This document shows, in pieces, positions 1 to 64,000 of a stretch of 64,000 nucleotides of DNA. Made by a program: the position numbers and the translations under genes. The number at the start of each line of letters is the position of its first letter. Within the stretch, counting starts at the first letter, position 1. The stretch lies in the IMG/VR virus record IMGVR_UViG_3300033997_000243, positions 124,001-188,000 of that record. One strand, given 5' to 3'. A model generated the notes under the pieces. It saw nothing but the letters and a program-made list of their open reading frames with translations, ran no database searches and was not told the origin of the DNA.

Positions 1-77
1 TTTTCTATAACACCCGCACTATACGCCCAATTAAACGCTGCTGTACGAATATTTAAAAATTGACCCACTGAATTCAT
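1..77 (-). CDS. hypothetical protein, partial (runs off window start)
   Basis: ATG at 77 preceded by AAGGAAAG; open frame MNSVGQFLNIRTAAFNWAYSAGVIE to the edge. Confidence 0.65.
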   Translation of the reverse strand, partial: MNSVGQFLNIRTAAFNWAYSAGVIE

Positions 78-87
78 TTTTCTTTCC

Positions 88-837
88 TTAGATGAAACAA
101 TCATCAGATCTACTAAACAACTTAGTACCATTTAATGTTTCCACAAATACATAGTTTCTGAAAGTATGCTTGCAGACTGGATGTAATTCTTTTTGTAGCT
201 CAACATTGAAAACACCTGACCAGTATTTCAATAGCTTAACAGGATCAGCTTCATTTGTCTTTACTGCGTCTGCTAACTTTAATCGAATCGCAGCTTTTAA
301 ACAATATTCTTCAAATGATTTACATGCTTGATTCAAGTCAAGATTGTAATGCTCACCAAAAAAGAATTCTTGTTCTTTCTGCACCAAAGAATCAAAATTA
401 GTTAGATCTCCAAAACCAAACACTTTGATGTATACATCTTTTAATTGTTCGTATGAATTCCAACGCAACGTGATTGTCTGTACAAATTCTGGAACTTCAG
501 TTTGAAATTCTACGAATTCTGATGTGTTTGGCATTCGTTTCATTATAATGCTAATAGATATATCTGGATTAGATTGCATTAATAAAACGCTGTGCTTGAA
601 TATGTTTTCTACACGATCAAAACCTAATTCAGAATACACCAATGAAATATGGCCATGATCTTCAGTATCATTACCGCTGTTATACTCAAGCACCGATACA
701 CCGTTATAAGAGTTTATTAAGCGAATAAGTGGAGTTAATGTTGGAGAAATTAAATTGTTAGCCAGATAACGATCCGTTATCTGTTTTCTTTTGAAAAGCA
801 AATCTTCACTTACTCGTAGATAGTCGCAGTGAATCAT
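88..837 (-). CDS. hypothetical protein, degenerate TYW3-like motif (paralog of 13322..13927)
   Basis: Start moved to MIHCDY (GGAG RBS); ISPTLTPLIRLINSYNGVSVLEYNSG aligns with IDPALSDVLHYINTNYGVTSLYSCSG. Confidence 0.7.
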   Translation of the reverse strand: MIHCDYLRVSEDLLFKRKQITDRYLANNLISPTLTPLIRLINSYNGVSVLEYNSGNDTEDHGHISLVYSELGFDRVENIFKHSVLLMQSNPDISISIIMKRMPNTSEFVEFQTEVPEFVQTITLRWNSYEQLKDVYIKVFGFGDLTNFDSLVQKEQEFFFGEHYNLDLNQACKSFEEYCLKAAIRLKLADAVKTNEADPVKLLKYWSGVFNVELQKELHPVCKHTFRNYVFVETLNGTKLFSRSDDCFI

Positions 838-838
838 A

Positions 839-1381
839 TTAAACTCCTTTGGAAACTTTGTTCCAGCGAATTCCTTGGCGTATAATAAAATCTTGCAAAG
901 CCGAAGAATTTTCATTATTCAAGGACATACGTTTTAAAATATCAATATGCTTCATTACAGAGGCTTCTATAACCACCTGAACATTCGCAAATTCATTTTG
1001 CATATCAATATAAGGCGGCCATGTTAAATTGGTAACAATATGTGAAACATTTGGATCTTGAAAACCTAATATTTGTTCGGCATCTGTTAAGTTGTCACTA
1101 ATCTGTTTCGCGCATTTACGAAGTTCATAAGAAATACGTCCAGCCGAAGTTAATTCTGGCAGATAGGTATTATCAAAATACTTTTCACGCGCATTCTCAA
1201 AATCTTGCAGATTAAAATCCTGAGTTAAAACAAGTGCAAGGTTTAGTAAGTTTGTTGTCCAACGGGCAAAATATCTGTAAGACTTTACCGTTGCCTCTAT
1301 TTCAGAAAACTCTTGTTTTGGGGTGTTGGCCTTGTTTTCCGTTTGGGCTGGAACGCGACCTGATTCACTAGCTGAATTCAC
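839..1381 (-). CDS. hypothetical protein
   Basis: Tiles with neighbours; no motif recognised. Confidence 0.8.
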   Translation of the reverse strand: MNSASESGRVPAQTENKANTPKQEFSEIEATVKSYRYFARWTTNLLNLALVLTQDFNLQDFENAREKYFDNTYLPELTSAGRISYELRKCAKQISDNLTDAEQILGFQDPNVSHIVTNLTWPPYIDMQNEFANVQVVIEASVMKHIDILKRMSLNNENSSALQDFIIRQGIRWNKVSKGV

Positions 1382-1382
1382 T

Positions 1383-1979
1383 TTAGTTATCCTGTAAATA
1401 TTTTGATTTGAAGTCCTCTGGATAAATTCCAGAACCGCATAATATCCGCGCTTTAGCTATATTATTAAATATAAGCGCTTTGTTTGGAAATTCTGAAAGC
1501 AAGCTGCATAAATTTTCAGAATGGCGTAGAAGTATTTCTTGTATAAGATAATAAAACTCACTCATTTTTTCAGTGGATAGTGAAGAACATACTTCATGTA
1601 TTAAACTTTCTATATTAACGTCAATGTCGTTGTGTTCTTCACGTTCTGATCTTAATCCACCTACATCAAATAGTACACTTTGCATAACACTGGCCGTATT
1701 TGCCAAACTTTTTAATATTGGAAAATGACCATACAATGCAATTGGGTTCAGACCTTCGATTTCCTCGGCAGCAACCGAACAAATTTTATGAATGTTTTCT
1801 AAATACAACTCAGTTAATTTCTTAAAGCGTTTTTTGGACGATGTATCTGGATCGTCTTTCTCAAGTAAAATACTTTGATATAGCAGATGACACGTTATTG
1901 ACCAGTTTCCGAATTCGTTGAGAACATGAAGGACTTTTTGAATTTGAAGCATCTTCACGAACATTGTTTCTTTTTTCAT
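1383..1979 (-). CDS. hypothetical protein
   Basis: GAGGTGAG RBS; tiles with neighbours. Confidence 0.8.
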   Translation of the reverse strand: MKKETMFVKMLQIQKVLHVLNEFGNWSITCHLLYQSILLEKDDPDTSSKKRFKKLTELYLENIHKICSVAAEEIEGLNPIALYGHFPILKSLANTASVMQSVLFDVGGLRSEREEHNDIDVNIESLIHEVCSSLSTEKMSEFYYLIQEILLRHSENLCSLLSEFPNKALIFNNIAKARILCGSGIYPEDFKSKYLQDN

Positions 1980-1987
1980 TACTCACC

Positions 1988-2542
1988 TCATTTATACTGT
2001 TGACTTGGAACCAATGGACGAGATCTTATTTCCGTAATCTTTTCAGCTACTTTAACGCGAGTTCTGTAAAAAGTTCGGGTGTCGTATATACCGCAGTTGA
2101 AGCAAGTATTTTCAACAAAGAAAGTGCGGCCCCAACGATTATGGATATTGTACCAAATGTGTGCGTAAATATGTTCACGTTTTACAACATTCACAACAAA
2201 ATGTGATTCAGGCGCATTTCTATAAACACCTATAGTCACATAAAGATCTTGCTCTGGTAAGTAAGGGCCAAGAAAATCTTCAAAGTATTTGTAAATATCC
2301 TCAGCAGCAACATCCTTGCTACTTAAATTCATAACCTGAGCTAAGTCCCAAGCGTTATGAATTGTATAGCGCGGAAACCATTTAACGTAAAGCGTGTGAT
2401 CTTCGTGAAGTTTACCTTTGTGATCTTTCCAATCTACAAAGGTTCTGGCGTATCTTGTTAAATAAGCATCTTCACAAATTTCCGTTTCTCGTCGTACAAT
2501 AGTATTTCCAGCACGAAACGGTACAGGTAAGTGCGCGGCCAT
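1988..2542 (-). CDS. hypothetical protein
   Basis: Tiles with neighbours. Confidence 0.8.
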   Translation of the reverse strand: MAAHLPVPFRAGNTIVRRETEICEDAYLTRYARTFVDWKDHKGKLHEDHTLYVKWFPRYTIHNAWDLAQVMNLSSKDVAAEDIYKYFEDFLGPYLPEQDLYVTIGVYRNAPESHFVVNVVKREHIYAHIWYNIHNRWGRTFFVENTCFNCGIYDTRTFYRTRVKVAEKITEIRSRPLVPSQQYK

Positions 2543-2543
2543 T

Positions 2544-3467
2544 TTAGTTCCCTAACAAATTTTGGTCTGTGTTACGAAGAATATAGCGTACAAGATCTTC
2601 ACTTAACTGATGCACAAAAGATTCCCAAAAGATTTGCTTATTTCCATAAAAAACTGTGTGCCTCAACTGATCAGTTATGGCTGAATGTCCAGAGGAAAGA
2701 ATCCTCTTATTATTTTTAAGAGCATCAAATATAAGATCAGATACTTCTCTGTTTATATTGTGACCAAACACATTGACATACAATTCAGATATATCTCGAT
2801 CAAAAAACACGAAGGCAAACTTTCCGTCGCCCGTCGGTAAGAATTCAACAATCTGTTCCAGATTGGAGCGTAAGAATTTTGACTTAACGGTTATCTTGAA
2901 AATTATGCGATCTGGATAATCCAATTTTTGGCCAGAAACTTCATTATGCCAGTAACCATAAGATACTTCTCTTCTTACTTCATCTTGCCAGAAATTTGTA
3001 ACCTGATCAAAATACAACTGGCTATAGGTCGGCATCTTTTTACCGTCAAGACACAAGGTTAGACAATGCTGTAAGAACTCAACACTTGAAAACAAAGCAA
3101 TTGCTTGAGGAACTTGATCGAAAATCTTTGTATTTAATCTGCAACTTGAAACCGTAACCTGAAAATTTTCATGTTCTCTGATTATATTTACGTTTCGATC
3201 TTCTAGATCTTGCCGTTGTGCCATAGTTAAACGGCCTTTAATTAACGGCTGTACTTCTCTAAAATAAGAACAAGCTGAAACGCCTGTAAATTCATTAAAT
3301 GGATTTTCACCAGAAAACATTGTCATTAATGCACTATTAATATGCAACTCTACAATTTTTGGATCTTTATCTTTCTCCGCTGTGTAAAAGTAATTCAAAG
3401 TGTTTGGCAATGGCTGAAAATCTATATCGTTAGTTAATGTAAAGTGTTTGGGATAAACAATTTTCAT
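2544..3467 (-). CDS. hypothetical protein
   Basis: 307 aa ORF, AAGGA RBS. Confidence 0.85.
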   Translation of the reverse strand: MKIVYPKHFTLTNDIDFQPLPNTLNYFYTAEKDKDPKIVELHINSALMTMFSGENPFNEFTGVSACSYFREVQPLIKGRLTMAQRQDLEDRNVNIIREHENFQVTVSSCRLNTKIFDQVPQAIALFSSVEFLQHCLTLCLDGKKMPTYSQLYFDQVTNFWQDEVRREVSYGYWHNEVSGQKLDYPDRIIFKITVKSKFLRSNLEQIVEFLPTGDGKFAFVFFDRDISELYVNVFGHNINREVSDLIFDALKNNKRILSSGHSAITDQLRHTVFYGNKQIFWESFVHQLSEDLVRYILRNTDQNLLGN

Positions 3468-3468
3468 A

Positions 3469-4002
3469 TCAATCCTTGTTGATCATTTGTTCAGTATCTA
3501 TGTAATCAGAGCCACTCAGTTTTTCAGCTAGATATTGATTGTGTTCGATTGATCTTCTGCATTGATCTGTTATCAAATTTGGTGTACATAGTTCCTGATA
3601 AATTTGAGTAAGTTCATAAACACAATCGTTATCCGGCAATCTCTTTAACTGATCCTGTATTATTTCCAACATGGCGAATTCAACGACATCCCGAAGTATA
3701 TTAACTTCTATCATTAATGCACTCATTTGAACTTCTGTATTTTCCAAGAGATTTGCATAAGACAACTTTTCAATTGCTGTTGCCCTAGATTCTTTGTATT
3801 TAGTGACAGGGCTTGGATCACCTAAATGACGACACAGTGCAATAATCAGTCTGCGTAAATTCGCTATTGTTCTTGCAGCTAAATCACGTTCACTTCTGTT
3901 TCTCGCATTGAACTCGATGGGAATCATTTGGGCCATGCAATTGCGTAAAATAGTCTCAGCTATTTGAGTAGCTTTTTGCAACTTGAATTCTCTTCTACTC
4001 AT
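3469..4002 (-). CDS. hypothetical protein
   Basis: GAGGA RBS, overlaps upstream stop. Confidence 0.8.
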   Translation of the reverse strand: MSRREFKLQKATQIAETILRNCMAQMIPIEFNARNRSERDLAARTIANLRRLIIALCRHLGDPSPVTKYKESRATAIEKLSYANLLENTEVQMSALMIEVNILRDVVEFAMLEIIQDQLKRLPDNDCVYELTQIYQELCTPNLITDQCRRSIEHNQYLAEKLSGSDYIDTEQMINKD

Positions 4003-4552
4003 TTGTATTGTCCTCTGTTATAGCCAGAAAAACTGCGGTTGCAGGACAATCAGTTTTTTGATCATTCCTGTATAAGCATCTAACATGACGATCATAACTG
4101 TTAGCAGAAAACATATCAAGTTCATCACCAAAATAGTTTTGTTTGAATTCAGAAGCTGCTTTTCTGAACTTACATTCGGACAAAAGACGATCAAGAATAC
4201 TATTCGTTTCTTTCTCTACTGGCTCTTTTACCGAATTTCCTCTCCGCATTTCATCTGTAATGTTTTCCAGCTTGGAAATATTTGCTTTAATGTTGGCCTC
4301 AAGCATTTGAGCAATAGTTATATTTCCTTGCCAAGTGGTAGCCAATGGCATTTTGCCCTGCATGATACGATCTGCATCTGGAATGTCTTTCTCAATACCT
4401 AACAGAAAATACAATTGCATTTTGATAATAAGATCTGCTTTGCGTAACGCATGTACAAGACGGTTGCTTGATTCCAGAACGGTCAAACCTCTGGCCCGTA
4501 TGTCGGCTTCTTCCATGAAAATTGTTAGTAAGGCATCGTATATATTTTGCAT
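3995..4552 (-). CDS. hypothetical protein
   Basis: Tiles with neighbours. Confidence 0.8.
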   Translation of the reverse strand: MQNIYDALLTIFMEEADIRARGLTVLESSNRLVHALRKADLIIKMQLYFLLGIEKDIPDADRIMQGKMPLATTWQGNITIAQMLEANIKANISKLENITDEMRRGNSVKEPVEKETNSILDRLLSECKFRKAASEFKQNYFGDELDMFSANSYDRHVRCLYRNDQKTDCPATAVFLAITEDNTNE

Positions 4553-4553
4553 T

Positions 4554-5039
4554 TTATTTACCTTTTCCCTTAACTATCTGCACTGGACAGTTGAAATTGT
4601 TTATCAGTAATTGGTGACACTCTGATTGCCATGCTTTGAGAACTTCTGGATCTACATAATTGCCAATTACATTTTCACCATTTTCAAAACTGTTTGGCAA
4701 TCCTTTAGACTGCCAAAATGCTCTGGCATATTGAAATGCAATTTTTGCCAATTCAATGTCAAAGTAGATTTGCATATAATGAATATGCCATCTTGTTACC
4801 AAACCTTGTTTTAGCAGTTTGCCAACTTGCATACGTTCAACCGCACTACTACTGTTGCACAAACATATTTTAGCGCTCCAATAAAAATTGGAGTCTGGAA
4901 CAACACAGAATTTGTCGGTGTCTCTATTGTACAATGTTTTCACGGCTAAAGAATAAAGTTGTTTAATCCATAGCCAGTTCAATAATTCTGTGTTGTTCAC
5001 AGTACACCTCGCAAGATTTATTTTCCGATTACACGCCAA
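4554..5039 (-). CDS. hypothetical protein
   Basis: Tiles with neighbours; start uncertain. Confidence 0.75.
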   Translation of the reverse strand: MACNRKINLARCTVNNTELLNWLWIKQLYSLAVKTLYNRDTDKFCVVPDSNFYWSAKICLCNSSSAVERMQVGKLLKQGLVTRWHIHYMQIYFDIELAKIAFQYARAFWQSKGLPNSFENGENVIGNYVDPEVLKAWQSECHQLLINNFNCPVQIVKGKGK

Positions 5040-5644
5040 AGTCCATGACTTATAGGTTCAATCAAACCTTTGGCTTTCGCCAACTGGATTACACGCTGGA
5101 CATAATTGGCAGCAATCAAGTTATTTTCCAATTTTCCTTCTGCGTTACGTTGAGTAATTGAACTTGGAATACTGATTTGTAATGCAAACTTTTTAAGTTC
5201 CTGCGTTTTAAATGTTTTACCCGACAGCATTTTCGCACGTATCAGTTGTTGCAACTCACGTTTGATCGCATAGCCTTTATATCCAGTTGTGGCGGCACGA
5301 GTACAATAATCCATTGTGAATTCTTCTCGTGCCTTGGACAAATCCATATTAAACTTTTTCAAAAACCACAAATTGTTTTCCCGACTAAAAGACACTAGCC
5401 GACTGACAGCAGCCAAGCCTTTTGTAGCAACATGCTCAGCAATGCACTCACGGCCAATACTATTCTTTTTGCTACGGTATTCAACTTCAATAAATTCTGG
5501 CACACCGACTGATATTAAATGTTGCTTGACATCATCTAAAGTAAATCCCTCTTCAGCAGTTTGTTCTACAAAGTTTCGCACAACCTGTCTTAATTTTTGA
5601 CAAGCTTTATACTCAGTGGCCGTATTATATTTTGGAATTTCCAT
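5018..5644 (-). CDS. putative tandem winged-helix DNA-binding protein
   Basis: C-terminal VQRVIQLAKAKGLIEPISHGLWRV resembles a wHTH recognition helix plus wing (Mrr-N-like); first half ends similarly (LVSFSRENNLWFL). Confidence 0.55.
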   Translation of the reverse strand: MEIPKYNTATEYKACQKLRQVVRNFVEQTAEEGFTLDDVKQHLISVGVPEFIEVEYRSKKNSIGRECIAEHVATKGLAAVSRLVSFSRENNLWFLKKFNMDLSKAREEFTMDYCTRAATTGYKGYAIKRELQQLIRAKMLSGKTFKTQELKKFALQISIPSSITQRNAEGKLENNLIAANYVQRVIQLAKAKGLIEPISHGLWRVIGK

Positions 5645-6377
5645 TTTTCACCTTTTTCTTAATTGGTTTGTAGTAAAGTTCTAGCGCCAGCACATAACTT
5701 TGATTGTTGTTCTTTAGATGTACTGTCCTGAAATGTACTTCGTGTTTTCTTAAAAAGTTTGTCAAGGCCATACGACCAATTCCTTCTTTGAGTTCGTGCG
5801 AAGCTACTCGAATATCAGAAGCTGCTTTTCTCACACATTCATCCAAAGAATCGCCTTTGACCTTTACCTTGATACATTTGACTCTAGTGCTTTGATCGCA
5901 TAAAGATCCAAAATTAGATCCGACCGTACTGCAAATTGTTTTGGCCAGATTCACCGTAAATTGTTGGGCTTTATCTAAAGCTAGATTTACAGTTCCACCT
6001 ACTGTATAGCCAGCTACTTCTTTTGTATCTGGAATCGGACGCTTTAGATCTTTAACATTCAATGACTGTCTTTTATCTTTAGACAAAGCAGTTTGCAGCG
6101 CACGAGCTTTTGGTGCCATCAACGTAACGTCCGAAGATAGTACGCTTACCTGCGAATCTATTGTTACTGGAATTCGTTTTCTCTTCGGCCTTTCTATATC
6201 CTGAATAGCAATGTATTCAGAAAGTGCTTGAATCATTAATACCGCAATTTGTTTATCAATAGGAACCTGCATTGCATGTGCGCTAGGTGTTTTGATTTCT
6301 ATGTGATCTCTTGAATCCAAAGGATCTGATTCAACTTTCACATATCTTTCACCATCAACTTTTTCAATTTTAATCAA
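5625..6377 (-). CDS. hypothetical protein (basic)
   Basis: Start moved to TTG at 6377 after GGAG, which removes a long overlap. Confidence 0.75.
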   Translation of the reverse strand: MIKIEKVDGERYVKVESDPLDSRDHIEIKTPSAHAMQVPIDKQIAVLMIQALSEYIAIQDIERPKRKRIPVTIDSQVSVLSSDVTLMAPKARALQTALSKDKRQSLNVKDLKRPIPDTKEVAGYTVGGTVNLALDKAQQFTVNLAKTICSTVGSNFGSLCDQSTRVKCIKVKVKGDSLDECVRKAASDIRVASHELKEGIGRMALTNFLRKHEVHFRTVHLKNNNQSYVLALELYYKPIKKKVKNGNSKI

Positions 6378-6627
6378 TTTTATTCTCCAACTGTTTACGC
6401 CATTTTCTGTGGTTGCGAACATAGACAATCCACATTGCAATGTTCATTGGCAACAAACCCCAATTTTTACTGAGTATTATCCAAATAAGCCAAAGCACTT
6501 GATTAAATAAACCTATCAGCCAAGCATTGCGATTTAGATTTCCAGCCAACACCGTCTGCCAAATGGATATAGCGGAAAGCAACCACGGCAGGTAGCTAAC
6601 TAGATCTGAAATTGATAAACTAAACAA
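6370..6627 (-). CDS. small 3-TM membrane protein, PnuC (nicotinamide riboside transporter)-like half unit
   Basis: Three hydrophobic segments with AWLIGLFNQVLWLIW...WGLLPMNIAMWIVYVRNHRKWRK, like one PnuC repeat. Confidence 0.55.
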   Translation of the reverse strand: MFSLSISDLVSYLPWLLSAISIWQTVLAGNLNRNAWLIGLFNQVLWLIWIILSKNWGLLPMNIAMWIVYVRNHRKWRKQLENKID

Positions 6628-6982
6628 AGGCGGCCACCGAAATTAAAATAAGAGAAGTAGAGTCAGTTACCAACTTACGCTTTAATATAGAGCTTAAGTA
6701 AAAATCCTCTACTTTTAAGCAGATTATTCCGAGTAGTACACTCAGGCTGCTATACAAAACTAAGGCTTCAACCATGCCTGTATTCGCTTCTGTACCTACA
6801 CGAACCAGCGAAACAACCATCAAAAGTTGGTAAGCAAACAATCCTAATAGAACTGTGCATAACACATCGGAATTGCATTTACTTGTATCTCTTGCTGTAA
6901 ACGCTTCACGCTCTACCTTCATCACAGAGATATAGCCAATAATAGTGGCTATCAAACTGGCTACCAATAAATAAGCTTCCAT
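6620..6982 (-). CDS. hypothetical membrane protein
   Basis: Three or more hydrophobic segments; AAGGA RBS. Confidence 0.8.
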   Translation of the reverse strand: MEAYLLVASLIATIIGYISVMKVEREAFTARDTSKCNSDVLCTVLLGLFAYQLLMVVSLVRVGTEANTGMVEALVLYSSLSVLLGIICLKVEDFYLSSILKRKLVTDSTSLILISVAAFV

Positions 6983-6983
6983 G

Positions 6984-7247
6984 TTATTTCCTTTTATCTA
7001 AGTTGATACCGATCATGATCCAAAGTGGCACACAAACAAAGTTGAGTGTGTACAAATTTGAATCCGATTGCTTAAAAGTTTTGGTGTATATTCCTAACAA
7101 ACGAACTTCTTTGACCTCTTCATCTTCTTCGCCCCAAGTTCCAGATTTTGCTATGTTAATACTTGCACAGCAATTTCCAATCTTTAAAAAGATTTTTATG
7201 AACTCAATAACCAGAGAAAAAGTTTCGTTCCGACTATTTAATTCCAT
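6984..7247 (-). CDS. hypothetical protein
   Basis: AGGA RBS; tiles. Confidence 0.7.
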   Translation of the reverse strand: MELNSRNETFSLVIEFIKIFLKIGNCCASINIAKSGTWGEEDEEVKEVRLLGIYTKTFKQSDSNLYTLNFVCVPLWIMIGINLDKRK

Positions 7248-7318
7248 TGTCTTGTCCTGTGCGAAACATTGTATTTACATGCGAAGTAGCAATTATTGTT
7301 AAAACAAGTAACCACATA

Positions 7319-8653
7319 TTACTTCTTCTCCAAATTTTCTTTTAGTTTGGTCAACATGAATTCTTTCGCTGAATCCAAAGCAGTTGTAACAGTTTCTGTA
7401 GAATTTAATGACGCATTTCTTACGGCCTCACGCATCATAAGCAGTCCAGTTTCGCTATCTTCCAAACATTTGGTCATGCCAGAAGTTAACATGCTGGTAG
7501 CAAAATCGAATACAGAAAGTTCGTGAATAAACTGCATCTTTTTAAAATCTTCGGCAGACAGTGGCTTCCCAGTTTGAAGTGCATCAATAAACTTTTTACG
7601 AGCATCTTCAATAGGATCGACAACAGCTTTTGACTTATGTTCTTCTTGAACATAATCCTTAGATGAATTGAACAGTTGAGATTTAAACAAAATCAGTTTC
7701 TCTATTAAATAAGCTTGAGTCACATTTCCAGCAAACTGAAATTCCTCACCACCTTGCACTTTAGCTGAAAATGCAAGTTTATGCAGTACCAAACAATTGA
7801 ATAGCCAAAGACTATAAGCGTCTTGATCCATTTCCAGTACAGGCTGTGTAGCACCTCTTAAAGTTTCTGCGGCCACTATTAAAGTTTCTACTGCTGTACA
7901 CAAAGATTCATAGCTATTTTGTATAAAAATAGAATCGTAGCCTTCTGTAGATTTAATGGCTGTATTCAAAGTAGATAATACAGAGGCTTTCAGATCATTT
8001 ATTTTACGCAACCCCATTAGTTTTTCCGGTGTAACAAGATTTTTGCTAAAGCTACTATCAAGGAATTTTGAATTGTAATCTGCCACCGATTCATACAGGA
8101 AAATAAAATCTTGCAAAGCATTTCTGCTAAAACCTTGTTCTTCTTTATTTTCCAATCGACTTAACGATGCCTCAATTTCTTTTAAATATTCAATACAGTC
8201 AACTGTAGAATGCAGAATACGAGAATTCGCTACCCTAAAATCTTGATAACGCTGATTCAACTTTTGATTAAACTCAGCTATAGTTTTAGGCTTGAAAAGT
8301 TTTCCAGCTGATATACGGATTTTTGAAATTACATCAAATTTGCCGCTACCTGCCAAGGCTACTGGCGTAGAACTCATTGCTTTATGCAGCAATCCTTTTT
8401 CGTGCATTATGGCGTCAATATCAAAAATGTCATGAGCTGTTATTTCATCACGCTCTGGAATATCAGTAGTCTCATTTTCATCGAATGCAACAAAATGAAT
8501 GTTAGGCAATATATCAAGTATAGATTTTATACCGCTGTTGCTAAAGAGCTTTATAAGCATATCACCAATGGCTGTGATTGTAAAAGATGTGTATTCGCTT
8601 GTCCTGCCATTAGCCAGTGAAATAGCGGTAGCATAAAGATGATTCAGTTTCAT
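7319..8653 (-). CDS. hypothetical protein (largely helical)
   Basis: 444 aa ORF, GGAG RBS. Confidence 0.9.
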   Translation of the reverse strand: MKLNHLYATAISLANGRTSEYTSFTITAIGDMLIKLFSNSGIKSILDILPNIHFVAFDENETTDIPERDEITAHDIFDIDAIMHEKGLLHKAMSSTPVALAGSGKFDVISKIRISAGKLFKPKTIAEFNQKLNQRYQDFRVANSRILHSTVDCIEYLKEIEASLSRLENKEEQGFSRNALQDFIFLYESVADYNSKFLDSSFSKNLVTPEKLMGLRKINDLKASVLSTLNTAIKSTEGYDSIFIQNSYESLCTAVETLIVAAETLRGATQPVLEMDQDAYSLWLFNCLVLHKLAFSAKVQGGEEFQFAGNVTQAYLIEKLILFKSQLFNSSKDYVQEEHKSKAVVDPIEDARKKFIDALQTGKPLSAEDFKKMQFIHELSVFDFATSMLTSGMTKCLEDSETGLLMMREAVRNASLNSTETVTTALDSAKEFMLTKLKENLEKK

Positions 8654-8665
8654 AAATTTTGCTCC

Positions 8666-8705
8666 AAAAATAGAAATAGGGAACCAGAAATAATCCAGCT
8701 CCCTA
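8666..8705 (-). terminator. intrinsic terminator-like hairpin
   Basis: UAGGGAGCUGG/CUGGUUCCCUA stem followed by UUUCUAUUUUU on the minus strand. Confidence 0.65.
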
Positions 8706-8714
8706 GTTAATAGT

Positions 8715-8725
8715 TGATTTACAGT
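8715..8725 (-). promoter_or_regulatory. ACTGTAAATCA intergenic motif, copy 1
   Basis: Exact 11-mer in four intergenic gaps just after stop codons. Confidence 0.55.
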
Positions 8726-9043
8726 TTAGATAAGACTTGATGGCTTAACGATTTCGGTAAATGTTTTACCCTCAAACTTTTTAATATAGTTTTCGTAGTC
8801 CTCTGGCCGCATGTTTAAAACCTGAGTCTTACCGTCCCAAAGGCGTCGAGTGAAATACATATGCCATTTGCCAGCACTTTTATCAACTTCACCGCTTTTA
8901 TAGTGTGTTGGTGTGCAAGCTGAACATAATGCAGTACCATCTGGAATATCACAAACTTTTTTATGATTGTCGAAACGTGTCCACCAGTTACCACAGCCTG
9001 TATTTTCTACGCAACCACAAACTTCGCAAACAAACATTGGCAT
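8726..9043 (-). CDS. Cys-rich putative zinc-binding protein
   Basis: FVCEVCGCVENTGC ... LCSAC ... GKWH pattern. Confidence 0.7.
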   Translation of the reverse strand: MPMFVCEVCGCVENTGCGNWWTRFDNHKKVCDIPDGTALCSACTPTHYKSGEVDKSAGKWHMYFTRRLWDGKTQVLNMRPEDYENYIKKFEGKTFTEIVKPSSLI

Positions 9044-9045
9044 AG

Positions 9046-10167
9046 TTACACCATTGAGATCCAGTTTAAGTGTGACATAAATTCTTTTGGATAAGAACGA
9101 CCTTGCGATAACGCTTTATGCCAAATATCCAGCTTTATTTTTTCAGACAAAGGCACTCGAACCATTACAGAAAATTCGTTTGAAAAATCCCGCCAGTGTT
9201 TTGCAATTTCCATAATGCAATGTATTGCTTCTCTTGTCTCTGGTATAGAATCTTCTTTGCCACAAACGCGAACAAGTTTATCTACTAAAATGTAAAATTC
9301 TTGTGCGCGAATAATTCCGTGCGAAGTTGAAAAGTGATCTCTCGCAGACACCGAAAAATCTTTGACCTCAACCTGTTTAAAAAATCTACGCATTACATAA
9401 AACACATAAAGCGGAATGTGAATAACACAACCTGAAAATATATCCGCTTTATGTTGCTTTAAAAAATCCTTTAAAGTCTTTTCGTGTCCCATGATAGGAG
9501 TCCAAGACCCAAAGTTAACACTTAAAGCTTGAGCAGTCTTTTCTATTTGTTCTTCAGTCAACTTTAAAAGCTCGTCGGCAAAGATTCCTGTTTTAGATCT
9601 AAGCACTTGTTTTTTGTAAGGCGTGATATTGCAAAAGGCCATATCGTTGAAAAATCCGTTAGCCTTTTCGTACACACCTAAAAGCACAGCCATGTATGGT
9701 CTATAATCGATACGTTCACTATGAACAATAGCGAATCGTATTAGATCCAGATCACTAAAAGAAAAGTTTAATGCGTATTCTGGATTGACTTTATTGTCCA
9801 CACTTAAAAATTGATGAATCAGTTGAATACGCATTGACGTTAGTTTACGGTTATCCAAGTGATCTAACCAGCGCGACATAGAGATAATTTCAAGACGCTT
9901 AACCTGATTGTCTTGCATAAGCATCTTGATTAAAAAGTTTTCTTCTGCATCAGATGTTAAACCTTTATCTGTTGCAAAAGCAAGATTTGTGACATTTAGA
10001 TCGCCAAGAGCATTTAGAATTCTTGATGGAATTCCTTCACTCACATAACAGGCAACCATATCACGTTCGTAGGTTATGCCAAATAGTAAGTTGTGTTCTT
10101 TATCCACGACAAGAAAGCGTGGCTCTACAGGTAAATCAATTAAATGAATGTGACCTAAAAAGTGCAT
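9046..10167 (-). CDS. hypothetical protein
   Basis: 373 aa; AGAGGATATT-ATG RBS. Confidence 0.9.
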   Translation of the reverse strand: MHFLGHIHLIDLPVEPRFLVVDKEHNLLFGITYERDMVACYVSEGIPSRILNALGDLNVTNLAFATDKGLTSDAEENFLIKMLMQDNQVKRLEIISMSRWLDHLDNRKLTSMRIQLIHQFLSVDNKVNPEYALNFSFSDLDLIRFAIVHSERIDYRPYMAVLLGVYEKANGFFNDMAFCNITPYKKQVLRSKTGIFADELLKLTEEQIEKTAQALSVNFGSWTPIMGHEKTLKDFLKQHKADIFSGCVIHIPLYVFYVMRRFFKQVEVKDFSVSARDHFSTSHGIIRAQEFYILVDKLVRVCGKEDSIPETREAIHCIMEIAKHWRDFSNEFSVMVRVPLSEKIKLDIWHKALSQGRSYPKEFMSHLNWISMV

Positions 10168-10185
10168 AATATCCTCTCCACAGTT

Positions 10186-10830
10186 TTACAGGTTAAACCA
10201 AACTTTGTTAATCTTTTCTCGCATAGACTTTTCTTCAGCTCGTTTCAGTTGCCAAATTTTCTTTATAACCTTGTCAACTTCTTTAACGAATTCAACTGAA
10301 CCACTTTCAACAAATATTGACTTTTTACGAGCAGATGATATTTGATGATCTTTGAACGGAACTTCTGCCTTACCAACAGTTATTTTACCGTTGCCCATGC
10401 AACGTACATCAGAAATTGAAAGACGGCGAATTTTATTTAAGATAGTGCGAATAAAATCTTCCTGAATTTCATCGTTCTTTTCCCAAAGCTTATAGTGGCG
10501 AATCGCAAGTTGATCAGCTATCTCGCAATTCAATAAGCTTAATGCCGCACGTATATAAATTTCTTGCATTGCACCTTTGCATGTACAACGATGACCAGTC
10601 ACTGAACTGTTACGACTGTTACTGCTATGCCAATTGCCTTGAATATTGGCAGCTTCGGCTTTGCAGAAAACGCACCAATGATAACCAAACAACTCTACTG
10701 TTGTAGAACTAATTTCTGGATAAAGCGTAGAACTGTGGTTGTATCGAAAGTTGTCGGAAATGGCGCAACGATCCATAAGTAAATGCGGCTCGTTAGATAC
10801 TAAATGTGGAAAGCGTTCTTCATATTTCAT
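10186..10830 (-). CDS. hypothetical protein, possible Zn finger
   Basis: WCVFC ... HRCTC cysteine pairs. Confidence 0.8.
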   Translation of the reverse strand: MKYEERFPHLVSNEPHLLMDRCAISDNFRYNHSSTLYPEISSTTVELFGYHWCVFCKAEAANIQGNWHSSNSRNSSVTGHRCTCKGAMQEIYIRAALSLLNCEIADQLAIRHYKLWEKNDEIQEDFIRTILNKIRRLSISDVRCMGNGKITVGKAEVPFKDHQISSARKKSIFVESGSVEFVKEVDKVIKKIWQLKRAEEKSMREKINKVWFNL

Positions 10831-11561
10831 AATTTCCCCTTATTCGATTTGCCTTGAAATTGTCTGCGACCTAAAATATTTTTACCAGCATTACTAGCTT
10901 GCTTAACCTCTTTTGCATAAGGCGCTACGGCTAAAGAGTAAGCATCTTCTCCGGCCCAAACCAACATAGCTAATAAATCCACCGGAACTAATTCATAGCC
11001 TTTTGGTATTAAACCAGAATCCCGTAATTCAGTTGGAGTCATTGGAGTAACATCGGCTTTGTCATAATCAGCACGAACAATATCAAAAGGCATATAAAAG
11101 TTTTTTCTTCTTTCAATCTGTCGTTGTTCGTATTCTAACTGTTCGCGTTTCTTATCAGCTTCTTGTAAAGGAAGTAACTGATTGATTATTTCAGACAAAC
11201 GTAAAGCTTCTCCATATCTGCAATCAAGAATATCCTTACCAAATTCATTATAAGAAAGCATGTAGTAAGAGTTTTCTTTTTCAAGCTTGAACTCTAAAGA
11301 TCTTCCGGCAAGAAAAGGGAAATCTTCAGCAAGTTCTTGTTCGAGTTCTGTTATTTCAGACTGAAAGATTTGGTCAAGTAGTTTATCGGCTTCTGTTGTG
11401 TTCTCCTCTCTAGGAATCAACTTCCCCACTTTCTGCATAAAGCGTTGAACATACCCAACAATTTTACACTGATCATGGTAGGCATCTAATACTTTTAACT
11501 GCTCAGCATCCGCAAACTTTCTTAAAGCGTAAATTTCGGAATCTGACAACTCTTTAGACAT
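10827..11561 (-). CDS. hypothetical protein (coiled coil)
   Basis: Start moved to MSKELSD (GGAG RBS), downstream of the terminator. Confidence 0.8.
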   Translation of the reverse strand: MSKELSDSEIYALRKFADAEQLKVLDAYHDQCKIVGYVQRFMQKVGKLIPREENTTEADKLLDQIFQSEITELEQELAEDFPFLAGRSLEFKLEKENSYYMLSYNEFGKDILDCRYGEALRLSEIINQLLPLQEADKKREQLEYEQRQIERRKNFYMPFDIVRADYDKADVTPMTPTELRDSGLIPKGYELVPVDLLAMLVWAGEDAYSLAVAPYAKEVKQASNAGKNILGRRQFQGKSNKGKL

Positions 11562-11571
11562 TTTAATCTCC

Positions 11572-11598
11572 AAAATAAATGGGGCCGAAGCCCCTTTA
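11572..11598 (-). terminator. Rho-independent terminator (UUCG loop)
   Basis: AAAGGGGC-TTCG-GCCCCATTTATTTT right after the LemA-like gene stop. Confidence 0.85.
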
Positions 11599-12180
11599 TC
11601 AGAAAACAGATTTCGCTTGTTTAGTTTCGTAGGCTTCAACTGTAGAAGCATCTAAAACCAGATCGCACATGGCTAAACTGAATTCCTTTTTGTTGCTTTC
11701 ATCAGGACGACCAGCCATGCTGTACCACATACCACTCCAGCTGCGACCTAATTCATATTTAAAGGTTGTACAATCAGTATTCAAATTTTCCTGATGCACT
11801 CCATATTCATCACGACCTGAATCAATAAGCACTGCCATCTTTGTTACTAATTCGTTGTTGACCGGAATATTGTTTTCCTTCAACCATTGAACAGCTGCTT
11901 GAGAACCGTCAGCACCATAACGCGAAGTATTGCTGGAGGTTAAAAGATCTTTCAGTGCTTGAGTGTCCATGTTTTTCAGACCTTTCAGATCCTGCATTTT
12001 GAGTGTGTACTTACTTAAAGCAGATTGTGCAAGGCGATAAGTTGAACCTATCTTTACCTGAAAATCTGAACCGCGATCTTTGTAGTGAAAGTAGGTTGCA
12101 GCAAATGCAGCTGCAATTAAAAACAACGAACCTAAGATACCGAGAAAAATACCCAGTGCCGAACCTTTTTGCATTTTCAT
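11599..12180 (-). CDS. LemA-like membrane-anchored protein
   Basis: N-terminal TM followed by a helical domain with RYGADGSQAAVQWLKE and IDSGRDEY...QENL, LemA-like pattern. Confidence 0.55.
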   Translation of the reverse strand: MKMQKGSALGIFLGILGSLFLIAAAFAATYFHYKDRGSDFQVKIGSTYRLAQSALSKYTLKMQDLKGLKNMDTQALKDLLTSSNTSRYGADGSQAAVQWLKENNIPVNNELVTKMAVLIDSGRDEYGVHQENLNTDCTTFKYELGRSWSGMWYSMAGRPDESNKKEFSLAMCDLVLDASTVEAYETKQAKSVF

Positions 12181-13325
12181 AAATTTACTTCCCTCATTTT
12201 ACGTGAAATAAAATAACTGACTAACAAGTTTAAGGATGCCATGATAAATGAAAACCACAGCGGTATCTGAACTTCAGATTTCTTTTTAGCAAAAGTCTCG
12301 GCAGGTAAACGAACAAAAAGTTTATCCACCATTTCTAATTGCGAATCCACTAACTGCGGAGTGAACGGTTTACCGACAGACATGAATTTAAGTTCAGTCA
12401 ATAGTTCCCTGTTGTTCATTCCTTTTGCGTATGTATTTGCGTTGAACCAAAGAATTTCATTACCTTCTTGATTCATGCCCAACATTATTATCAGATCATT
12501 CTTTTTGCCACCCGCCCATTTTGACATAGTGGCATAAAAATAATCAGGACTTTCTTCGGTCAGAACATAAATAATGTTGATTTGTTTCTGGCTGCCTTTA
12601 ACAGTGAGCCAACGACTAACTTTTTCGTTTAGCCAACTGGTTCCAGCTTTGGTTGTATTCAACACGCGATTATAATCAAAGTAGTTGTATACTTCTGGAT
12701 AATTGTGCAGTGTTCCCGCATAGCGCTCTTCCAAACTTTCTGATTTGAAATTTAGACTGTTATCACCTATCAACAGAAAGTTTTCATAACTATTTTCGGC
12801 TGATGCAGGATCACCTACTCGAAGCGAAGCCCAATAAGGTGGGGTATTTAAACCTTGTCTATTGTTTGGGCCACGAGAAATAGTGAAGGTTCCAACTGTG
12901 GTAAATACATCCCAGTCAACATCGTAGTCATGTTCGTAGCACGTTGAACATTTGCGCGTACAACTTTTGCTTCCATCGCTTCGTTTTGTACATACATCAT
13001 GGCAAGGTGGACACGAAAAAGAATGGCTACAACTAACTTCATCACGTTGTTTTCCAACCACACTACCATTTAATATTTCAAAGTCAGAAGAGGCTGTTGT
13101 TAAATAGATAAAGAAAAATATCATACTGAAAGCCGCAACGAACGTATTACCTAGTGCGCTTATACCAAATTCTTTCAGCGTTATTTTCTCAAAGTTGGTA
13201 TGCTCAATTCTAGGTCGTCTATACTTAGGTATATTCGGATCAACTGGTGCGTCTTTATGTCTGAACCAACACACGAAAGTTGTGACAAATCCAAACAAAA
13301 GACAGATAAAAAAGTGCTGCATCAT
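12177..13325 (-). CDS. membrane protein with Cys-rich loop and TPM/YgcG-like domain
   Basis: Two N-terminal TMs, CSHSFSCPPC..C..C..CSTCYEH, WAGGKKNDLIIMLG, C-terminal TM. Confidence 0.6.
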   Translation of the reverse strand: MMQHFFICLLFGFVTTFVCWFRHKDAPVDPNIPKYRRPRIEHTNFEKITLKEFGISALGNTFVAAFSMIFFFIYLTTASSDFEILNGSVVGKQRDEVSCSHSFSCPPCHDVCTKRSDGSKSCTRKCSTCYEHDYDVDWDVFTTVGTFTISRGPNNRQGLNTPPYWASLRVGDPASAENSYENFLLIGDNSLNFKSESLEERYAGTLHNYPEVYNYFDYNRVLNTTKAGTSWLNEKVSRWLTVKGSQKQINIIYVLTEESPDYFYATMSKWAGGKKNDLIIMLGMNQEGNEILWFNANTYAKGMNNRELLTELKFMSVGKPFTPQLVDSQLEMVDKLFVRLPAETFAKKKSEVQIPLWFSFIMASLNLLVSYFISRKMREVNL

Positions 13326-13927
13326 TTGCGTTCACCATATCTTTTTAAATAATAGGTCTTACCTGCTTCAAGGTGAGCAGCTTCGTCAAGCTCTATTAAA
13401 AGTTTAATACGCTGTTCAAACTCTTCTTCAGTTTCTTGAAATCTGCGCTGAAGTAAAGCTTTCATTACCAAAGAAAGATCCTTTGTTTTCCAGCGAATTA
13501 CTACACCACGAAAATCTACACGCTGGCCTTTTTCTGAAACACCGTCGAAAATATCAGTAAAGGGTGAAACAAACTCTATACGCAGTGACTTGATATTAAT
13601 GAGATTTTCTAAAATCAGTTCAATGGCGTCAACACCTTCAACCGTGTATACAAGCAGCATGTAACCAGAAGAGTCTGGTACAAACTCTCTCGCCTTTTTA
13701 GAAAAGCCAAAATGTTTTTCGATTTGACCCATTGAGAAAGATTGACCGCTGCACGAATACAAAGATGTCACACCATAGTTTGTGTTGATATAGTGTAGAA
13801 CATCGGACAAAGCAGGATCTATTGCATCAATCGAATCTTCAGGTTCAAGATATTTAACGGCTTCCCACTCGCGTTTAAAGTGAGAATACAATTGGTCATC
13901 TATTGCAAATTGCTTTACAAAATTCAT
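13322..13927 (-). CDS. TYW3-like motif protein
   Basis: IDPALSDVLHYINTNYGVTSLYSCSGQ matches the D-x-x-h...IN...T-x-x-SCSG motif; start moved to MNFVKQF (GGAG). Confidence 0.55.
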   Translation of the reverse strand: MNFVKQFAIDDQLYSHFKREWEAVKYLEPEDSIDAIDPALSDVLHYINTNYGVTSLYSCSGQSFSMGQIEKHFGFSKKAREFVPDSSGYMLLVYTVEGVDAIELILENLINIKSLRIEFVSPFTDIFDGVSEKGQRVDFRGVVIRWKTKDLSLVMKALLQRRFQETEEEFEQRIKLLIELDEAAHLEAGKTYYLKRYGERK

Positions 13928-13929
13928 GG

Positions 13930-14577
13930 TTACTCCAAAACATAATCGTCGTATTTGCAACCACGAGTAGCTGCAAAATCTTCAAATAAAGAAAGTAAAA
14001 CAGGATTAGAAATTTTATAACCGCTGCTTACATAAAACCGCGAAACCATCCAAACACGTTGAGTGTCAGAGCAAGCATAAAACTCAACAAAATCTCTGAA
14101 AGAATAAAGTTCACATTCGCTTTGGACATTTCCATCAACAACTACTTTTGTCCGGCAGTTCATTAACTGAGTTGCATACGAAGTTTTTAAAGCGCTGTGT
14201 TTCTTTTCAATTACCTGAATGGCGTCAGCAACAAATTCCAGAAACGGAATTTTGATACCAACATCAGAACATTCCAGAGTAGCTTTTCTCCAAGCATTCA
14301 TTGCAGCAGTCGGAGTTAAACCTGAACCTTGTACGTTAAGTGTGCCGATACGCAAACTTTCACCAACCGAATATTTGAAACCAGCAATCATGTTGCCTAC
14401 TGAGAAAATCTTGTCATCAACTATTTCAAGGTTTTCCACAGTTTCTGTGTTGGCAGTTAAAGTTTGACCAGACATCAACTTTACTTCAAAAAGAATTCCA
14501 GCTTCTGAATGTTGCACCTTTACATAATCAACTGTTTTAAGTTTGCGCGGCATCTGATTTTCCTTTTGTCGGCTCAT
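13930..14577 (-). CDS. hypothetical protein
   Basis: Tiles; GGAG RBS. Confidence 0.8.
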   Translation of the reverse strand: MSRQKENQMPRKLKTVDYVKVQHSEAGILFEVKLMSGQTLTANTETVENLEIVDDKIFSVGNMIAGFKYSVGESLRIGTLNVQGSGLTPTAAMNAWRKATLECSDVGIKIPFLEFVADAIQVIEKKHSALKTSYATQLMNCRTKVVVDGNVQSECELYSFRDFVEFYACSDTQRVWMVSRFYVSSGYKISNPVLLSLFEDFAATRGCKYDDYVLE

Positions 14578-15218
14578 TCGCTTATCTCCAATGTGTTTTC
14601 AGAACCACTGCGGCATAAAAACTTTTGCTGTTGGTGTTTGTAGTAATACAGCACTTGAAAACGCGCGTCAGCTAATTTGGCCTCGGTTAATGGCGTGTCT
14701 GAATAAACTACACGATCCGTTTCAGCAAACAGATCTGGTTCAAACTTACCAAAGGCCGTGTAATAAATAAAGCGAGTAAGCATTGAATACTCTGGTTGTG
14801 CAAGGCTGCGAACCTTTCCACCGATACCAACAAAACCTACTGTTCTATACTCATGATCCAAATCAATTGCTTTTGCATAAAGATCCATCACTTGTTTGGC
14901 TGTCAAAGAATCGCACACGTAAGCTGCAAACAAAATGCTTAGCATTGGCATATACGCAAAATCAACGGAATCAAAAACATCAATAACGTGATTCGGTAAA
15001 TATGCAAAATTGTCTGGCTCAAGTGCCTGAAGAAATGCACAATCTTTTTTGATGTGCGCTGACAGCATGTGCGTGTAAGCATACTCAATCAAAAAACTAA
15101 GATGAATCATGTGAAGTAATCCACATGCTTCATATTGATCTGCATCCTTTGGGTATTCCAAGTTTGTACGCATGTGCTGCGGAATAATTCCGACCGAAAT
15201 AGAAACTACGTTGTCCAT
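14574..15218 (-). CDS. hypothetical protein
   Basis: AGAGGATA RBS. Confidence 0.85.
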   Translation of the reverse strand: MDNVVSISVGIIPQHMRTNLEYPKDADQYEACGLLHMIHLSFLIEYAYTHMLSAHIKKDCAFLQALEPDNFAYLPNHVIDVFDSVDFAYMPMLSILFAAYVCDSLTAKQVMDLYAKAIDLDHEYRTVGFVGIGGKVRSLAQPEYSMLTRFIYYTAFGKFEPDLFAETDRVVYSDTPLTEAKLADARFQVLYYYKHQQQKFLCRSGSENTLEISE

Positions 15219-15243
15219 AAAATATCCTCTGATATATAAACTC

Positions 15244-15254
15244 TGATTTACAGT
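15244..15254 (-). promoter_or_regulatory. ACTGTAAATCA intergenic motif, copy 2
   Basis: Exact 11-mer overlapping the upstream stop, 26 nt before the next ATG. Confidence 0.55.
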
Positions 15255-15850
15255 TAATGGTTAAATTGATTTCCAATATGAAAATCTTTGAAAATTTCTA
15301 AAACCCAATCAGCAGAAGTTCCATACTTTGCTAAAAAGTTTGCGAACGCATCTATTCGATAGCCTTCTTTTTCGTTAGTTTGGTACGCTTTAATAACACC
15401 CTTCAATGTGATTTGATATTCGATCATAAAATCCGAACAATCATCCACAGTATTCAGAGCTAATATCTGATTAACAAGTCTGGTGCGTGTCTTTTCAACT
15501 AGATCGTTCAGACTTAGATTGTAATCTGGATGATCTGGTGAGTTACATACCACTTTGCTATGATAAAATTCCACACTGGGAACCAGCATTGCTTCTATTG
15601 TAATAGCGCAAACTTTTTGAGCCAACTTCAAACTTACATTCGGCACGAAAATAATAAAGCTTTCGGCAGCCTGAGCCAGATTGTTTTGCAGTTCATCAAA
15701 GCTAGATGAATGATTAAGAATAGAAAAGTCCAGAATGTTGAACAACACTACAGGTACTGATCTTTCAAAGTAAGGTGGTAAATTCTCGTGCATTTCCATA
15801 AACGAAATATCCACTTCACTGTGACTAGGTAACATCTGTAATATTTTCAT
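15254..15850 (-). CDS. hypothetical protein
   Basis: Start moved to MKILQML (AGAGGATATT-ATG). Confidence 0.8.
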   Translation of the reverse strand: MKILQMLPSHSEVDISFMEMHENLPPYFERSVPVVLFNILDFSILNHSSSFDELQNNLAQAAESFIIFVPNVSLKLAQKVCAITIEAMLVPSVEFYHSKVVCNSPDHPDYNLSLNDLVEKTRTRLVNQILALNTVDDCSDFMIEYQITLKGVIKAYQTNEKEGYRIDAFANFLAKYGTSADWVLEIFKDFHIGNQFNH

Positions 15851-15865
15851 AATATCCTCTTGTAC

Positions 15866-15888
15866 AAATTGGTGGGAAAATTCCCACC
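15866..15888 (-). terminator. hairpin, weak terminator candidate
   Basis: GGTGGGAA/TTCCCACC inverted repeat after the stop; short U tract. Confidence 0.45.
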
Positions 15889-15891
15889 CTA

Positions 15892-17010
15892 CTACTTGAT
15901 TTCTAGCAGACCAACAATCATTTTCTTGACCGTTTTTCCGCACTCTTTCAGAACACGAACACTTTCTTCGATGTCCTGAATTTTCACCATTACGTAATCA
16001 CGTTCTCTTGCCGTCAGCAATTTCATTTGATCGCTGTTGATAACTTCTTCTGCGTTATCCAAAAGTTCTTTAACGCAAGAATTGTGATCACAATTAAAGT
16101 GATTCATGTCCTGAATTAGCATAGAGGCCAGATGCGTGTTACCACGAATGCTTTTACCGCCTTTGTTACTAACAAACATTGGATTTTCGATTTCTTTAGC
16201 CTCGGCCTTTGCTACATAACGCTCAATAGTAACATTGAGTCGTGTCAGCAATTTAACGCAATCACGCTGCATTAAAAGTTTGTAATAAAAATAACGGTAA
16301 AAGTGTGTTGCATTTTGCATGGCCCAAAGTTTGGCTGTACGCGCACGACCAGCTGCATCAACATTACGAACATTGCGCTTTATTAATTTAAGTTCGTGCT
16401 TTTCTAACTTACGTTTGTTCTTACGTGAGCCAGCACGAATCATAAAACGATCACCCGCTGAATTCATGCAAAGCTGTGTAAGTTCTTTGCGTATAGCCGT
16501 GCGTGATTTACTTGCGGCCAAAAGCTTTTCCATTGACGTAGTTTTCAACGGGCCATTTTCTATCAGATGAAGGCAAAGCGCTGTAGCACAATCCAACATC
16601 ATATAGTTTTTGTATTTAGAAACCCGTTTTTCTGCTTCACGCGGATCTACATTCGGATCACGCACAATCCGTTCTTTATGATTGTCAGCTACTTCCTGAG
16701 TGATAGACTTTTTCGCGGCCAGCCAATCTAACCATTCGTTAAAGCTCATACCACAATAGCCGGAACCTGAATCTTCAGCGTATGTGCTGAATTCAAAACG
16801 CAAACGATCAAAAAGTTCGCGCAGCGTTTCGCCGGTTTTTGGATCACGATGCTGAACAAAATATTTGTCAGTCAGCAGATCTGTATAGAAAGCCCCATCT
16901 AATTCTTCGGCACGGAATTGCCCGTGAAAAATTTCAGTAACGGTGATTACTGGAGATCCAACAGAAAACTGTGGACGTAAATGATAAACTTGACCTACTT
17001 TAATTTCCAT
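15892..17010 (-). CDS. hypothetical protein
   Basis: 372 aa; AGAGGATATT-ATG. Confidence 0.9.
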   Translation of the reverse strand: MEIKVGQVYHLRPQFSVGSPVITVTEIFHGQFRAEELDGAFYTDLLTDKYFVQHRDPKTGETLRELFDRLRFEFSTYAEDSGSGYCGMSFNEWLDWLAAKKSITQEVADNHKERIVRDPNVDPREAEKRVSKYKNYMMLDCATALCLHLIENGPLKTTSMEKLLAASKSRTAIRKELTQLCMNSAGDRFMIRAGSRKNKRKLEKHELKLIKRNVRNVDAAGRARTAKLWAMQNATHFYRYFYYKLLMQRDCVKLLTRLNVTIERYVAKAEAKEIENPMFVSNKGGKSIRGNTHLASMLIQDMNHFNCDHNSCVKELLDNAEEVINSDQMKLLTARERDYVMVKIQDIEESVRVLKECGKTVKKMIVGLLEIK

Positions 17011-17020
17011 AATATCCTCT

Positions 17021-17221
17021 CTATCTTTTTACTTTTAAACACCTGTCCATCGCGTGTATTAGTGCGAACGGCCCAAGCAGAACAAGAAGAATACATTCCA
17101 ACCTAAAAAGTTCAGTACCTTTTACATCGAAAAATTCTTCCTTCGGCATAATAATTACAGCGAGTATTCCAGAACCAAACCAGAATAACAGAAAAAGAAG
17201 CAGAAATAAAAATTCACTCAT
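17021..17221 (-). CDS. small membrane protein
   Basis: Two hydrophobic segments; AAGGAG RBS. Confidence 0.8.
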   Translation of the reverse strand: MSEFLFLLLFLLFWFGSGILAVIIMPKEEFFDVKGTELFRLECILLVLLGPFALIHAMDRCLKVKR

Positions 17222-17233
17222 TTCTGTCTCCTT

Positions 17234-17716
17234 CTAACCTGCATTTCTTCTGAACTCTAAAAGCTTTTGCTCTAAGTTTCGCAATTCGCCGTTTAATTTA
17301 TTCCATTCGGTTTCATAAGAACCAACATACTCTATCAAATTTACTTTAACACCAACTTTTTTCAAAAGCTTATCCAACGACATAACATCTTTAGAATCAA
17401 GTAGTGGCGCTGGCGGTAAACTTTCGTAGCCGCAAAATTTAACGTCCATAAGGTATTCAGCTAAATCCGCAAGACGATTCGCAGTCACTTGATCAATCTT
17501 ATCTGAATAAGCAACTTCCATTAGCTTACAGGCAACTGCATGATTCAGACCTTTCCATCTGGCAAGAAATTTATGCCGTACATTAACATAGCTTTCAAAC
17601 AAAGGCCAAATTTCTGTGTCACCAAGCACCCTATAGATTCGCTTTTCCGTTTTCTTACCTATAGGGAAAATTGGAGTTCCACTTATAATGCAAGCACTTC
17701 TCAAAACATCAAGCAT
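17234..17716 (-). CDS. hypothetical protein
   Basis: Start moved to MLDVLRS (AAGGTGG). Confidence 0.75.
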   Translation of the reverse strand: MLDVLRSACIISGTPIFPIGKKTEKRIYRVLGDTEIWPLFESYVNVRHKFLARWKGLNHAVACKLMEVAYSDKIDQVTANRLADLAEYLMDVKFCGYESLPPAPLLDSKDVMSLDKLLKKVGVKVNLIEYVGSYETEWNKLNGELRNLEQKLLEFRRNAG

Positions 17717-17726
17717 ACAAACCACC

Positions 17727-18212
17727 TTAGATAGTTTTTGCAATCGTTTCAATATTCGCCAACGACAGACAAATAATATCAAACTCTTTTTGTTGAGTCC
17801 GATGAATTTGCATTCCAGATAAAGCAGCTTTTATGTCATTTACTTCTGCCAGCAACTTTCCTTCGGCTTGAAGTCGTGCCGTTGCTCTGTCAATCTTTGC
17901 TGTCGGTTCTTCTTCCAAAGTTTTCCAAAGCGTGATATTAATAATTCCTTCACGTTCACCTTTTTCACCTGAAGTCGTTACAGTAACTTTGACCCAACCC
18001 AAGGATAGATAATGGGCTTTGACTTTTTCACGTAACACAAATAACGCGCTGCCAAAATCTTTGTACAGATCCAGCTGAAGGTAGATATGGTCTGGATGCC
18101 AGTTGATAAACCATCCGGCCTCAACTTTACCCTGAAATTGTTTATCCAATTCAGCCAATAAATCGGCCAATGTCAAATTTGTTTTTGGAGCTAAAGCATC
18201 TGGTTTGAACAT
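17727..18212 (-). CDS. hypothetical protein (shared Y/F-x3-GW domain family)
   Basis: AGGAG RBS; YLSLGWVKVTV...GIINITL. Confidence 0.85.
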   Translation of the reverse strand: MFKPDALAPKTNLTLADLLAELDKQFQGKVEAGWFINWHPDHIYLQLDLYKDFGSALFVLREKVKAHYLSLGWVKVTVTTSGEKGEREGIINITLWKTLEEEPTAKIDRATARLQAEGKLLAEVNDIKAALSGMQIHRTQQKEFDIICLSLANIETIAKTI

Positions 18213-18221
18213 TTCGTTCTC

Positions 18222-18677
18222 CTAATTAAAAGTTGGTTTTGGTATTCTGAAACTTACAAAAGCACAGGTGCGAACATCATCCACAATAATATCCGTGTAA
18301 GCTGTCACAGTAAAAGCATTGTTACTTACGTTAAAACTTTCACGAAGATAACGTATACCCTCTTTTGCCTTGAGTCCATTTAGTGCAGATATTATTCCTT
18401 GAAAGACTCCGGTTGCCGCAAAGATAACCAAGATTTCTTCTTTGCTAAAAATATGCGAGATCTGATCGTACATACCTTGGATTCTTTTCGCACCTATATC
18501 AAAATCTTCGGGAATAGGTAACAAACTTTCAGTCACCTCTTCGTCAAAGCAACAATTGTTTGGCAATATTTTTCCTACAACATTCATACGGCCAAAAGCT
18601 TCACAAAATTCAAGGTCTTTATGTTCCTTTACTTTTGCCATTATCAGCTGCCTAAAATTTTCAATCCTTTCGTTCAC
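18222..18677 (-). CDS. hypothetical protein
   Basis: AGGAG RBS, GTG start. Confidence 0.8.
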   Translation of the reverse strand: MNERIENFRQLIMAKVKEHKDLEFCEAFGRMNVVGKILPNNCCFDEEVTESLLPIPEDFDIGAKRIQGMYDQISHIFSKEEILVIFAATGVFQGIISALNGLKAKEGIRYLRESFNVSNNAFTVTAYTDIIVDDVRTCAFVSFRIPKPTFN

Positions 18678-18686
18678 TTGAATCTC

Positions 18687-19157
18687 CTATACGTCAAGCC
18701 AACGTGTGTAAAACGCATCAGCTTCTTTGTTATCTACAGGCCAATAAAACTGATTGTTGAACAGCAAGTAATGAGCATCAGGAACAAACGGAACCAATTC
18801 TTTGTTGATATGATTGGTCATAAGTTTTTTCATATACTCGCCATTTACAATCGCAAACTTTTCTGCGTTTTCTTCTGGCCCAACGAACTTTAAAATATCT
18901 GTTGGCCAAAAGCGTTGACCTACAATACCTTCATGCAAAAGACTTGCAATCAATCGGACTTCCGCATGACTTGTTGTGTACTCACGCGGTTTGAAAGGGC
19001 TGCCACATTCACCAGCATACGCTAAATAAATCTCGTAAATGTGTATTGGTCGTTGCGCCTTTAAAGCAGCAAAATAATTCACAACTTTTTGAAGCCGTGG
19101 TTTCAGGCGCTCTTGCTGATAAATGACTTCAAGAACTGGTGTTAAGGTAATTGGCAT
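18687..19157 (-). CDS. hypothetical protein
   Basis: AAGGAGG RBS. Confidence 0.85.
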   Translation of the reverse strand: MPITLTPVLEVIYQQERLKPRLQKVVNYFAALKAQRPIHIYEIYLAYAGECGSPFKPREYTTSHAEVRLIASLLHEGIVGQRFWPTDILKFVGPEENAEKFAIVNGEYMKKLMTNHINKELVPFVPDAHYLLFNNQFYWPVDNKEADAFYTRWLDV

Positions 19158-19864
19158 AAATCGCCCTCCTTAGTCAACTGAACTTCAATAACAAATTTTG
19201 GATTGCCTGTAGGTAAACGAATTGCAATAACCGACAACTTTTTGTTGTTAAGAAATTCGTAAACTTCATCCATTTCCGAATACCAGCGATCTTTGTTCCA
19301 GACATCGTGGGCGATCTCACGAATAAAGTCCGTTTTTTGTACGCTGAGGTAAATCAGCGCTGAGATCTTTTCAGACAAATCTGCTTTAACAAGCAAAGAT
19401 ACTTCAACCATTTTACTTGTTAACACAAGTTTTTCAGAACCGCTTGCGAAGTTCATTACAGCTAGTTGCGGAGAATCCTGATCAACTTCACGCAATTGCC
19501 AAAACTTATAGTCTATACGTAAGCGCACAAAAGAACTCATTAGTTCTATAAGTGAAACTGGTTCAGCTGGCACAGGCTTATTAGAAACTGGTTTAATTTC
19601 CGAAGTATCTGCCATTTGCAAATCCGATAAAGTTGTTCCACCATACAAATGAGCAGTACCATCAAAATAAAATTTGTAGCGGTGCTGACCTGTTGGATTG
19701 TGAATGACAGCTGAAATACCCTGAGTATAATTTTCAGTGTCTCGTGCTTCCGCAAAATTTTGCGGAGCCTTTGGAAATTCGATTTTAAAATCTGTTACTT
19801 TACGACCGTCCAATGTAACAACAGGATGTCCGGCCATAGCCAATTGAATGTCAAACTTTTTCAT
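19142..19864 (-). CDS. hypothetical protein with common phage N-terminal domain
   Basis: MKKFDIQLAMAGHPVVTLDGRKV pattern; AGAGGA RBS. Confidence 0.85.
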   Translation of the reverse strand: MKKFDIQLAMAGHPVVTLDGRKVTDFKIEFPKAPQNFAEARDTENYTQGISAVIHNPTGQHRYKFYFDGTAHLYGGTTLSDLQMADTSEIKPVSNKPVPAEPVSLIELMSSFVRLRIDYKFWQLREVDQDSPQLAVMNFASGSEKLVLTSKMVEVSLLVKADLSEKISALIYLSVQKTDFIREIAHDVWNKDRWYSEMDEVYEFLNNKKLSVIAIRLPTGNPKFVIEVQLTKEGDLCQLP

Positions 19865-19892
19865 ATATCCTCTCTTTATTGAAACAATTTAC

Positions 19893-19931
19893 TTCAGCGC
19901 AGACACTTACAAAATGTCTGCTAGAAATAAA
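19893..19931 (-). repeat. conserved post-stop hairpin, copy 1
   Basis: GCAGACA-UUUUGUAAG-UGUCUGC, 10 nt after the UAG. Confidence 0.6.
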
Positions 19932-20234
19932 CTACTCGTGAATCACCCAGTTTTCAGAGCATAAATCGCAAATGATAAACCAGCAAGGCATATCAAACAT
20001 TGAAGGATTGTCGGGCGCGTAAAACCAGACTCCATGTAATGCTTGTGAAATCTCAAGAGCTTTTTCTTTGGTGTAAGAATTGGCTGCTTTAATTTCTGCA
20101 CCTAAGCGTTGAACTTCAACAACATGGTGGCGAATACTTTTGATCTTTTTATATTCTTCCAGATTCGGAAGCACATGATCTGTTAATGCCGCCCACCAAC
20201 TTTTTAGATCAGTTATTTTAACTTGTTCGCTCAT
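19932..20234 (-). CDS. hypothetical protein
   Basis: AAGGAG RBS. Confidence 0.85.
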   Translation of the reverse strand: MSEQVKITDLKSWWAALTDHVLPNLEEYKKIKSIRHHVVEVQRLGAEIKAANSYTKEKALEISQALHGVWFYAPDNPSMFDMPCWFIICDLCSENWVIHE

Positions 20235-20242
20235 AAATCTCC

Positions 20243-20842
20243 TTAACGATTCGCCATCATTTCACGGAAAGAACTGCCAACTTTTTGATGCAAGAGTTCG
20301 GCTGATTTATTACCACCCAAATAAATAAATGGGTGATAGTAATGAATGACCTGTTGTGGCCGTTTGTCATCATCAAATAACACGCAATGATTTACACGTT
20401 CAAACACCATTTCGTACAAAGGTGAATAAACTTTTGTACTCACATTACATGAAGGCTCTTGCTGAGTATATGCAATGTCTTTGTAAGTGAACGAGTGAAT
20501 AAGCATTGCTACCAACTGAGGATCAGCAAATTTTTGAATGGTAAGTCTTGCGAATTCATCACGAATATCGAAAGTACCATCTTTTTGTTTTTCACCGTAA
20601 GCACAAACTTCATGGCCTGTAAAAGTAAAACATGCCAAACTTTTTCGCAGTTCAGGCTTGTATGGATTGTAGCGAATACCTTCACAAACCAAAATTGTAC
20701 GGTTTGCCAGAGAAAGCCTTGGATCAATTTGAGACATACCTTGCTTAAGTATGTCCAACATTGCTGAACCTTCGTAATCAGTGGCTTCAAGAATTTCTTG
20801 AAGCGATGAAGGTAAATTCATTTTCAAAAATACATCAGTCAT
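20243..20842 (-). CDS. hypothetical protein
   Basis: GAGGA RBS. Confidence 0.85.
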   Translation of the reverse strand: MTDVFLKMNLPSSLQEILEATDYEGSAMLDILKQGMSQIDPRLSLANRTILVCEGIRYNPYKPELRKSLACFTFTGHEVCAYGEKQKDGTFDIRDEFARLTIQKFADPQLVAMLIHSFTYKDIAYTQQEPSCNVSTKVYSPLYEMVFERVNHCVLFDDDKRPQQVIHYYHPFIYLGGNKSAELLHQKVGSSFREMMANR

Positions 20843-20862
20843 TCTATTGTCCTCTAGGGTAT

Positions 20863-22125
20863 TTAGTAAAGCAAGACTGGTTGGAGGTTCAATTTAGATT
20901 TTTTATCAGCACTTAACTTGAAGAAATCACAATAATATCTTCCGTTATATGATGTTATACATAACACTTCAGCACTATCTTTTTTGGATAGATATATGTG
21001 AGAAGGCAGCTCGGTTTCATACATTATTGTTCCAAAATCTGCATACTCATATTCTTCGTCTGCCGTCCAATGACATTTCTCCTCAGCTTCTCTGTATTCC
21101 AAACAATAGTCCAGTTCACCGCGCATCGATTTATTAGAACACCCATAAAAAACTTGAGCCTCTACTTCCTTAAAATCGCGGTTATTGAAGAAAAAAGGTA
21201 TAGCTTTTGTCAATTCAGTATAAACATTTGAGCTTATTACTTCAGCACTTGGACTTATTATGTAAGCACCCAAATCAACAGGATCGTATTCGTAAAAACT
21301 TGCGATATTAATTCTGCTTAAATGTTGAATGTAACTATCTAAGAAAAGACTAAACCAGTCAGACATTTGATCGCGTTGTTTTTTGATTTTAAACCGAAGC
21401 GAACCAATTTTATCCTTTAAAGTTTTAATAGTTTTTTCATTAAAAACACTATTTTTAAAACTCACTTCACTGAAAGACATGACAGCGCGTGTTTTATCTG
21501 GATAAGCATTGTACATTCTTAGTCCGGCATCTAACATACCATTAATAAAAAAATAATTTTCCAGAAATAGTTTTTGTAATTTTGTTAATTTAGATTTTCT
21601 ATTATCCACTAGAAATTCACTTATCTTACCCATGTATAGAGCAACTATTCTATGTAGAATAATAAGTTTTATTTCAGTGTATTTATCTTCGACTGAATCA
21701 GGATCTGGATCTGAATCCAAAGATGCTAAAAAACTGTATGGAGGCTTAGACCAACAAGCTTTAACATAAGCTATTGCCGTCTTGTACACATTTTCCAGTT
21801 GCACTCCTAACTCGAAATTTAAAATTTTCTTTAAAAATCTCTCTAAACTATGGGCTAAATCATGAGACTCGTCACAGTCAAAATAGTTTAATTTGTACAT
21901 ATCGGCTGGATACGAAAATTCATCAGGGAGATCTATAAGTGTTCGCATCATTGTTTCGGAATTTACTGCCTCATTGATGAATGCAGCAACTTCTGGAAAT
22001 AAAGTTATTCTAAACATCATTTCGCTTTTTACACAAAATATTCTCTTTAATTTTCCTTTGTGATTTAATTCTTTAATACGTGAAAATTCACGGGCGTCCA
22101 GAGGCATACGAAAATCTTTAAGCAT
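20863..22125 (-). CDS. hypothetical protein (AT-rich)
   Basis: 420 aa; AAGGA RBS. Confidence 0.9.
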   Translation of the reverse strand: MLKDFRMPLDAREFSRIKELNHKGKLKRIFCVKSEMMFRITLFPEVAAFINEAVNSETMMRTLIDLPDEFSYPADMYKLNYFDCDESHDLAHSLERFLKKILNFELGVQLENVYKTAIAYVKACWSKPPYSFLASLDSDPDPDSVEDKYTEIKLIILHRIVALYMGKISEFLVDNRKSKLTKLQKLFLENYFFINGMLDAGLRMYNAYPDKTRAVMSFSEVSFKNSVFNEKTIKTLKDKIGSLRFKIKKQRDQMSDWFSLFLDSYIQHLSRINIASFYEYDPVDLGAYIISPSAEVISSNVYTELTKAIPFFFNNRDFKEVEAQVFYGCSNKSMRGELDYCLEYREAEEKCHWTADEEYEYADFGTIMYETELPSHIYLSKKDSAEVLCITSYNGRYYCDFFKLSADKKSKLNLQPVLLY

Positions 22126-22237
22126 ACTTGTTTCCTTAAGTTAAAATTAACTGCAAATGATTCACGCAATTTACTTTTTGTGTAACAAAAGTCGGCAAAC
22201 TATTATTACTTAACTTTTATATCAGAACAAAACTGAT

Positions 22238-22279
22238 TTCACTGCAAACACTTTTAGAAAATGTCTGCTAGAATTCAAC
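22238..22279 (-). repeat. conserved post-stop hairpin, copy 2
   Basis: GCAGACA-UUUUCUAAAAG-UGUUUGC (one G-U pair), 11 nt after the UAA. Confidence 0.6.
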
Positions 22280-22570
22280 TTATTTTACTAAATGTGAATC
22301 CATAATCAATTTCATACGATTCATGCAAGCTGCTTCTTTTTGCGCCGCACAAGTTGACAAGCGATTTTCCATAAGTCTTTCAGTATCAAAGCAAATTGCA
22401 GGATCTTCTGGAAAGTCTTTTGTGGTGCATGTTTGAATGGCTTCACGAAACGCAACAAACTTTTCTGTTTGTTCTCGCTTTTCTTTGTTCAACATTGTAA
22501 GGCCGAGCACAGCAATCCATACGACATTGATTATTGCAACAAAGGCAACCGATTGGTTAGACATTGACAT
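22280..22570 (-). CDS. membrane-anchored small protein
   Basis: N-terminal TM, four Cys; start moved to MSMSNQ (AGGA). Confidence 0.75.
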   Translation of the reverse strand: MSMSNQSVAFVAIINVVWIAVLGLTMLNKEKREQTEKFVAFREAIQTCTTKDFPEDPAICFDTERLMENRLSTCAAQKEAACMNRMKLIMDSHLVK

Positions 22571-22583
22571 AGTATAAATCCTA

Positions 22584-23084
22584 TTATGAAATATCAATAG
22601 ATTCTTCTAATAATATTGAACGGAAAACCAAAGCATTGGAATAAGTTGTCATGCTGTTATGTCCACCGCCTGTTGAAATACTTTCCATAACTATCGTGGC
22701 CAAGTTTTGCGAGTCCTCCTTTTCGGCATCACGTATAACAATAGATCCATTTAATTCTTCCAGTTTATTCAACAAAGCCGTCAACTTTTTAGCAACCGAC
22801 TTGTGAACTTCTATTCCCATACTGCTATCAGGCATAAAGAAGAGATACTTTGGAAATGAAGATTCATCTTCCGCTGTAATAAATCTTACAGGCTTGCCTG
22901 TTTTAGAATCAAACTTTACTGCTGTTTCTTTCAGTCGTTGTGCTGTATGTAACAACTTTACAATAGAACTTAAAGCTTGGTTATACGAAACGCTTTTCGC
23001 TTCTTTCAAAAGCTGTATGTAGTCAGGATTTTCTACCAACCTAGTTTTTGCTGCTTTAGTTGGTTTACTTTTAGAACTTTTCAT
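22584..23084 (-). CDS. hypothetical protein
   Basis: GGAG RBS. Confidence 0.85.
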   Translation of the reverse strand: MKSSKSKPTKAAKTRLVENPDYIQLLKEAKSVSYNQALSSIVKLLHTAQRLKETAVKFDSKTGKPVRFITAEDESSFPKYLFFMPDSSMGIEVHKSVAKKLTALLNKLEELNGSIVIRDAEKEDSQNLATIVMESISTGGGHNSMTTYSNALVFRSILLEESIDIS

Positions 23085-23099
23085 AATATTCTCCAGATC

Positions 23100-23139
23100 A
23101 AAAATAGGTCGTGCGATCCTAAGACAACACGACCTTATT
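23100..23139 (-). terminator. intrinsic terminator
   Basis: AGGTCGTG...CACGACCT stem followed by ATTTTT on the minus strand. Confidence 0.7.
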
Positions 23140-23141
23140 TA

Positions 23142-23375
23142 TTAAACTTCTACAGCTGAACCGAATTGGCTTATCTGCGATTGAACTACTGAATGTTGAC
23201 TGAACTTTCCGGTGTTCGGATTTTTCAACAGAACACGAATTGATACGTCGCCTCCTTTTGATAGTGCGCGTGTGACCTCGCTTTTATCAAAGTCAATTAC
23301 GATACCATCATGGTCTGGTGCATCACGAAACGAAACAACAACTTTTTGACCTACGAACATTTTAGCTAATGACAT
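23142..23375 (-). CDS. small beta-barrel (SH3/KOW-like) hypothetical protein
   Basis: Start moved to MSLAKMFVGQKVVV (AAGGAG); first gene after promoter P1. Confidence 0.75.
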   Translation of the reverse strand: MSLAKMFVGQKVVVSFRDAPDHDGIVIDFDKSEVTRALSKGGDVSIRVLLKNPNTGKFSQHSVVQSQISQFGSAVEV

Positions 23376-23396
23376 GATTTGTCTCCTTGTTAAGAT

Positions 23397-23479
23397 GTGC
23401 CTATTATAGCAAAAATAGTATGTACCTACAATAGCTGTTTTTGACACACCTCGATCAGTTCAGTTACTTTCAACAGTTT
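23397..23479 (-). promoter_or_regulatory. sigma70-type promoter/hairpin/operator element P1
   Basis: TTGTAG-17-TATAAT with extended TG; upstream TGATCGAGGTGTGTCAAAAA conserved in four copies at identical spacing. Confidence 0.8.
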
Positions 23480-23971
23480 TTAATGTAATCGGGTTATCAC
23501 ATACCAACTTGTTGGCCCTAAATTTTTATAAGAGCAGCCCTTCTCCAAATAGTCTATTGAGTACAGATCTAATTCAGTCAAAGCTAAGATTTCCTGAAGT
23601 CCCTTGAGTGAACGAACCCAACGCTGTTGATCACTATTAACCAGTTCAAAGCTACGTACATCTTCAGCCGTATTATTTTTCTCAAGTGGATTATTTGAAA
23701 TAGTAATACTGACATGACCTTCAAGTTCACTGTGACCGATCTCAACTTTCGTCCAACCAGCATCAATAAACTTTTCAGTCAAATATTCTTTGTGTTGAAA
23801 CATGGCTACACTCAATGGAGTGGCGGCCATTAGATCTAAACTTAACAAATCTGACTGGCGCTCACGCTGAACCCAATTGTCTGTCACTACTTCAATAAGT
23901 TTATTGTTTAACAACTCTAAAGTTTTATCAGGTGACAGCATTACAAGATCTTTTGGTGTAATTAATTTCAT
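23480..23971 (-). CDS. hypothetical protein (shared Y/F-x3-GW domain family)
   Basis: FIDAGWTKVEI...GHVSITI; start moved to MKLITPK. Confidence 0.8.
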   Translation of the reverse strand: MKLITPKDLVMLSPDKTLELLNNKLIEVVTDNWVQRERQSDLLSLDLMAATPLSVAMFQHKEYLTEKFIDAGWTKVEIGHSELEGHVSITISNNPLEKNNTAEDVRSFELVNSDQQRWVRSLKGLQEILALTELDLYSIDYLEKGCSYKNLGPTSWYVITRLH

Positions 23972-23982
23972 TGGTTTCTCAC

Positions 23983-24621
23983 TTAAATTGAATCGTAGTC
24001 TAAGGCTGGTGCGCCTTCCCAATACAAGCGAACGGTTTTCCAGCTATCAAACTTTCTGTGATTGATCTTTGTTCCAAACTGATCAGCTATTCTTTGCTGT
24101 TCAATCTGAAAGTAAAGTGCTGTATGTTGGCCGTGAAGCCATTGACCTGCCGATGGAGGATTCGTCCCATGATAAAAACTTCTGGTGGCTCTTTTTCCAG
24201 AAACCGGATCGATATAGGTAACAACATGGTAATATTCTGTTCTGCCGTTACGTGAATTAGTTTTGGTACAAAAACGAATGTTGTTGAAGCCGCCACCTTT
24301 TACAGTTGGAACATAAGGAATATCTACCAATAATTGTTTGTAATATTGAATAGCGTGATCTACAGTTGCTTGTATTCCGCCATGTTTAGCATAATTAAAA
24401 TGCGTTCCATATCGAACACCTTCACGCACTAAACGAACTTGCAAATAACCTTTGTCTGGAAAGGAAAGCCCATGACCATTTGTTGACAAAAGTTTAATAG
24501 TTTCTTTTGAAAGTGCCTTCGTTACGTAGTTTGGTAAATTAGTGCAACCACGAGCAAACTTTGATTTTTCTTTTTCTTGCATCATTCTATCCATAAAAGA
24601 AAGGCGGGTAAGTCCCGCCAT
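23983..24621 (-). CDS. putative AP2-like DNA-binding protein
   Basis: YLQVRLVREGVRYGTHFNYAKHGG..A..HAIQY plus a second unit NIRF...YHVVTY...GKRATRSFY. Confidence 0.55.
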   Translation of the reverse strand: MAGLTRLSFMDRMMQEKEKSKFARGCTNLPNYVTKALSKETIKLLSTNGHGLSFPDKGYLQVRLVREGVRYGTHFNYAKHGGIQATVDHAIQYYKQLLVDIPYVPTVKGGGFNNIRFCTKTNSRNGRTEYYHVVTYIDPVSGKRATRSFYHGTNPPSAGQWLHGQHTALYFQIEQQRIADQFGTKINHRKFDSWKTVRLYWEGAPALDYDSI

Positions 24622-24629
24622 TTATTGCC

Positions 24630-24836
24630 TTACTTTTTATCAGTCTCTTCTGATAAAACTGACTTATTACAGTCAATAATAAGTTTGAGTTTACCGGAAG
24701 ATTCAGGCCGCTTTTTCGCAATAACAACAGAAAGTTGATCTGTCGGTAAAGGCTCAGTGCGCTGAATAAAAAAAGCGGTATCGGCTGCGTTCTTCAAGAA
24801 CTCAATTGTTTTCTTTTGGTGTGGAAAAAGATCCAT
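24630..24836 (-). CDS. small hypothetical protein starting with an SF2-helicase Q-motif-like segment
   Basis: MDLFPHQKKTIEFL; AAGGA RBS. Confidence 0.65.
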   Translation of the reverse strand: MDLFPHQKKTIEFLKNAADTAFFIQRTEPLPTDQLSVVIAKKRPESSGKLKLIIDCNKSVLSEETDKK

Positions 24837-24846
24837 AAATTTATCC

Positions 24847-25293
24847 TTAATCCAGAACAGTGATAACGCCAAAGCTATCACCGACTTTAATAACATGGCC
24901 TTCCATCAGATCGCCAACTTTTCTGAATTGACCGTCAGCAAGTTCAACAATACTATCAGAAGTAAGTTCGACAACTGATCCAGCTTTATTTACAATCGAA
25001 CTAAAGCTAACGCCACCAATGTCCACGCCCATTGTATAGTCATAACACTTGATAAGCTCTGCATCATCTGGATGTGAACTGACTCCAAGTGTTGAACTTT
25101 TACCACTGCAAACAATAGACGAGCCAAAGAAACTTATTTCACCAGCCGAAAAAATTTCGCAATCTTCATCAAAAGATTCGCGGATCATCTGCTTTAGAAT
25201 TTTAAACATTTCGGCGTGAACAAATTGATTCGGCATAATCAAAGGAACTTTACGAGAAAGTTCACCTTTAGTAACAGCAACTACGTATTTCAT
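24847..25293 (-). CDS. hypothetical protein with C-terminal Hint/intein-like fragment
   Basis: GSVVELTSDSIVELADGQFRKVGDLMEGHVI. Confidence 0.75.
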   Translation of the reverse strand: MKYVVAVTKGELSRKVPLIMPNQFVHAEMFKILKQMIRESFDEDCEIFSAGEISFFGSSIVCSGKSSTLGVSSHPDDAELIKCYDYTMGVDIGGVSFSSIVNKAGSVVELTSDSIVELADGQFRKVGDLMEGHVIKVGDSFGVITVLD

Positions 25294-25303
25294 AGTAAAT
25301 TCC

Positions 25304-25900
25304 TTATGTTACTGGCTTAATAAGTTTATCAATCTTATCGATCCAGATTGCACGTTTGCCCTCGGCCAGTGCTTTACGCATTGTTTCGCGGCCATCTTCT
25401 GTAAGCTCTCTACGGTAAAATTCATTGGCCTTAGAAAAGATTGTTGAATTGCCGCAAAGATGAAGCCCGTTATCAGATTTCAACAACGTCTGTAAATCTT
25501 CAGGTTCTATTGCCAATACGTAACCATCAGGACGACTGCCCCAATTTAATTCGTATTCTGTAACACTGGCTACCCAAATAAAAACCAATGATACTTCGGT
25601 TTTTAAAGACACTTTGTTAAAGGCAGCAACTTTTTGGCCATATGTTAAGCAACCAATGCTTTCGATGCCTGTTGCACACAAACGCACAACTTTAATGGCA
25701 TCGATCATTTGTTCGGCATACTCAGTTTTGTCGGGTCTGCGAATTGTTGCATCGTATGCACCTATAAAACTTAGGTAGGCAACACGCTCGACTTCTTTAA
25801 TGGTATTGCCTAATCGATCTTCTTTTGTAGCATTAAATAAAAAACTTAATGCACTTTCAACGCTGTTGGCGTCAAATAAATCTTTGATTTCTACTTTCAT
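25304..25900 (-). CDS. hypothetical phage protein
   Basis: EYELNWGSRPDG motif; AAGGAG RBS. Confidence 0.85.
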   Translation of the reverse strand: MKVEIKDLFDANSVESALSFLFNATKEDRLGNTIKEVERVAYLSFIGAYDATIRRPDKTEYAEQMIDAIKVVRLCATGIESIGCLTYGQKVAAFNKVSLKTEVSLVFIWVASVTEYELNWGSRPDGYVLAIEPEDLQTLLKSDNGLHLCGNSTIFSKANEFYRRELTEDGRETMRKALAEGKRAIWIDKIDKLIKPVT

Positions 25901-25910
25901 AGTGTACTCC

Positions 25911-26744
25911 TTAAACGACCAATGAACGCAAGTGCATATAAAAGGCTTTTGTTTCGCCGTCCAGATCAGTTATTTTAACGTCTGTTGTGGCCCGTTGAAG
26001 TTCAAACTTTATCTTACTTCCAATAAAGTAATCATGCACTGCCCAACTTTTAAGCGTAGAGTCTGTTGGAGTAAAATCGAAAACAAGTTCGACTGCATCT
26101 GTTCCGTGTTCTTCAAAGACACGAGCAATTTCATGTTGGTGTGTTGTGACTGCTAAACGACCACACAATGAAGTTTCATTGTCGCTAAACTTTTTGGCTG
26201 ACTTCAAAGTACCCAAAGAAATACTACGCTCTATATACCAGATAAACTTTTTCAGTGTATCATTCGTACCGCATTGATACGCAACGTGGACACAGCAATT
26301 ACGTAACACAGGATCAAGATCTACTGAATTAAGTTTGACACAAAACTTATCTATTAAAGCTTGTGCTTCTTCATACTCAGCTTTGAACAGTGCTTCACCA
26401 AGTTTGTTTTCTAACACAGCAGACGCACGATCCACAGTAATGATTGCCAACATTTTATCCAAAGCTGCATTGACAACGCCGTCAGTCAACAACTTTTTAA
26501 TATAGCTTTCATTGCCTAAGTTATCGCCTTCTTCACACGTAAGTAAATTTGTGCGTTTAATTTGAAAGGCAAGAGTATCACGCATTACACCAAATAAATG
26601 GGTTTTGGCTGATCCATCTAAATCAGCTTTACCTAGAACGCGGTGAATCATTTTTCCGTTGTACGCATCTTCTTTGATCATCGTACTGGCTTTTGCAAAG
26701 ATTACAGAAATATCTAACTGATGGTTTGGTGTTGATAGTAACAT
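25911..26744 (-). CDS. hypothetical protein (paralog of 49285..50088)
   Basis: AAGGAGG RBS; shared C-terminal half. Confidence 0.85.
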   Translation of the reverse strand: MLLSTPNHQLDISVIFAKASTMIKEDAYNGKMIHRVLGKADLDGSAKTHLFGVMRDTLAFQIKRTNLLTCEEGDNLGNESYIKKLLTDGVVNAALDKMLAIITVDRASAVLENKLGEALFKAEYEEAQALIDKFCVKLNSVDLDPVLRNCCVHVAYQCGTNDTLKKFIWYIERSISLGTLKSAKKFSDNETSLCGRLAVTTHQHEIARVFEEHGTDAVELVFDFTPTDSTLKSWAVHDYFIGSKIKFELQRATTDVKITDLDGETKAFYMHLRSLVV

Positions 26745-26772
26745 AGCGGTTCCTCCTTTGGAACGGGTTGCT

Positions 26773-26826
26773 TTTAACTAGAGTAGTTAATTTTGGACAC
26801 TCAAAAGAATGCCCAATCAAAATACA
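26773..26826 (-). repeat. conserved post-stop hairpin, copy 3
   Basis: UUGGGCA-UUCUUUUGAG-UGUCCAA (G-U pair), 10 nt after the UAG, then a TTAACTA/TAGTTAA palindrome. Confidence 0.5.
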
Positions 26827-27021
26827 CTAAGGTTGAACTTTTAGAAAGCCGTACTTTTCAATAGCGGCAATTCGTTCGGGTGTAAAATCGCCAGAAACTT
26901 TCTTCAAGCTTGGTGGATTTGTACTCAAGACTTCGGCAACTTCTACACTACTGCCGTCATTGAAGTCGTATCGCCACACAGCACCTTGTAAGTGCGTATC
27001 TTCGATTACCATTAATTGCAT
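26827..27021 (-). CDS. hypothetical protein
   Basis: AAGGGG RBS. Confidence 0.8.
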   Translation of the reverse strand: MQLMVIEDTHLQGAVWRYDFNDGSSVEVAEVLSTNPPSLKKVSGDFTPERIAAIEKYGFLKVQP

Positions 27022-27039
27022 TTATTTCCCCTTATCAAT

Positions 27040-27261
27040 TTAATTAGGTTTGGTTTGATAAACCCAATGTTTAATAGAAATGATGAACTTTTTAATGCTC
27101 TTACTTTCCCAGTACCATTCATGTAGAGCAACAAAAAGTTGTCCGAGTTTACCCAACACTGTAAACGCGAATAAAAATATACCTAATAGTGCAAAAGGAA
27201 ACAGCATTGCAAAATAACGCATTACAAATTTACATTTCCAGACAAAACTTTTTTCTTTCAT
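27040..27261 (-). CDS. small membrane protein
   Basis: One or two TM segments; GGAG RBS. Confidence 0.8.
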   Translation of the reverse strand: MKEKSFVWKCKFVMRYFAMLFPFALLGIFLFAFTVLGKLGQLFVALHEWYWESKSIKKFIISIKHWVYQTKPN

Positions 27262-27297
27262 AGCGGTTACTCCGGTAACAGGTTGAAAAGATTAAGA

Positions 27298-27663
27298 CTA
27301 ATCACGTTCTTCATAGTATTGTTTGCGTGGAAAAGCTTTTGGTGTTATCCAGTAACCATCTTCGCAAACATCCCAGTCGGTATAGATCGTTGTTCTTACA
27401 TCACAAAGACTAACAAACTTTTCTTTGTGTTCTGGAACAAGGTTAAACAGCGGAATCCATTCGCTCGTTGTTCTCAAGTAAACGAATTCAAGTTCTGCCC
27501 AACCTTCGACCTTCAGTAAATCTTCTTTGAGAAAGTGTGAAGTCTGCAAAGGAACTTGAGTACCTTTCATGTTTACGCGCAAAAATGGACTGTCATCTAG
27601 TTCAAGATCGTTTACGATTTGAGCCAGTGTATATCTTTTGCCAGTGATTGGAAATTGTTTCAT
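27298..27663 (-). CDS. hypothetical protein
   Basis: GAGGA RBS. Confidence 0.8.
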   Translation of the reverse strand: MKQFPITGKRYTLAQIVNDLELDDSPFLRVNMKGTQVPLQTSHFLKEDLLKVEGWAELEFVYLRTTSEWIPLFNLVPEHKEKFVSLCDVRTTIYTDWDVCEDGYWITPKAFPRKQYYEERD

Positions 27664-27670
27664 ATTATCC

Positions 27671-28012
27671 TCACTTTAAAATTGAATTAATAGCAGCATC
27701 CATTTCTTTTTGCGCTGCCAATAAATTTTTAGTCTGATCTATCTGAAGCCACAAATAGCCGACCAACAGTTTTACCAACTTTTCTATGTTTTCATTGACA
27801 GCCTTGGATTTTCCCTTGCTGCCACAATGATTAGTTAAGTACGAGCGAACAACCGATCTTGCAGAACTAAAAATAAGATCTTGCGAAAGTTCGTCAATAG
27901 TTGACGCCTTTGTCAATAACGCAACCGCTTTTAAATCAGTGCATAACGCATTGTACATAAAGCTGATAGCGTCTGAATATTCAAACTTTTCTTCTTTAAC
28001 TAAAGATACCAT
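27671..28012 (-). CDS. hypothetical protein
   Basis: Start moved to MVSLVKEE (AAGGA); the ORF-track start lies inside promoter P2. Confidence 0.75.
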   Translation of the reverse strand: MVSLVKEEKFEYSDAISFMYNALCTDLKAVALLTKASTIDELSQDLIFSSARSVVRSYLTNHCGSKGKSKAVNENIEKLVKLLVGYLWLQIDQTKNLLAAQKEMDAAINSILK

Positions 28013-28043
28013 AATTGCTTTCCTTGTTTGCTCTAACTTGTAG

Positions 28044-28100
28044 CCATTATAGCAAAAACTGCTTGTCCCATCAATGGGTATTTTTGACACACTTGGATCA
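28044..28100 (-). promoter_or_regulatory. sigma70-type promoter/hairpin/operator element P2
   Basis: TTGATG-17-TATAAT with extended TG; TGATCCAAGTGTGTCAAAAA upstream. Confidence 0.8.
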
Positions 28101-28520
28101 ATTGGCGCTGTTTAACCAGTTATACACAATAAACTTTTCATCCAACTTTCTAAAGAACTTTTCAGTTCCTTGAGTTCCGACCGTACCAAACAGCTTATGC
28201 TTTTGTTTTGGCCTTGGTAAATATTCAAACATTTTTCTAGCGATACCAAGACCTCTAAATTTGCCACGCATAAAGAAATGATGATATAGACTGTAAATTG
28301 ATCTATTCTTTGACCTAAAGGTTTCTCTGTATAGTATTCCAACTGGTATATCATCAATAAAGGCCAAAACTATTTCTTTCTTTATGTCTTTCGGTTGTTC
28401 TTCATTTACTATGTTCCGCAGATTTTTAATTAGCTGCCAACCATTAACATACAATCTATGCTTAATAGCTAGTTCCGCGCCTTTAACCAGATTTTCGTTT
28501 TCAAAGATTTTTAATTCCAT
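28098..28520 (-). CDS. GNAT family N-acetyltransferase
   Basis: VLAFIDDIPVG ... FFMRGKFRGLGIARKMF (motif A) ... EKFFRKL. Confidence 0.7.
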   Translation of the reverse strand: MELKIFENENLVKGAELAIKHRLYVNGWQLIKNLRNIVNEEQPKDIKKEIVLAFIDDIPVGILYRETFRSKNRSIYSLYHHFFMRGKFRGLGIARKMFEYLPRPKQKHKLFGTVGTQGTEKFFRKLDEKFIVYNWLNSAN

Positions 28521-28534
28521 GATTTTTCCAAACG

Positions 28535-28557
28535 AAAAAGGCAGCCGAAGCTGCCTT
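28535..28557 (-). terminator. Rho-independent terminator (UUCG loop)
   Basis: AAGGCAGC-TTCG-GCTGCCTTTTT after the dCMP deaminase stop. Confidence 0.9.
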
Positions 28558-28561
28558 ATAA

Positions 28562-29536
28562 TCAACAAATTTTAAGTGAAGGCTCTTTTGTATCTACAGC
28601 CACGAATAATTGAAAAACACTATTGAAACCAACAACCATTACTATGCCATTGGCTAAACGCATTTTAAACACAACATCCAATACAGCTGGTGGATCTTCA
28701 CCAATGCTTTTGTTATTTATTTCAAAAGCAGCATCTTTCATAGTTCCGTAAGTTTTTGCACGTTCCTTTAAAAGTTCGGCCACACTGATCATTCCGTAGC
28801 GCAAACTACGATAACGACTTGCGCCATAATAAGCTGGATTCATTTCATCACAAAATTCACCAAAATCTTCTTCTGGCTTGTACAAGGTTGCACCTCGAAC
28901 AAACAAGTTAAGTTCATTCAAGTCCTTTTTGTCCAACATGGCCACATGAGCTGCTGTAATAAAATTTTGAATGCGTAACAGAAAGTTTTGTTGGAATCTG
29001 CTAACCATAAGTTCAAACTTTATTTGATCTTGAGTTTCCAACAATTCGCTTATACGCATGGCACTCACTTGTTCCCAAGTAATTCCAGCTTCATCAAGTA
29101 ACTCTAAACCTGCTTGCACTCTGTAACTGTCAACAAAAATAACGTGGTCAATTTTACCAGTTTTGATGATCGCTTGTGAGCAGTTAATACAAGGCGTACT
29201 CATGACCAACATTACACAACGGCCAAACTTTTCAACAGATTTGTTGCGATGTGATCTGTGTGGTATGTTTGAGAAGTTTGCTTTTTTAATAGCATTTATT
29301 TCACTGTGAATAACTTCAGGCAGTGTAATTCCATCAACTTCAAACACATGATCTGATCCGCTGGCAACTCCATTGCAGCCATCACTTAAAATCTGCCAAA
29401 CTTGACCAGTAGTATGCTGAAGAATAATACTACCCATTTTCTTTCGCGTAACCTTGCTACGCTGTGCCGCAACAAACATATCCAGCACATAAGTTTTCAG
29501 CGTTGGAAATTGTTGTAGATATGAAAGTTTAGTCAC
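28562..29536 (-). CDS. dCMP deaminase with additional C-terminal domain
   Basis: RSK..RKKMGSII, GCNG, HSEINAI and PCINC zinc/catalytic motifs, YR..AGLELL.EAGI. Confidence 0.88.
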   Translation of the reverse strand: MTKLSYLQQFPTLKTYVLDMFVAAQRSKVTRKKMGSIILQHTTGQVWQILSDGCNGVASGSDHVFEVDGITLPEVIHSEINAIKKANFSNIPHRSHRNKSVEKFGRCVMLVMSTPCINCSQAIIKTGKIDHVIFVDSYRVQAGLELLDEAGITWEQVSAMRISELLETQDQIKFELMVSRFQQNFLLRIQNFITAAHVAMLDKKDLNELNLFVRGATLYKPEEDFGEFCDEMNPAYYGASRYRSLRYGMISVAELLKERAKTYGTMKDAAFEINNKSIGEDPPAVLDVVFKMRLANGIVMVVGFNSVFQLFVAVDTKEPSLKIC

Positions 29537-30078
29537 ACTGATTCTCCAATGACAACATCAAGTTTAATACGTTCCGGTGTCGGTAGCGGATCGTACATGA
29601 AATCAATTGAGATCAAACAATCGCCATCTTTCGTCATATTGGCTCGATTTGCATCAGTCCAAGTTAAAGAACTTTGCATATCAAATGTGTAAAGAATTAT
29701 ATCTCTGATTTGAGATCTACGTGAAGCAATTCTTCTGGTATCTACTGGAACACTAACGAAGGTTACGCGATTCCAATCTATTTGACCTACTTTACGCTCA
29801 ACATAAAGCTTAAGCTGCTTAAGAGCGTTATCTCGTGTCGTGGGAAAATAATTAATAAGCAAATAAATTCTTTTCCCTGTACGAAACGAGTCCAAGTGTA
29901 GCTTGTTAAGGACAACCATAGTTGGACAATCGAAGGCTATGGCTGAATGTGTACTCATATCAACTATGGGAAATTCATCGAAAGTTGTCAGTGGAGGATA
30001 AACCAGATTTTGTACATCCCAAAACCGCAATTTACTTTTGCTGGACTCTAAATGAAAAAGATTAATATCTGAACTCAT
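29533..30078 (-). CDS. hypothetical protein
   Basis: AAGGA RBS. Confidence 0.8.
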   Translation of the reverse strand: MSSDINLFHLESSKSKLRFWDVQNLVYPPLTTFDEFPIVDMSTHSAIAFDCPTMVVLNKLHLDSFRTGKRIYLLINYFPTTRDNALKQLKLYVERKVGQIDWNRVTFVSVPVDTRRIASRRSQIRDIILYTFDMQSSLTWTDANRANMTKDGDCLISIDFMYDPLPTPERIKLDVVIGESV

Positions 30079-30087
30079 TGTAATTCC

Positions 30088-31032
30088 TTAAACAGAATGT
30101 TTTTCAACATATTTATTGAACATATTGCCAATACAGCTTGATAGCACTGAGATCAGCGCAAAAAAGTTTACCAGTAAATACTTCAATAAATACACAGGCC
30201 AGAATACAGAAATCATGAAAAAATCAACATTGGTTTTATTCGGATCTAACACTAGATTAGATCTTAATTTAATGATCAATTTATCCATAACAACATTATT
30301 GTGTAAGCAATAAAGCCATGTACAGGCAAGCGTGTCTTTGTTATGGCTTTCGTATTTAGGATAAAGATGGGAAAACGGATTGTCGAACATTGGCTTTTCA
30401 GAATTGGCTTTGATGCCAGCTGGCCCGCGCACATCATACTGAGAATTAAAGCCTACGCTGTTACCGTGGGTTTCATCTATTGGTAAAAATACTTTCCATC
30501 TTTCGTGTGATATTGAACTGTGAGTATCTATAGTAAAATCATCAAACTTCGATACTTCAAGAATTCCGCTGGCTTCAATTTTTGTCAAAACAAAAGACAA
30601 ATGTTTAAGACTCAAGGATCTTAAATCTGCGAACGAGTTAATTGCGAATCCAAGTTCGGCAGCAGCTTGATCTAACGTATCTTTCAAATACTTCTTGTGC
30701 TTGTGTATAAGGTGAGATAATACTAAAAGTGGAGAAGCAATCATGGCGCATATATAAAATAATACGCTGAATATAAAAACCTTCAAATCAAATTCTGTGA
30801 TTTCTGCAACCACTATTTCATGAGTAACTTCCAACCAAGCTAACCAGCAAGCTACTGATAAAAATATGCACAGTTGAATCAAATTTGGTTTGCTATCAAA
30901 TCTGATTGATTTGATTTTGCCGGAACGATCATTTTTAAGCCAAGCCAGAGGATAAGCTGGCTGAATATGATGCAGTGCTATAAGCAAAAATATTATGCCG
31001 AAAACAAAAACGGTTATACTGAAGATGTTCAT
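30088..31032 (-). CDS. multi-pass membrane protein
   Basis: Three N-terminal TMs plus a C-terminal hydrophobic FWPVYLL segment. Confidence 0.85.
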   Translation of the reverse strand: MNIFSITVFVFGIIFLLIALHHIQPAYPLAWLKNDRSGKIKSIRFDSKPNLIQLCIFLSVACWLAWLEVTHEIVVAEITEFDLKVFIFSVLFYICAMIASPLLVLSHLIHKHKKYLKDTLDQAAAELGFAINSFADLRSLSLKHLSFVLTKIEASGILEVSKFDDFTIDTHSSISHERWKVFLPIDETHGNSVGFNSQYDVRGPAGIKANSEKPMFDNPFSHLYPKYESHNKDTLACTWLYCLHNNVVMDKLIIKLRSNLVLDPNKTNVDFFMISVFWPVYLLKYLLVNFFALISVLSSCIGNMFNKYVEKHSV

Positions 31033-31415
31033 TAGACCTCCATTATTCTGGATTGTAGTATCAAAAAGTTTTGAGTTAGTGCATCACATTTCACAACTTT
31101 AGAAATAATCAACAGTTGAAATTCGTGAAGTGCTTCAATGTAGCAAATTCGCTCAAGTGCGGTTCCCGTAAAAAATACTTCAGTTTGTTCCTGCTTAAGC
31201 TTGTCAAGAAAACGAATGTAACCTAGACGCTTGGCCTGAGTTTGAAGCAACTTAGCTTGAACTTTTAACAGTGCTGAAATTCGGGCCTTTCCATTTTGGT
31301 CATTAATTGAATGTTGAGTATAACCAATATTATTTTCCTTTGATGCTACTGGCCCAAATTTTAGGTTATTAGTTAAGTGCGCTTCATCACGCATAGTAAG
31401 ATTAATTTCAGACAC
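31032..31415 (-). CDS. hypothetical protein
   Basis: Tiles. Confidence 0.75.
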   Translation of the reverse strand: MSEINLTMRDEAHLTNNLKFGPVASKENNIGYTQHSINDQNGKARISALLKVQAKLLQTQAKRLGYIRFLDKLKQEQTEVFFTGTALERICYIEALHEFQLLIISKVVKCDALTQNFLILQSRIMEV

Positions 31416-31416
31416 A

Positions 31417-32085
31417 CTATTTCCCTTTTAATTTACTGGCAAGGTACTTTTTGTTTTTCTCGGACATTCCTTTGAAATCAAGCTCTATACGAGAAGCTAC
31501 TTTATTATAAAAGTACGCTTTGTAGTAAAGCAAAGTATCTTTACCATAATTGGTGGAATCTTTTTTGGAACCAAGAACATTTAGAATTCTCTTTATAGCC
31601 AGTTCAGGATCTGAGGGCCATATCATACCGAAAATATAATTCCATACATCTGAGATACTACCATACGCCTTACCCGCAAACATGCTAAAGCCCATAGCGT
31701 TGATAGACCATTCTGCCCAACAATCAAATTGATCAGACTTCTTAAATCTGTTCACCAAGAATAAGTGCATTGATTCACCTGAAGCTCCAGACAACTCTTT
31801 TTCTGGATCTCCACCATAATCATCTACGCTTAGTTGTTGATAATAGAAAAATGCTTCGGGCCTTTCCCCTACATCATAATCGTATTTTTTATTGCCAGAT
31901 TTTGCGTAGTGAGCAACATCAAAAGGTTTCGGCTTTAATTTTTCAAGATGCTTGAGTAATATAACTAAAGGTAAAACATTGACAGTGATTTTGTCTTTCA
32001 TAGATTTGTCCACCAAATAAGTTAATATTAATTTTTCGACACCACTCGTACTTCTTTCAAATTTATGCCAAGTGTTTCGGCACAA
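31417..32085 (-). CDS. hypothetical protein
   Basis: Tiles; true start probably downstream of the given one. Confidence 0.75.
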   Translation of the reverse strand: MCRNTWHKFERSTSGVEKLILTYLVDKSMKDKITVNVLPLVILLKHLEKLKPKPFDVAHYAKSGNKKYDYDVGERPEAFFYYQQLSVDDYGGDPEKELSGASGESMHLFLVNRFKKSDQFDCWAEWSINAMGFSMFAGKAYGSISDVWNYIFGMIWPSDPELAIKRILNVLGSKKDSTNYGKDTLLYYKAYFYNKVASRIELDFKGMSEKNKKYLASKLKGK

Positions 32086-32372
32086 GTAGCTAGATTACCG
32101 TTAGCCTTTTGCAGTAAAGTTTGACCATGCTTAGAATGCAATACAACAGCATCAGTTATCGGCAAGCAACTGAAATGCGTGTACTCAACATCAAGCTTTT
32201 GCAGTTCCAGTATTTGAGAACCTAACACGTTTTTATTACGAATCATCTTTTCGTACTGAGTGCTTTCCATGTAATTAAGTGCAATGTAGGTAATTACAGT
32301 TGTCACTAACATGAGCAGTAAAACTAGAACACCGCCCAACGCAAAATGAGCTGCTTTATCTTTCTTTTCCAT
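32028..32372 (-). CDS. membrane-anchored protein
   Basis: N-terminal TM; GAGGA RBS. Confidence 0.8.
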   Translation of the reverse strand: MEKKDKAAHFALGGVLVLLLMLVTTVITYIALNYMESTQYEKMIRNKNVLGSQILELQKLDVEYTHFSCLPITDAVVLHSKHGQTLLQKANGNLATCAETLGINLKEVRVVSKN

Positions 32373-32378
32373 AATTCC

Positions 32379-33254
32379 TCACTTAGATTCTGTAAAAACT
32401 GGAAGTTTAAGTCTAAAAGAATCGTGTATTTTCTTTATCAGATTAAAAATGTCCTCACTTATACACGAACTAAAAATGTTTTCCACGTACTTGAGACTTT
32501 CGCTGTCCAATGATTTGCAATTTCTTGCGTAACGTAAAAATAATTCTGTTTTATTGTGCGGGATTTCTCCACCACGAACCAAATTTCTTTTACGTAAGTG
32601 ATGAAGAATCTGAGTAATGAAATAAATAGGTTTATTTAATCTCAGGCCGCATTCTTCAATAAAACGATCACTAAAAGAAAAGTTGTCAAATAAATCAGGC
32701 AATTTGAATAATGCACTGATTAAAACATCTAAATCCATGCGCTTAGGCGTAGACCAATTGAAAATAGACAAAGCAGGTTTAAGCTGTGGAATGTCAGACA
32801 TTAAACTTGTTACCATCCACCATGATAAGCGATTTACAGTTTTATAGTCCACTAGATGTAAATGTGTGTCATGATGTTTACGTATAAAATTCAAGACTTC
32901 ATCTGTACTAAAGCTGTTAAGAACTTTTCCATCTATCAAAGAAACAGCTATTCCACGATAGAAGGACTTTTCAAATTTGGTATCAGATTCCTTAAGTGCC
33001 TTTACCATCAATCCAAATACAAAATCAAAGTATTCTTTTTGAGCCTTTTGTTTCTCACCGGACTTGAATTTAACCAAGCTTCCTTGAGTCCAAACCTTGG
33101 CCGCATCCAAGTCTTTTCGACGAACCCAAGATAAATTGTACTCTTCATTTTGCTTAAAAAGATTCAGGCCACCAGCTAACAAAATAGTCAGTTTTATTTC
33201 CGGCGATAAAAAATGAATGTTATCTACAAAGCCTTTTTTGCTGTATGCAGTCAT
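32379..33254 (-). CDS. hypothetical protein
   Basis: 291 aa; GAGG RBS. Confidence 0.85.
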   Translation of the reverse strand: MTAYSKKGFVDNIHFLSPEIKLTILLAGGLNLFKQNEEYNLSWVRRKDLDAAKVWTQGSLVKFKSGEKQKAQKEYFDFVFGLMVKALKESDTKFEKSFYRGIAVSLIDGKVLNSFSTDEVLNFIRKHHDTHLHLVDYKTVNRLSWWMVTSLMSDIPQLKPALSIFNWSTPKRMDLDVLISALFKLPDLFDNFSFSDRFIEECGLRLNKPIYFITQILHHLRKRNLVRGGEIPHNKTELFLRYARNCKSLDSESLKYVENIFSSCISEDIFNLIKKIHDSFRLKLPVFTESK

Positions 33255-33255
33255 G

Positions 33256-33831
33256 TTAAACCTCTTGAGGCCATTTTAAGTATAAGAAAATTCTGCGACC
33301 TTGTTGTGAAATTTCAATGGACTGAGTAATATAGTCCTGCAATTCTTTACTGTCCTCTGTTGCCACACAAAGAATCGGCTGATCTTTTCCAACAGGCCAC
33401 TGTGATACGATCATGCTGGCTACAACTTCAACACCATAATCCCATTCCAACAATTGAGCTTCACGCACAACCAAAGTTTGTAACTGATCCATACCAAAAA
33501 TTGGATTAATCTTGTCTTTATCCAAAGACAAATCAAAACGTGCGTGTTCGTTTTCATAGAAAGCTAGTTGACGGCCTTCAAGAACTGCATAATCTCTGTA
33601 CTTTTCGTCATCATCATTGTACTTGAATGCTTTACCTAGATCGCCAGTAATATCATACAAACGACCATCTAAAAGTAAAACTTGGTGAGCTGCTCTATCA
33701 ACAACTTCACCACCGTAAATAGATTGAAGCATACGGGCAAATTTATAACAGCTTCCATTTGTGTAAACAAATTCGGCTCCGCCAAAACTTTCCCGTACAC
33801 TCTTTATAAAATCAAGAATTGGAGGTAACAT
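33256..33831 (-). CDS. putative papain/transglutaminase-fold Cys-His-Asp protein
   Basis: YTNGSCYKFA ... HQVL ... DGRLYDITG. Confidence 0.55.
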   Translation of the reverse strand: MLPPILDFIKSVRESFGGAEFVYTNGSCYKFARMLQSIYGGEVVDRAAHQVLLLDGRLYDITGDLGKAFKYNDDDEKYRDYAVLEGRQLAFYENEHARFDLSLDKDKINPIFGMDQLQTLVVREAQLLEWDYGVEVVASMIVSQWPVGKDQPILCVATEDSKELQDYITQSIEISQQGRRIFLYLKWPQEV

Positions 33832-33841
33832 TTAATTTCTC

Positions 33842-33973
33842 CTAACTACTTTTATCGGGATGGCATTTAGCAAACTTTTTATGAATTTCTTCAGCTTGCG
33901 GCTTGCTAACTTGTGTTGGTTGAATTGGCTTGGCGCTAGAATAGTTGGCCAGCCATCTGATCATTTTGTTCAT
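33842..33973 (-). CDS. 43-aa mini-protein ending in a J-domain-like HPDK motif (not in ORF track)
   Basis: MNKMIRWLANYSSAKPIQPTQVSKPQAEEIHKKFAKCHPDKSS; nearly fills the 149-nt gap; its stop overlaps the next AGGAG. Confidence 0.55.
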   Translation of the reverse strand: MNKMIRWLANYSSAKPIQPTQVSKPQAEEIHKKFAKCHPDKSS

Positions 33974-33980
33974 TGCTTTT

Positions 33981-34481
33981 TCAATTTCCATGCTGTACAA
34001 CAACCTGACTTATTCTTAGATCGCCTTGCTGTAGAATAAAGTTTAGAGCGTTTTCTGTGAAAACAATTTTTAAACTAACGCCTTTTACTGACTTAAAGAA
34101 TTCTACTGTCTTAACTTCTTTTGAACTTAACATCAAAGATACTTCGCCATTTTGACATATGGAAAACGAAGGGTAAGAATTTACTGGATTGTGATTTGAA
34201 TCAAATACTTTGATGTTATCAAAATCGTGAAAGTTCTTTTCACTCAAAAGCTCTGATAGAATAAGATGAAATTTTTCATCAGGCACCGAACTCAATCCAC
34301 TGCGAAACATTTCAAGACTTAACGTGTATTTAGAAACCGAATCTTTTACTGAATTTCCATTTCGCCAGTGAACTGAAAATTCACGTTTAAGAATTGATCT
34401 GCTTTGAATGGTTAAGAAAAATACCCAAACCATTACCATTATAAGTAATGTGATTATTACAATGAATGGAGCCATTCTCAA
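33981..34481 (-). CDS. membrane-anchored protein
   Basis: N-terminal TM. Confidence 0.8.
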   Translation of the reverse strand: MRMAPFIVIITLLIMVMVWVFFLTIQSRSILKREFSVHWRNGNSVKDSVSKYTLSLEMFRSGLSSVPDEKFHLILSELLSEKNFHDFDNIKVFDSNHNPVNSYPSFSICQNGEVSLMLSSKEVKTVEFFKSVKGVSLKIVFTENALNFILQQGDLRISQVVVQHGN

Positions 34482-34903
34482 TCTTCCTCAAGTGGTAATT
34501 CGCGTTGCGGAACAAGTTCACTATCTTTATACATTTGCTTTAATAAAGCTACATTGAAATCTGCGATTTCTTTCATGCGAGTAACCAAGAAATTTCTCAA
34601 AGGCATTATGGTGATACATTTACCATCATCCAAATATTCGTATCTTTCGCTATAGCGAGGATCGTCCTCTGAGTTCCATACGCACATTCCCATGTAATTA
34701 ATCACTACTTCATCTGAAGAGTGAACAACAACCGTTAAACCAAAATCTCCGTTCATAGGCTCTACGTTTTGCGTGTCAGCTAGTGAAGAAACATCAGGTT
34801 CAGATGCAGTATCATAAATTTCACCGTTTATTTCACTTACTACATCCAACAAATATTTGATGTCTTTGCTTGGGTTCATCAGATTGTCATAGCTGTCATT
34901 CAT
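34478..34903 (-). CDS. acidic hypothetical protein with C-terminal QRELPL motif
   Basis: GAGG RBS. Confidence 0.8.
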   Translation of the reverse strand: MNDSYDNLMNPSKDIKYLLDVVSEINGEIYDTASEPDVSSLADTQNVEPMNGDFGLTVVVHSSDEVVINYMGMCVWNSEDDPRYSERYEYLDDGKCITIMPLRNFLVTRMKEIADFNVALLKQMYKDSELVPQRELPLEED

Positions 34904-35330
34904 TTCTGGCCTCTCTTATTTCAGACAACAGTTGCGTAAAATATGTTGAGGCACTACGAATATCATCTATTCTTGCATCTGCATACTCTACTAATTCTAC
35001 TAAATTGCGTTGCGTATATCTTTGAACTGGCAATACACCGTCACGCAATATATCACGCGCATCCAACTTAACTTTTTCAGGTAACTTATCATAGCCATTA
35101 CTTTGCAGAATACAAAGGTAAAAAGCTTCATTGACGGCAACCATCGCTTTTGAAAAACAACTGAACCTTAAATATCGTGCATAAATTTGTGATAGTACGG
35201 CAACAAAATTCACTATAACAAATAAAGCAGAAACCACATAACTTGCTTCTAGTGCGTTAACCATATTTTGATACAGTGCTATAGCACACAATAGATAAAG
35301 AATGCCGATAGCAATATTAAACTTAAGCAT
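34896..35330 (-). CDS. membrane protein
   Basis: Two TMs; start moved to MLKFNIA. Confidence 0.75.
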   Translation of the reverse strand: MLKFNIAIGILYLLCAIALYQNMVNALEASYVVSALFVIVNFVAVLSQIYARYLRFSCFSKAMVAVNEAFYLCILQSNGYDKLPEKVKLDARDILRDGVLPVQRYTQRNLVELVEYADARIDDIRSASTYFTQLLSEIREARNE

Positions 35331-35859
35331 AACTAACTTTAGATTCCATGTTTTGTAATTCAACCAAGGTTGACCAAGATCTTTCATAAATAGCCCGTAC
35401 AAGATCCATATGTTGTTTTCCAGTCAGATTGTTCAAACAGATTTCATCTTTGGCCGGAAAATCTCGCCAGCCGCTATTAATGTGCTGATATATTCCGATT
35501 GGTTCATGCTTACTTATGTAGGTAAAGGCTTCCAATTTGAATCGCCAACATTTATCCATGTACCAGACAACAGGATATTCTGGATGCAACGCTTCAATAA
35601 GAATAATCGGTTTTCCGTTTGGATCTACTGATAGCGATATACAATTGTTTTTATCGCCGACAGCCCAATGAGGAACGTAATGTTCGTTTGCAAAACGAAT
35701 TTCAGCACGTTCAATATCGACCAGCATTTTAATGTAGAATGCTTCTAACTGTTTGCGAATTTTTCTACGACCGAGAAATTTTTGTATGCCGTAAGCAATC
35801 AAACAAATAATACCAAAGGCAAATGAAAGCAGTAGACCTGACTGAATTAATTTTTCCAT
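35323..35859 (-). CDS. membrane-anchored protein
   Basis: N-terminal TM; AGGA RBS. Confidence 0.8.
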   Translation of the reverse strand: MEKLIQSGLLLSFAFGIICLIAYGIQKFLGRRKIRKQLEAFYIKMLVDIERAEIRFANEHYVPHWAVGDKNNCISLSVDPNGKPIILIEALHPEYPVVWYMDKCWRFKLEAFTYISKHEPIGIYQHINSGWRDFPAKDEICLNNLTGKQHMDLVRAIYERSWSTLVELQNMESKVSYA

Positions 35860-35860
35860 A

Positions 35861-37015
35861 TTACTTTCCTATGTCAGTAAAGCAAACTTTTCTGTCCAAA
35901 TCAAATTCTTTTGAAAAGTGACTCTCAATCATTTCCATAGTGAATGGGACAAGTTTACCTATTGGATAATTTTTTGAATCCGCATGATAGCCGTGAACAC
36001 ATTTTGGTATTCTGTGAGTTTTCCTCGATACATCTATGTACTCACCTTCGACTTTTGAAATGCCAGAGAATCGTTGTACATCATAGCGCTCATGTTTTTG
36101 TAACGCATGTTCAGCATAAGCAATGTTAAGAAACGCTGTTCTGCACAAATATTCTGGCCCCATTGCTTGCCAAACATTGTTTGGTCTGTAAGGATTCTGA
36201 TCCGGCATCCAAGATTCATGATGCACTAAAGAACATGCCAATTTCATAGCCATCATGCAACGATGATTTAGTTCAGTGAATTCGCAATGAGTTGTAGTTT
36301 GTCTGTCATTTTCAAATTCACGGGATAGCAAACGCTCCATAGTATAGAACGCTTCGATTTTACGCAACCACGAATTTGTTTCATCTACATTCGGTACGTA
36401 TTTTTGAGCAAACGAAGTGTCACCCAAAGAATAATACAATTCGTTTTGTACAATGCCAAAATGTTGATCTTCGCCAGTTGAGAACAAACAAAACTGCAAA
36501 TTGTTATCCGCATCTACTAAACGTATTCTATAGATGATTTGAGATTCAGCCGGAGTTAAACCATGCTTTAATTTGTGCAGCACAACTTTTGAGGTTGTCC
36601 ATTTATGTTTTCCAGTTAACTTAGAAAATTGATCAAACAAATTATCTGGAAGAGCATCAAGAACCATTGACCTGCTTTCGGTAATGTAAAATAAATTTTC
36701 GTAGCTTAACCTGTGAGAATCTAATTTGGCTACGCTGTATGCTTCAGAAATAGCATGATTGATTCTCATATCAATAAACTCATGCGCGGAATTTGGAATA
36801 TCAAGCGCAAATTCCTGAAGAAATCTTTTTCGCAAGCTCAATACACTTGAACAAGTTGAGTCAGCTAAAACTGTTATCAAAGCTTGTTCAATAGTAAACT
36901 TAGGATCTAAGGAATTTTTCTGAATATTTTTCGCTTTCTCAAAAACGAAATTCAACCAATTATTTAAAAAATTGGACAGTTGTTGTGTAAGTGAATTGGT
37001 GTGAAGGTTAAACAT
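35861..37015 (-). CDS. hypothetical protein
   Basis: 384 aa; AAGGA RBS. Confidence 0.9.
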   Translation of the reverse strand: MFNLHTNSLTQQLSNFLNNWLNFVFEKAKNIQKNSLDPKFTIEQALITVLADSTCSSVLSLRKRFLQEFALDIPNSAHEFIDMRINHAISEAYSVAKLDSHRLSYENLFYITESRSMVLDALPDNLFDQFSKLTGKHKWTTSKVVLHKLKHGLTPAESQIIYRIRLVDADNNLQFCLFSTGEDQHFGIVQNELYYSLGDTSFAQKYVPNVDETNSWLRKIEAFYTMERLLSREFENDRQTTTHCEFTELNHRCMMAMKLACSLVHHESWMPDQNPYRPNNVWQAMGPEYLCRTAFLNIAYAEHALQKHERYDVQRFSGISKVEGEYIDVSRKTHRIPKCVHGYHADSKNYPIGKLVPFTMEMIESHFSKEFDLDRKVCFTDIGK

Positions 37016-37018
37016 AAT

Positions 37019-37168
37019 TTAATCCTTAATAGGTCGAATACAAACATTGTCAGGGTTCATTTGGAGATCCGCTACTGTAAGACAGTCAGGTTCCAAATTT
37101 TGGTTATAGTGAAAAGCACACAAGCATAAAGCAACTATAGCAAGCGCTGATATTAATTTCGCTTTCAT
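37019..37168 (-). CDS. small exported/membrane peptide
   Basis: MKAKLISALAIVALCLCA signal-like N-terminus; AAGGT RBS. Confidence 0.65.
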   Translation of the reverse strand: MKAKLISALAIVALCLCAFHYNQNLEPDCLTVADLQMNPDNVCIRPIKD

Positions 37169-37172
37169 AATC

Positions 37173-37898
37173 TTACCTTTTATGATTGACAAAAGAAGCT
37201 TCAAGACTGTTACATTTTAAATCAGCAATTTGATCAATCATTTGTTGATATGTGTTCAAATGTTGTACGCAGTGACAAGAATATGCAAAATACTTCTTAC
37301 CTGTCTGGTACTCACTATACTTGACAGCAGATTCAGTTAAATACATATCACGGTATAAATAATTATCTTGCGTAAACGTAAATAACTCACCTAATTTTGG
37401 AGTTGCTTCTTGCTCGTCAAAAACAACTACACCTTCCCAATAGACTTTTCCAGCGTGTTTGACTTTAGTTGGCTTATCTTTTGGATCGTCTACGTTACAA
37501 ATCCAATTTAGTGCACGTTTCCACCAAGGATTTTCTGGTGCTTGACTTACATAAATTTCTTCGTTTCTCTGAATGCGTTCAAGAATACGCATGGTGTAGT
37601 TAGAAGAATTTGTGGTCAATGGCACTAAAGGTTTTTTAACCAAAGTAATTTTAATGCAGCCCATGTCAGGTTCGACTAATTCAATACGGCATTCTCCCCA
37701 ACCAAGACCTAGATAGTTTGTTTCTATGTAACTCTTATTCGCAAGAATACCTCTGTAAGTCGGAGTATTGTTATTAAAATAAATGCTTATTTCTGAATCA
37801 TCAATAGAAGTTTCTCGCGCTAACGCAAAGAAACGATCATCCATGACTTCAATAGTGGTTTTAGCTGAAGTATCACATAAATTTGATGGCTTAAACAT
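37173..37898 (-). CDS. hypothetical protein (shared Y/F-x3-GW domain family)
   Basis: YLGLGWGECRI...GCIKITL; GGAG RBS. Confidence 0.85.
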   Translation of the reverse strand: MFKPSNLCDTSAKTTIEVMDDRFFALARETSIDDSEISIYFNNNTPTYRGILANKSYIETNYLGLGWGECRIELVEPDMGCIKITLVKKPLVPLTTNSSNYTMRILERIQRNEEIYVSQAPENPWWKRALNWICNVDDPKDKPTKVKHAGKVYWEGVVVFDEQEATPKLGELFTFTQDNYLYRDMYLTESAVKYSEYQTGKKYFAYSCHCVQHLNTYQQMIDQIADLKCNSLEASFVNHKR

Positions 37899-38649
37899 CT
37901 ATATCTCCAAATAGTTGTAATTCCGAAAACAAACCAAGATCAACCAATTTTACCATAGCGCTTTTTCTGCTGTTTGGTTTAGGTTTACCTACTTTTGGTC
38001 GGGTGAAATTCCAATTGCGTACACAATCTATTTCAAACTCGCCTGAATTTAATTGTCTACGTGCATCATTCAAAGTCATGATGTGGGATCTTACTTTGAC
38101 TGTTCTCTCTAAAGCAACTGGAATAAAATTGTCTAGTTCAGGCCAATCAATAAATCCAATATTTAGCCAGTGATTAACACAACTTCCTTTAGGCCATACT
38201 TTTGATTCACGCTCTAAATAAAACATTTTTGTTTGGCCGGTAGAAGAACTTAATTCGGCTCCCATGTCATAAAGTTTGGCCCAACAATTATCAATATGAT
38301 GTTTTGGTAATAACCAATAAGTTTGATCGATATGTTGTATAGCACTAACAAAACTTTGGGCAGATTCACCACTAAAACAAAATGCAGCAGCATAAAAATT
38401 GTCTTTACGGTAATGATCTTTATTATTAAAAGGAATAACTATGGCCTTCATTTCCACAGCATGTTCAAAAGAATTACCGCTTGCACACTCTTTAGAAATA
38501 TGTACGCAAATAACTTCGTTTGATTTGCTGCTATTCTTTCGCACAATCGGAATAAATGCAACAGGACTGACTGAGTACGAAATTGGTATTACAACAGACT
38601 TGTGTATTGAAGGTAACACATCCTGTTTATTAAGATTCATATAATACAT
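37891..38649 (-). CDS. hypothetical protein
   Basis: C-terminal LVDLGLFSELQLF shared with 39061..39894. Confidence 0.85.
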   Translation of the reverse strand: MYYMNLNKQDVLPSIHKSVVIPISYSVSPVAFIPIVRKNSSKSNEVICVHISKECASGNSFEHAVEMKAIVIPFNNKDHYRKDNFYAAAFCFSGESAQSFVSAIQHIDQTYWLLPKHHIDNCWAKLYDMGAELSSSTGQTKMFYLERESKVWPKGSCVNHWLNIGFIDWPELDNFIPVALERTVKVRSHIMTLNDARRQLNSGEFEIDCVRNWNFTRPKVGKPKPNSRKSAMVKLVDLGLFSELQLFGDIDV

Positions 38650-38657
38650 AAGATTCC

Positions 38658-39068
38658 CTAGAAAGGCGATTTGCCTCTACTATTAAACCAAATCAAAATC
38701 ATGTTCATTGTTAGTGATATATCGCCAACGTCAGGATCTGCAATGGTCACAAGTGCATCATTTGGCCCGTGAGTTCCGGCCAATAAAATATTTTGATAGA
38801 TCTGCGAAAAGAAGGTTTCAAGTTGCGGAGTTATCACCGAAGGTTCACGTAATATCGGTAACATATCAAGCCAGTAAAGAACGTAGCCACCGTTCAAACG
38901 AAGTAAAACTGGATTGTAGTTCTTGACACCACCGCTTATAAATTTTCCATCACGAATTTTCTTTTGCATGTATTTGGCACAAGGCCACGAACCTTCCACC
39001 CAACCTAAACGAAGTGCAAAAGACTTCGCGTAGGCCAGAAGAAAGTCGTTGAGTGTACGCTCAACCAT
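38658..39068 (-). CDS. hypothetical protein
   Basis: Tiles; start uncertain. Confidence 0.75.
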   Translation of the reverse strand: MVERTLNDFLLAYAKSFALRLGWVEGSWPCAKYMQKKIRDGKFISGGVKNYNPVLLRLNGGYVLYWLDMLPILREPSVITPQLETFFSQIYQNILLAGTHGPNDALVTIADPDVGDISLTMNMILIWFNSRGKSPF

Positions 39069-39894
39069 TTTCGTTTCCACGATAGTTTTCTGGATCGTTA
39101 AACAATTGACTTGGCGAAAACAGACCTAAAGAAATCAAATGTTTGTATGTTTTGTACTGTGTGTTCAGAATGTCGAAAAGCTCTACAGGACAATCCATCT
39201 TTTGCATTGCATCACCATCCTCCAGCATCTTTAAAAAGTGTGCAATTGGTTTTGGTCGTCTTTTCTCAAAATCAAGAGACATTCTTTCATAGGTCTGACT
39301 GAACCATGAACTTCTTTTTTTGAGCAGATCTGCATCTATATAGCCGACCTTTTTACAAAAGCTGGCGGAAACCGTTGTAAGATCTTCACGAAAGTACGGA
39401 TGATTTTCATTAGCAAATTCAATTGCATACATTGACATTATGTTGTCAGTGTCCATTACATCAGTACACGAATAAATCGGAAGTTCATTGTGCTGCATTA
39501 GATATTGCCAATACATAACAAAGGTATCTGTTTCCCGATACATTGTATCTGCCTTGTTGATGATCTCGCAGAAAGTTCGTCCAATAGAATCTAGGTTAAC
39601 TGATTCTGGCTGCAACTTGAAAGCACTTGCATCAAATTTAAAATGCGTACCCATTACTCTGTCCAACAGACTAGGGCAATCTTCACGATAAAGATCAGTC
39701 ATGTCAGCAGAAAAATACATAGTAGTTGGTTGCGTTGGTTGCGTTGGTTGCGTAGCTTGCGTAGCTTGCGTTGGTTGCGTAGCTTGCTTGCCAATAGACT
39801 TTTCGACAGGCAACCAGACAATTGGCAAAGTCATTCTGTTACTCAAGCCAATTAACTGAATTCCAGATCCTGCGGCTGTAGCTAAATTTTTCAT
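39061..39894 (-). CDS. hypothetical protein with Q(A/P)T repeat
   Basis: GAGGA RBS; C-terminal LISLGLFSPSQLF. Confidence 0.85.
   Translation of the reverse strand: MKNLATAAGSGIQLIGLSNRMTLPIVWLPVEKSIGKQATQPTQATQATQPTQPTQPTTMYFSADMTDLYREDCPSLLDRVMGTHFKFDASAFKLQPESVNLDSIGRTFCEIINKADTMYRETDTFVMYWQYLMQHNELPIYSCTDVMDTDNIMSMYAIEFANENHPYFREDLTTVSASFCKKVGYIDADLLKKRSSWFSQTYERMSLDFEKRRPKPIAHFLKMLEDGDAMQKMDCPVELFDILNTQYKTYKHLISLGLFSPSQLFNDPENYRGNENG
39725..39787. repeat. 9-bp in-frame tandem repeat, 7 units
   Basis: gttggttgc x4 and gtagcttgc x3 interleaved; encodes QATQPTQATQATQPTQPTQPT. Confidence 0.95.
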
Positions 39895-40076
39895 AACGCT
39901 TCCTCAAAATTTTGTTGGTACTCAGATTTTGTCAAATATTGCTGACCTACTAAACAATTGCCTTCGGAATCTAACGTGTGATACAAAAATCCGTTAGCAA
40001 AAAGCTCAGTAACCTTTCCAACCTGATTTGCACAAATTTGAAAAGTATGGCCAAGTTTTAAAATTGCATTACTCAT
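39891..40076 (-). CDS. hypothetical protein
   Basis: Tiles. Confidence 0.7.
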   Translation of the reverse strand: MSNAILKLGHTFQICANQVGKVTELFANGFLYHTLDSEGNCLVGQQYLTKSEYQQNFEEAL

Positions 40077-40088
40077 TGATTATCTCGC

Positions 40089-40184
40089 TTATGGTGATAT
40101 AGTTCCCAACCAAAAACCAAAGCACAGACCAACAACGCAGACCACGGAAAATATTACTCTTTCCTTCCCACTCATTTTAATCAT
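40089..40184 (-). CDS. 31-aa single-TM peptide (not in ORF track)
   Basis: MIKMSGKERVIFSVVCVVGLCFGFWLGTISP; AAGGGA RBS; fills the gap. Confidence 0.6.
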   Translation of the reverse strand: MIKMSGKERVIFSVVCVVGLCFGFWLGTISP

Positions 40185-40195
40185 ATCTTTCCCTT

Positions 40196-40206
40196 TGATT
40201 TACAGT
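40196..40206 (-). promoter_or_regulatory. ACTGTAAATCA intergenic motif, copy 3
   Basis: Exact 11-mer immediately after the stop. Confidence 0.55.
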
Positions 40207-40812
40207 TTAGGTCTTTACTACATTTTCGTCATGTGCTGGAATTGAAGTCCAAATGCCAGTAATAACTTTTGAAGCACGATCAGTATAAATCACTGAAAGC
40301 CGATCTGTCTTTTTGCTGCACTTACGTTCCAGCATTTTAAACGGATTCAGCTTGGTGACATCATTTAGTTCGTGTAGATTTACCAAAACTTCTATACGTG
40401 CATCAAACTTTGTACACAGCTTTAAATCTACGTGCAGCGCAACAACCGGAAATTCGTGAGCGTCAAAGGATCTTGTTTTGGCTGTTACAGAATAACTGAC
40501 CTCTTTAATAACACGATCAATCCATTGAACCGCAATCCCACTTTCTACAACAGGCAAATGTACTGTAAGACTAAACTTAACTTTAGCACTCAAACTTTGC
40601 ATGTACTTAAGAATACGGTTTTGTTTTTCCAGTAGATCAACAGTGTTCTCGTACACACGTTTTTGGTACTGCATAAAATCAGAATCGAGTTTATGCCACT
40701 CAGCAGTCCCACAACCACATGAAGCAAAAGGCGCTGCAATTTCATGTTGGATAAGTTGATTGCAGGTTGTACATACACCAACACGCTTTAAAACACTTTG
40801 TATATCTTCCAT
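40207..40812 (-). CDS. hypothetical protein with N-terminal Zn ribbon
   Basis: CTTC...CGC. Confidence 0.8.
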   Translation of the reverse strand: MEDIQSVLKRVGVCTTCNQLIQHEIAAPFASCGCGTAEWHKLDSDFMQYQKRVYENTVDLLEKQNRILKYMQSLSAKVKFSLTVHLPVVESGIAVQWIDRVIKEVSYSVTAKTRSFDAHEFPVVALHVDLKLCTKFDARIEVLVNLHELNDVTKLNPFKMLERKCSKKTDRLSVIYTDRASKVITGIWTSIPAHDENVVKT

Positions 40813-40813
40813 T

Positions 40814-41032
40814 TTAATTCGCCTTATTTCTGTTGTCTTTTATTTCAAAACGGTTTCTACCTGACTCAATATCCTCCAACACTTCTTTAAGTGCCTTTAC
40901 TTCTTCAAGATCTTTGAGTGGGAAATAAATACCGTCCTTACCAATAACAAACTTTCCGTTTGCTTTCTTCCAACCAATTTCTGCCATAAGATTACCAATC
41001 AGTAATAGGTCTTTTAGGATTTTCTTTGACAA
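40814..41032 (-). CDS. hypothetical protein
   Basis: Tiles; may start at MAEIG (40987). Confidence 0.65.
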   Translation of the reverse strand: MSKKILKDLLLIGNLMAEIGWKKANGKFVIGKDGIYFPLKDLEEVKALKEVLEDIESGRNRFEIKDNRNKAN

Positions 41033-42074
41033 TAGGAGTTAGCTTGAACTTTACTTCATTCGTATTTCTGCGTAAGTTAACTTCAATTTCAAAATAGGCT
41101 AAATATATCAAATCTCCCAAATGGAAATATACTTGCGCTCTTTCTATATGAGAAAATGACTGATCTTCGTGTGCAACTTTTTCATAAGCAACTGAAGGCA
41201 GACTAAATACAAACCTTTTATAGCCCATCGGATGCACGTTAATAGGTAAAGCAATTTCTCGCTTTTCCAGATAATCCAGATAACAAAACCAAAAGCGTAC
41301 AAGGTCATAGTCACTAAAATAAATGTTATCGAACATTGCTTTTACGTGAGCGGTTGCTGTAGTAAAGTCTAAATGATCATAATCACGCGCTTTAGCACAC
41401 AGATCATTTACCTTACTACGGAAACAATTGGTAAAATATGACTGGCCTGTCAGCCAATGAAGCTTAGGGCTTCCCTCCACTTCTATCAAAGATTTTATAT
41501 CGACCACCGAATTGATAGTGCCTGTACTTACAAGCATTTGAGCTAGTAAGCTTTCCACCGTTTTCTGCAAAAATGTATCTGACTTGGCATCCATATGTTC
41601 GATAGCTTTTGAAGCCTCAGTCAGATTTATATCAACTGAATGCAATTTACGTTTTTGCTGGCGAGTTAAATTTTTACTAATAGAGTTTTTGTCAGTGTCC
41701 TCCATATAATAAATATCGCCAAACACACAAAGTTTCTTCAAGCAAAACCAAAACACTTCATCTACAATAGCGCCGTCCTCGAAAACAAATGAGATAGGTC
41801 TTTGGCTTTGCATGTGTATTGGAATAAAGAGCTTTTCACGATCAAGAAAAACAGTGGAAGTCTCTACATTAGATGAAGGCATCGAAACACTGAATGTAAT
41901 AGTGTCTCCATCCTCAGCTATTCCCATTTCCGCCCAAACATAAGTTGAGTTATCTGCCTGAGTTACTTTCGTAGTTAAATAAGATGCGTATCTGACACGC
42001 AATTCATCAACAATGCGATTTAAAATATGAAGCCACTCTTCTTCCAGAGCAAACAGCCGAATTATCTTTGACAT
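40992..42074 (-). CDS. hypothetical protein
   Basis: 360 aa; GGAG RBS. Confidence 0.9.
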   Translation of the reverse strand: MSKIIRLFALEEEWLHILNRIVDELRVRYASYLTTKVTQADNSTYVWAEMGIAEDGDTITFSVSMPSSNVETSTVFLDREKLFIPIHMQSQRPISFVFEDGAIVDEVFWFCLKKLCVFGDIYYMEDTDKNSISKNLTRQQKRKLHSVDINLTEASKAIEHMDAKSDTFLQKTVESLLAQMLVSTGTINSVVDIKSLIEVEGSPKLHWLTGQSYFTNCFRSKVNDLCAKARDYDHLDFTTATAHVKAMFDNIYFSDYDLVRFWFCYLDYLEKREIALPINVHPMGYKRFVFSLPSVAYEKVAHEDQSFSHIERAQVYFHLGDLIYLAYFEIEVNLRRNTNEVKFKLTPIVKENPKRPITDW

Positions 42075-42077
42075 AGA

Positions 42078-42542
42078 TTACTCCAATACTTTTATGAAAT
42101 CATTTATTCCGTCATGAATATATTTGACTTCAAAGCCTTTACGTAATAAAAATGTTTTCATTCTTTCGGAATTTTCTGCCTCAACAATCAAAGCTTCATA
42201 GCCAGCTTGTTTGACCATAACTTCAAGTTCGGCCAAAAAGTTTGTGAATATGCCTTGGCCGCGCATTTCCTCATACACATTAATGTGAGTTAAAGAAACG
42301 GCTTTTAGTCCACGACCTTTATACGCATTTTTACTGGTGCGTAAATACAGTGAAAAATTTTCTTCATGGAACCAGCTTTCCGCAGGAAGAACTGAATCCA
42401 GATTTGAAGTCAAAAACTTTTTAATAGCTTCCATAGGAGCCTCACTTGTTTTTGGTTCGGAAATTATCTCCACTTCACGCGAAGTACCATCTTCAAGGAT
42501 TAGTTTAGTTCCTTCGTGTCCAGCATATAGTTTAGCTTTCAT
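42078..42542 (-). CDS. GNAT family N-acetyltransferase
   Basis: LTHINVYEEMRGQGIFTNFL (motif A) ... RMKTFLLRKGF (motif B). Confidence 0.8.
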   Translation of the reverse strand: MKAKLYAGHEGTKLILEDGTSREVEIISEPKTSEAPMEAIKKFLTSNLDSVLPAESWFHEENFSLYLRTSKNAYKGRGLKAVSLTHINVYEEMRGQGIFTNFLAELEVMVKQAGYEALIVEAENSERMKTFLLRKGFEVKYIHDGINDFIKVLE

Positions 42543-43194
42543 CTTTAACCTTGACATCAGGAAAATCGTCGGAGAAACTTTGGTAAATTTTATCGCCAAC
42601 AATATTCAGTGTTGTTGTATGTGCAAAGAATCCACCACCTTCATTTTGTGAAGTAAGCAAAAAAGCATGAGCAGAGAAACTTTTATGCGCTGTGTAGTCT
42701 ATGCAAGTTTTAACCATGCGGCCAGTTGCATCACAATAAATTTCGGCAAAATGTTTTATCAGATCGCAAATACGAAGTCTATGCGCTCCAACTTCAACCA
42801 TCTGATGAACAAAAGTTTCGATTGTACTTACATGAATTTCACGAACAATCGCGGTACATAAAACTTCTTTTTCTTCACCGACCGTAATCTGCATTGCCCA
42901 AAAATTGGCAAGTTTTTCCATTTCTTTTTGTGTCGGTTCACTCAACAACAAAGCACTGATTCTTAATGCGCTTCTTTTATTGAATTCGAGATCCTGAATG
43001 TAGGGCAAATGAATTTTTTCAAAGAAAGCAGCCAAGTCAACGCGAGCTTCCTGAACTATTTTCATTTCATCAGTTAATAAACCGCCAGTTGCATCTATAT
43101 CACGATAGCCAGCAATTGGAGTATTGACCTGCTTAAGCTGTTGAATAAAATGTGCGATTAGTCGCAGTTGAACTTCTTGTTTGGTTTCTAACAT
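42532..43194 (-). CDS. hypothetical protein
   Basis: AAGGAG RBS. Confidence 0.85.
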   Translation of the reverse strand: MLETKQEVQLRLIAHFIQQLKQVNTPIAGYRDIDATGGLLTDEMKIVQEARVDLAAFFEKIHLPYIQDLEFNKRSALRISALLLSEPTQKEMEKLANFWAMQITVGEEKEVLCTAIVREIHVSTIETFVHQMVEVGAHRLRICDLIKHFAEIYCDATGRMVKTCIDYTAHKSFSAHAFLLTSQNEGGGFFAHTTTLNIVGDKIYQSFSDDFPDVKVKDES

Positions 43195-43209
43195 AACAAA
43201 CTCCTTAAA

Positions 43210-44547
43210 TTAATGTTTCTTTTCGTTGTCGTGTGCGGCTTTGTGATCTTCTGGACTCAAGGCTACGATACTACCAAAAGAAGTATCAGTCAGTGCAAGA
43301 CCAGATGAATCGAACTCAAAATCTGAATAATGGAAAACATTTTCATTATCCAGATGAATTAATTTGGCACCCGAAAAAGTTGCATTACGCTCAAGAATAT
43401 ACTGTTTGAAATGTTCGTTAATCTCTACAGGCACAGATTCAAGTTCGTAACGAGCTTTCTTTAGAGCAGCTGATTCGTCATAAAATATTTCTGAGTGCTC
43501 TAAAATCAGTTTCGCCGCACGAAATATAAAATACATTTGAGAAGTTGACTGATCCGTATTAGCTAAAACGTGATTCAATTTAGCCTGAATGTGTGGGAAG
43601 GCAGAATCATGTACCAAAACATCAAGCACATAATTCTCGTTAAACGCACAGGTAAACTTAACAACGGTAAAACGATTAAGGCGCTCCAGATCTTCCGCAA
43701 ACTTTTTGTCCTGTTCTTCCGAGCGTTTTGGTTCGCCAGACATCATTTGATTAAATTTAACTTCAGCTAATTCATCTTGAGAACGAAACAAACGGCTTTT
43801 ATCTTGACCGACTCGCGTAGCCCAATCACTAGCTTCTATCAAGGCATCAACAGTAACTCCGCCTTCTGGATTTACTTCAGCTTTGTAGGACAGGCCATCC
43901 AACTTTACATTCACGTTATCGTGATAAACTGAAATAGAATCTTCACGAGTTACAATACGTAAAGCAAAATCTACTTCATCTGTACTTATTGGAAATTTGT
44001 TTGCATTCCAGTGCCGAATAAAACTTGTCTCAGTTTCAGAATCTAAATATTCAAGTTCGGTCAGGTGCTTGATTACAGACTGTTGATCACACGAATACAC
44101 ATAGTAAGAAAGTTGTAGTAATTTTTCAGATAAACTGTCACGAGTTAACTTGCTTTCCAGTAAAGAGGCCAGTTTATTCGCATCAATAACGAATAAAACT
44201 TTATCAACCTTGTGATCAAAGTCCAGACGAATAAGTTGAACTTTACACAAACGAGTAGATAATGACAATTCATACAAAGTGTTTTCCGGTATGTATTCTA
44301 TTTCACCGTAAACATCTGATCCGTTAGGAAGCATACTATCAATGCGTAACGCAGATTCGACTTGAGGCCGCCAATCGCTAACCTGACTTTCATCGAAGTT
44401 TGTCATGGAAATAACGCGAGTCGCTATCCCATGCGCCAATAAAAGAGCAGAGTATAATTCAGCGTTACGTTGGTACGATTCTTCTAATTCGGCTTTTAGT
44501 GCTTGGTTAAAATCTGTTTTGAGTGCGTCAATTATTTTTGTCATCAT
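43210..44547 (-). CDS. hypothetical protein
   Basis: 445 aa; AGGAG RBS. Confidence 0.9.
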   Translation of the reverse strand: MMTKIIDALKTDFNQALKAELEESYQRNAELYSALLLAHGIATRVISMTNFDESQVSDWRPQVESALRIDSMLPNGSDVYGEIEYIPENTLYELSLSTRLCKVQLIRLDFDHKVDKVLFVIDANKLASLLESKLTRDSLSEKLLQLSYYVYSCDQQSVIKHLTELEYLDSETETSFIRHWNANKFPISTDEVDFALRIVTREDSISVYHDNVNVKLDGLSYKAEVNPEGGVTVDALIEASDWATRVGQDKSRLFRSQDELAEVKFNQMMSGEPKRSEEQDKKFAEDLERLNRFTVVKFTCAFNENYVLDVLVHDSAFPHIQAKLNHVLANTDQSTSQMYFIFRAAKLILEHSEIFYDESAALKKARYELESVPVEINEHFKQYILERNATFSGAKLIHLDNENVFHYSDFEFDSSGLALTDTSFGSIVALSPEDHKAAHDNEKKH

Positions 44548-44553
44548 GTTCTC

Positions 44554-44976
44554 CTAAACTGTTTTTAAATCTGGTTGCGGCTCTACAACAACACTGTGTT
44601 CAAACAAAGCAATCTCACCTGTGTTTCCATCAATCAAGTTGCGTAGATATTCCATAGGAAATCGAATTTCACTATCGTTTGTTGTAATGACAATCATACC
44701 AGCTTGAGTAACTCGAACCTCAGTTGTTTTAGAGTCAACAGAAAAGATTGTAGGCCAATCGGTTTTTAATTCATTCGGAAGTTCGATCCTTGCGAAAATT
44801 TCGTAAGCAGGGCCGTGACCAGTAAAATGATCAAGTTTGACCTGCATACGCTTTCTGCCAACTAGCCTACTTTCGTGAGTGAATATACTTAGTTTGAATG
44901 GTCGTTTCTGCGCGTAGTAATTTGCAAATAACCATTCAAGCCGAGCAATCAACGACAAGCGGATAAGGCTGGCCAT
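44554..44976 (-). CDS. hypothetical protein
   Basis: Tiles. Confidence 0.8.
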   Translation of the reverse strand: MASLIRLSLIARLEWLFANYYAQKRPFKLSIFTHESRLVGRKRMQVKLDHFTGHGPAYEIFARIELPNELKTDWPTIFSVDSKTTEVRVTQAGMIVITTNDSEIRFPMEYLRNLIDGNTGEIALFEHSVVVEPQPDLKTV

Positions 44977-45597
44977 TTATGATTGCTCAACAACATCAGA
45001 AGATTCAACAATTTCCCAAACCAAACATTTGATAGAGGAAGTAGAAGTTTTTCTTTCCTCAATATGACTAACAACATTCTTGCCCGTCACTTGTTTGAAT
45101 TCGGTAACAACACGATCAATAATAGCCTGAAGTCTTGGCCACTCAGGACTTTCCTGCGCTTTCGTTTTACCACTGGCCAGTACAAGAACTCCAGAAATTT
45201 CGGATAAAAATTTTGGCAGATACATATAGCTGAATGTTAGACCACGCGCCAAAGTTTCAACATGAAAGGCATCGGCATCGTGTTTTGGATCTTCAATCAA
45301 CTTTTTGTCCCAGTCGTCAAGAACCCACTCTAATCCAGATTCATAAGGCGAGTATTCCATGTAAGTTTTATCGCAGGTAAATTTATTACCAAATTCATCT
45401 AATGCGATATACGCTGGATGCAAACCATCGGGACTTATTACTTCGGTCACAGTGATTTGACGGAAAAGAATTTGTTCGATGTCGTAGTAATCAGGTTTCG
45501 GACGGTTAAAGAAAATATCCAGTTCTTTTTGTTTCGTTTGAAGATTGGTAAGAACAAAACCAATGATCCAAATTTGTTGACCTACAGTGTATTTCAT
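44977..45597 (-). CDS. hypothetical protein
   Basis: GAGG RBS. Confidence 0.85.
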   Translation of the reverse strand: MKYTVGQQIWIIGFVLTNLQTKQKELDIFFNRPKPDYYDIEQILFRQITVTEVISPDGLHPAYIALDEFGNKFTCDKTYMEYSPYESGLEWVLDDWDKKLIEDPKHDADAFHVETLARGLTFSYMYLPKFLSEISGVLVLASGKTKAQESPEWPRLQAIIDRVVTEFKQVTGKNVVSHIEERKTSTSSIKCLVWEIVESSDVVEQS

Positions 45598-45995
45598 TCT
45601 ATGTACCTCGGTAGTTTGAACACAGACCAGAAATTTGAGGCTGGTACTGTAAAAGTTAAAATGCGCTCATGCGTAGAATCAGTTAATTCGCCAGCAAAGT
45701 AGTTTGCAAGTTCCGCCAACACAACATCAGTTTTAAAACGAAAACTACAAAGCAACATGCCACGATATTCATCACTAACACAACAAATAGATATGGCCCA
45801 ATACCTGTTATTGTGTTGCATTGCATTGCGACAAACTCTTTCAAGATCGTCTGGATTTTCAACAACAGTAAAGGGGAACCAGAATTCTGGACGTAAGCCG
45901 TCAGAAAACATTTTCATTATTTTGGGCCATGATCCATAGTTAAAACATACTTCTTTTGCTTTAACGGCCTTAGAAAAGAGTGTTTCGCAGTCCAT
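45594..45995 (-). CDS. hypothetical protein
   Basis: GAGGA RBS. Confidence 0.8.
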   Translation of the reverse strand: MDCETLFSKAVKAKEVCFNYGSWPKIMKMFSDGLRPEFWFPFTVVENPDDLERVCRNAMQHNNRYWAISICCVSDEYRGMLLCSFRFKTDVVLAELANYFAGELTDSTHERILTFTVPASNFWSVFKLPRYIE

Positions 45996-46007
45996 TCTGT
46001 TTTCCTC

Positions 46008-47087
46008 TCAAGAATTCTTCCTAGATTTTGCTTCCCAGTACAAGCGAACAGAATCTAATGTTGTCAAATGGCTTATGCTGGTTACGTTTGGCGACACAGT
46101 ATAAACGATTTTGGTAAGACCGTGAATACCTTGCTTTCTGTTTTGTGCATCTGATTGAGTAACCTGTTCAATTATGTCTTGACACAATCTTTCGGCCAGT
46201 TTTGTATTATCTACATTCAAAAGAATGGTACGAGTTTCATAATCAAGATGCGCTGAATCGCCCTCTACATACAAAACATTTTCATATTCAAATGTCCATC
46301 CGTACAAAGCCAGTTCCGCACGAAAAGTTTCCATGCGAGATTTTCTTAAAGTTTGCAAAATACTGTTGTCAGGTTTCTTACTCAATTCTGGCCGCTTAGA
46401 TCTTAATGCCACAGCTTCGGGATTTGTAAACAATCTCTCAGCCGGAATCTTTTTCATCAACTTTAAATAAGTCTCTAAGAGTTCTCTTTCTTCACCATAA
46501 GATTCCATTTTAAATTCAATTTTCTTGATCTCAGATTTTAAAAGAGATTCAAAAGACATCAGTGAAGGTGGCTTAAGTTTTTTGAACTCCCTTTGCACAC
46601 TTTTCGACAAACGAATAGATCCTACAGGAACAATGCTTGATATGTTGTGTTCACTTTCCGGCTTCTTAGATGAATTCGTCAATCGCATTGCATAAACATT
46701 GATAATATCTTTGTTTACATGAGACTTGCATGGAGACTGCATTCCTAAAACTTCGCACAATGTTTCTTGCAGCAAATCTACTTCATCAGTTGGTGAAACA
46801 TCTTTACTCAATGCTTCCCAATAAGACTTAGATTCTGCTTCACTTAATCTTAAAATAAATGGCGTTAAAAAGTCCACACCATCTTCTTCATTGACAATTT
46901 GCACTGCCTCGCAGTAAGTTCTAAGTTTTCCGGTTTTGATCTTTGCTTCTTCAGCATTGACCGCAACATAAATTTCTTTCTTATCTGATCCAGCTAAGAC
47001 TTTTACCCAAAGAACTTGCTGTTCTAAAGGGCTTCGCATTCCAACCAAAACAATTTCTTCGTCCTTGGTACAGTTTATACCGCGCAT
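46008..47087 (-). CDS. hypothetical protein (C-terminal domain shared with 62729..63166)
   Basis: LALYGWTFEY...AHLDYETRTILLN. Confidence 0.9.
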   Translation of the reverse strand: MRGINCTKDEEIVLVGMRSPLEQQVLWVKVLAGSDKKEIYVAVNAEEAKIKTGKLRTYCEAVQIVNEEDGVDFLTPFILRLSEAESKSYWEALSKDVSPTDEVDLLQETLCEVLGMQSPCKSHVNKDIINVYAMRLTNSSKKPESEHNISSIVPVGSIRLSKSVQREFKKLKPPSLMSFESLLKSEIKKIEFKMESYGEERELLETYLKLMKKIPAERLFTNPEAVALRSKRPELSKKPDNSILQTLRKSRMETFRAELALYGWTFEYENVLYVEGDSAHLDYETRTILLNVDNTKLAERLCQDIIEQVTQSDAQNRKQGIHGLTKIVYTVSPNVTSISHLTTLDSVRLYWEAKSRKNS

Positions 47088-47096
47088 AAGTTACCT

Positions 47097-47582
47097 CTAA
47101 AGCTTATCCAGAATTGAATCGTATGGATATTGTTTTTTAAGTTCGACTGTATTCCACGGAACACAGCGCAAAGAACATTCTGGAATAGGTGGATCACTTT
47201 CATGAAACATCAGATCACCTATGACCCGTAATCTTTGATTGTGGTGCTTTTGCCAATAACGAACTTCGCCAGTTGTTTTGTATTCTTCAATCGCACGTAT
47301 AGCCAAATCTACATTGGATAGACAATAACGATCTTCATAATCACCGCTGGTCAAGTGATCTACATAAAGAGCTGCATGTGCAATCAATTTACGAATGGTA
47401 AAAAGTCTGCCACTTACTACAGCAGCAAAACAAATATCAGGACTCAACACCAAAAGTTTTCGCAGTTCTTCTACTAATTCCTCGTAATTGTTGAACGCGA
47501 ATAAAGGCTGACTAAAAGCAATGGCTTCTGGATTCGGTGCAATTAACTGTAAACTTTTTGAAGCATCATATAAGACTATCAT
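47097..47582 (-). CDS. hypothetical protein
   Basis: GAGG RBS. Confidence 0.8.
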   Translation of the reverse strand: MIVLYDASKSLQLIAPNPEAIAFSQPLFAFNNYEELVEELRKLLVLSPDICFAAVVSGRLFTIRKLIAHAALYVDHLTSGDYEDRYCLSNVDLAIRAIEEYKTTGEVRYWQKHHNQRLRVIGDLMFHESDPPIPECSLRCVPWNTVELKKQYPYDSILDKL

Positions 47583-48040
47583 TCTACAACCCTCAAATGC
47601 GGTTTTGGTTTTGCCACTTCTTCAACTACTGGCTGATTTTCACCAATGAAAAGATTCATATCAACTTCAAAAGAAGCGCAAAGGCCAAGTGTAAGATCTT
47701 CTATTTGAAGAATGCAACCGATTGGTACTTTGAAATAACAAGGTGCTTTGTTTACTGATACGTAACCAATAACAAACTGATCGTCAATTATTAATTCTGG
47801 ACACGCATTTCGATGAATAAACACATGAAGAATTCCTTCACGATCTACAGTTGGATTAGCCATTAAACTTGGCGATATATCCAAATTCTTAGCAACCAGT
47901 ATGTCAGGTGCTGCTTGAGGATCTTCACCTGCGACAGCGGCTTTAATAAGAAAAGTCATTCGCACACGGCTTTTACCTGTACGAACAGAATCACAAATTT
48001 GCATTACGCGAGAAACTTTTGAGGATTGAAAAACATTCAT
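47579..48040 (-). CDS. sspB: SspB-like ClpXP protease adaptor
   Basis: EGILHVFIHRNACPELIIDDQFVIGYVSVNKAPCYFKVPIGCILQI...GLCASFE aligns with the SspB core; ends KPHLRVVE (ClpX-binding XB motif; E. coli RPALRVVK). Confidence 0.75.
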   Translation of the reverse strand: MNVFQSSKVSRVMQICDSVRTGKSRVRMTFLIKAAVAGEDPQAAPDILVAKNLDISPSLMANPTVDREGILHVFIHRNACPELIIDDQFVIGYVSVNKAPCYFKVPIGCILQIEDLTLGLCASFEVDMNLFIGENQPVVEEVAKPKPHLRVVE

Positions 48041-48041
48041 A

Positions 48042-48896
48042 TTAATTCCTTAATTCAGATAATGCCTTTGGTAATTGGCTGAGTAATGAACTAACAAATT
48101 CCAAAGTGTACACATTCAGAAGTTGTTCAAATTTTGTAATGCACCAGTTGTAGCGATCCATTTCATGCTGCCTAGATTGCTGGCTATAAATTTTAGTAGA
48201 TTGAGCCTCTACAGCATTTCGTTGGGCACACAACTTTAAAAGCTGTTCTCTATAAACAGAATCATCAAGATCAGCTGGTGTAGGTTGAGGCACTGTTTTA
48301 TTTAGTTTCTCAATCTTTTTGTTTATAAAGCGAACCTTGCCTTTTAAATAAGAGTAGAGTTTTCTGCGCGTATGGTAGCGAGTAACCGGAATGTTTTGGC
48401 AACCCTCTAACCTGAAGTCATTAACGATCATGTCAATAAGACCGTAGATAACTGCACGATTCATTTTAGCTGGAATACCGCAGATTTCATTTAACCGCAT
48501 TTGAATTGCAATTGCAGCCAATTCATTTTCTACTGGCTTAGTTGTTTTAACTGCGTTTACGTTACGATCAAAAACAAACTCAGTTGCAAGATCAAAAGCA
48601 AAGTTGTGAAAACCAAGACGCTTAGGTTTAACATGCAGAAAATGCAGTGCGTGACCTATCTCATGATTTACACTATCCAGATTGTAAGAGGAACTTGTTA
48701 TCAATAGTGGCAAAGTTCCATCACCTTGATAAGCCGATGTCCACGAAAATGTGAGATCAGGATATTTAGATTGAACAAGGGCAAGATGTTTTTCTCTTGC
48801 CTCTTTATTTTTATCATGATCCCAAATAACAGCATCTTCATACGCATCTTTGGCAATCCGTAGTTGATTGAGTTCTTCAAAAGTTGAAACGTACAT
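48042..48896 (-). CDS. putative HExxH zinc metallopeptidase-like protein
   Basis: VNHEIGHALH with downstream ENELAA (candidate third ligand). Confidence 0.55.
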   Translation of the reverse strand: MYVSTFEELNQLRIAKDAYEDAVIWDHDKNKEAREKHLALVQSKYPDLTFSWTSAYQGDGTLPLLITSSSYNLDSVNHEIGHALHFLHVKPKRLGFHNFAFDLATEFVFDRNVNAVKTTKPVENELAAIAIQMRLNEICGIPAKMNRAVIYGLIDMIVNDFRLEGCQNIPVTRYHTRRKLYSYLKGKVRFINKKIEKLNKTVPQPTPADLDDSVYREQLLKLCAQRNAVEAQSTKIYSQQSRQHEMDRYNWCITKFEQLLNVYTLEFVSSLLSQLPKALSELRN

Positions 48897-49273
48897 TAGA
48901 CTATCCTTCTAACAAACATTGCACCTAATTGCAGAATAGTGATAACAACCATAAGACTTGTAAAAATGTCAAAGATTCTTATCTCATGCCATTCAACATC
49001 TAATTGCTTTGTGAGTTTATCTAGCTGACCCGCAGCACATTCTTGAATTCTTTTGCGTCTGCTAAACAAATATTTTGTATTAAACCATGTTAATGCAGAC
49101 ACCAGAACAAGATAAATCATAATGCTGACGGTAAGCCAAGCATCCACAAAAAGTTTGCTAACTGTTTCGCGGCAAACTTCTGTATACAACAAAGCACAAC
49201 AAGTAACAGCTGCAAAACAGCCAAAAGCTTTTGCTATGGCTATTACTATGCTTTTATACCTTTCATAATCCAT
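48896..49273 (-). CDS. membrane protein
   Basis: Three TMs; start moved to MDYERY (AAGGAG). Confidence 0.8.
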   Translation of the reverse strand: MDYERYKSIVIAIAKAFGCFAAVTCCALLYTEVCRETVSKLFVDAWLTVSIMIYLVLVSALTWFNTKYLFSRRKRIQECAAGQLDKLTKQLDVEWHEIRIFDIFTSLMVVITILQLGAMFVRRIV

Positions 49274-49284
49274 AGCAATGCTCC

Positions 49285-50088
49285 TTAGAATTTTTCGAGG
49301 CGAGTCAGCCACTCTGCTTCTGGAAAACTAGCTGACGCTGGATTGTACGCATACATAACCAAAGTTTCAGTTGTGTTAGCTGTTAGCTTTACTATAAGGT
49401 AATCCCTTACAATAAAGTCGTCGGGTTCCCATGAAGCTTTAGTTTGATCTTCAATAATCAATTGAAAAACCAACCGGACTTCTTTCTGACCGTACTCCTC
49501 AAAGGCTTTAGATATGCACTTTGAATTTATGTCCTGCAATAGTTGGTTTGTTTTATCGTCAAACACATACAACTTCATGTTTTTTGAATTTCGGCAGGTA
49601 AAGGAACCTAACTTCAATGCTCTTTCTAAATACAGATAAAGCGTTCGTACTTCACGCAAAGAAGCACATTGATTCAGCACATGCTGCATAGCATTGCAGA
49701 ACGGCTCTGGATTCTTAGCGCTGATCATGCTCATAGTTTTTTCTATGGTCAAGTTCCATTCAGTGCCAGTCAATTCAGATTGATGTGTTTGAAACTTTTC
49801 TAACATCTTGAGTTTCTCACATTCTAATCTGAGATTTAACTTAAGATAGTTGTAGGCCATAGAAAGGGTTGGGCCATCGAAAATCTGATTTACAAACGAT
49901 TCAGTGAATACCGGATCTTTTGTTAAACTACCTATGATAGAATCCTTCATCAGCTTTTCTAACATTTGACGCTGTTCAGCTGTTTCAAGATCATTCATGC
50001 AGCTGATTAAAACTTTGGCGTCAACAACTTTTGTTATTTCTTCCAAAGCACGACTAATTAAAAACAGTATATCAAAACCTTTAGACAT
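49285..50088 (-). CDS. hypothetical protein (paralog of 25911..26744)
   Basis: HV.NQC...Y.ERA..LG and FEEYG..EV.LVF...D.T..SW..DD shared. Confidence 0.85.
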   Translation of the reverse strand: MSKGFDILFLISRALEEITKVVDAKVLISCMNDLETAEQRQMLEKLMKDSIIGSLTKDPVFTESFVNQIFDGPTLSMAYNYLKLNLRLECEKLKMLEKFQTHQSELTGTEWNLTIEKTMSMISAKNPEPFCNAMQHVLNQCASLREVRTLYLYLERALKLGSFTCRNSKNMKLYVFDDKTNQLLQDINSKCISKAFEEYGQKEVRLVFQLIIEDQTKASWEPDDFIVRDYLIVKLTANTTETLVMYAYNPASASFPEAEWLTRLEKF

Positions 50089-50100
50089 TTTTAATTCCCC

Positions 50101-50436
50101 TTAAAGAAATTTGCGTAGCCAGCGTTTAACACGGCTCACAACAATAGTTGGATCATAGCGACCTTCTGGCGGAAAGTTGTCGTTTATTAATCGCGTTAAA
50201 TATTCGGCCAACTTTTTGTCGGCAATTGGAACAGCTTTACTAAAGTCGTGAGCATCATGTTTGTACACAACACCTAAAGCGCAATTGTGTCTGGTAAATC
50301 TGTAGTGACTTAATCCGACACGTATGTAATAAAAATGCTCACCTAACCTCCGTTGAAATAAAATTCGGACGGTAAAAAGTTTGTAGATTAGACAAGCAAA
50401 CATCAAAACGATAAGTGTAAGAAATACATAGTCCAC
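50101..50436 (-). CDS. membrane-anchored protein (tandem paralog)
   Basis: TM then IRVGLSHY...KKLAEY...KRWLRKF. Confidence 0.8.
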   Translation of the reverse strand: MDYVFLTLIVLMFACLIYKLFTVRILFQRRLGEHFYYIRVGLSHYRFTRHNCALGVVYKHDAHDFSKAVPIADKKLAEYLTRLINDNFPPEGRYDPTIVVSRVKRWLRKFL

Positions 50437-50447
50437 TATAAAGTTCC

Positions 50448-50771
50448 TTACCAGTAAAATTTACGCAAGAAGCGTTTGGTCTTAGCTTGATCCGGCATCA
50501 CATCTTTAAAATGTGTGAACACTAAATCTATGACGTAGGTTTCCAACTTTTTGCTATCAACCAAAATTTCATCGTAGCAAAAATCATCATCTATTCGGTA
50601 AACAGAAAGATTCCCAGTTTCACTAGATCTGCGAATGACATAGTTCGACCAGCCTACACGAATGGTTAATGCACCAGTACGATCTTGATGCAAACAAACA
50701 CTTAATACTCTATACAGGCCAAGCACAAAAATAATGGCTGGAATAGATAAAGCAAAATACATTATATTCAT
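50448..50771 (-). CDS. membrane-anchored protein (tandem paralog)
   Basis: TM then IRVGWSNY...KKLETY...KRFLRKF. Confidence 0.8.
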   Translation of the reverse strand: MNIMYFALSIPAIIFVLGLYRVLSVCLHQDRTGALTIRVGWSNYVIRRSSETGNLSVYRIDDDFCYDEILVDSKKLETYVIDLVFTHFKDVMPDQAKTKRFLRKFYW

Positions 50772-51049
50772 TTGCTTACTCCAAGATTAAATTTGTGCAT
50801 GTGTTCTTTGGCCCAATGTCCTTGTGGAAAACCATTACTGATAACACAGGCCATAGTTGCTTCACAGAGAAAAACAAGGTCATCAAAATTTGCGGTTGTT
50901 GTTTTAGATTTGGCTGCAAGCGTGTATTCATGGATAACACCGTTTGCGTCCACAACATGGTTAATATTGACTTTGTGGTTATTCTGTTTTGCAATTACTT
51001 GCTTAAGCGCTTTTTGTTTTTCACTATAAAAGAAATAAAGGGTTTCCAT
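50768..51049 (-). CDS. hypothetical protein
   Basis: AAGGA RBS. Confidence 0.8.
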   Translation of the reverse strand: METLYFFYSEKQKALKQVIAKQNNHKVNINHVVDANGVIHEYTLAAKSKTTTANFDDLVFLCEATMACVISNGFPQGHWAKEHMHKFNLGVSK

Positions 51050-51557
51050 TTATCGTCCTTACATTTGATTCAAGTTTTTCTATGGCCGCGAAAAGTTTAT
51101 TCAGTTCAGCCACAATCTTTTTAACCTGAGCTTTAGTTTGTTTAATACTTTTGTCTGTATCAGGATACCAACTAATACTTTGACTACAGCAAGAAATTTT
51201 AAGGCCCAAACTAATTTCAATGGCTCCACGTTTCTTAAGGTAAGTAATCATGGAACCAGAGTAAGTGCTTGTTTCTGGATTTAACCAAGAACGTAAAGTA
51301 AATTCTTCATCTACTTTAGGATCTATATGAAGAAACCTATCCAACATAGTCAATACGATTTTAAGTTTGTTTTTAAAATCGGTTGAACAACAGCTTGGAT
51401 TTTTATCATCGCTGTGTATGTGAATAGTGTTGTTTCCATTGGTTAATTCAAAATATGCTTGAACACATTCTGTTGTGGCCCAAGCACTCCAACGAATTGC
51501 ATGAAAAGTTTTAGGATCTAACCATGCACGGTTTCTAATTGGCTCCATGTAACTCAT
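51024..51557 (-). CDS. hypothetical protein with internal duplication
   Basis: RAWLDP...helix and RSWLNP...helix. Confidence 0.8.
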   Translation of the reverse strand: MSYMEPIRNRAWLDPKTFHAIRWSAWATTECVQAYFELTNGNNTIHIHSDDKNPSCCSTDFKNKLKIVLTMLDRFLHIDPKVDEEFTLRSWLNPETSTYSGSMITYLKKRGAIEISLGLKISCCSQSISWYPDTDKSIKQTKAQVKKIVAELNKLFAAIEKLESNVRTINGNPLFLL

Positions 51558-51560
51558 AAA

Positions 51561-52406
51561 CTATTTAACCTCGAACACGTACAGTATAATGCAATGAGTT
51601 ACCACTGATAAAACAATGGCTACTAAATTCAACATCCGAGCTTTCAATAATTTTCGGCCCCATTCAGCAATTTTATCTGTTAGCAAAGTGCCTGAACTTG
51701 CCGAAAAACTTTGATAAGTTTCAGTTAACCAGAGTTTTATTCTGCGTTGATGAAGTTTTTCATGTATAAGGGTCGAGGCCACAAAAAATATGTTTAGTGA
51801 GAGCGTTAAGTAGATTGCCCAACTTTGTACTGTATAACCTAAATCCATCAAATTAGATCTGGCGTACACATAAACACATACCATAGTTAATATTGAAAGA
51901 TTACCAATAGCGTTCGCAAGTAAAACACGAGAAAGTGTCAACCAATTTTGATCGTTGTTCAACAATTCTTCTTTCAAACTTTTTGCGGTATCTGAAGAAT
52001 CACCTACGTTTTCAGAAGTCAAGTCAGCAGCTGTAACCGAATAGTTTGCTGAAATATTATGATTCTTTGTCACAGTCCACTTAGGTAGAAAGTTTTGGAA
52101 GTCGAATTTAATTCTGAAAAGATCAGCCGGACATCCTTTAAATTCGTAATGAACTGTGCTTCCACTTGCACCCGTAAAATTGCTGAATTTAAAGCAACCT
52201 AAAAACGTAAGCCAGAAAACTTTGTAGCCATGCTTTTTTAAATAGTCTTTCTTCAAACACACGTTACGCAACAGCACGAAAAACATTGTGCAGGATATTT
52301 TTAGGTAGTCCCACAGCCCCCACAGTAAAATGAATGCAACGAAGGCTACACACAACCAACCAAAGACCTGAACAAGTCCATCAACTAAAGCTAAAATGGT
52401 TTCCAT
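51561..52406 (-). CDS. multi-pass membrane protein
   Basis: Several TMs; AGAGGA RBS. Confidence 0.85.
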   Translation of the reverse strand: METILALVDGLVQVFGWLCVAFVAFILLWGLWDYLKISCTMFFVLLRNVCLKKDYLKKHGYKVFWLTFLGCFKFSNFTGASGSTVHYEFKGCPADLFRIKFDFQNFLPKWTVTKNHNISANYSVTAADLTSENVGDSSDTAKSLKEELLNNDQNWLTLSRVLLANAIGNLSILTMVCVYVYARSNLMDLGYTVQSWAIYLTLSLNIFFVASTLIHEKLHQRRIKLWLTETYQSFSASSGTLLTDKIAEWGRKLLKARMLNLVAIVLSVVTHCIILYVFEVK

Positions 52407-52427
52407 AATACTATCCTCTAAAAAGAT

Positions 52428-53060
52428 TTATTTAAGGTTTGCCGCGAACGTCAAACTATGCCGCTGGATTGCCTCAAGTGGCGTTGCTGCGTATGGCCCA
52501 ACATCAATACGTTCGTCAGTGTGAAGCATTGTTATTGTATGCCAGTAGCGATGATCTTCTTTCATTGGATCAGCATTCACCACCAGTTCTGCAATAAAAT
52601 CTTTGCAATACGCAACAGCAGAAATTTCAGAATCAGTTGCCTTTATTTTATATTGGGGGTATTGCAATACAAATTCAGCAAGCAACTCATCTGACTTTAA
52701 ATTTGCGACATCAAACTGCAAAGTTGGAAAAAGTTGTTTAAGAATTACATTACTTAGCTGAGATTTTCCTGCGTCAGACGTACCAGCAATGACCAACATT
52801 TCACCTCTACGCAAACCGCCGTTTACTACAACCTCACCACCGTACCATTCACCGAGCTTTTGGGCCAATGATTGCGGAGGAATACTTATGTCTGTTAAAG
52901 AAAGTCCATCGTTTTGTGGTGCAGGAATTGGCTCACCAATTTTTTCAAACATTTCCCGTGCTTGAGCCAAAGTAAGTTCATGCGTTGGCATATGAACAGC
53001 AGATTCAATATGTTTTGGCAAAGCAGTTCTTTTCACTTGTTTTTTAAGATGCGGTTTCAT
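52428..53060 (-). CDS. hypothetical protein with orphan DnaB/RecA-type Walker A segment
   Basis: GGLRRGEMLVIAGTSDAGKSQL; AGGAG RBS. Confidence 0.8.
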   Translation of the reverse strand: MKPHLKKQVKRTALPKHIESAVHMPTHELTLAQAREMFEKIGEPIPAPQNDGLSLTDISIPPQSLAQKLGEWYGGEVVVNGGLRRGEMLVIAGTSDAGKSQLSNVILKQLFPTLQFDVANLKSDELLAEFVLQYPQYKIKATDSEISAVAYCKDFIAELVVNADPMKEDHRYWHTITMLHTDERIDVGPYAATPLEAIQRHSLTFAANLK

Positions 53061-53069
53061 AATATTCTC

Positions 53070-53495
53070 CTATATTAAAATTCGACGATGCGGGTAGTAA
53101 CTCATTAAAATATTACCAGACCCGATTAAACCACTTACCGCAGATTTGATTTCGTACTTATCCCACAAACTTTTTGCAAACGCATCAACAATGAATATAG
53201 GTAAATGGTCTAACACAACATAATCATATTTACCTTGGTAAAATTCAGAGATCACATATTTGGCCGCATAGTTTAAGGCTGAACGTGCGTAAGGGCAATG
53301 ATCTTTTCCAGCGGCTGCCTCGAAAAGATCTTGAGTTAATATCTCTGGATTAACGGTCAAAACAAAACTTTCATTCATTGCCTTTCTGTTGGCTTCGCTT
53401 AAAAGTCCAGCACGATGTCCAGACTTTTCTATTGAGTAATGTGTATCACCAAACTCAGAAAGAAACAAAAAGTTTAACGTATTTATTAATTGCAT
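53070..53495 (-). CDS. hypothetical protein (paralog of 58186..58587)
   Basis: YDYVVLDHLPIFIV vs PDYVLVDGIPLFFV. Confidence 0.8.
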   Translation of the reverse strand: MQLINTLNFLFLSEFGDTHYSIEKSGHRAGLLSEANRKAMNESFVLTVNPEILTQDLFEAAAGKDHCPYARSALNYAAKYVISEFYQGKYDYVVLDHLPIFIVDAFAKSLWDKYEIKSAVSGLIGSGNILMSYYPHRRILI

Positions 53496-53556
53496 AATAT
53501 TCTCCTTTAAGAATTTTTGATTGCGTACACTAAAGTAATGTACGCTACAAACAAAC

Positions 53557-53985
53557 TTATTCGGTTTGAGAAGAAAGTTTCACCATTACAAAAGGAACTC
53601 CGCCGGGTAAACTGGAATTTCTTTCCCGTGGCGTTAAAGTCAGTAACTCAAGTGCAACGCCAAGACATACAAGTTGATCAACAATTCTTTGTTGGCCAGT
53701 CCAGAGCGCACCACTTTTATCAGCACACATATTCAGAAAAGTTTCACCTTCAGTTCTTCTGAAAGAATCATCCAGTTGATTTAACATATCAACAACAGAT
53801 TCTTTGTGGCCGCGACAACGCTCTGGATGAAAGCCAACTTTTGTGACAACACCTGAACCTAAAAGATAAGTGCCTTCTTCAAGAATTGGCCCTTTGTCAG
53901 CAACTTCCTCTCCACGAAAAAGAGAATCAAGAAAAATTGCTGTCACGTTTTCTGACGTAAGTTTCATTACATTTTGTTTGGTCAT
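53557..53985 (-). CDS. conserved hypothetical phage protein
   Basis: FHPER...MLNQL...F...TFLNMC.D..G..WTG pattern; GGAG RBS. Confidence 0.85.
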   Translation of the reverse strand: MTKQNVMKLTSENVTAIFLDSLFRGEEVADKGPILEEGTYLLGSGVVTKVGFHPERCRGHKESVVDMLNQLDDSFRRTEGETFLNMCADKSGALWTGQQRIVDQLVCLGVALELLTLTPRERNSSLPGGVPFVMVKLSSQTE

Positions 53986-53997
53986 ACATTTCTCCAA

Positions 53998-54309
53998 TTA
54001 ATCTTTTTTCCAATTACCATCAACGTAAGTGTAAGTACCTTCACCAACTTTGCAGTAAAAATCTAAGGCAGATATGGCTCCTTGGCCGTAACCTGCTTTG
54101 TTGCAAGCATCTGCAATAGTTGCACCCCTTACAACCTCTTTTTTACCACCAATAAAGTAAAGAGTGAATTCGTGAACGTCTGGCGTATTAGTCAGCACAA
54201 CAGCACGATCAATAACTTCCTGATCCACAACCAGAGTCACAGTTCCGTTAGCTTTATTAACGGTAAAAGTTGACGCCAGTATTTGCTTTAAAATTTCTTT
54301 TGCTTCCAT
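53998..54309 (-). CDS. conserved hypothetical phage protein
   Basis: FTLYF..GKKEVV.G.TIADA...AGYG.GA..ALDFY. Confidence 0.85.
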   Translation of the reverse strand: MEAKEILKQILASTFTVNKANGTVTLVVDQEVIDRAVVLTNTPDVHEFTLYFIGGKKEVVRGATIADACNKAGYGQGAISALDFYCKVGEGTYTYVDGNWKKD

Positions 54310-54342
54310 TTTGTTATCCTCTTTTTGTCAAGTACAATTGTT

Positions 54343-54382
54343 TTCATTGAGTACACTGAATGCAATGTACTCTAGTAAACAA
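54343..54382 (-). repeat. conserved post-stop hairpin, copy 4
   Basis: GAGUACA-UUGCAUUCAG-UGUACUC, 10 nt after the UAG; compensatory changes relative to copy 1. Confidence 0.6.
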
Positions 54383-54727
54383 CTATGCCAGCGGGTCATA
54401 GCCAAGGACGCCAACTCGTGCATCACGAACTTTTTCATCAGATCCATCTGCATAACGATCTGGTGATTCATCAGAAGTAAAATAATCGTAAAGCTTTTCA
54501 GCATCAACGATTGATCTCAGACCGAAAGAAAGATTTTCATCCTGACTTTCCAGCCAAGCGGTAATATCACTCATTCTTTCCGCAATGTTTACACGTTGTT
54601 TTGGTGACTGAGCAGCCCGAACTTTTTTCGCATCTGTTCCAGTCACATTGTCGATTGCATCCAAAGCAGATTGTTGAATTGCTTTGGCTTCTTCTTTCGT
54701 TGGTTTGCGAACTTTTTTATCGGACAT
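54383..54727 (-). CDS. hypothetical protein
   Basis: AAGGAG RBS. Confidence 0.85.
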   Translation of the reverse strand: MSDKKVRKPTKEEAKAIQQSALDAIDNVTGTDAKKVRAAQSPKQRVNIAERMSDITAWLESQDENLSFGLRSIVDAEKLYDYFTSDESPDRYADGSDEKVRDARVGVLGYDPLA

Positions 54728-54750
54728 ACATTGCTCTCCTTTAATAAAAA

Positions 54751-55314
54751 CTACTTTAAAAGTTTAATACGCTGATCTAAAAATGTTTGTAACACACCTT
54801 CGTCAGCCAATTCACAATAATCGTCATCGTACTCTGTTGGATTTAACGCTGAGATTAAAAGATCGTCAGTAAACTCCACTTTGAAAATATCCTGTTTATA
54901 AACAGCTGGAATTTCGCAACCTAGTATGTAAGACACACAGGTAACAACATTATGTCTTACGTACATAATCTGGAAGGAAAGAAGTTCTGAACATTCGTAA
55001 ATTGAACAGAGTTCTTTGTAAACTTTCAATCCAAAATTCAAAATGAAATCTGGCTGCCCAACAAAGTTCGGCATAGGTCTGTATATTCTTTTTACGTTCA
55101 ATGAAGCACTGGATTTTGAATCTTTAAGAAAACATTCGATTACAACTGGCAAAGTATCTACTTTGTTTTCTTTAAGCTTGCTGTTCCAGTCCTCTATAAA
55201 AAAGTCGGAATCTACAAATCTAGCTGCCGCATGTAAGTGACCGCTTTGATCATCCATGTCATCGATTTTAATAGTGAAAAGTTTGCGATTTATTGAGTTA
55301 GCTGAATTATTCAT
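54751..55314 (-). CDS. hypothetical protein
   Basis: Start moved to MNNSANS (AAGGT); first gene after promoter P3. Confidence 0.8.
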   Translation of the reverse strand: MNNSANSINRKLFTIKIDDMDDQSGHLHAAARFVDSDFFIEDWNSKLKENKVDTLPVVIECFLKDSKSSASLNVKRIYRPMPNFVGQPDFILNFGLKVYKELCSIYECSELLSFQIMYVRHNVVTCVSYILGCEIPAVYKQDIFKVEFTDDLLISALNPTEYDDDYCELADEGVLQTFLDQRIKLLK

Positions 55315-55358
55315 TTGTCTTACCTTACTTAGATTTAAAGCACTATTGCTTTGTTTCA

Positions 55359-55445
55359 ATGTGCCTATTATAGCAAAATAGGGGCTGATCAACAACCCCT
55401 ATTTTTGACACGCCTCGATCAGTTCAGCTACTTTCAACGATTTTT
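55359..55445 (-). promoter_or_regulatory. sigma70-type promoter/terminator/operator element P3
   Basis: TTGTTG-17-TATAAT with extended TG; AAATAGGGG...CCCCTATTT hairpin; TGATCGAGGCGTGTCAAAAA; near-identical flanks to P1. Confidence 0.85.
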
Positions 55446-55446
55446 G

Positions 55447-57666
55447 TTAGTTTCCCTTAACCGGCAAATGTTCTCCAATACGCGCTATCCATAATACACC
55501 GTCAATGATTTTGAAGTGAACTTGAATAGTAGCATCTTCACTGCGACGAGTACCAAGCGTTAAATGCTGGATAAAAGTTTGCGGCTTTCCTTCAACATTA
55601 AATACACGCATTGCACTCAATACTTTGTTAGTCATTACAACTTCGCTTTCGTTGGCTTTGTATTTGTTGCCAAGAATATCCATCGCTTCTGAATCAGGAA
55701 TACCTGAAGTGATTGCTTGAAAGTAAGGCCCACACAAACGAACCAACATTTTTAAAAGTTTACGTGGATGGCGATACGTATTGCTTTCCAGATTCGACAT
55801 ATCCAGAAAGCGAGTGGCCGGAAACATTTCTTTGATGATTGTAACTACATCACACAAAGTTGGTTCATCCGTTAACGCATTTAATGTTGCATCCGTATAT
55901 TTGGCAACAACAATACTTTCTTGCGTTTCGTGTTTCTTGCTAAGCTTGTTTTTGAGATCCGCTATTTCAAGCAACAGATCTTTATTCTCAAGAAGTACCA
56001 ATTGAAGTTCATCAGTTTTTTCCGTAGAAACTTCTTTTGGATCTTCTGATTTCAAAACATACTTTTCAGCAATCAACACGTATTCGTTGGCGCTAACAAC
56101 CAAAGTATCTATCCATGATTCTACTCGCATTACAGACAAAGCAAGTGAATCCGAACAATCCACCATTTCCACAATAATATCTTGCTTGTGTGCAACGTCT
56201 TTAGCGGCGGCCAGAGTAGCAGTCAATTCGCTAAGACGTTTATCAGACTCAAGTGCTTTGCTGAAGTGCTCCAAGAAAAGTCGTTCAGATTGTGCGTCAG
56301 ACTTTCCTAAAGATTCATCTGTAACCCGAAGTTCGATAGGGCCACGAATTTCAGTTAACAACTCTTCACCGCGAGAAGGATCAAGTTGCAGACTTTCTAC
56401 GTATTCGATCTGAAGTTTGATGTTCGCATGTTTTGCCTTCAGGTTTTCCATTGTCTGAGTTAAAAGGTTATTTACTTCTCCACTCTTTTCAATGTCGGCC
56501 AAGTGTGAATATGCACTTGACAGATTTTCGGTTATGGCCTTGAAGTCACTTATCAAAGTTTTCTTGGCCGTTTCATCCAGACCAAAGTAAGACCGCAAAT
56601 CAACTTTATCCAGAAGCGCAAACTTTTTCTTGGCTTCCAAAAGTCTATCAAGTTGTTCATCAATTTCTTCATCAATAAACTTCAGGCCGCAATCGGCAGC
56701 AACTTCAAAAAGAACTCTGTCAACTTCACCAAAGTCAAAACCTTTGGTTCTGGCTTCCAGCATTTCTTTTGAGTTACCCAACTTTCCAATTACAGTGCGT
56801 TCATCTAATTGAGGCCAATTACGAACGTAGAAAGCCCAAATAGAAAACGTACAGGTAAATGTTGAGCTAATAAATGCGAGGAAAAGTAAACACGCATTCA
56901 ACCTGTTTAACTCAGTATTTTCATCGTGAGTTTTACACTCTTCGATCAAATACTCAAAATAAAAGGCCGCAGCGTTAACCATTTGTTTGCATGTATTATA
57001 TTCGCGCAAAGGCAACATATTGAAAAGCGAATTAATAAAGCTGGAATTAGCTTTCAAAGTTTTTGCTTCAGCGTATTCAGGCAACTTAGGCCAGCCTAAA
57101 ATATTTATGGCTGCTCTCAACATTCTCATTGACCATGCGTAATTCCATTTATCCGCAGATCTTTTTAATGGAACGGCAAACTGCATAAAGAACAAACAAT
57201 CTTCTTTGGTCTGCAATTCAGATTGATTACGAGCATGTCTTGGATAGCCGCCAACTGTCATCATTTCGTCAATCAAACGAATCGGCGCTTTACTATCCGC
57301 AAGAACACCAAGTTCTTTCATCAGTTTAAAAAAGTTGATCTGTTTTGGATACTCACCAAAATAAAATCTTGGGAAAGCAGCGGTTGCCACAATCTTTGAC
57401 ATCAGTTCGTCATTTTCCTCAGACGTAACAACAAGATGTGCGTACTTATCCGTGTTATGTTCGTAAGGAATTGAAAACAATGTAGGATCTTGAATACACT
57501 GTTTAAAGTTGCTGAGTAAAAGTTTGATTCGATTTTTGCGTACAGCCTCTTCAGGATCTTTTCCTGAAAACAAATCGATAACTTCTATAGAAACACCACT
57601 TTCTTGCAATGACTTAACATCTAAGCCTTTGCTGCGTAGAAGATCTAACGTAGCTTTAGAATCCAT
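55447..57666 (-). CDS. large coiled-coil protein with C-terminal RelE/ParE-like domain
   Basis: Ends RVFNVEG..QTFIQHLTLG....TIQVHFKI..GVLWIARIGEHLP; central heptad-rich region. Confidence 0.55.
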   Translation of the reverse strand: MDSKATLDLLRSKGLDVKSLQESGVSIEVIDLFSGKDPEEAVRKNRIKLLLSNFKQCIQDPTLFSIPYEHNTDKYAHLVVTSEENDELMSKIVATAAFPRFYFGEYPKQINFFKLMKELGVLADSKAPIRLIDEMMTVGGYPRHARNQSELQTKEDCLFFMQFAVPLKRSADKWNYAWSMRMLRAAINILGWPKLPEYAEAKTLKANSSFINSLFNMLPLREYNTCKQMVNAAAFYFEYLIEECKTHDENTELNRLNACLLFLAFISSTFTCTFSIWAFYVRNWPQLDERTVIGKLGNSKEMLEARTKGFDFGEVDRVLFEVAADCGLKFIDEEIDEQLDRLLEAKKKFALLDKVDLRSYFGLDETAKKTLISDFKAITENLSSAYSHLADIEKSGEVNNLLTQTMENLKAKHANIKLQIEYVESLQLDPSRGEELLTEIRGPIELRVTDESLGKSDAQSERLFLEHFSKALESDKRLSELTATLAAAKDVAHKQDIIVEMVDCSDSLALSVMRVESWIDTLVVSANEYVLIAEKYVLKSEDPKEVSTEKTDELQLVLLENKDLLLEIADLKNKLSKKHETQESIVVAKYTDATLNALTDEPTLCDVVTIIKEMFPATRFLDMSNLESNTYRHPRKLLKMLVRLCGPYFQAITSGIPDSEAMDILGNKYKANESEVVMTNKVLSAMRVFNVEGKPQTFIQHLTLGTRRSEDATIQVHFKIIDGVLWIARIGEHLPVKGN

Positions 57667-57675
57667 TTTCTTTCC

Positions 57676-58176
57676 CTAAAAAATTGTTGAAAGTAATTCG
57701 CGCATTGCACGATCTTGTTTGCGCTCTATTTTGTTTGAGCGTCTGGTAAGTGTGGCATGAATAACCAAACTTTCCATAGTCCCCTGAAAAACAGAACCAG
57801 TTCTTCTAACCTGAACAACTTTATTTTCAGCAAAGTTGTGTAGCTCAAGTTTAACTGTTTGACCGTGTTTCATAACACGACGAGCAATACCAGTAAGAAT
57901 ATCGAAAGTAAGATCATATTCTACGCCGTTACGCTCTTTGCACCACAGAAAAAGTTTGTCGTTGGAATAAAAGATTAGACCTTTACGGCTGGCTGTTTTT
58001 GAAAGATTGTACAGCTGCTCTAAAGTAAGATCAAAAATCATACTTGGAACCGTAACATCTGATCCAGCATCAAAGTTGATCTTAAGTTCACCGCTTTGTA
58101 TTTTGAAAACACAACCTTCCATAATTCGCACCAGACGTTTTTCGACTAAAGTGCGCGGTACTTTATTTTTCTTCAT
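57676..58176 (-). CDS. hypothetical protein (basic)
   Basis: AAGGAG RBS. Confidence 0.85.
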   Translation of the reverse strand: MKKNKVPRTLVEKRLVRIMEGCVFKIQSGELKINFDAGSDVTVPSMIFDLTLEQLYNLSKTASRKGLIFYSNDKLFLWCKERNGVEYDLTFDILTGIARRVMKHGQTVKLELHNFAENKVVQVRRTGSVFQGTMESLVIHATLTRRSNKIERKQDRAMRELLSTIF

Positions 58177-58185
58177 GGTATCTCC

Positions 58186-58587
58186 TTAAATGATACGTTT
58201 ATGATCCATATTCATTTGCACAATACAAATGTTTTTTGGCGGTAAAACAATAAGCGTTGCGCTATCCAAACTTATTGCATGTAATTGATCAACAATGTGT
58301 TGAACAAAAAATAAGGGAATGCCATCAACCAAAACATAGTCTGGAACATAACTAGCTTGATTCATAGCATCATCCATGATACAAGCAATCTTTTCAGCTT
58401 GCTTATAAAGCAGTGCTGATGATAACTTTGTATCATCTGATAAAAGGTTTACAACTTCATCAAATAAATCGTAAACTTTTTGCTGAGTAGATTCAGGCAA
58501 AACAAAAGTTACTATTGGAATATCATTCAATTGATCAAAATTCGATGGAACAAAAATACGCCTTGATAGCATAGCGAGTTTAATCAT
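58186..58587 (-). CDS. hypothetical protein (paralog of 53070..53495)
   Basis: Start moved to MIKLAML (GAGG); first gene after promoter P4. Confidence 0.8.
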   Translation of the reverse strand: MIKLAMLSRRIFVPSNFDQLNDIPIVTFVLPESTQQKVYDLFDEVVNLLSDDTKLSSALLYKQAEKIACIMDDAMNQASYVPDYVLVDGIPLFFVQHIVDQLHAISLDSATLIVLPPKNICIVQMNMDHKRII

Positions 58588-58640
58588 AAATACCTCAAAT
58601 TGAGTTAAAACAAGCAAGGTCGTTTCTTGATTTTCTTGGC

Positions 58641-58702
58641 CCTATTATAGCAAAAAGGGGCAGCCGAAGCCACCCCTATTTTTGACACACTTGGATCAGT
58701 TC
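58641..58702 (-). promoter_or_regulatory. sigma70-type promoter/terminator/operator element P4
   Basis: TGGCTT-17-TATAAT with extended TG; GGGGTGGC-TTCG-GCTGCCCC-TTTTT terminator in the spacer; TGATCCAAGTGTGTCAAAAA. Confidence 0.85.
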
Positions 58703-58932
58703 GTTTTTAACGACTCTAATATTTGAAGAATCTTGTGAGCATTGTTATTAATCTCATAAGATTGTCCAACTATAATAATGGAAGCCAAGATTAAAATAGC
58801 TTTGATGAAACGATTGAAAGTAACATCCTTTTCCACGCAAATATTATTCTGCTTAGCATGTATATAGCGAATCACAGTACAAAACAAACAAGCAATAAAG
58901 ATTGAGAACAAAACATTTAAAATATCTTGCAT
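58696..58932 (-). CDS. small 2-TM membrane protein
   Basis: Two hydrophobic segments. Confidence 0.75.
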   Translation of the reverse strand: MQDILNVLFSIFIACLFCTVIRYIHAKQNNICVEKDVTFNRFIKAILILASIIIVGQSYEINNNAHKILQILESLKTN

Positions 58933-58933
58933 T

Positions 58934-59197
58934 TTACGTTTCCAAATTGAATGTGTCTGAATTCCAAATCACTATTGTTTCCAGTACCTTCGGATCATCC
59001 GTAGAGCCTACAGAGAAACTCGCTCCTTTAGCACAATCAGGTAATTCAGCTGGAACCCAAGAAGCCAATCCGATTTTACGATACTCGCCAGCAGAAATAG
59101 AATCTGGAACAAGTCCAAGCTCTTTAATCTCTTGAGTAGTCATAAACTTTTTAGCATTCTGTTTGATATGATCGAAAGAAATAGAATCAGCTGTCAT
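58934..59197 (-). CDS. hypothetical protein
   Basis: Start moved to MTADSIS (GAGGA). Confidence 0.75.
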   Translation of the reverse strand: MTADSISFDHIKQNAKKFMTTQEIKELGLVPDSISAGEYRKIGLASWVPAELPDCAKGASFSVGSTDDPKVLETIVIWNSDTFNLET

Positions 59198-60176
59198 TTT
59201 TATCCTCACAGATGGCATCAAATTTGCCGTAAAAGAAATCGTGATCAATCGTTTTGTTTTGTCTGTTAATAGTTGCAAGAACAAACTTTTCTTTATTCAT
59301 CATTCTAAAAACACGGGTAACTGCGTCATACGAATTACGATTACTTTCTACAATTTTTTGTTTCGACTCTTCTGGCCCTTTGGTTTCATCAAGAACACGG
59401 TGCATAGGATGGGTAACTAAAGTTTCTACACCGTCAATATTTACGAGTCGTACAAAGTTAAATAAACGCTCAAAGACATTTAATTTATCTTCCAGCGTTT
59501 TGTGAAAGGCAATATGAGTTGCCCATTCAGGTATATAATTGTTATCAAACAAATATTGCAGGTCTGGAACAGAGTAAACACCGTAAGCAGATTTCTGTTC
59601 AAATCTAAATGGAGATCTTGTATACTCCAATTCTTTTAAATAAATACGTTCCAGAATGTTAAGGTGAGTGATCTGGAAAAGTCTACTTAAAATTTCGGTC
59701 TGGAACGAAAGATCTTTTTCGTGAGGGAAACCATCGTAACGAAGAATACTACTTAAGCGTTGTTTTCCGTTAGGTGTATCAACTTTCAACCCGTATAAAT
59801 CTTTTATTTCTCGCAACTTTGACCAACCAACGCCGAAATATTTGGTTAGTACATTCAAAATAGGTTTTGGAATAAGAGCTTCTTCTGCTTCATCTTCTTC
59901 CCTTGAAGAGACTAACACATCATGCTGCTCTGCAAAAAAGAATACTTCTAACGGACATTCGTTTATACCGAGTTGTGGATCTTCTTCACGATGCAACCAA
60001 CACAGAGGTCGAATAGAATAGATACCGTAATTTTTTGAAGGTGGTTTTAGTCCAGCACGTAATTCATCAAGTTTGAAAAGTTTAACACCTGCATCAGTTA
60101 AATCATTCAGCATTGAGTATGCGTTTGCCTGATTTTTTATTGCAGCTTGTTCAATACGAAAAATGTTTATATCCAT
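59187..60176 (-). CDS. hypothetical protein (paralog of 60729..61700)
   Basis: YSVPDL...WATHIAF...ERLF..VR.VNIDG....V.HP. Confidence 0.9.
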   Translation of the reverse strand: MDINIFRIEQAAIKNQANAYSMLNDLTDAGVKLFKLDELRAGLKPPSKNYGIYSIRPLCWLHREEDPQLGINECPLEVFFFAEQHDVLVSSREEDEAEEALIPKPILNVLTKYFGVGWSKLREIKDLYGLKVDTPNGKQRLSSILRYDGFPHEKDLSFQTEILSRLFQITHLNILERIYLKELEYTRSPFRFEQKSAYGVYSVPDLQYLFDNNYIPEWATHIAFHKTLEDKLNVFERLFNFVRLVNIDGVETLVTHPMHRVLDETKGPEESKQKIVESNRNSYDAVTRVFRMMNKEKFVLATINRQNKTIDHDFFYGKFDAICEDKNDS

Positions 60177-60220
60177 TTTTATTTCCTTTGGCCTTTGTCG
60201 GCACGTTAGTTTAATATGGT

Positions 60221-60742
60221 TTATCCGCCGTAACTTCCGCCGCTGTGTTTGTAGGCAGTTGCTCCAAATCCACCACGGTTTACAACTCCAGCAGCGGTGA
60301 CTGGAACAGAACTTGGATAAACTTTTGTGTGTCCAGTTTTGCTTGCTACCAGTTCATTTGTTGCTGTACGAAAGCCAGAAGGATCATCTTTTGAACGATA
60401 CAGCGGCTGGCTTTGTACAAAAGAACTTGCATTCGATGGATTGGTGGCACTTGACATATAGCCTGACATATACGGCATATAAACAAAGCCTCCACTACTT
60501 CCAGCGGTTGCCTCGCAATTTCCTGCGCCAAAATCTTCAGCGCAATCTTCTGGTTTTGTGTAACGAGGTGCAACTTGTTTGTGCAGTGCAGTTGCATCAG
60601 CAAAATCTTTCAAACACTTTTCTTTGTTGTAGTATGCAGCACATTGACCAACATTCTCAGACACTACTGGATAAACTGGTTCTTCACAGCCAGCCAATCC
60701 AGCTGTCATTAACACAAGAACAACTTTACTACTGCGCTTCAT
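60221..60742 (-). CDS. DUF1190 / YgiB-family lipoprotein
   Basis: MKRSS + lipobox LAGC; C..A...H...APRY....DC..DFG.GNC, MPYMSGYM, SQPLYRS, RGGFG and Gly/Ser tail. Confidence 0.88.
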   Translation of the reverse strand: MKRSSKVVLVLMTAGLAGCEEPVYPVVSENVGQCAAYYNKEKCLKDFADATALHKQVAPRYTKPEDCAEDFGAGNCEATAGSSGGFVYMPYMSGYMSSATNPSNASSFVQSQPLYRSKDDPSGFRTATNELVASKTGHTKVYPSSVPVTAAGVVNRGGFGATAYKHSGGSYGG

Positions 60743-61700
60743 AGCATTCCTCGAAAGTTTTGTTGTCATATAAAGGTTTAGCAATGTTTAAAAAGAATTC
60801 ATCCATTGTAACAAACTCATATTCATCTTTACGGAAAAAACGGATTGTACGTAAAGATTCTGTATAAGCAACTTTGTTGTGTTCAATAATTTCATTTGCT
60901 TCTCGCAAATACTCGCCATGAATTTTTGAGTTTTCAGTACAGCCAAGTTTACTAAGGTGCTGTGGCGAAGTATTTAAAAATGGTTTGAATTTTGGAACTG
61001 GATGGCGAACCATTAATTGTTCACCATCTAAATTTACGCAACGGGCAAGAACAAACATACGCTCACGTAAGTTTATTTCGGATTCATCAGATTTCATGTA
61101 ACCAACATGAGTGGCCCAAGGCAAAGAATACTGACTCACAATCAAGTCAGTAATATCCTCAACTGAATACTGACAATAATGTTCGGTACGCACTAATCGA
61201 GTTGGCGGTTCCATTGTACTGGATGGTTTGCGAATGAAAAGACGTTCAAGGAATTGAACACGTTGAGCCTTATTACAGAATTCAAAAAGTTGGTCAGGAT
61301 CTAAAACAGTTGAAAGTCGAACCATGACATCATGTTCAGGATGCAAGAAGTTTCCTAAATAAACAAGAACAGCACTTAGCTTGTTTTCATTGATTAGGCT
61401 GGCTGGAACTTTTTCTTCTTTTAGTGTTTTTAGAGCTTGCTTTGAAATGCCTGTTGTCATTGTTGACGGATCAACAGCATCAATTGTCAGTGCAAAGAAT
61501 ATCTTTTCAGTTTGCAACAACAGTTTATTAACTGAATCAGGAGTCTGTGGAAGTAAAGCACCCAACGAAAAGATTGCATTCGCGTACTGACTGACATTAA
61601 AGTTTTTACGCAAATCTTGTGCGCTAAAAAAATTAACACCAGCTGCTTGTAATATTTCACGAAGCTCTAAAGCGATTTCTGTTTTGGTTTTAATAGTCAT
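60729..61700 (-). CDS. hypothetical protein (paralog of 59187..60176)
   Basis: YSVEDI...WATHVGY...ERMF..AR.VNLDG....V.HP; GGAGG RBS. Confidence 0.9.
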   Translation of the reverse strand: MTIKTKTEIALELREILQAAGVNFFSAQDLRKNFNVSQYANAIFSLGALLPQTPDSVNKLLLQTEKIFFALTIDAVDPSTMTTGISKQALKTLKEEKVPASLINENKLSAVLVYLGNFLHPEHDVMVRLSTVLDPDQLFEFCNKAQRVQFLERLFIRKPSSTMEPPTRLVRTEHYCQYSVEDITDLIVSQYSLPWATHVGYMKSDESEINLRERMFVLARCVNLDGEQLMVRHPVPKFKPFLNTSPQHLSKLGCTENSKIHGEYLREANEIIEHNKVAYTESLRTIRFFRKDEYEFVTMDEFFLNIAKPLYDNKTFEECYEAQ

Positions 61701-61735
61701 AGTATGTTGCCTCCATTGGCTCTGTATACATAGTC

Positions 61736-61746
61736 TGATTTACAGT
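61736..61746 (-). promoter_or_regulatory. ACTGTAAATCA intergenic motif, copy 4
   Basis: Exact 11-mer 4 nt after the stop, 36 nt before the next ATG. Confidence 0.55.
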
Positions 61747-61750
61747 ATCA

Positions 61751-62230
61751 TTAAACTAAAGCGAGTTCTTTTGCTTTGGTGATATTCCAACCAAGTTGTT
61801 CAAAATGCTCGGCCAGTGGAATAACTCCTTTACCTGAGTATAACTGTTTTGGAATTTCTCCACCACGGGAAACCAAGATCTCAAGCCAGTGATTTGGACA
61901 GACGACCGCCATAAATTTCTCCATAGCCAGCACAAGATCATCCGGTGTATTTGGATAATCTTCTTCCGTAAATTGAGGCGTATATATAGCATAGCCTTTA
62001 CCGCTATCTATCTTCTGACTTTCTTGAGTTCTTTTCGGTAATAACAATCGATAGTTTTTGTTATCACACAATTGAATAGATGCAAGTTCAAATATATTAC
62101 TGTAGCTAAATTTACCTTCGCTAACATTCATACTGTATACCAGTACGGAAATTTTTTGAGAGCAAACATCTACAATAATCTTTGGATAGTCATCTTCCTT
62201 GTATGGGTTCTTATCGTACTCAAAGTGCAT
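61751..62230 (-). CDS. hypothetical protein
   Basis: GAGGGA RBS. Confidence 0.85.
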   Translation of the reverse strand: MHFEYDKNPYKEDDYPKIIVDVCSQKISVLVYSMNVSEGKFSYSNIFELASIQLCDNKNYRLLLPKRTQESQKIDSGKGYAIYTPQFTEEDYPNTPDDLVLAMEKFMAVVCPNHWLEILVSRGGEIPKQLYSGKGVIPLAEHFEQLGWNITKAKELALV

Positions 62231-62270
62231 TAACTTTCCCTCTGAATATAACCTAAGCTTTTACACTCGC

Positions 62271-62732
62271 TTACTGTTGGTTCGTACCTTCAACACCGCG
62301 CTGTTTGCGATCTTGTGTTCGTGCATCCAACCAATGCAATGCACTTACAATATGTTGCAGCGCTTGTTCATTGGAATTACAAGCGAACGGGCCAGCTTGA
62401 AAACCACGAAGTCGGTGAGCGCATATTACCAAAAGATCTTCCATTTGAATTCCATTGACACCATGTTCGTTGATTGGGCCATTTTGGAAATTAATGGCGG
62501 CAAGACAAATACTTTGTTCACCGTTAAAAGCGCTTACACTGTAAACATGATTTGCATTACCGTGAGTTGGTAAATCGTCAGCAGTTACAATTGTGTACTC
62601 TGTTTTACGAATAGCTAAAACAGCTTGCTTTTGTTCGGCATCGTAATCTTCCATTGCCTGTGTAATCTTTTCAGCAGTAACTTCACCATCTACTGCAATG
62701 AAAATAGTTCCTTTTGTTGGATCATCACTCAT
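62271..62732 (-). CDS. tad1: Tad1-family anti-defence sponge protein (Thoeris gcADPR / cyclic-oligonucleotide binding)
   Basis: GNANHVY...INFQNGP...GVNGI..EDLL.I..HRLRGFQAGPFAC..NE.AL.HI..AL.WL..RT.DR..RGVEGT, the Tad1 signature recognised by eye. Confidence 0.85.
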   Translation of the reverse strand: MSDDPTKGTIFIAVDGEVTAEKITQAMEDYDAEQKQAVLAIRKTEYTIVTADDLPTHGNANHVYSVSAFNGEQSICLAAINFQNGPINEHGVNGIQMEDLLVICAHRLRGFQAGPFACNSNEQALQHIVSALHWLDARTQDRKQRGVEGTNQQ

Positions 62733-63166
62733 TCACTGACCTCGACTTCTTGCAATTGCTCTAAGGGTTCAAAAGTTGATTTGACTCCCATAAGCTTGCG
62801 TACTTGATCCATTGCCATTTCACCACGAACAGGTGTAACGCTTAAATACAAATAGTTGTATTCAGTGTGATCTGGATCTTCTGGATTTACATACTGAAGA
62901 AGTTCACCAGCTTTCCATTGATAATGATACATGCCAACGACTTTTGTTTCTTCCACTGGATTGCTACTGTTTGAAATAGCATTTACTACACGTTCAAACA
63001 GGTCGGCTGAATAACTGGCCTTTGGGTTGTTCAACCACAAACACTTTTTGTCGAAGTCAACATAAGCCGTGAAATCCGGTAAACTGTGGAGACAGTGAAC
63101 TTCTACAGTCCATCCAGCAGATTCTAAAGTTTCTTTGTGTTGCTCAATAATGCCTGAGTATGACAT
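62729..63166 (-). CDS. hypothetical protein (domain shared with 46008..47087)
   Basis: LESAGWTVEV...AYVDFDKKCLWLN. Confidence 0.8.
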   Translation of the reverse strand: MSYSGIIEQHKETLESAGWTVEVHCLHSLPDFTAYVDFDKKCLWLNNPKASYSADLFERVVNAISNSSNPVEETKVVGMYHYQWKAGELLQYVNPEDPDHTEYNYLYLSVTPVRGEMAMDQVRKLMGVKSTFEPLEQLQEVEVSE

Positions 63167-63199
63167 TTGATTTTCCTTCTAATTGGTGGGTTAAAGTTA

Positions 63200-63991
63200 T
63201 TAAATTTTACAGGCTCCGCCTTCGCAATCTTCCATATCTTCATCTTGTGTTTGAATTTCGATTAAAACATCTGGTATTTCCAGAGAATCAAAATCAACTA
63301 AGGCAAAGTCATCGTCTTTACCTGCTTCAGCACTTAAAGGCAATGTTAATACAAGAACTGGTTGATTCATGTTCACATAAATGCCGAATTGTGCATTTAA
63401 GCATGAGTGAGTTTCACCATGATCGCTGACACTGTAACTACCTTCACGGGTAAATGTTCCTAAAGGAGTATCAGCTGGAAAAATGAAGATTTTGTTTCTC
63501 AGATTTTGCATGTGTTTGGGAAATAAGCCGTCTGTTACTAAAGACACTTCAATATCTTTAATTTTCAAATCAGCTATTTCACCATTCTGCACTAACAAAT
63601 GTTGGTTTTTCGGTTGAAAATGGTTAAACCAAGATTCTTGTTCACTGATAGATGAAAATCCAAGTTCACCAGCCAGCATAATAAATTCTACGCTGTCCTC
63701 AAAATCATCTACTGATTTAATAGCTTCGTAAATAGCATCAGGGGTGAATTGTTTTTCAAGATTAAATTGGTGACTCGCACCATCCAATGTCCAAGACATT
63801 ACTCGATTTTCAAATCCAACCCCAATTTGCTTGTCAGCTTCTGCCTCAAGATGTTCATTCGACATAACTATAGAATCACTTCTCGTTGTAATAAAGCCGT
63901 TCAGCTTAACTCGCTTAAAGAATCGGCGCAACAAATTTGCAGGTTGATCCAAGTTATTCAATACGTTAGTTAAAACAGTAGTTTTGTCCAT
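63200..63991 (-). CDS. hypothetical acidic protein ending in an NrdA-like redox tail
   Basis: C-terminus QDEDMEDCEGGACKI; AGGTG RBS. Confidence 0.85.
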   Translation of the reverse strand: MDKTTVLTNVLNNLDQPANLLRRFFKRVKLNGFITTRSDSIVMSNEHLEAEADKQIGVGFENRVMSWTLDGASHQFNLEKQFTPDAIYEAIKSVDDFEDSVEFIMLAGELGFSSISEQESWFNHFQPKNQHLLVQNGEIADLKIKDIEVSLVTDGLFPKHMQNLRNKIFIFPADTPLGTFTREGSYSVSDHGETHSCLNAQFGIYVNMNQPVLVLTLPLSAEAGKDDDFALVDFDSLEIPDVLIEIQTQDEDMEDCEGGACKI

Positions 63992-64000
63992 TTCGCACCT

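What the first reader, a model, noticed from the sequence alone, without database searches (positions are those of the whole stretch)
19893..54382. Covarying RNA hairpin placed 10-11 nt after stop codons, without a U-tract (four copies)
Seen on the mRNA strand: GCAGACA-UU..AG-UGUCUGC (19899-19921), GCAGACA-UU..AG-UGUUUGC (22244-22268), UUGGGCA-UU..AG-UGUCCAA (26793-26816) and GAGUACA-UU..AG-UGUACUC (54349-54372). Stems covary, mismatches are G-U only on the coding strand, the CAUU...AGUG core is invariant, and the distance from the stop is 10, 11, 10 and 10 nt. Three copies are preceded by CUA and followed by NN-UGAA, and a second small inverted repeat often follows. There is no poly-U, so these are not classical terminators. 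Inference: a protein-binding or processing RNA element (nut/put-like antitermination, RNase site or 3'-end stabiliser).
Basis: partly seen in the sequence, partly recalled or inferred. Interest (0 to 1): 0.68.

Follow-up and report, generated by a model that had tools for sequence, protein, structure and literature searches.

The report
T7-type RNase III sites in jumbo phage
The repeated hairpins are real, and they match in sequence, shape and spacing the sites where the host enzyme RNase III cuts phage T7 messenger RNAs, so they are most likely ordinary mRNA processing and 3'-end-stabilising signals, here found in a 320-kb jumbo phage.

Summary
The window lies in a 319.5-kb jumbo myovirus with all genes on the minus strand. 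There are five copies, not four; the extra one is at 53508-53559.

Each copy is larger than described:
- a 12-bp lower helix that contains the upstream stop codon;
- a 2x3-nt internal loop (UA / NNU);
- a 10-bp upper helix whose top is C-G, A-U, U.G, U-A;
- a 3-5-nt loop.

That is 22 bp in all, with strong covariation.

A covariance model built only from these five copies returns six of the RNase III sites of phage T7 (R18.5, R1.1, R0.5, R1, R0.3, R4.7) as its six best hits in the T7 genome. A model built only from those T7 sites returns the five hairpins as hits 1, 2, 3, 5 and 6 in the window.

[quoted passage not shown] Verdict: these are T7-class RNase III processing signals. They are a new member of a known kind. 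Cleavage has not been tested.

The parts
19884..19935 (-). Element A. The lower helix includes the TAG stop of ORF 19932-20234. Internal loop UA/GCU; upper helix GCAGACAUUU/AAGUGUCUGC. Predicted RNase III cut after U19896 (between 19896 and 19895 on the minus strand).
   Evidence: 67 bits with R1; MFE -21.6 kcal/mol, z -5.1; T7-only model, hit 2, 19.8 bits
22229..22282 (-). Element B. The lower helix overlaps the TAA stop of ORF 22280-22597. The upper helix has the same 5' arm as A with one G.U. Predicted cut after U22241.
   Evidence: 63.8 bits; hit 6, 12.5 bits
26778..26830 (-). Element C. The lower helix includes the TAG stop of the 64-aa ORF 26827-27021. Upper helix UUGGGCAUUC/GAGUGUCCAA. 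Predicted cut after U26790.
   Evidence: 64.3 bits; hit 5, 12.9 bits
53508..53559 (-). The lower helix overlaps the TAA stop of ORF 53557-53997. Upper helix GCGUACAUUA/UAGUGUACGC. Predicted cut after U53520.
   Evidence: 67.2 bits; hit 3, 17.3 bits
54334..54386 (-). Element E. The lower helix includes the TAG stop of ORF 54383-54727. Upper helix GAGUACAUUG/CAGUGUACUC. This is the most T7-like copy. Predicted cut after U54346.
   Evidence: 68 bits; z -4.2; T7-only model, hit 1, 42.9 bits, E 4.5e-8

Best explanation
The five elements are T7-class RNase III processing signals inside long polycistronic mRNAs of a jumbo myovirus.

Inferred mechanism:
- Each transcript folds into a helix of about 22 bp, two helical turns, interrupted by a small asymmetric internal loop.
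- The host's RNase III, a dimer specific for double-stranded RNA, binds it. One recognition feature is the conserved U-A/U.G 'distal box' near the top of the upper helix. A mirror-image A-U/G.U(C) pair sits at the base of the lower helix.
- Because of the internal loop, the enzyme cuts only the 3' strand, immediately after the conserved U of the loop (NNU|N). That position is 8 nt 3' of the AGUG motif.
- The upstream mRNA then ends in the 10-bp upper hairpin, which shields it from 3'-to-5' exonucleases. The downstream mRNA begins with a 5'-monophosphate about 25-120 nt before the next start codon.

What is shown here: the structure, its covariation, and the reciprocal match to T7 sites.

What is inferred: cleavage itself, its exact position, and the stabilising effect. 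These rest on analogy with T7 R1.1 and on published RNase III rules.
For: 1. Structure. Each copy has 22 bp in two helices with a 2x3 loop. RNAalifold finds the same fold independently, 10 pairs change on both sides, and 0 of 500 shuffles reach the observed values.

2. Jumbo-to-T7 search. Model R1 was built from the five jumbo copies only. Run over all of T7 on both strands with filters off, its six best hits are 36814-36870, 5845-5901, 1425-1482, 3099-3152, 850-904 and 13851-13906. All are on the + strand and in full register. These intervals lie just upstream of genes 18.5, 1.1, 0.5, 1, 0.3 and 4.7, which is where the RNase III sites of those names lie. The 5845-5901 hit lies between genes 1 and 1.1 and has the GCAA tetraloop. 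That matches the published description of R1.1 (PMC1540722, PMC6121014).

3. T7-to-jumbo search. Model R3 was built from those six T7 sites only. Run over the 64-kb window with filters off, it ranks E, A, D, C and B as hits 1, 2, 3, 5 and 6. E scores 42.9 bits, E 4.5e-8.

4. Held-out sites. The combined model R2 finds T7 R6.5 (32 bits) and part of R1.3, neither of which was in its training set.

5. Combined alignment of 17 sites. 90.8% of cells are paired, 19 of 22 pairs change on both sides, and 0 of 500 shuffles reach the observed values. The U before the predicted cut and the basal A-U pair are invariant. The pair next to the basal A-U is G.U or G-C in all 17. The U.G and U-A pairs are kept in 14 of 17.

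6. Published determinants. The E. coli RNase III distal box is the canonical UA/UG step, with a stringent need for the U.G pair. Substrates span two helical turns. Internal loops limit cleavage to one strand and leave protective 3' hairpins (PMC1540722).

7. Occurrence in unrelated phages, which points to a host factor:
- a related jumbo phage, with 3-5 copies; in one copy the core C-G/A-U pairs are compensated to U-A/G-C while the U.G is kept;
- Alteromonas T7-like phages H4/4 and R8W and a metagenomic relative, where the element sits right after the major capsid gene; in H4/4 and R8W it lies ahead of a separate U-run terminator;
- an AT-rich metagenome contig with two copies.

8. Specificity. 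R2 gives no hit at E<=0.1 in about 0.8 Mb of four other phages and one marginal hit in a fifth. Only 1 of 80 metagenome stretches that match the bare hairpin pattern scores with R2.
Against: - There is no experimental evidence. The only runs that hold this phage are DNA runs, or assembled contigs of uncertain RNA status, and they show no transcript ends.
- The host is unknown, so the presence and specificity of its RNase III are assumed. The phage itself encodes no RNase III.
- By my mapping of published box positions, copies A, B and D (and G1 in the relative) have a C-G pair at the second pair of the upper helix. In the E. coli minimal substrate that pair weakens binding about 16-fold. These copies may be poor substrates, or may bind without being cut.
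- The internal loop is 2x3 nt here, against the 4/5 nt described for R1.1.
- B and C score weakly with the T7-only model on their own (about 12.5 bits, E about 2).
- More distant jumbo relatives (NCTB, PaBG, Y3) have no such site.
Confidence: 0.8

Rival explanations
1. The element is a binding or cleavage site for some other factor, such as a phage-encoded RNA-binding protein, translational repressor or endoribonuclease, and its likeness to RNase III sites is incidental.
For: Conserved top-of-stem nucleotides could mark a sequence-specific protein site. Nearly all flanking genes are ORFans of unknown function, so a dedicated factor cannot be excluded. The possible antideterminant pair in A, B and D would matter less for a different enzyme.
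Against: The same element occurs in unrelated phages (a jumbo myovirus, Alteromonas podoviruses, an AT-rich contig) and matches T7 sites cut by a host enzyme. A phage-specific factor would have to be shared by all of them. The conserved pairs are exactly the published RNase III distal box.
Confidence: 0.08
2. The element is a transcription terminator or pause hairpin that works without a U-tract, either for the host RNA polymerase with a factor or for a phage polymerase.
For: It sits directly after stop codons. In one copy of the related phage, a promoter-like ACTGTAAAT motif follows it.
Against: There is no U-run. The same region uses ordinary GC-hairpin plus T-run terminators. In the Alteromonas phages H4/4 and R8W the element is followed by a separate canonical terminator. 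No T7-like single-subunit polymerase was found in either jumbo phage. The 12-bp lower helix and the internal loop are not terminator features.
Confidence: 0.04
3. The element acts at the DNA level, as a palindromic operator, a cruciform, or a recombination hot spot that bounds mobile gene cassettes in the hypervariable region, like the PeSL motifs of T4-type phages.
For: All copies lie in the 121-200-kb block of small ORFan genes, which has no nucleotide similarity to the related phage. Yet near-identical upper helices recur in both phages (D with G1, E with G3). A wastewater strain contig skips 19866-19944, the stretch around element A.
Against: Pairing relies on G.U wobbles that become C-A mismatches on the other strand. 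The stems covary instead of keeping one protein-binding sequence. No sigma-70-like promoter accompanies the copies in this window. The match to T7 RNA sites is unexplained by a DNA role. A secondary role as recombination homology is not excluded.
Confidence: 0.05
4. The element is a nut/put-like processive antitermination RNA.
For: None beyond its being a conserved intergenic hairpin on the mRNA strand.
Against: From my own knowledge of lambda nut and HK022 put: there is no boxA/boxB-like arrangement and no two-stem put architecture. Rfam gives no match at gathering or permissive thresholds. The copies sit in the middle of operons after stop codons, not near promoters.
Confidence: 0.02

Closest known systems
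Phage T7 RNase III processing signals (R0.3, R0.5, R1, R1.1, R4.7, R6.5, R18.5), with R1.1 RNA as the model substrate
   Same: Both are intergenic and on the sense strand of polycistronic mRNA. Both have about two helical turns split by an asymmetric internal loop into a 10-bp upper stem and a lower stem of about 12 bp. Both have the U-A/U.G distal box at the same distance from the loop, (A/G)GUG on the 3' arm, and a U as the last loop nucleotide. The T7 cut follows that U according to coordinates I recall from Dunn & Studier 1983. Both have an invariant A-G at the base of the lower stem, and the stop codon of the upstream gene often lies inside the lower stem (T7 genes 0.4, 0.7, 4.5 and 18). 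Reciprocal model hits.
   Different: The host and phage type differ: a 320-kb myovirus of unknown host against a 40-kb podovirus of E. coli. The internal loop is smaller (2x3 against the described 4/5). The stems are AU-rich. The first pairs of the upper stem are G-C/C-G in most copies, where T7 has A-U/A-U. There are only 5-6 sites in 320 kb. Cleavage has not been tested.
Intrinsic (Rho-independent) terminators
   Same: Both are hairpins just after a stop codon.
   Different: The element has no U-tract, an extra lower helix and internal loop, conserved wobble pairs, and coexists with true terminators.
PeSL (promoter-early stem-loop) cassettes of T4-type phages (from my own knowledge; not tested against sequences)
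   Same: Both are repeated stem-loops in a hyperplastic region of small accessory genes.
   Different: No early promoter is attached to the copies in this window. The stems covary, and the element matches RNase III sites.

Membership tests
T7-class RNase III processing signal | An irregular hairpin of about two helical turns (about 20-22 bp) | tested here: met
   12 + 10 bp in all five copies. The requirement is stated in PMC1540722.
T7-class RNase III processing signal | An asymmetric internal loop between the upper and lower stems, which restricts cutting to one strand | tested here: met
   The loop is 5'-UA (GA in copy C) against 3'-NNU in all five copies. It is smaller than the 4/5 loop described for R1.1.
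T7-class RNase III processing signal | A distal box UA/UG with an obligatory U.G wobble, at a fixed distance from the scissile bond | tested here: met
   The U.G and U-A pairs are invariant in the five copies and are kept in 14 of 17 aligned sites. They are in the same register as in T7 R1.1. The determinant is described.
T7-class RNase III processing signal | A proximal box free of antideterminant pairs | tested here: inconclusive
   E and C have A-U or U-A at the second pair of the upper stem. A, B and D have C-G, which is inhibitory in the E. coli minimal substrate. My mapping of box positions is inferred from the text without the figure, and the host enzyme may differ.
T7-class RNase III processing signal | Sequence and structure similarity to bona fide sites, detectable in both directions | tested here: met
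   R1 gives T7 sites as its top six hits. R3 gives the five elements as window hits 1, 2, 3, 5 and 6. R2 finds the held-out site R6.5.
T7-class RNase III processing signal | Site-specific cleavage by RNase III in vivo or in vitro | not testable with these tools
   No RNA reads with end information are available.
T7-class RNase III processing signal | An RNase III is available in the infected cell | not testable with these tools
   The host is unknown. The phage encodes none (PF14622 and PF00636 absent).
Intrinsic terminator | A GC-rich hairpin immediately followed by a U-run | tested here: not met
   No T-run follows any copy, and the consensus scan does not flag them.
Any Rfam family | A score at or above the gathering threshold | tested here: not met
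   There are 0 hits at gathering thresholds over the window, and only noise at E<=5 over 19800-26900.

The most novel reading that the evidence does not exclude
The stop codon is built into the lower helix at a fixed register. The upstream ORF's stop overlaps the helix base in all 5 copies here, in 1 of the 3 strong copies of the related jumbo phage, and in 2 of the 3 Alteromonas-type copies. It lies in or at the edge of the lower stem in 4 of 6 T7 sites. A terminating ribosome would therefore melt the lower helix while leaving the upper hairpin intact. RNase III processing could then be gated by ribosome traffic, so that cleavage happens only when translation of the upstream gene ceases. That would couple mRNA segment stability to translation. 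It would be a regulatory layer on a classical element and has not, to my knowledge, been described for T7-type sites.
Probability: 0.15. Interest if true: 0.6.

Novelty: new member of a known kind. Interest (0 to 1): 0.42.

Why it matters
- T7-style RNase III punctuation of polycistronic mRNAs is not confined to T7-like phages of enterobacteria. The same signal, conserved at single-nucleotide level, is used by a 320-kb jumbo myovirus, by its relative, and by Alteromonas podoviruses.
- The signal is definable enough for a covariance model to find it with few false positives. No Rfam family covers it.
- Such a model can predict transcript boundaries in uncultured phages.
- It hints that the unknown host has an E. 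coli-like RNase III, so the host is probably a proteobacterium.
- It highlights a mirror-image second 'distal box' and the embedded stop codon as conserved features worth testing.

Tried and rejected
- **Rfam.** Gathering thresholds over the whole window and E<=5 over 19800-26900 gave nothing relevant.
- **Known-phage DNA.** Megablast of the region against known phages found no match.
- **Flanking proteins.** Pfam and PHROGs on the ten flanking proteins gave ORFans. Two matched PHROGs of unknown function, and one of these is a widely scattered accessory gene, useless for synteny.
- **Upstream genes as paralogs.** I considered whether the upstream genes are paralogs that carry a shared 3' UTR. 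I ran no pairwise comparison. The Pfam and PHROG scans gave them no family in common, and their lengths differ (64-146 aa).
- **Phage-encoded RNase III or T7-like RNA polymerase.** Neither was found. The Pfam control for PF00940 did not ring anywhere, so the tblastn result is the usable one.
- **More distant jumbo relatives and a Vibrio podovirus.** NCTB, PaBG, Y3 and phiV141 have no sites, and the Yersinia phage has one marginal hit.
- **Sequencing runs.** The holders are DNA runs of subsurface metagenomes and wastewater 'RNA-Seq' runs kept only as contigs of a strain 95-99% alike. They give no information on RNA ends or strand.
- **T7 RNase III annotation.** It is absent from both T7 records held. 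Site identity therefore rests on the gene-name convention, on the literature description of R1.1, and, for exact cut coordinates, on my memory of Dunn & Studier 1983.
- **Metagenome pattern scan.** Of the 80 stretches I scored (495 kb), 79 were chance matches to the bare hairpin. Some came from human-gut metagenome assemblies. These are microbial contigs, were only scored, had no hit, and were not used further.
Full report
**Setting**

The window is bases 124001-188000 of a 319,518-bp IMG/VR virus record with direct terminal repeats. GC content is about 37%. Every sizeable ORF in the window is on the minus strand.

The phage is a jumbo myovirus:
- It has a tail sheath, DNA polymerase, helicase and NAD-dependent ligase.
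- Its sheath is 45.6% identical to that of Phage NCTB and about 38% identical to those of PaBG, Erwinia Y3 and Dickeya AD1.

The window lies in a 121-200-kb block of about 150 small co-directional genes. Most are ORFans.

**Observation**

Read on the minus strand, the four reported hairpins are exactly as described.

A strict whole-genome scan added a fifth intergenic copy, D, at 53523-53545, 11 nt after a TAA. That scan required the CATT...AGTG core and a stem of at least 5 bp with G.U allowed. The window holds five such hairpins with stems of at least 7 bp. In 200 dinucleotide-preserving shuffles the mean is 0.15 and the maximum is 2.

**Anatomy**

- The loop-proximal UU/AG pair with each other (U.G and U-A), and one further covarying pair closes the loop. 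The upper helix is therefore 10 bp with a 3-5-nt loop.
- In a fixed register the flanks form a 12-bp lower helix, separated from the upper one by a 2x3 internal loop. The 5' side of the loop is UA (GA in copy C). The 3' side is NNU.
- The lower helix starts at or over the stop codon.
- RNAalifold predicts the same structure independently.
- Across the five copies 91% of cells are paired, 10 pairs change on both sides, and 0 of 500 shuffles reach the observed values. Slid registers pair only 35-50%.
- Single-sequence folds give z-scores of -4 to -5.
- The fold is specific to the sense strand because of its G.U pairs: copy E scores 68 bits in sense and 15 bits in antisense.

**Copies elsewhere**

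- Own genome. Model R1, built from the five copies, finds only those five strongly in the whole genome. It also finds a weak sixth candidate at genome 67561-67617 on the + strand (L012:7561-7617). That candidate scores 24.5 bits with R1 and 28.5 bits (E 0.004) with the broader model R2. It has a clean 10+10-bp two-helix fold.
- Related jumbo phage. This 286.6-kb phage has a sheath 74% identical and is syntenic in its core genes at 65-75% nucleotide identity. It has no nucleotide similarity in the accessory block.
  - It carries three strong copies, a terminal-repeat duplicate of one of them, and weaker copies, all in the same accessory block.
  - One copy replaces the 'invariant' C-G/A-U pairs with U-A/G-C while keeping the U.G/U-A step.
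  - In this phage the stop-codon distance varies (10, 14 and 16 nt, or no adjacent stop), so the distance is not obligatory.
- Alteromonas-type podoviruses. A pattern scan of viral contigs followed by model scoring found the element in T7-like podovirus contigs.
  - In the longer contig it sits directly after the major capsid gene (TAG, then 10 nt, then the hairpin).
  - The cultured relatives, Alteromonas phages vB_AspP-H4/4 and vB_AmeP_R8W, have it at the same place. In both it is followed by a separate hairpin plus U-run terminator.
- AT-rich contig. A 2.6-kb metagenome contig carries two more copies, each overlapping or just after a stop codon.
- An element shared by unrelated phages points to a host factor.

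**Identification**

- Folding the T7 early intergenic regions showed the same architecture and the same core. R1.1 reads GGUCAUUC-GCAA-GAGUGGCC, which gives the pairs C-G, A-U, U.G, U-A.
- R1 contains no T7 sequence. Run over the whole T7 genome with filters off, its six best hits are six intervals on the + strand, in full register. They lie immediately upstream of genes 18.5, 1.1, 0.5, 1, 0.3 and 4.7. T7 RNase III sites are named after the gene they precede, so I take these to be R18.5, R1.1, R0.5, R1, R0.3 and R4.7.
- The R1.1 assignment is confirmed by the literature. R1.1 lies between genes 1 and 1.1, has a GCAA tetraloop, and has an asymmetric internal loop (PMC1540722, PMC6121014).
- In the other direction, model R3 was built from those six T7 sites alone. 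It ranks E, A, D, C and B as hits 1, 2, 3, 5 and 6 in the 64-kb window. E scores 42.9 bits, E 4.5e-8.
- In a combined 17-sequence alignment 90.8% of cells are paired, 19 of 22 pairs change on both sides, and 0 of 500 shuffles reach the observed values.
- The model built from that alignment, R2, recovers the held-out T7 site R6.5 and part of R1.3.
- R2 gives nothing at E<=0.1 in NCTB, PaBG, Y3 and a Vibrio podovirus, and one marginal hit in a Yersinia jumbo phage.
- Only 1 of 80 metagenome stretches that match the bare hairpin pattern scores with R2.

**Fit to known RNase III rules** (PMC1540722)

- Substrates span two helical turns.
- Internal loops restrict cleavage to one phosphodiester and leave 3' hairpins that protect against 3'-5' exonucleases.
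- The distal box is the canonical UA/UG step, with a stringent requirement for the U.G pair. This is exactly the invariant pair step here.
- By my recollection of Dunn & Studier 1983, the T7 cuts at 1468, 3138 and 5887 fall 8 nt 3' of (A/G)GUG, after the last U of the loop. The same count in the jumbo elements lands after the conserved loop U.
- The alignment also shows an invariant A-U followed by G.U or G-C at the base of the lower helix in all 17 sites. This is a mirror image of the distal box, as expected for a symmetric dimeric enzyme. That reading is inference.
- This conserved A-G explains the 'fixed distance from the stop'. Preceded by U it reads UAG, and preceded by UA it reads UAAG, so ORFs can run right up to it.
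- T7 behaves the same way. The stops of genes 0.4, 0.7, 4.5 and 18 lie in, or at the edge of, the lower stems of R0.5, R1, R4.7 and R18.5.

**Mechanism proposed**

The hairpins lie inside long co-directional runs of genes, between widely spaced promoter-like ACTGTAAAT motifs. RNase III would cut the 3' strand at the loop. The upstream message would then end in the upper hairpin and be stabilised, and the downstream message would gain a new 5' end.

**Caveats**

- There are no RNA end data.
- The host is unknown, and the phage has no rnc gene.
- Copies A, B and D have a C-G pair at what I map as proximal-box position 2, which is inhibitory for the E. coli enzyme.
- The internal loop is smaller than that of R1.1.

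**Verdict**

This is a real, covarying RNA element. It is best explained as a T7-class RNase III processing signal, a new member of a known kind.

Noticed in passing
window 8717, 15246, 40198 and 61738 (-), and genome-wide: The motif ACTGTAAAT(C/A) occurs 34 times in the genome. Of these, 22 are intergenic, in sense orientation, about 15-35 nt upstream of ribosome-binding sites in both strand blocks. The related phage has 31 copies. It is probably a phage-specific (middle or late) promoter element.
   Followed up: partly
genome 67547-67617 (L012:7547-7617, + strand), outside the window: This is a weak sixth RNase III-type site (CAUU/GGUG core, 10+10 bp). It is preceded by a 6-codon mini-ORF (MKALLI) with its own Shine-Dalgarno sequence, and the mini-ORF's TAA lies at the base of the helix.
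   Followed up: partly
window 55396-55446 and 58618-58695 (-): Two intergenic regions share the string GTGTCAAAAATAGGGG. The second continues into a GC hairpin plus T-run terminator.
   Followed up: no
window 19866-19944: One contig of a wastewater run, from a strain 95-99% alike, skips these 79 bases. The skipped stretch covers element A, the whole intergenic region, and the last codons of the upstream ORF. This may be a strain variant without that site, but it rests on a single low-depth contig.
   Followed up: no
genome 121-200 kb, compared with the related phage (G001 235-286 kb plus 1-15 kb): The core genome is syntenic at 65-75% nucleotide identity. This accessory block has no nucleotide similarity and only scattered protein matches. 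Even so, near-identical RNase III-type hairpins recur in both phages (D with G1, E with G3).
   Followed up: partly
L077:1694-1800 and L078:1699-1810 (Alteromonas phages H4/4 and R8W): The major capsid gene is followed first by the RNase III-type element and then by a separate hairpin plus U-run terminator. No feature is annotated over either in the stretches fetched.
   Followed up: partly
L140:742-794 and 1969-2025 (-), metagenome contig JACDJB010021677.1: An unrelated AT-rich (31.5% GC) contig of small ORFs carries two further copies, each overlapping or just after a stop codon (TAATAG and TAA).
   Followed up: partly
genome 216312-220226 (L017:8312-12226, +): A 1304-aa protein has a Calx-beta domain and a weak C-terminal Pretoxin-HINT match that falls just below the Pfam cut-off.
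   Followed up: no

What the first reader, a model, noticed from the sequence alone, without database searches (positions are those of the whole stretch)
23397..58702. Four-copy composite element: operator-like palindrome, hairpin over the -35, extended -10 promoter at invariant spacing
Seen at 23397-23479, 28044-28100, 55359-55445 and 58641-58702 on the minus strand: TGATC(C/G)A(A/G)G(T/C)GTGTC, then exactly 32 nt (starting AAAAA), then GCTATAAT. The spacer differs in sequence but always folds as a hairpin (a UUCG terminator in P4, AAATAGGGG/CCCCTATTT in P3), and TTGTAG/TTGATG/TTGTTG/TGGCTT sits exactly 17 nt before TATAAT inside it. In P2 and P4 the element starts at the upstream TGA stop. 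Inference: a stop-and-restart module whose TGA-N10-TCA dyad near -54 binds a phage regulator; it could also serve as a recombination anchor for shuffling gene cassettes.
Basis: partly seen in the sequence, partly recalled or inferred. Interest (0 to 1): 0.7.

Follow-up and report, generated by a model that had tools for sequence, protein, structure and literature searches.

The report
Phage promoter cassette, sometimes with terminator
The four repeats belong to a 13-copy family of strong bacterial-type promoters in an uncultured 320-kb phage, about half of which also carry a built-in transcription terminator; it is a new variant of the promoter-terminator cassettes (PeSLs) already known from T4-like phages.

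Summary
The sequences and the invariant spacing are exactly as reported. The family is larger, though: 13 copies in the 319.5-kb phage genome, all co-directional with the genes, with no intermediate-scoring sites. A relative with about 45% protein identity has 12-13 copies with the same geometry. The architecture is: conserved box AACTGATCnAnGTGTGTC (-64..-47), A5 (-46..-42), 22 free bases holding a TTGnnn -35, T4-5-G-n-TATAAT, then N5-CA as the start. "Always a hairpin" is wrong. P3 and P4 are strong terminator-like hairpins, whereas P1 and P2 fold no better than shuffles. Genome-wide, 6 of 13 copies have a hairpin, and hairpins are not kept at orthologous sites. The TGA-N10-TCA dyad is a 3-bp coincidence that TAA and TTT variants break; TGA/TAA there is often the upstream gene's stop codon. 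TGnTATAAT is depleted genome-wide, and 10 of the 13 occurrences lie in this family. The phage encodes sigma factors, and I found no RNA polymerase. My best reading is host sigma-70 (probably early) promoters with an optional embedded terminator, a variant of T4-type PeSLs. Cassette shuffling is seen at one copy only (P3). One further copy drives an AAA+ ATPase gene in a Rheinheimera defence island. No transcript data were available.

The parts
23396..23463 (-). P1. Box 23443-23460, A5 23438-23442, spacer 23416-23437 (-35 TTGTAG), T-tract/TG 23409-23415, TATAAT 23403-23408, predicted start A at 23396. No significant hairpin.
   Evidence: PWM 75.5; MFE -1.3, z +0.5; 21-nt leader, SD AAGGAG, 77-aa ORF
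28039..28106 (-). P2. Upstream ORF stop TGA at 28098-28100 inside the box, -35 TTGATG, TATAAT 28046-28051, predicted start 28039. Only a weak 4-bp stem, which is broken in the close relative.
   Evidence: PWM 74.6; MFE -4.3, z -0.6
55360..55427 (-). P3. TATAAT 55367-55372, predicted start 55360. Embedded terminator-like hairpin at 55376-55405 (AUAGGGG.../...CCCCUAU) enclosing the -35 TTGTTG.
   Evidence: PWM 79.6; MFE -18.0, z -5.7; stem kept and loop changed in G003
58637..58704 (-). P4. Upstream ORF stop TGA at 58696-58698 inside the box, TATAAT 58644-58649, predicted start 58637. UUCG-tetraloop terminator hairpin at 58656-58677 followed by T5.
   Evidence: PWM 86.6; called terminator-like; MFE -16.1, z -3.1
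23142..23375 (-). First gene downstream of P1 (77 aa, no annotation).
27671..28012 (-). First gene downstream of P2 (113 aa, no annotation). Relatives differ at its 3' end (about 590-nt insertion in G003; loose ends in X4 and X5).
54751..55314 (-). First gene downstream of P3 (187 aa). It is replaced by an unrelated, roughly 230-246-aa gene in G003 and in wastewater run X5. Homology ends at 55346.
58186..58587 (-). First gene downstream of P4 (133 aa, no annotation).

Best explanation
The element is a promoter class for the host's sigma-70 RNA polymerase, most likely the phage's early promoters, built on a rigid scaffold.

Shown by sequence:
- A near-consensus extended -10 (T4-5-G-n-TATAAT).
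- A partial -35 (TTGnnn) exactly 17 bp upstream.
- An A5 tract at -46..-42, where the proximal UP subsite (AAAAAARNR) for the alpha C-terminal domain lies.
- An invariant CA 6-7 nt after the -10, as the start.
- A Shine-Dalgarno sequence and start codon 20-65 nt downstream.
- An 18-bp asymmetric box at -64..-47 that is as conserved as the -10 across phages whose proteins are only about 45% identical.

Inferred:
- The box is a protein-contact site on one face of the DNA. It could serve an activator or enhancer in the class-I position, or a later shut-off factor.
- Its 5' part doubles as the stop codon (TGA/TAA) of the upstream gene.
- The 22-bp spacer is free to vary. In about half of the copies it is a GC-rich inverted repeat. 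Because it is flanked by the obligatory A5 and T5, it forms a canonical intrinsic terminator that should stop incoming transcription about 15 nt before the new start. Those copies would insulate transcription units; the others let upstream transcription read through.

The family lies in the two hypervariable, unannotated-gene-rich regions of the genome, like the PeSL cassettes of T4-type phages.
For: - Exact motif and spacing: 4 matches against 0.06 expected.
- 13 copies, all on the gene strand, with a clean score gap (24-87 against 2.4).
- G001 (286 kb, GC 34.6%) has 12-13 copies with identical geometry.
- Four copies sit at orthologous positions where the flanking proteins are 25-51% identical. 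There the box, A5, extended -10 and CA are kept and the spacers are unrelated.
- TATAAT occurs 164 times against 589 expected. TGnTATAAT occurs 13 times against 35 expected, and 10 of those 13 are in the family.
- The family supplies most of the strong intergenic sigma-70-like sites.
- SD and start codon lie 20-65 nt after the predicted start.
- The phage has two sigma-family genes and no beta/beta' hit. Its terminase is about 40% identical to the Y3/JA11/Yoloswag group. PMC7412058 describes PaBG of that group as encoding sigma factor genes; it names no polymerase subunit genes in the passages read.
- Sigma-1 lies in the operon below copy 298078.
- Hairpins: 6 of 13 copies at p<=0.02. P3 and P4 were confirmed by the tool, and P4 is called terminator-like. 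Copies 277362 and 286064 differ by a compensatory T-A to C-G change in the stem.
- 12 of 13 copies lie in the 37% of the genome with no DNA similarity to G001.
- Neighbouring genes have no Pfam hits.
- PeSL precedent: promoter and terminator activity were shown experimentally, with the stem-loop often between -35 and -10 (PMC2839356; PMC4122927).
Against: - There are no transcript 5' or 3' ends. The only public runs holding this phage are assembled contigs.
- The host is unknown, so 'sigma-70' rests on consensus alone.
- The -35 is weak in several copies (TGGCTT, TAGACG, TATACA).
- No binding partner for the box was found.
- Hairpins are absent in 7 of 13 copies and are not conserved at orthologous sites, so termination is not a defining function.
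- 'Early' timing is inferred, not shown.
- Divergent phiKZ-type polymerase subunits could escape the Pfam searches.
Confidence: 0.72

Rival explanations
1. The element is mainly a mobile regulatory cassette, as PeSLs are. Its roughly 70 bp of conserved sequence would serve as a homologous-recombination site that swaps, deletes or inserts gene cassettes, each bringing its own promoter and terminator. This is compatible with the promoter function; the question is whether shuffling is a significant role.
For: - The family lies in the hypervariable regions.
- Near-identical copies occur at distant loci: P4 and 298078 share the whole spacer, and P1, P3 and 299893 share extra flanks.
- The gene after P3 is replaced by an unrelated one in G003 and X5, with the junction 14 nt after the start.
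- There is a half element (box plus A5 only) at G000 196247-196266.
- A lone copy sits in a Rheinheimera island in front of an unrelated gene.
- Each genome has its own flavour of -35 and flank, which suggests homogenisation within a genome.
Against: - Only 1 of about 14 indel or replacement events between G000 and G002/G003 touches an element. About 0.1-0.9 is expected by chance.
- The 72-kb stretch holding 9 copies is fully collinear with G002.
- Most indels end at gene borders that have no element.
- The 'joints' seen in reads were paralogous copies cross-mapping.
Confidence: 0.25
2. The box would be a palindromic operator (TGA-N10-TCA at about -54) bound by a dimeric phage regulator such as the proteins at window 23983 or 5018.
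For: The box is strongly conserved and centred near -54, where class-I activators and the P2 Ogr / P4 Delta sites act (my own knowledge). The right arm TCA is invariant.
Against: - The arms are 3 bp long and the symmetry does not extend.
- The left arm is TAA or TTT in 4 of 13 G000 copies and in several G001 copies.
- The TGA/TAA alternation keeps a stop codon rather than a dyad.
- The candidate proteins have no Pfam DNA-binding hit and no homologue in G001.
Confidence: 0.08
3. The promoters are read by the phage's own sigma-1 (regions 2, 3 and 4) rather than by host sigma-70. That would make them middle promoters.
For: The phage encodes a 226-aa sigma with regions 2, 3 and 4. Region 3 could read the TG and region 4 a -35. 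No other motif with both a -35 and a -10 was found for it.
Against: - TG-n-TATAAT with TTG at 17 bp is the housekeeping-sigma consensus.
- The sigma-1 gene itself lies downstream of an element, with no other promoter-like site in between.
- A chromosomal copy in Rheinheimera would then be silent without the phage.
- A second motif, AAACTGTAAATC, is available for the phage sigmas.
Confidence: 0.12
4. The repeats are selfish or neutral (MITE- or REP-like) and have no regulatory role.
For: The element is multi-copy, short and intergenic, and some copies are near-identical.
Against: - The element always points the same way as the genes.
- It always sits 20-65 nt before an SD and start codon.
- The functional blocks are conserved while the spacer is free.
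- It is kept at orthologous sites across deep divergence.
- It has no terminal inverted repeats or target duplications.
Confidence: 0.03

Closest known systems
PeSLs (promoter-early stem-loops) of T4-type phages RB49/phi1, PST/T4 and nt-1/KVP40 (Arbiol et al. 2010, PMC2839356; Comeau et al. 2014, PMC4122927)
   Same: Both are repeated intergenic cassettes that combine a sigma-70-like early promoter with a stem-loop terminator. In RB49/phi1 the stem-loop often lies between -35 and -10. The nt-1 stem-loop consensus A3-4G3-loop-C3T3-4 resembles P3 and P4. Both are followed by an SD and start codon, cluster in hyperplastic regions of unannotated genes, and occur next to gene replacements.
   Different: This phage is not T4-like; its terminase is nearest the Y3/JA11/Yoloswag jumbo group. 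Upstream of the A-tract there is an almost invariant GC-containing 18-bp box rather than a merely AT-rich region. The spacing is rigid in 12 of 13 copies. The stem-loop is present in only about half the copies. Association with indels is at chance level in the genomes available. Promoter, terminator and mini-circle activities are untested here.
Extended -10 promoters with UP elements, such as T4 early promoters and rrnB P1 (proximal UP subsite AAAAAARNR at -46..-38; my own knowledge, Estrem et al. 1999)
   Same: TGnTATAAT, a weak or partial -35, and an A-tract exactly at -46..-42 (AAAAA[T/C]AG fits 8 of 9 positions).
   Different: The region where a distal UP subsite would lie (-57..-47) is not A/T-rich. 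It is a specific conserved sequence instead.
Class-I activator sites, e.g. P2 Ogr / P4 Delta TGT-N12-ACA at about -55 and CRP at -61.5 (my own knowledge)
   Same: A conserved upstream element is centred near -54/-55, on the same DNA face as the alpha C-terminal domain site.
   Different: There is no real dyad and the sequence is unrelated. No activator was identified, and the core promoter looks strong enough to work without one.
Plain UUCG-tetraloop intrinsic terminators of Erwinia Alexandravirus jumbo phages
   Same: They have the same hairpin sequence as P4 (GGGGTGGC-TTCG-GCTGCCCC with A and T flanks).
   Different: They have no box and no TATAAT after the T-tract, so they are terminators only.

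Membership tests
PeSL (T4-type promoter-early stem-loop cassette) | Sigma-70-like promoter: -35, 17-bp spacer, -10 | tested here: met
   TTGnnn (9 of 13), 17 bp, TATAAT (12 of 13; one TAAAAT), TG in 11 of 13
PeSL (T4-type promoter-early stem-loop cassette) | Stable stem-loop able to terminate, within or next to the promoter | tested here: inconclusive
   6 of 13 copies have one (MFE -10 to -18 kcal/mol, p<=0.02). The other 7, including P1 and P2, fold no better than shuffles.
PeSL (T4-type promoter-early stem-loop cassette) | [quoted passage not shown] | tested here: inconclusive
   A5 is present at -46..-42, but -64..-47 is a conserved box of mixed composition.
PeSL (T4-type promoter-early stem-loop cassette) | Preferential location in hyperplastic regions of unannotated genes, followed by an SD and start codon | tested here: met
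   12 of 13 copies lie in the 37% of the genome without DNA similarity to G001. The 30 flanking or downstream proteins scanned gave no Pfam match above a family's own cut-off. Leaders with SD.
PeSL (T4-type promoter-early stem-loop cassette) | Excess of indels or replacements at the elements between close relatives | tested here: not met
   Only 1 of about 14 events (at P3) lies within 30 nt of an element, which is about the chance level.
PeSL (T4-type promoter-early stem-loop cassette) | Mini-circle formation; promoter and terminator activity in vivo | not testable with these tools
   Only assembled contigs of public runs were available.
PeSL (T4-type promoter-early stem-loop cassette) | Carried by a T4-like myovirus | tested here: not met
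   The best terminase matches are Dickeya JA11/JA13, Erwinia Y3/Yoloswag and related jumbo phages, at about 40% identity.
Intrinsic (Rho-independent) terminator | GC-rich stem, short loop, and a T-tract directly after | tested here: met
   Met for P3, P4, 277362, 277480, 286064 and 298078 only.
Palindromic operator for a dimeric regulator | Dyad symmetry conserved in both arms | tested here: not met
   The arms are 3 bp only. The left arm varies (TGA, TAA, TTT) and the symmetry does not extend inward.
UP element (proximal subsite) | A-tract at -46..-38 that binds the alpha C-terminal domain | tested here: inconclusive
   Sequence and position fit (A5 invariant in all 13 G000 copies; broken in three G001 copies). 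Binding is not testable here.

The most novel reading that the evidence does not exclude
The invariant box would define an infection-specific promoter class, read with the help of a factor delivered or made first by this phage family, or of a host factor the phage exploits. A bacterial defence island would have captured the same promoter, so that an AAA+ ATPase defence gene is switched on by the phage's own early-transcription signal. That would be promoter mimicry used as an infection sensor. The evidence is a full-geometry copy (weight-matrix score 39.9) in front of an IetA-like AAA+ ATPase, in an integrase-bounded low-GC island of Rheinheimera texasensis. The island also carries type I R-M, WYL and Zorya-like genes, and nothing else in it resembles the phage.
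Probability: 0.1. Interest if true: 0.8.

Novelty: new variant of a known kind. Interest (0 to 1): 0.45.

Why it matters
It extends composite promoter-terminator cassettes, so far described only in T4-like phages, to an unrelated, uncultured jumbo-phage lineage. This suggests convergent or widespread use of such modules to wire large blocks of fast-evolving genes of unknown function.

The rigid scaffold makes it a clean natural system for dissecting upstream promoter determinants and the overlap of a terminator with a promoter. The scaffold is a fixed box, A5, a free 22-bp slot that can hold a terminator, and an extended -10.

The near-absence of TATAAT elsewhere in the genome shows selection against stray host-type promoters. 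The lone copy in a Rheinheimera defence island gives a first host lead for the phage. It also raises a testable idea about defence genes borrowing phage promoters.

Tried and rejected
- DNA and protein searches of the region against cultured phages found nothing.
- Pfam on 30 neighbouring or downstream proteins gave no match above a family's own cut-off, so no regulator could be named.
- Rfam on the window gave no family.
- Public runs: only Logan contigs from subsurface, soil, freshwater and wastewater samples, so no 5' or 3' ends. The apparent joint 23416->28079 and the loose ends at P1 and P4 are paralogous copies (299893, P3, 298078) cross-mapping.
- Matches in Erwinia Alexandravirus phages are plain terminators that share the P4 hairpin, not the element.
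- Box scans of IMG/VR, JGI metagenomes and GTDB genomes found only this clade (G001-G003) plus one Rheinheimera copy; the rest was at chance level. 300 further genomes of that bacterial family gave chance-level hits only.
- Dam regulation through the GATC in the box is unsupported. GATC is over-represented in the genome, not avoided.
- AAAAGTTTG as a promoter motif was rejected. It lies mostly inside genes, in all frames and both orientations.
- ECF-sigma, CRP, FNR, IHF, Fis and LexA consensus comparisons by eye gave no convincing fit.
- Synteny breakpoints show no excess at the elements.
- I did not run complex prediction or structure prediction, because no credible box-binding candidate emerged.
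Full report
WHAT IS THERE. Read on the minus strand, the four sites are exactly as described. The 20-mer TGATCSARGYGTGTCAAAAA occurs four times in the window against 0.06 expected. Each is followed at a fixed distance by TTTGCTATAAT. The window is bases 124001-188000 of a 319,518-bp IMG/VR phage record. The record has GC 37.6% and a 127-bp end repeat. All window genes are on the minus strand.

FAMILY SIZE. A weight matrix built from the copies finds exactly 13 members in the genome. All are on the minus strand inside minus-strand gene blocks (block map). They score 24-87 and the next best site scores 2.4. Four lie at 147-183 kb (the window) and nine at 266-300 kb. Pattern scans of IMG/VR found the same element only in three other records:
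- G002 and G003 are two contigs from one sample, 93-99% identical to this genome. They hold the orthologues of all 13 copies.
- G001 is 286.6 kb with GC 34.6%. It is similar only in patches of 64-82% DNA identity, and orthologous proteins are 25-51% identical. It has 12-13 copies, all on one strand, with identical geometry.
JGI metagenomes added nothing new.

ANATOMY. Positions are relative to the conserved A taken as +1. The consensus of 23 copies from G000 and G001 is given.
- AACTGATCnAnGTGTGTC at -64..-47.
- AAAAA at -46..-42, usually followed by (T/C)AG.
- A 22-nt variable spacer whose only conserved feature is TT(G) at -35..-33.
- TTTT(T)-G-n-TATAAT, with TATAAT at -12..-7.
- Five free bases, then CA.
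The CA is present in all 12 regularly spaced G000 copies. One copy (265810) has one extra base in the spacer. An SD and start codon follow 20-65 nt after the predicted start. In 12 of 24 copies the upstream ORF ends at the TGA or TAA at offsets 7-9 of the element. The TGATC/TAAAC alternation keeps that stop codon.

PROMOTER READING. TGnTATAAT with TTG 17 bp upstream is the housekeeping-sigma consensus. A5 sits where the proximal UP subsite lies (my own knowledge). TATAAT is strongly depleted in this genome, at 164 against 589 expected. TGnTATAAT occurs 13 times against 35 expected, and 10 of those are in the family. The family also makes up most of the strong, correctly oriented intergenic sigma-70-like sites.

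The phage has no detectable beta or beta' homologue. It does have two sigma-family genes. Sigma-1 is 226 aa with regions 2, 3 and 4. Sigma-2 is 339 aa with region 2 only. The terminase is about 40% identical to Dickeya JA11, Erwinia Y3/Yoloswag and related jumbo phages. PMC7412058 reports sigma factor genes in PaBG, a member of that group, and mentions no polymerase subunit genes in the passages I read. The sigma-1 gene lies downstream of copy 298078, with no copy of the second motif in between.

A second intergenic motif, AAACTGTAAATC, lies 13-63 nt before start codons on both strand blocks. It is conserved in G001 and is a natural candidate for the phage sigmas. I therefore read the element as the host-polymerase class, probably early. 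The timing is inferred, not shown.

HAIRPINS. Folding the A5-to-T5 segment gives P1 -1.3 kcal/mol (z +0.5), P2 -4.3 (z -0.6), P3 -18.0 (z -5.7) and P4 -16.1 (z -3.1). Across the genome, 6 of 13 copies have a significant hairpin. In G001 the figure is about 3-4 of 11 distinct spacer sequences. P4 is called terminator-like by the generic scan.

Where a hairpin is present it is under selection. Copies 277362 and 286064 differ by a compensatory T-A to C-G pair. P3 and its G003 orthologue keep the stem and change the loop. Hairpins are nevertheless gained and lost at orthologous sites. Copy 279410 has none while its G001 orthologue 96824 has a strong one. Copy 277362 has one while 95941 does not. 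P2's weak 4-bp stem is broken in its close relative.

The terminator is therefore an optional insert in the free spacer. It is easy to evolve because the obligatory A5 and T5 flanks are already complementary.

THE BOX. It is not a palindrome. The proposed arms are 3 bp, the left arm varies, and the symmetry does not extend. It consists of two conserved blocks about one helical turn apart: AACTnAnC, and GTGTGTCAAAAA. It is non-coding after the stop codon. It is conserved as strongly as the -10 while neighbouring proteins have diverged to about 45% identity. That argues for sequence-specific recognition by a protein, but I could not name one. The box is not a common bacterial motif: 9 hits in 596 Gb, roughly my estimate of the chance level.

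RECOMBINATION. Twelve of 13 copies lie in the two intervals (115-200 kb and 271-304 kb; 37% of the genome) that have essentially no DNA similarity to G001. Some copies at distant loci share their whole spacer or extra flanks. The gene after P3 is replaced by an unrelated gene in G003 and in a wastewater strain. Homology ends 14 nt after the predicted start and resumes at the next gene.

Of about 14 indel or replacement events between G000 and G002/G003, however, only this one touches an element. The 72 kb that hold nine copies are collinear. Shuffling at the element is thus documented once and is not enriched.

COMPARISON WITH WHAT IS KNOWN. The closest described system is the PeSL of T4-type phages. 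PeSLs are repeated early-promoter plus stem-loop cassettes in hyperplastic regions. Their promoter and terminator activity, and mini-circle formation, were shown experimentally. The stem-loop often lies between -35 and -10 (PMC2839356; PMC4122927).

The present element works like a PeSL on sequence grounds, but it differs in four ways:
- the phage lineage;
- the invariant non-AT box;
- the rigid spacing;
- the fact that the stem-loop is facultative.
I class it as a new variant of a known kind.

A COPY OUTSIDE THE PHAGES. One GTDB hit is a complete element (weight-matrix score 39.9) in Rheinheimera texasensis DSM 17496. It has the same 29-nt distance from A5 to TATAAT, plus TG and N5-CA, but no T-tract and no hairpin.
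- It lies between a divergent 668-aa double AAA+ ATPase, which it would drive, and an 894-aa UvrD-like helicase.
- Both genes sit in a roughly 29-kb low-GC island with an integrase gene at its GC boundary. The island also holds type I R-M, a WYL protein and a pair resembling Zorya ZorC/ZorD by domain content (my reading).
- Nothing else in those 40 kb resembles the phage.
- It is the only copy in that genome.
This is a host lead and shows that the promoter can move without its gene. Any sensing role is speculation.

LIMITS. There are no transcript ends, no known host and no binding protein. Every functional statement rests on sequence, conservation and analogy.

Noticed in passing
Rheinheimera texasensis NZ_JONU01000008.1 (L147/L172) minus strand 3260-3327; island about 1-29000: A full copy of the phage promoter element (weight-matrix score 39.9) sits in front of a 668-aa double AAA+ ATPase (IetA-like AAA domain), divergent from a UvrD/GajB-like helicase. 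Both lie in a low-GC island with an integrase gene at its GC boundary. The island also holds type I R-M, a WYL protein and an EH_Signature plus SNF2/Mrr pair that I read as Zorya ZorC/ZorD-like. There is no other similarity to the phage.
   Followed up: partly
window 8717-8724, 15246-15253, 40198-40205, 61738-61745 (minus); about 20 more across G000: A second intergenic motif, (A/T)AAACTGTAAATC, lies 13-63 nt upstream of start codons on both strand blocks, including the plus-strand blocks that carry tail-protein genes. It is conserved in G001. It is probably a -10-only promoter class for a phage sigma factor.
   Followed up: partly
whole genome G000 (e.g. window 1712, 5193, 8781, 8960 on the minus strand): The 9-mer AAAAGTTTG occurs 103 times (about 6.5 expected) in G000 and 43 times (6.8 expected) in G001. 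It is found in all reading frames and both orientations, with sharp edges. This is a DNA-level signal of unknown function.
   Followed up: partly
whole genome G000: TATAAT is depleted 3.6-fold (164 against 589 expected). TGnTATAAT occurs only three times outside the promoter family. CTAG is depleted 4-fold in G000 but not in G001.
   Followed up: yes
G000 277308-277413 minus (L069:17308-17413): Two elements lie in tandem 118 nt apart, and the tandem is also present in G001 (170 nt apart). In G000 the first start and the second copy's terminator bound a 106-nt non-coding RNA that folds well (MFE -27, z -3.65). This is a possible small RNA. The terminator is absent in G001.
   Followed up: partly
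leaders of G000 copies 298078, 286064, 278694 and 277362, and G001 95941: A conserved 5' leader, A(U/A)UGGU(U)A(G/A)GGCAA..., starts at +1. It is identical over 17 nt between orthologues in G000 and G001. It may be a 5' stem-loop or a regulatory leader.
   Followed up: no
G000 196247-196266 minus (outside the window): A half element: box plus A5 (19 of 20 matches) with no T-tract and no -10. It resembles the degraded 'half PeSLs' described in T4-like phages.
   Followed up: no
G000 294533-295213 (-) and about 309331-310350 (-): There are two phage sigma-family genes. Sigma-1 is 226 aa with regions 2, 3 and 4. Sigma-2 is 339 aa with region 2 only and has a CTGTAAAT motif just upstream. No beta or beta' homologue was detected.
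   Followed up: partly
G000 263982-264090 plus strand: One of the three TGnTATAAT sites outside the family is intergenic and points against the flanking genes. By eye, it is followed by inverted repeats and a T-tract. This is a possible small RNA gene.
   Followed up: no
G000 254314-257265 (-): The large terminase gene (983 aa) has an intein splicing-domain match at residues 204-450, just below Pfam's cut-off (32.3 against 35.8 bits).
   Followed up: no
G000 106241-107848 (-): A 535-aa ORF whose DNA, translated by eye, reads like a GroEL-type chaperonin. I did not check it with any tool.
   Followed up: no

What the first reader, a model, noticed from the sequence alone, without database searches (positions are those of the whole stretch)
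24630..63991. Possible toolkit of host-motif mimics: orphan docking and catalytic fragments on unknown phage proteins
Seen across the window, each without its parent enzyme: NrdA redox tail (63200), J-domain HPDK (33842), clamp-like QRELPL/ELQLF tails (34478, 37891), DnaB/RecA Walker A (52428), SF2 Q-motif (24630) and Hint block (24847). They sit alongside an SspB adaptor with its ClpX-binding tail and a Tad1 sponge. Inference: this early region may hijack or decoy host hubs (ClpXP, DnaK, beta clamp, RNR/thioredoxin) or immune sensors with short linear mimics, a coordinated strategy that per-gene annotation would label hypothetical.
Basis: inference. Interest (0 to 1): 0.7.

Follow-up and report, generated by a model that had tools for sequence, protein, structure and literature searches.

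The report
Phage copies of RNR's redox tail
Most of the listed "host-mimic motifs" are chance look-alikes, but this giant phage, which has no ribonucleotide reductase of its own, carries a detached copy of the host reductase's electron-shuttling tail, as dozens of other such phages do, alongside a genuine Tad1 immune-signal sponge and a divergent SspB protease adaptor.

Summary
The window is part of a 319.5-kb jumbo phage with no ribonucleotide reductase (RNR), thioredoxin or glutaredoxin gene. All the quoted strings are in the sequence. Only some are meaningful.

**Real**
- 63200-63991 ends in CEGGACKI, the redox-active C-terminal octapeptide of proteobacterial class Ia NrdA. It is invariant in homologues that are 55-62% identical overall.
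- 62271-62732 is a Tad1 homologue (PDB 8KBB, E 1.6e-19).
- 47579-48040 is a divergent SspB-like protein ending in HLRVVE.

**Chance or not conserved**
- HPDK is lost in an orthologue.
- ELQLF becomes EEELF in an orthologue.
- The Q-motif and the Hint block have no profile support.
- The Walker A is a conserved P-loop in a short protein, with no sign of mimicry.

**New**
- The last 45 residues of the NrdA-tail protein are a module that also exists as free-standing 39-62-residue proteins.
- 37 of 60 viral contigs encoding the tail octapeptide (G or S variant) carry it outside NrdA. None of the 37 encodes an RNR large subunit; 33 were also searched for NrdD and none has it.
- Carriers include cultured Klebsiella and Erwinia jumbo phages.
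- The neighbouring genes are replication and nucleotide-metabolism genes.

I infer a trans-acting surrogate or decoy of the host RNR redox tail. The "coordinated nine-piece toolkit" is not supported.

The parts
63200..63991 (-). 263-residue protein made of a clade-specific core ('family X', about residues 10-215) and a C-terminal acidic module ending in the NrdA redox octapeptide
   Evidence: Homologues P0002, P0003 and P0007 keep the tail invariant. The distant homologue P0008 (27% identity) lacks it. No Pfam or PHROG hit.
63203..63337 (-). 45-residue module (residues 219-263): an acidic/hydrophobic DF..DFD..EIPDV motif, an acidic linker, then CEGGACKI and the stop codon. It aligns end to end with whole free-standing 39-42-residue phage proteins.
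   Evidence: Alignment A9, (57% identity to L151:548-670). Viral scans.
63203..63226 (-). CEGGACKI: 7 of 8 residues identical to the end of E. coli NrdA (CESGACKI, Cys754/Cys759) and identical to the end of many gamma- and betaproteobacterial NrdA proteins
62271..62732 (-). Tad1 (Thoeris anti-defence 1) homologue, 153 residues
   Evidence: phmmer against PDB: 8KBB E 1.6e-19 (query 44-151 against 21-131) and 7UAV E 1.3e-13. In relative L134 the same domain is fused behind a family X core.
47579..48040 (-). Divergent SspB-like adaptor, 153 residues
   Evidence: ESM Atlas features: 85 of 100 nearest clusters are SspB, score 0.90. hhalign against four host-type SspB proteins: E 7.6e-5, probability 62%. 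Foldseek: the top 19 PDB hits are all SspB. The model is low-confidence and its alignment contained SspB sequences.
47582..47599 (-). C-terminal HLRVVE, resembling the ClpX-binding (XB) tail of SspB. Host-type tails read AHLRVIK, SLRVIK and HLTLVK.
   Evidence: Kept as HLR[VI]VE in orthologues while the linker varies.
34478..34903 (-). 141-residue protein with a conserved acidic tail PQRELPLEED (34481-34510). Its partner is unknown.
   Evidence: The tail is identical in G001 and L138 orthologues at about 62% overall identity. It fits only the loose pattern Q..L.L.
37891..38649 (-). 252-residue protein. Its C-terminal tail (...LGLFSELQLFGDIDV) is the only similarity it shares with 39061-39894.
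   Evidence: The Q of 'ELQLF' is not kept in L002 (EEELF).
39061..39894 (-). 277-residue protein with the same tail motif (...LGLFSPSQLFNDPENY...)
   Evidence: BLASTP aligns only the tails, E 0.002. The G001 orthologue keeps ..F.P.QLFNDPENY.
52428..53060 (-). 210-residue protein with a conserved Walker A (G93-S100, 52761-52784). It may be a truncated HerA/FtsK-type P-loop.
33842..34003 (-). Small ORF (likely start at the ATG at 33991) ending in KCHPDKSS. It is not a J-domain.
   Evidence: No Pfam hit. Weak 26-residue match to DnaJ with a 4-residue gap. HPDK is absent from the L138 orthologue.
24630..25293 (-). Two small ORFs carrying the 'Q-motif' and the 'Hint block'. The true start of the first is M21 (24836).
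   Evidence: No Pfam hit. The N-terminus of the 148-residue ORF matches phrog_3988, of unknown function. The motifs are no more conserved than their flanks.

Best explanation
The 24.6-64 kb stretch is part of a long block of small accessory genes in an RNR-less jumbo phage. It is not a nine-piece mimicry kit. It holds three real host-interface genes.

The notable one is 63200-63991. A clade-specific carrier domain is fused to a 45-residue acidic module that ends in the exact redox-active C-terminal octapeptide of the host-type class Ia RNR large subunit (NrdA). The same module exists as a free-standing mini-protein in many RNR-less phages.

I infer that the module works in trans on the host RNR redox relay. 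Its two cysteines would be reduced by host thioredoxin or glutaredoxin and would reach the NrdA active-site disulfide, as NrdA's own swinging tail does. The phage could thereby tune host dNTP production without encoding an RNR. The most likely effect is to sustain or speed up the re-reduction step.

Shown: the identity of the tail, its conservation, its modularity, the absence of RNR from its carriers, and its genomic context.

Inferred: the partners and the direction of the effect.
For: - **Identity.** The tail matches the last 8 residues of E. coli NrdA at 7 of 8 positions and ends at the same residue. In 120 bacterial loci encoding CEGGACKI plus a stop, about 105 are NrdA C-termini.
- **Conservation.** The tail is invariant in P0002, P0003 and P0007 while the rest of the protein is 55-62% identical. 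It is absent from the 27%-identical P0008. Among 38 orphan copies, 24 different DNA 24-mers encode the octapeptide.
- **Modularity.** The last 45 residues align with entire 39-42-residue proteins. The same tail ends at least five unrelated N-terminal parts.
- **Distribution.** 28 of 31 viral hits for the G variant and 9 of 29 for the S variant are orphans.
- **Carriers lack RNR.** PF02867 is in 0 of 37 orphan records. NrdD is in 0 of the 33 searched, of which 21 are at least 90% complete. NrdB and thioredoxin are in 0 of the 24 searched. The window's own genome has none of these, nor glutaredoxin.
- **Context.** The 124 neighbouring genes include 5'-3' exonuclease, ThyA, ThyX, DNA polymerase A, T7-like primase-helicase, endonuclease I and a dATP/dGTP diphosphohydrolase. 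One orphan lies two genes after a T7-type DNA polymerase.
- **A second motif.** In 10 of 28 distinct orphans the N-terminal acidic motif matches a matrix built from host NrdB C-terminal tails better than their own shuffles do (P<0.05; for example LDFDDFEL, P=0.001).
- **From memory, not tested here.** Re-reduction of the NrdA active-site disulfide is reported to limit steady-state turnover of E. coli RNR.
Against: - There is no experimental or structural evidence for any partner. AlphaFold2 on the 263-residue protein failed (pLDDT 52).
- The viral scans recover only exact octapeptides, so tail invariance across the orphans is partly an effect of how they were found.
- I could not compute a size-matched baseline for how often comparable phages lack RNR. 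Many of the complete carrier genomes belong to one 261-268-kb cluster.
- The window protein's own acidic motif does not match the NrdB-tail matrix (P=0.52).
- An NrdB-like docking motif would compete with NrdB, which fits inhibition at least as well as stimulation.
- The host of this phage is unknown (subsurface and wastewater metagenomes).
- The paralogous fusion of the same carrier domain to Tad1 hints at an anti-defence role rather than a metabolic one.
Confidence: 0.5

Rival explanations
1. The module is a decoy that inhibits host RNR. The acidic NrdB-like motif would block the site on NrdA where the small subunit's tail docks. The copied redox tail would occupy the active-site channel or compete with NrdA's own tail. 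This would shut down host dNTP synthesis, for instance to stop host replication while the phage feeds on degraded host DNA.
For: The NrdB-tail-like motif is significant in 10 of 28 distinct orphans. From memory: C-terminal peptides of small subunits are classical competitive RNR inhibitors, and yeast Sml1 inhibits by competing with the large subunit's C-terminal CX2C tail. The carrier domain is also fused to the anti-host protein Tad1.
Against: All carriers lack RNR and so depend on host dNTP supply or salvage. The genes sit in replication and nucleotide-synthesis modules. The motif is internal, whereas NrdB tails bind with a free C-terminus. The window protein lacks a significant NrdB-like match.
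Confidence: 0.2
2. The tail is a generic thioredoxin/glutaredoxin handle. It would recruit host thioredoxin or glutaredoxin, or draw electrons from them, for a phage protein unrelated to RNR. That protein would be the fused domain or a partner bound by the acidic motif. T7 DNA polymerase, which uses host thioredoxin as a subunit, is the precedent.
For: The same tail is fused to at least five unrelated N-terminal domains. One orphan lies two genes from a T7-type DNA polymerase. No carrier searched encodes thioredoxin. From memory: glutaredoxin 1 and thioredoxin recognise the NrdA C-terminal peptide directly.
Against: Family X has one conserved cysteine, and even that is missing from the Tad1-fused paralogue. 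No redox enzyme was recognised among the neighbours. Keeping the octapeptide exactly, down to the last residue, suggests that both of NrdA's tail partners matter.
Confidence: 0.15
3. One reading: nine short motifs form a coordinated kit that hijacks ClpXP, DnaK, the beta clamp, RNR/thioredoxin and immune sensors.
For: Three elements are real. Two further tails are conserved with unknown partners: PQRELPLEED and the LGLFS..QLF.D tail shared by two otherwise unrelated neighbouring proteins.
Against: - HPDK occurs at chance and is lost in the L138 orthologue.
- The strict clamp consensus is absent from all tails, and the Q of ELQLF is not kept.
- There is no Hint, J-domain or helicase profile hit.
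- There is no clamp gene in the phage.
- The items are scattered and not co-conserved as a set. Several genes between them are gained or lost among relatives.
Confidence: 0.07
4. The orphan tails are functionless relics of decayed phage nrdA genes.
For: The carriers lack RNR, as would be expected after gene loss.
Against: - No NrdA-like sequence lies upstream of any orphan.
- The ORFs have their own start codons and a shared N-terminal motif.
- They are annotated CDSs in cultured phages.
- The tail is fused to unrelated domains.
- Synonymous sites vary while the peptide is constant.
- The tail is the best-conserved part of the 263-residue family.
Confidence: 0.03

Closest known systems
C-terminal redox tail of class Ia ribonucleotide reductase large subunit (E. 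coli NrdA Cys754/Cys759, ...CESGACKI)
   Same: The terminal octapeptide is identical or nearly so, it is preceded by an acidic flexible linker, and it ends at the same residue.
   Different: No RNR catalytic barrel is attached or encoded anywhere in the genome. The tail sits on a 263-residue unknown protein, or on mini-proteins of 39-62 residues.
Small disordered RNR regulators of fungi (Sml1, Spd1, Hug1, Dif1) and synthetic small-subunit C-terminal peptide inhibitors
   Same: They are small, disordered, acidic polypeptides that act on the large subunit through tail-type interactions. This rests on my own knowledge.
   Different: Those regulators do not copy the redox cysteine tail. They are eukaryotic or synthetic. 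No phage or bacterial counterpart turned up in the searchable literature.
SspB, the ClpXP adaptor (Pfam PF04386; phage example: Pseudomonas phage pf16 gp18, PMC5587285)
   Same: Predicted fold and strand order, a short linker, and an XB-type C-terminal tail, HLRVVE against (A)LRV[VI]K.
   Different: It falls below Pfam detection. It has a 20-residue N-terminal insertion, a much shorter linker, and a terminal Glu in place of Lys. Docking to the ClpX zinc-binding domain is not supported either way.
Tad1, Thoeris anti-defence sponge (PDB 8KBB, 7UAV)
   Same: Near full-length sequence homology, E 1.6e-19.
   Different: It has about 40 extra N-terminal residues. In close relatives the domain is fused behind a family X core. 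The local Pfam scan misses PF24729.
PhiKZ gp184, an inner-capsid minor protein with an Acb2/Tad1-type hairpin domain (PDB 8Y6V; PMC11297242)
   Same: A sponge-type domain at the C-terminus of a larger phage protein, as in the X-Tad1 fusion of L134.
   Different: The N-terminal parts show no detectable similarity. Whether family X proteins are packaged in the virion is unknown.

Membership tests
Class Ia RNR large subunit (NrdA) | Ten-stranded catalytic barrel (Pfam PF02867) | tested here: not met
   No Pfam hit on 63200-63991 and none in the whole genome. BLASTP against E. coli NrdA aligns only the last 8 residues.
Class Ia RNR large subunit (NrdA) | C-terminal C-x4-C redox tail ending ...ACKI | tested here: met
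SspB adaptor | Match to the family profile PF04386 | tested here: not met
   No match at E up to 1 on the protein and none in the genome.
SspB adaptor | SspB substrate-binding fold | tested here: inconclusive
   The top 19 Foldseek PDB hits are SspB (TM 0.5-0.7), but the model has pLDDT 56.6 and was built from an alignment that included SspB sequences. Independent support comes from ESM Atlas features (85 of 100 nearest clusters) and hhalign (E 7.6e-5).
SspB adaptor | C-terminal ClpX-binding (XB) peptide L-R-V-V-K | tested here: inconclusive
   HLRVVE is at the exact C-terminus and is conserved as HLR[VI]VE. The terminal residue is Glu, not Lys. The complex prediction gave no answer.
Tad1 (Thoeris anti-defence 1) | Sequence homology to experimentally characterised Tad1 over the whole domain | tested here: met
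   8KBB E 1.6e-19 and 7UAV E 1.3e-13.
Tad1 (Thoeris anti-defence 1) | Binding of gcADPR or cyclic oligonucleotides | not testable with these tools
   Needs biochemistry.
J-domain (DnaJ/Hsp40) | Four-helix J-domain profile (PF00226) with a conserved HPD loop | tested here: not met
   No Pfam hit. The ORF ends 3 residues after HPDK. Helix II would be 4 residues short. HPDK is not conserved in L138.
Beta-clamp binding motif | QL[SD]LF or QLxLxL, conserved, near a terminus | tested here: not met
   No tail fits the strict consensus. ELQLF becomes EEELF. QRELPL fits only Q..L.L, although it is conserved.
P-loop NTPase (DnaB/RecA-like) | Walker A plus Walker B within a complete ATPase core | tested here: inconclusive
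   Walker A is present and conserved. Only sub-threshold hits to ABC_tran and a DnaB PHROG at the P-loop. Atlas features point to short HerA/FtsK-type fragments. Walker B is not established.
Hint/intein and SF2 helicase | Family profiles (Hint, intein, SNF2/ResIII/DEAD) | tested here: not met
   No Pfam hit at E up to 0.01 for 24630-24896 or 24847-25293. Both proteins are too short, at 68 and 148 residues.

The most novel reading that the evidence does not exclude
Orphan NrdA-tail mini-proteins are a previously unrecognised class of phage effector. They would be bivalent peptides that dock on the host RNR large subunit through an NrdB-tail-like acidic motif and insert a surrogate redox tail. 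An RNR-less phage could then drive, or gate, host dNTP synthesis with a 40-residue gene instead of a 3-kb nrdAB operon. That could also avoid the defence systems reported to sense the dNTP rise caused by phage NrdAB. In this phage clade the module has been mounted on a carrier domain that, in a paralogue, carries a Tad1 sponge instead.
Probability: 0.3. Interest if true: 0.9.

Novelty: categorically new. Interest (0 to 1): 0.8.

Why it matters
The dNTP pool is a central battleground between phages and bacteria. Hosts deplete it. Phages import RNR genes. Several reverse-transcriptase defence systems (DRT2, DRT4, DRT9) are reported to fire when phage NrdAB raises dNTP levels (bioRxiv 10.64898/2026.10.27.754916).

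A detached, exactly conserved copy of the RNR large subunit's electron-shuttling tail, found only in phages that lack RNR, would be a new and very small way to act on that pool. It would also be a natural peptide probe of the least understood step of the class Ia RNR cycle, the re-reduction of the active site by the tail.

The element is present in cultured Klebsiella and Erwinia jumbo phages, so it can be tested directly.

The case also shows the limits of reading motifs by eye. One of nine motifs led somewhere important, and five were noise.

Tried and rejected
- **Phage collection searches.** DNA and protein searches of the phage collection with window sequences found nothing.
- **Family scans.** Pfam on about 70 window proteins, plus NCBIfam and PHROGs on all 105, gave almost no named hits.
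- **Tad1 by profile.** PF24729 did not find Tad1 in the genome, nor in the 379-residue fusion protein by local hmmscan. The homology came only from phmmer against PDB.
- **NrdA tail against PDB.** phmmer with the last 39 residues found nothing.
- **Structure of the NrdA-tail protein.** AlphaFold2 with five sequences gave pLDDT 52, so I ran no fold search on it. The ESM Atlas gave no named relatives.
- **More family X members.** An exhaustive HMMER search and a profile search found only five relatives.
- **Complex prediction.** SspB-like protein with the ClpX zinc-binding domain gave no answer.
- **Recent capture of a host nrdA 3' end.** Rejected, because the flanks match at random level.
- **A correction.** My first reading that all 120 bacterial hits were NrdA was wrong. 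About 14 are small stand-alone ORFs: 12 in Neisseria, one in Moraxella and one in Thalassolituus.
- **Random control set.** A random-pattern set of viral contigs for an RNR baseline came out far too small in contig size to be useful, so I did not score it.
- **Metatranscriptome contigs.** They hold relatives of the phage but do not prove transcription.

Full report
**Setting**

The window is bases 124001-188000 of a 319,518-bp IMG/VR phage record with direct terminal repeats. All of its roughly 105 genes lie on the minus strand at 96% coding density. They belong to a 93-kb one-strand block of mostly small genes.

Nearly all of it is unannotatable:
- Pfam on about 70 proteins, and NCBIfam and PHROGs on all 105, name only a dCMP deaminase (28562-29536), a DUF1190 protein (60221-60784) and a YunG-like protein (33256-33831).
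- The genome has no RNR large or small subunit, NrdD, thioredoxin, glutaredoxin, DnaN or gp45-type clamp.
- Relatives occur in subsurface metagenomes and in wastewater libraries.

Three relatives allowed conservation tests: the 80.8-kb record G001, and two Logan contigs read as L002/L138/L139 and L134.

**Checking the observation**

All the quoted strings are present. I compared them with 2000 shuffles of the window proteome:

| Motif | Observed | Expected | P |
|---|---|---|---|
| HPD[KRN] | 1 | 0.16 | 0.15 |
| Walker A | 1 | 0.37 | 0.31 |
| Strict clamp consensus in tails | 0 | 0.07 | 1.0 |
| LR[VI]V[KE] at the C-terminus | 1 | 0.002 | 0.002 |
| NrdA octapeptide | 1 | 0 | 0 |

The first four rows are unremarkable. 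The last two are not.

**Items that fail**

- **HPDK ORF (33842-34003).** It has no J-domain profile. It aligns to DnaJ over only 26 residues and needs a 4-residue gap in helix II. It stops 3 residues after HPDK. Its orthologue in L138 reads QLISIKSD at that place while keeping the N-terminal half.
- **ELQLF (37891-38649).** It becomes EEELF in L002.
- **Q-motif ORF.** It really starts at M21 and is 68 residues long. Its orthologue has 122 residues. LFP[HY]QKK is no better conserved than the rest.
- **Hint block.** It sits in a uniformly conserved 148-residue protein with no Hint or intein profile.
- **Walker A (52428-53060).** It lies in the best-conserved block of a 210-residue protein at 48% identity. 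It resembles short HerA/FtsK-type P-loop fragments. It is a real P-loop, and nothing suggests mimicry.

**Conserved tails with unknown partners**

- PQRELPLEED (34478-34903) is identical in three orthologues at 62% overall identity. It fits only a loose Q..L.L pattern.
- The proteins at 37891-38649 and 39061-39894 share nothing except a C-terminal L[VI].LGLFS..QLF.D tail (BLASTP E 0.002). I record this as a possible shared docking motif, not as clamp binding.

**The two companion genes are real**

- **Tad1.** 62271-62732 matches solved Tad1 structures (8KBB E 1.6e-19, 7UAV E 1.3e-13). Local Pfam scans miss PF24729.
- **SspB-like protein.** 47579-48040 is below Pfam detection, but three lines of evidence support it:
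  - Its nearest ESM Atlas clusters are SspB in 85 of 100 cases (score 0.90, 199-202 shared features).
  - hhalign against four host-type SspB proteins gives E 7.6e-5 in the register MAFFT also finds.
  - A low-confidence model finds only SspB structures as its top 19 PDB hits. That model's alignment contained SspB sequences, so this evidence is partly circular.
  - Its tail HLRVVE is kept as HLR[VI]VE while the linker varies. It resembles host tails such as AHLRVIK.
  - Phage SspB homologues are already described (pf16 gp18, PMC5587285). Docking to the ClpX zinc-binding domain gave no answer.

**The NrdA tail**

E. coli NrdA ends ...SIQDDGCESGACKI. The 263-residue protein ends ...QDEDMEDCEGGACKI, with 7 of 8 residues identical and the same last residue.

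Nothing else in the protein resembles NrdA. Its homologues P0002, P0003 and P0007 (55-62% identity) keep the last 9 residues, and most of the preceding 15, unchanged. The 27%-identical P0008 lacks the whole extension.

A scan of 185,579 species genomes for DNA encoding CEGGACKI plus a stop returned at least 120 loci. About 105 are NrdA C-termini of Gamma- and Betaproteobacteria. So this is the host enzyme's signature. The DNA flanks show no sign of recent capture.

**The tail is a mobile module found in RNR-less phages**

The same scan of IMG/VR gave 31 loci:
- Two are true NrdA proteins next to NrdB.
- One is the relative G001.
- 28 are small stand-alone ORFs, or fusions to unrelated N-terminal parts.

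The CE[S]GACKI variant added 9 orphans against about 20 true NrdA proteins.

The last 45 residues of the window protein align end to end with entire 39-42-residue proteins, at 57% identity to L151:548-670. The shared pattern is an acidic/hydrophobic motif, often followed by Pro-Asp, then an acidic linker and the octapeptide.

About 14 of the bacterial hits are the same kind of small ORF: 12 in Neisseria, one in Moraxella and one in Thalassolituus. One viral contig, L154, carries the Neisseria type.

Absence of RNR from the carriers:

| Family | Orphan-carrying viral records with a match |
|---|---|
| RNR large subunit (PF02867) | 0 of 37 |
| NrdD | 0 of 33, of which 21 are at least 90% complete |
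| NrdB | 0 of 24 |
| Thioredoxin | 0 of 24 |

Cultured carriers are Klebsiella phage vB_KpM_FBKp24 (gene 129, annotated hypothetical), Centimanus, and eight Erwinia pEa_SNUABM phages.

The neighbours of the orphans are replication and nucleotide-metabolism genes: 5'-3' exonuclease, ThyA, ThyX, DNA polymerase A, primase-helicase, endonuclease I and a dATP/dGTP diphosphohydrolase. One orphan lies two genes from a T7-type polymerase.

Among 38 orphan copies, 24 different DNA 24-mers encode the octapeptide. This set was selected for the exact peptide, so the count shows synonymous drift, not freedom from bias.

**A second mimicry inside the module**

Host NrdB proteins end in ...DD[LF].[DG]F[EDQ]L. 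A matrix built from 36 such octamers scores the N-terminal motif of 10 of 28 distinct orphans above their own shuffles at P<0.05. Examples are LDFDDFEL (P=0.001) and LDFDSFTL. The window protein's motif does not pass (P=0.52). From memory, the motif also resembles the SSB C-terminal tail, so its target is open.

**The carrier domain**

In L134 and in P0009 the Tad1 domain is the C-terminal part of a 379-residue protein. Its N-terminal 200 residues are homologous to the core of the NrdA-tail protein (hhalign probability 96%, E 4.9e-9).

So this clade-specific family X core carries an NrdA tail, or a Tad1 sponge, or nothing. PhiKZ gp184 is an inner-capsid protein with a Tad1/Acb2-type domain at its C-terminus. 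It is a precedent for mounting a sponge on a larger phage protein. Whether family X proteins are packaged in the virion is untested.

**Mechanism**

Shown:
- An exact, conserved, modular copy of the NrdA redox tail.
- It is restricted to phages without RNR.
- It lies in nucleotide-metabolism neighbourhoods.

Inferred:
- It engages the partners of the native tail, namely the NrdA active-site disulfide and thioredoxin or glutaredoxin, in trans.

I lean toward a surrogate that sustains or accelerates re-reduction of host RNR, because the carriers depend on host dNTP supply and the genes occupy the niche where nrdAB usually sits. Inhibition, through NrdB-site competition in the manner of Sml1, and a generic thioredoxin handle both remain live alternatives. 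A relic of nrdA decay is unlikely.

**Comparison and novelty**

- No paper in the searchable library contains the octapeptide strings.
- No paper there describes a phage protein acting on host RNR through a tail copy.
- The cultured-phage genes are annotated as hypothetical.
- The closest concepts are the fungal disordered RNR regulators and synthetic small-subunit peptides, and neither copies the redox tail.
- Defence systems reported to sense the dNTP rise driven by phage NrdAB give a plausible selective reason to act on host RNR without carrying one.

**Verdict**

The follow-up uncovered a widespread orphan RNR-tail module that appears to be undescribed.

Noticed in passing
L011, L014, L039, L043, L085, L077 and others (bacterial genome-contig loci): Neisseria (12 loci), Moraxella and Thalassolituus genomes carry stand-alone ORFs of 42-73 residues that end in CEGGACKI and are not part of NrdA. 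A viral contig (L154, 45 kb) carries the Neisseria type, so these may be prophage genes.
   Followed up: partly
L134:11276-12415 (and P0009): In close relatives the Tad1 domain is fused behind a paralogue of the NrdA-tail protein's core. In the window, Tad1 stands alone with a different 54-residue N-terminus.
   Followed up: yes
window 61751-62230: This 159-residue ORF is absent from G001 and L134. A wastewater contig skips it exactly (joint 61748 to 62270). It is a gene-sized indel between Tad1 and its downstream neighbour.
   Followed up: partly
window 37891-38649 and 39061-39894: Two otherwise unrelated neighbouring proteins share a C-terminal L[VI].LGLFS..QLF.D tail. A 553-residue protein elsewhere in the genome (genome 34834-36495) ends ...RGLFSMFGNMAKK.
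   Followed up: partly
window 39061-39894, residues about 37-57: A run of T/Q/P/A-rich repeats (QATQPTQATQ...) is missing from the G001 orthologue. That orthologue is only 54% identical, although the surrounding genes are 95-98% identical.
   Followed up: no
window 59187-60176 / 60729-61700 and 25911-26744 / 49285-50088: Two pairs of distant paralogues lie within the window (27-28% identity, E 1e-8 to 1e-15).
   Followed up: no
window 28562-29536: A 324-residue dCMP/cytidine deaminase-domain protein carries a long C-terminal extension and a weak hit to the NCBIfam 'anti-phage dCTP deaminase' model (E 0.002). Relatives also encode a 419-residue thymidylate-synthase-like protein and a radical SAM protein nearby (L134, L139). 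This hints at unusual nucleotide metabolism.
   Followed up: no
window 24630-24896: The true start is M21 (24836). Relative to the 122-residue orthologue in L139, the window copy has a 52-residue internal deletion.
   Followed up: yes
window 63200-63229 against wastewater contigs X5-X7: Relatives in wastewater libraries match the tail-coding 30 bases and then diverge sharply upstream. Their sequence there matches the P0007-type linker (IEVQPQSMDD). The tail is therefore the most conserved DNA in the gene.
   Followed up: partly
L144:193-378, L172, L200: A 61-residue orphan-tail family in phages of about 49 kb lies two genes downstream of a T7-type DNA polymerase. That polymerase is 631 residues long, against 704 for T7 gp5, and it aligns only from T7 residue 396 onward. 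I did not check whether it lacks the thioredoxin-binding loop.
   Followed up: no
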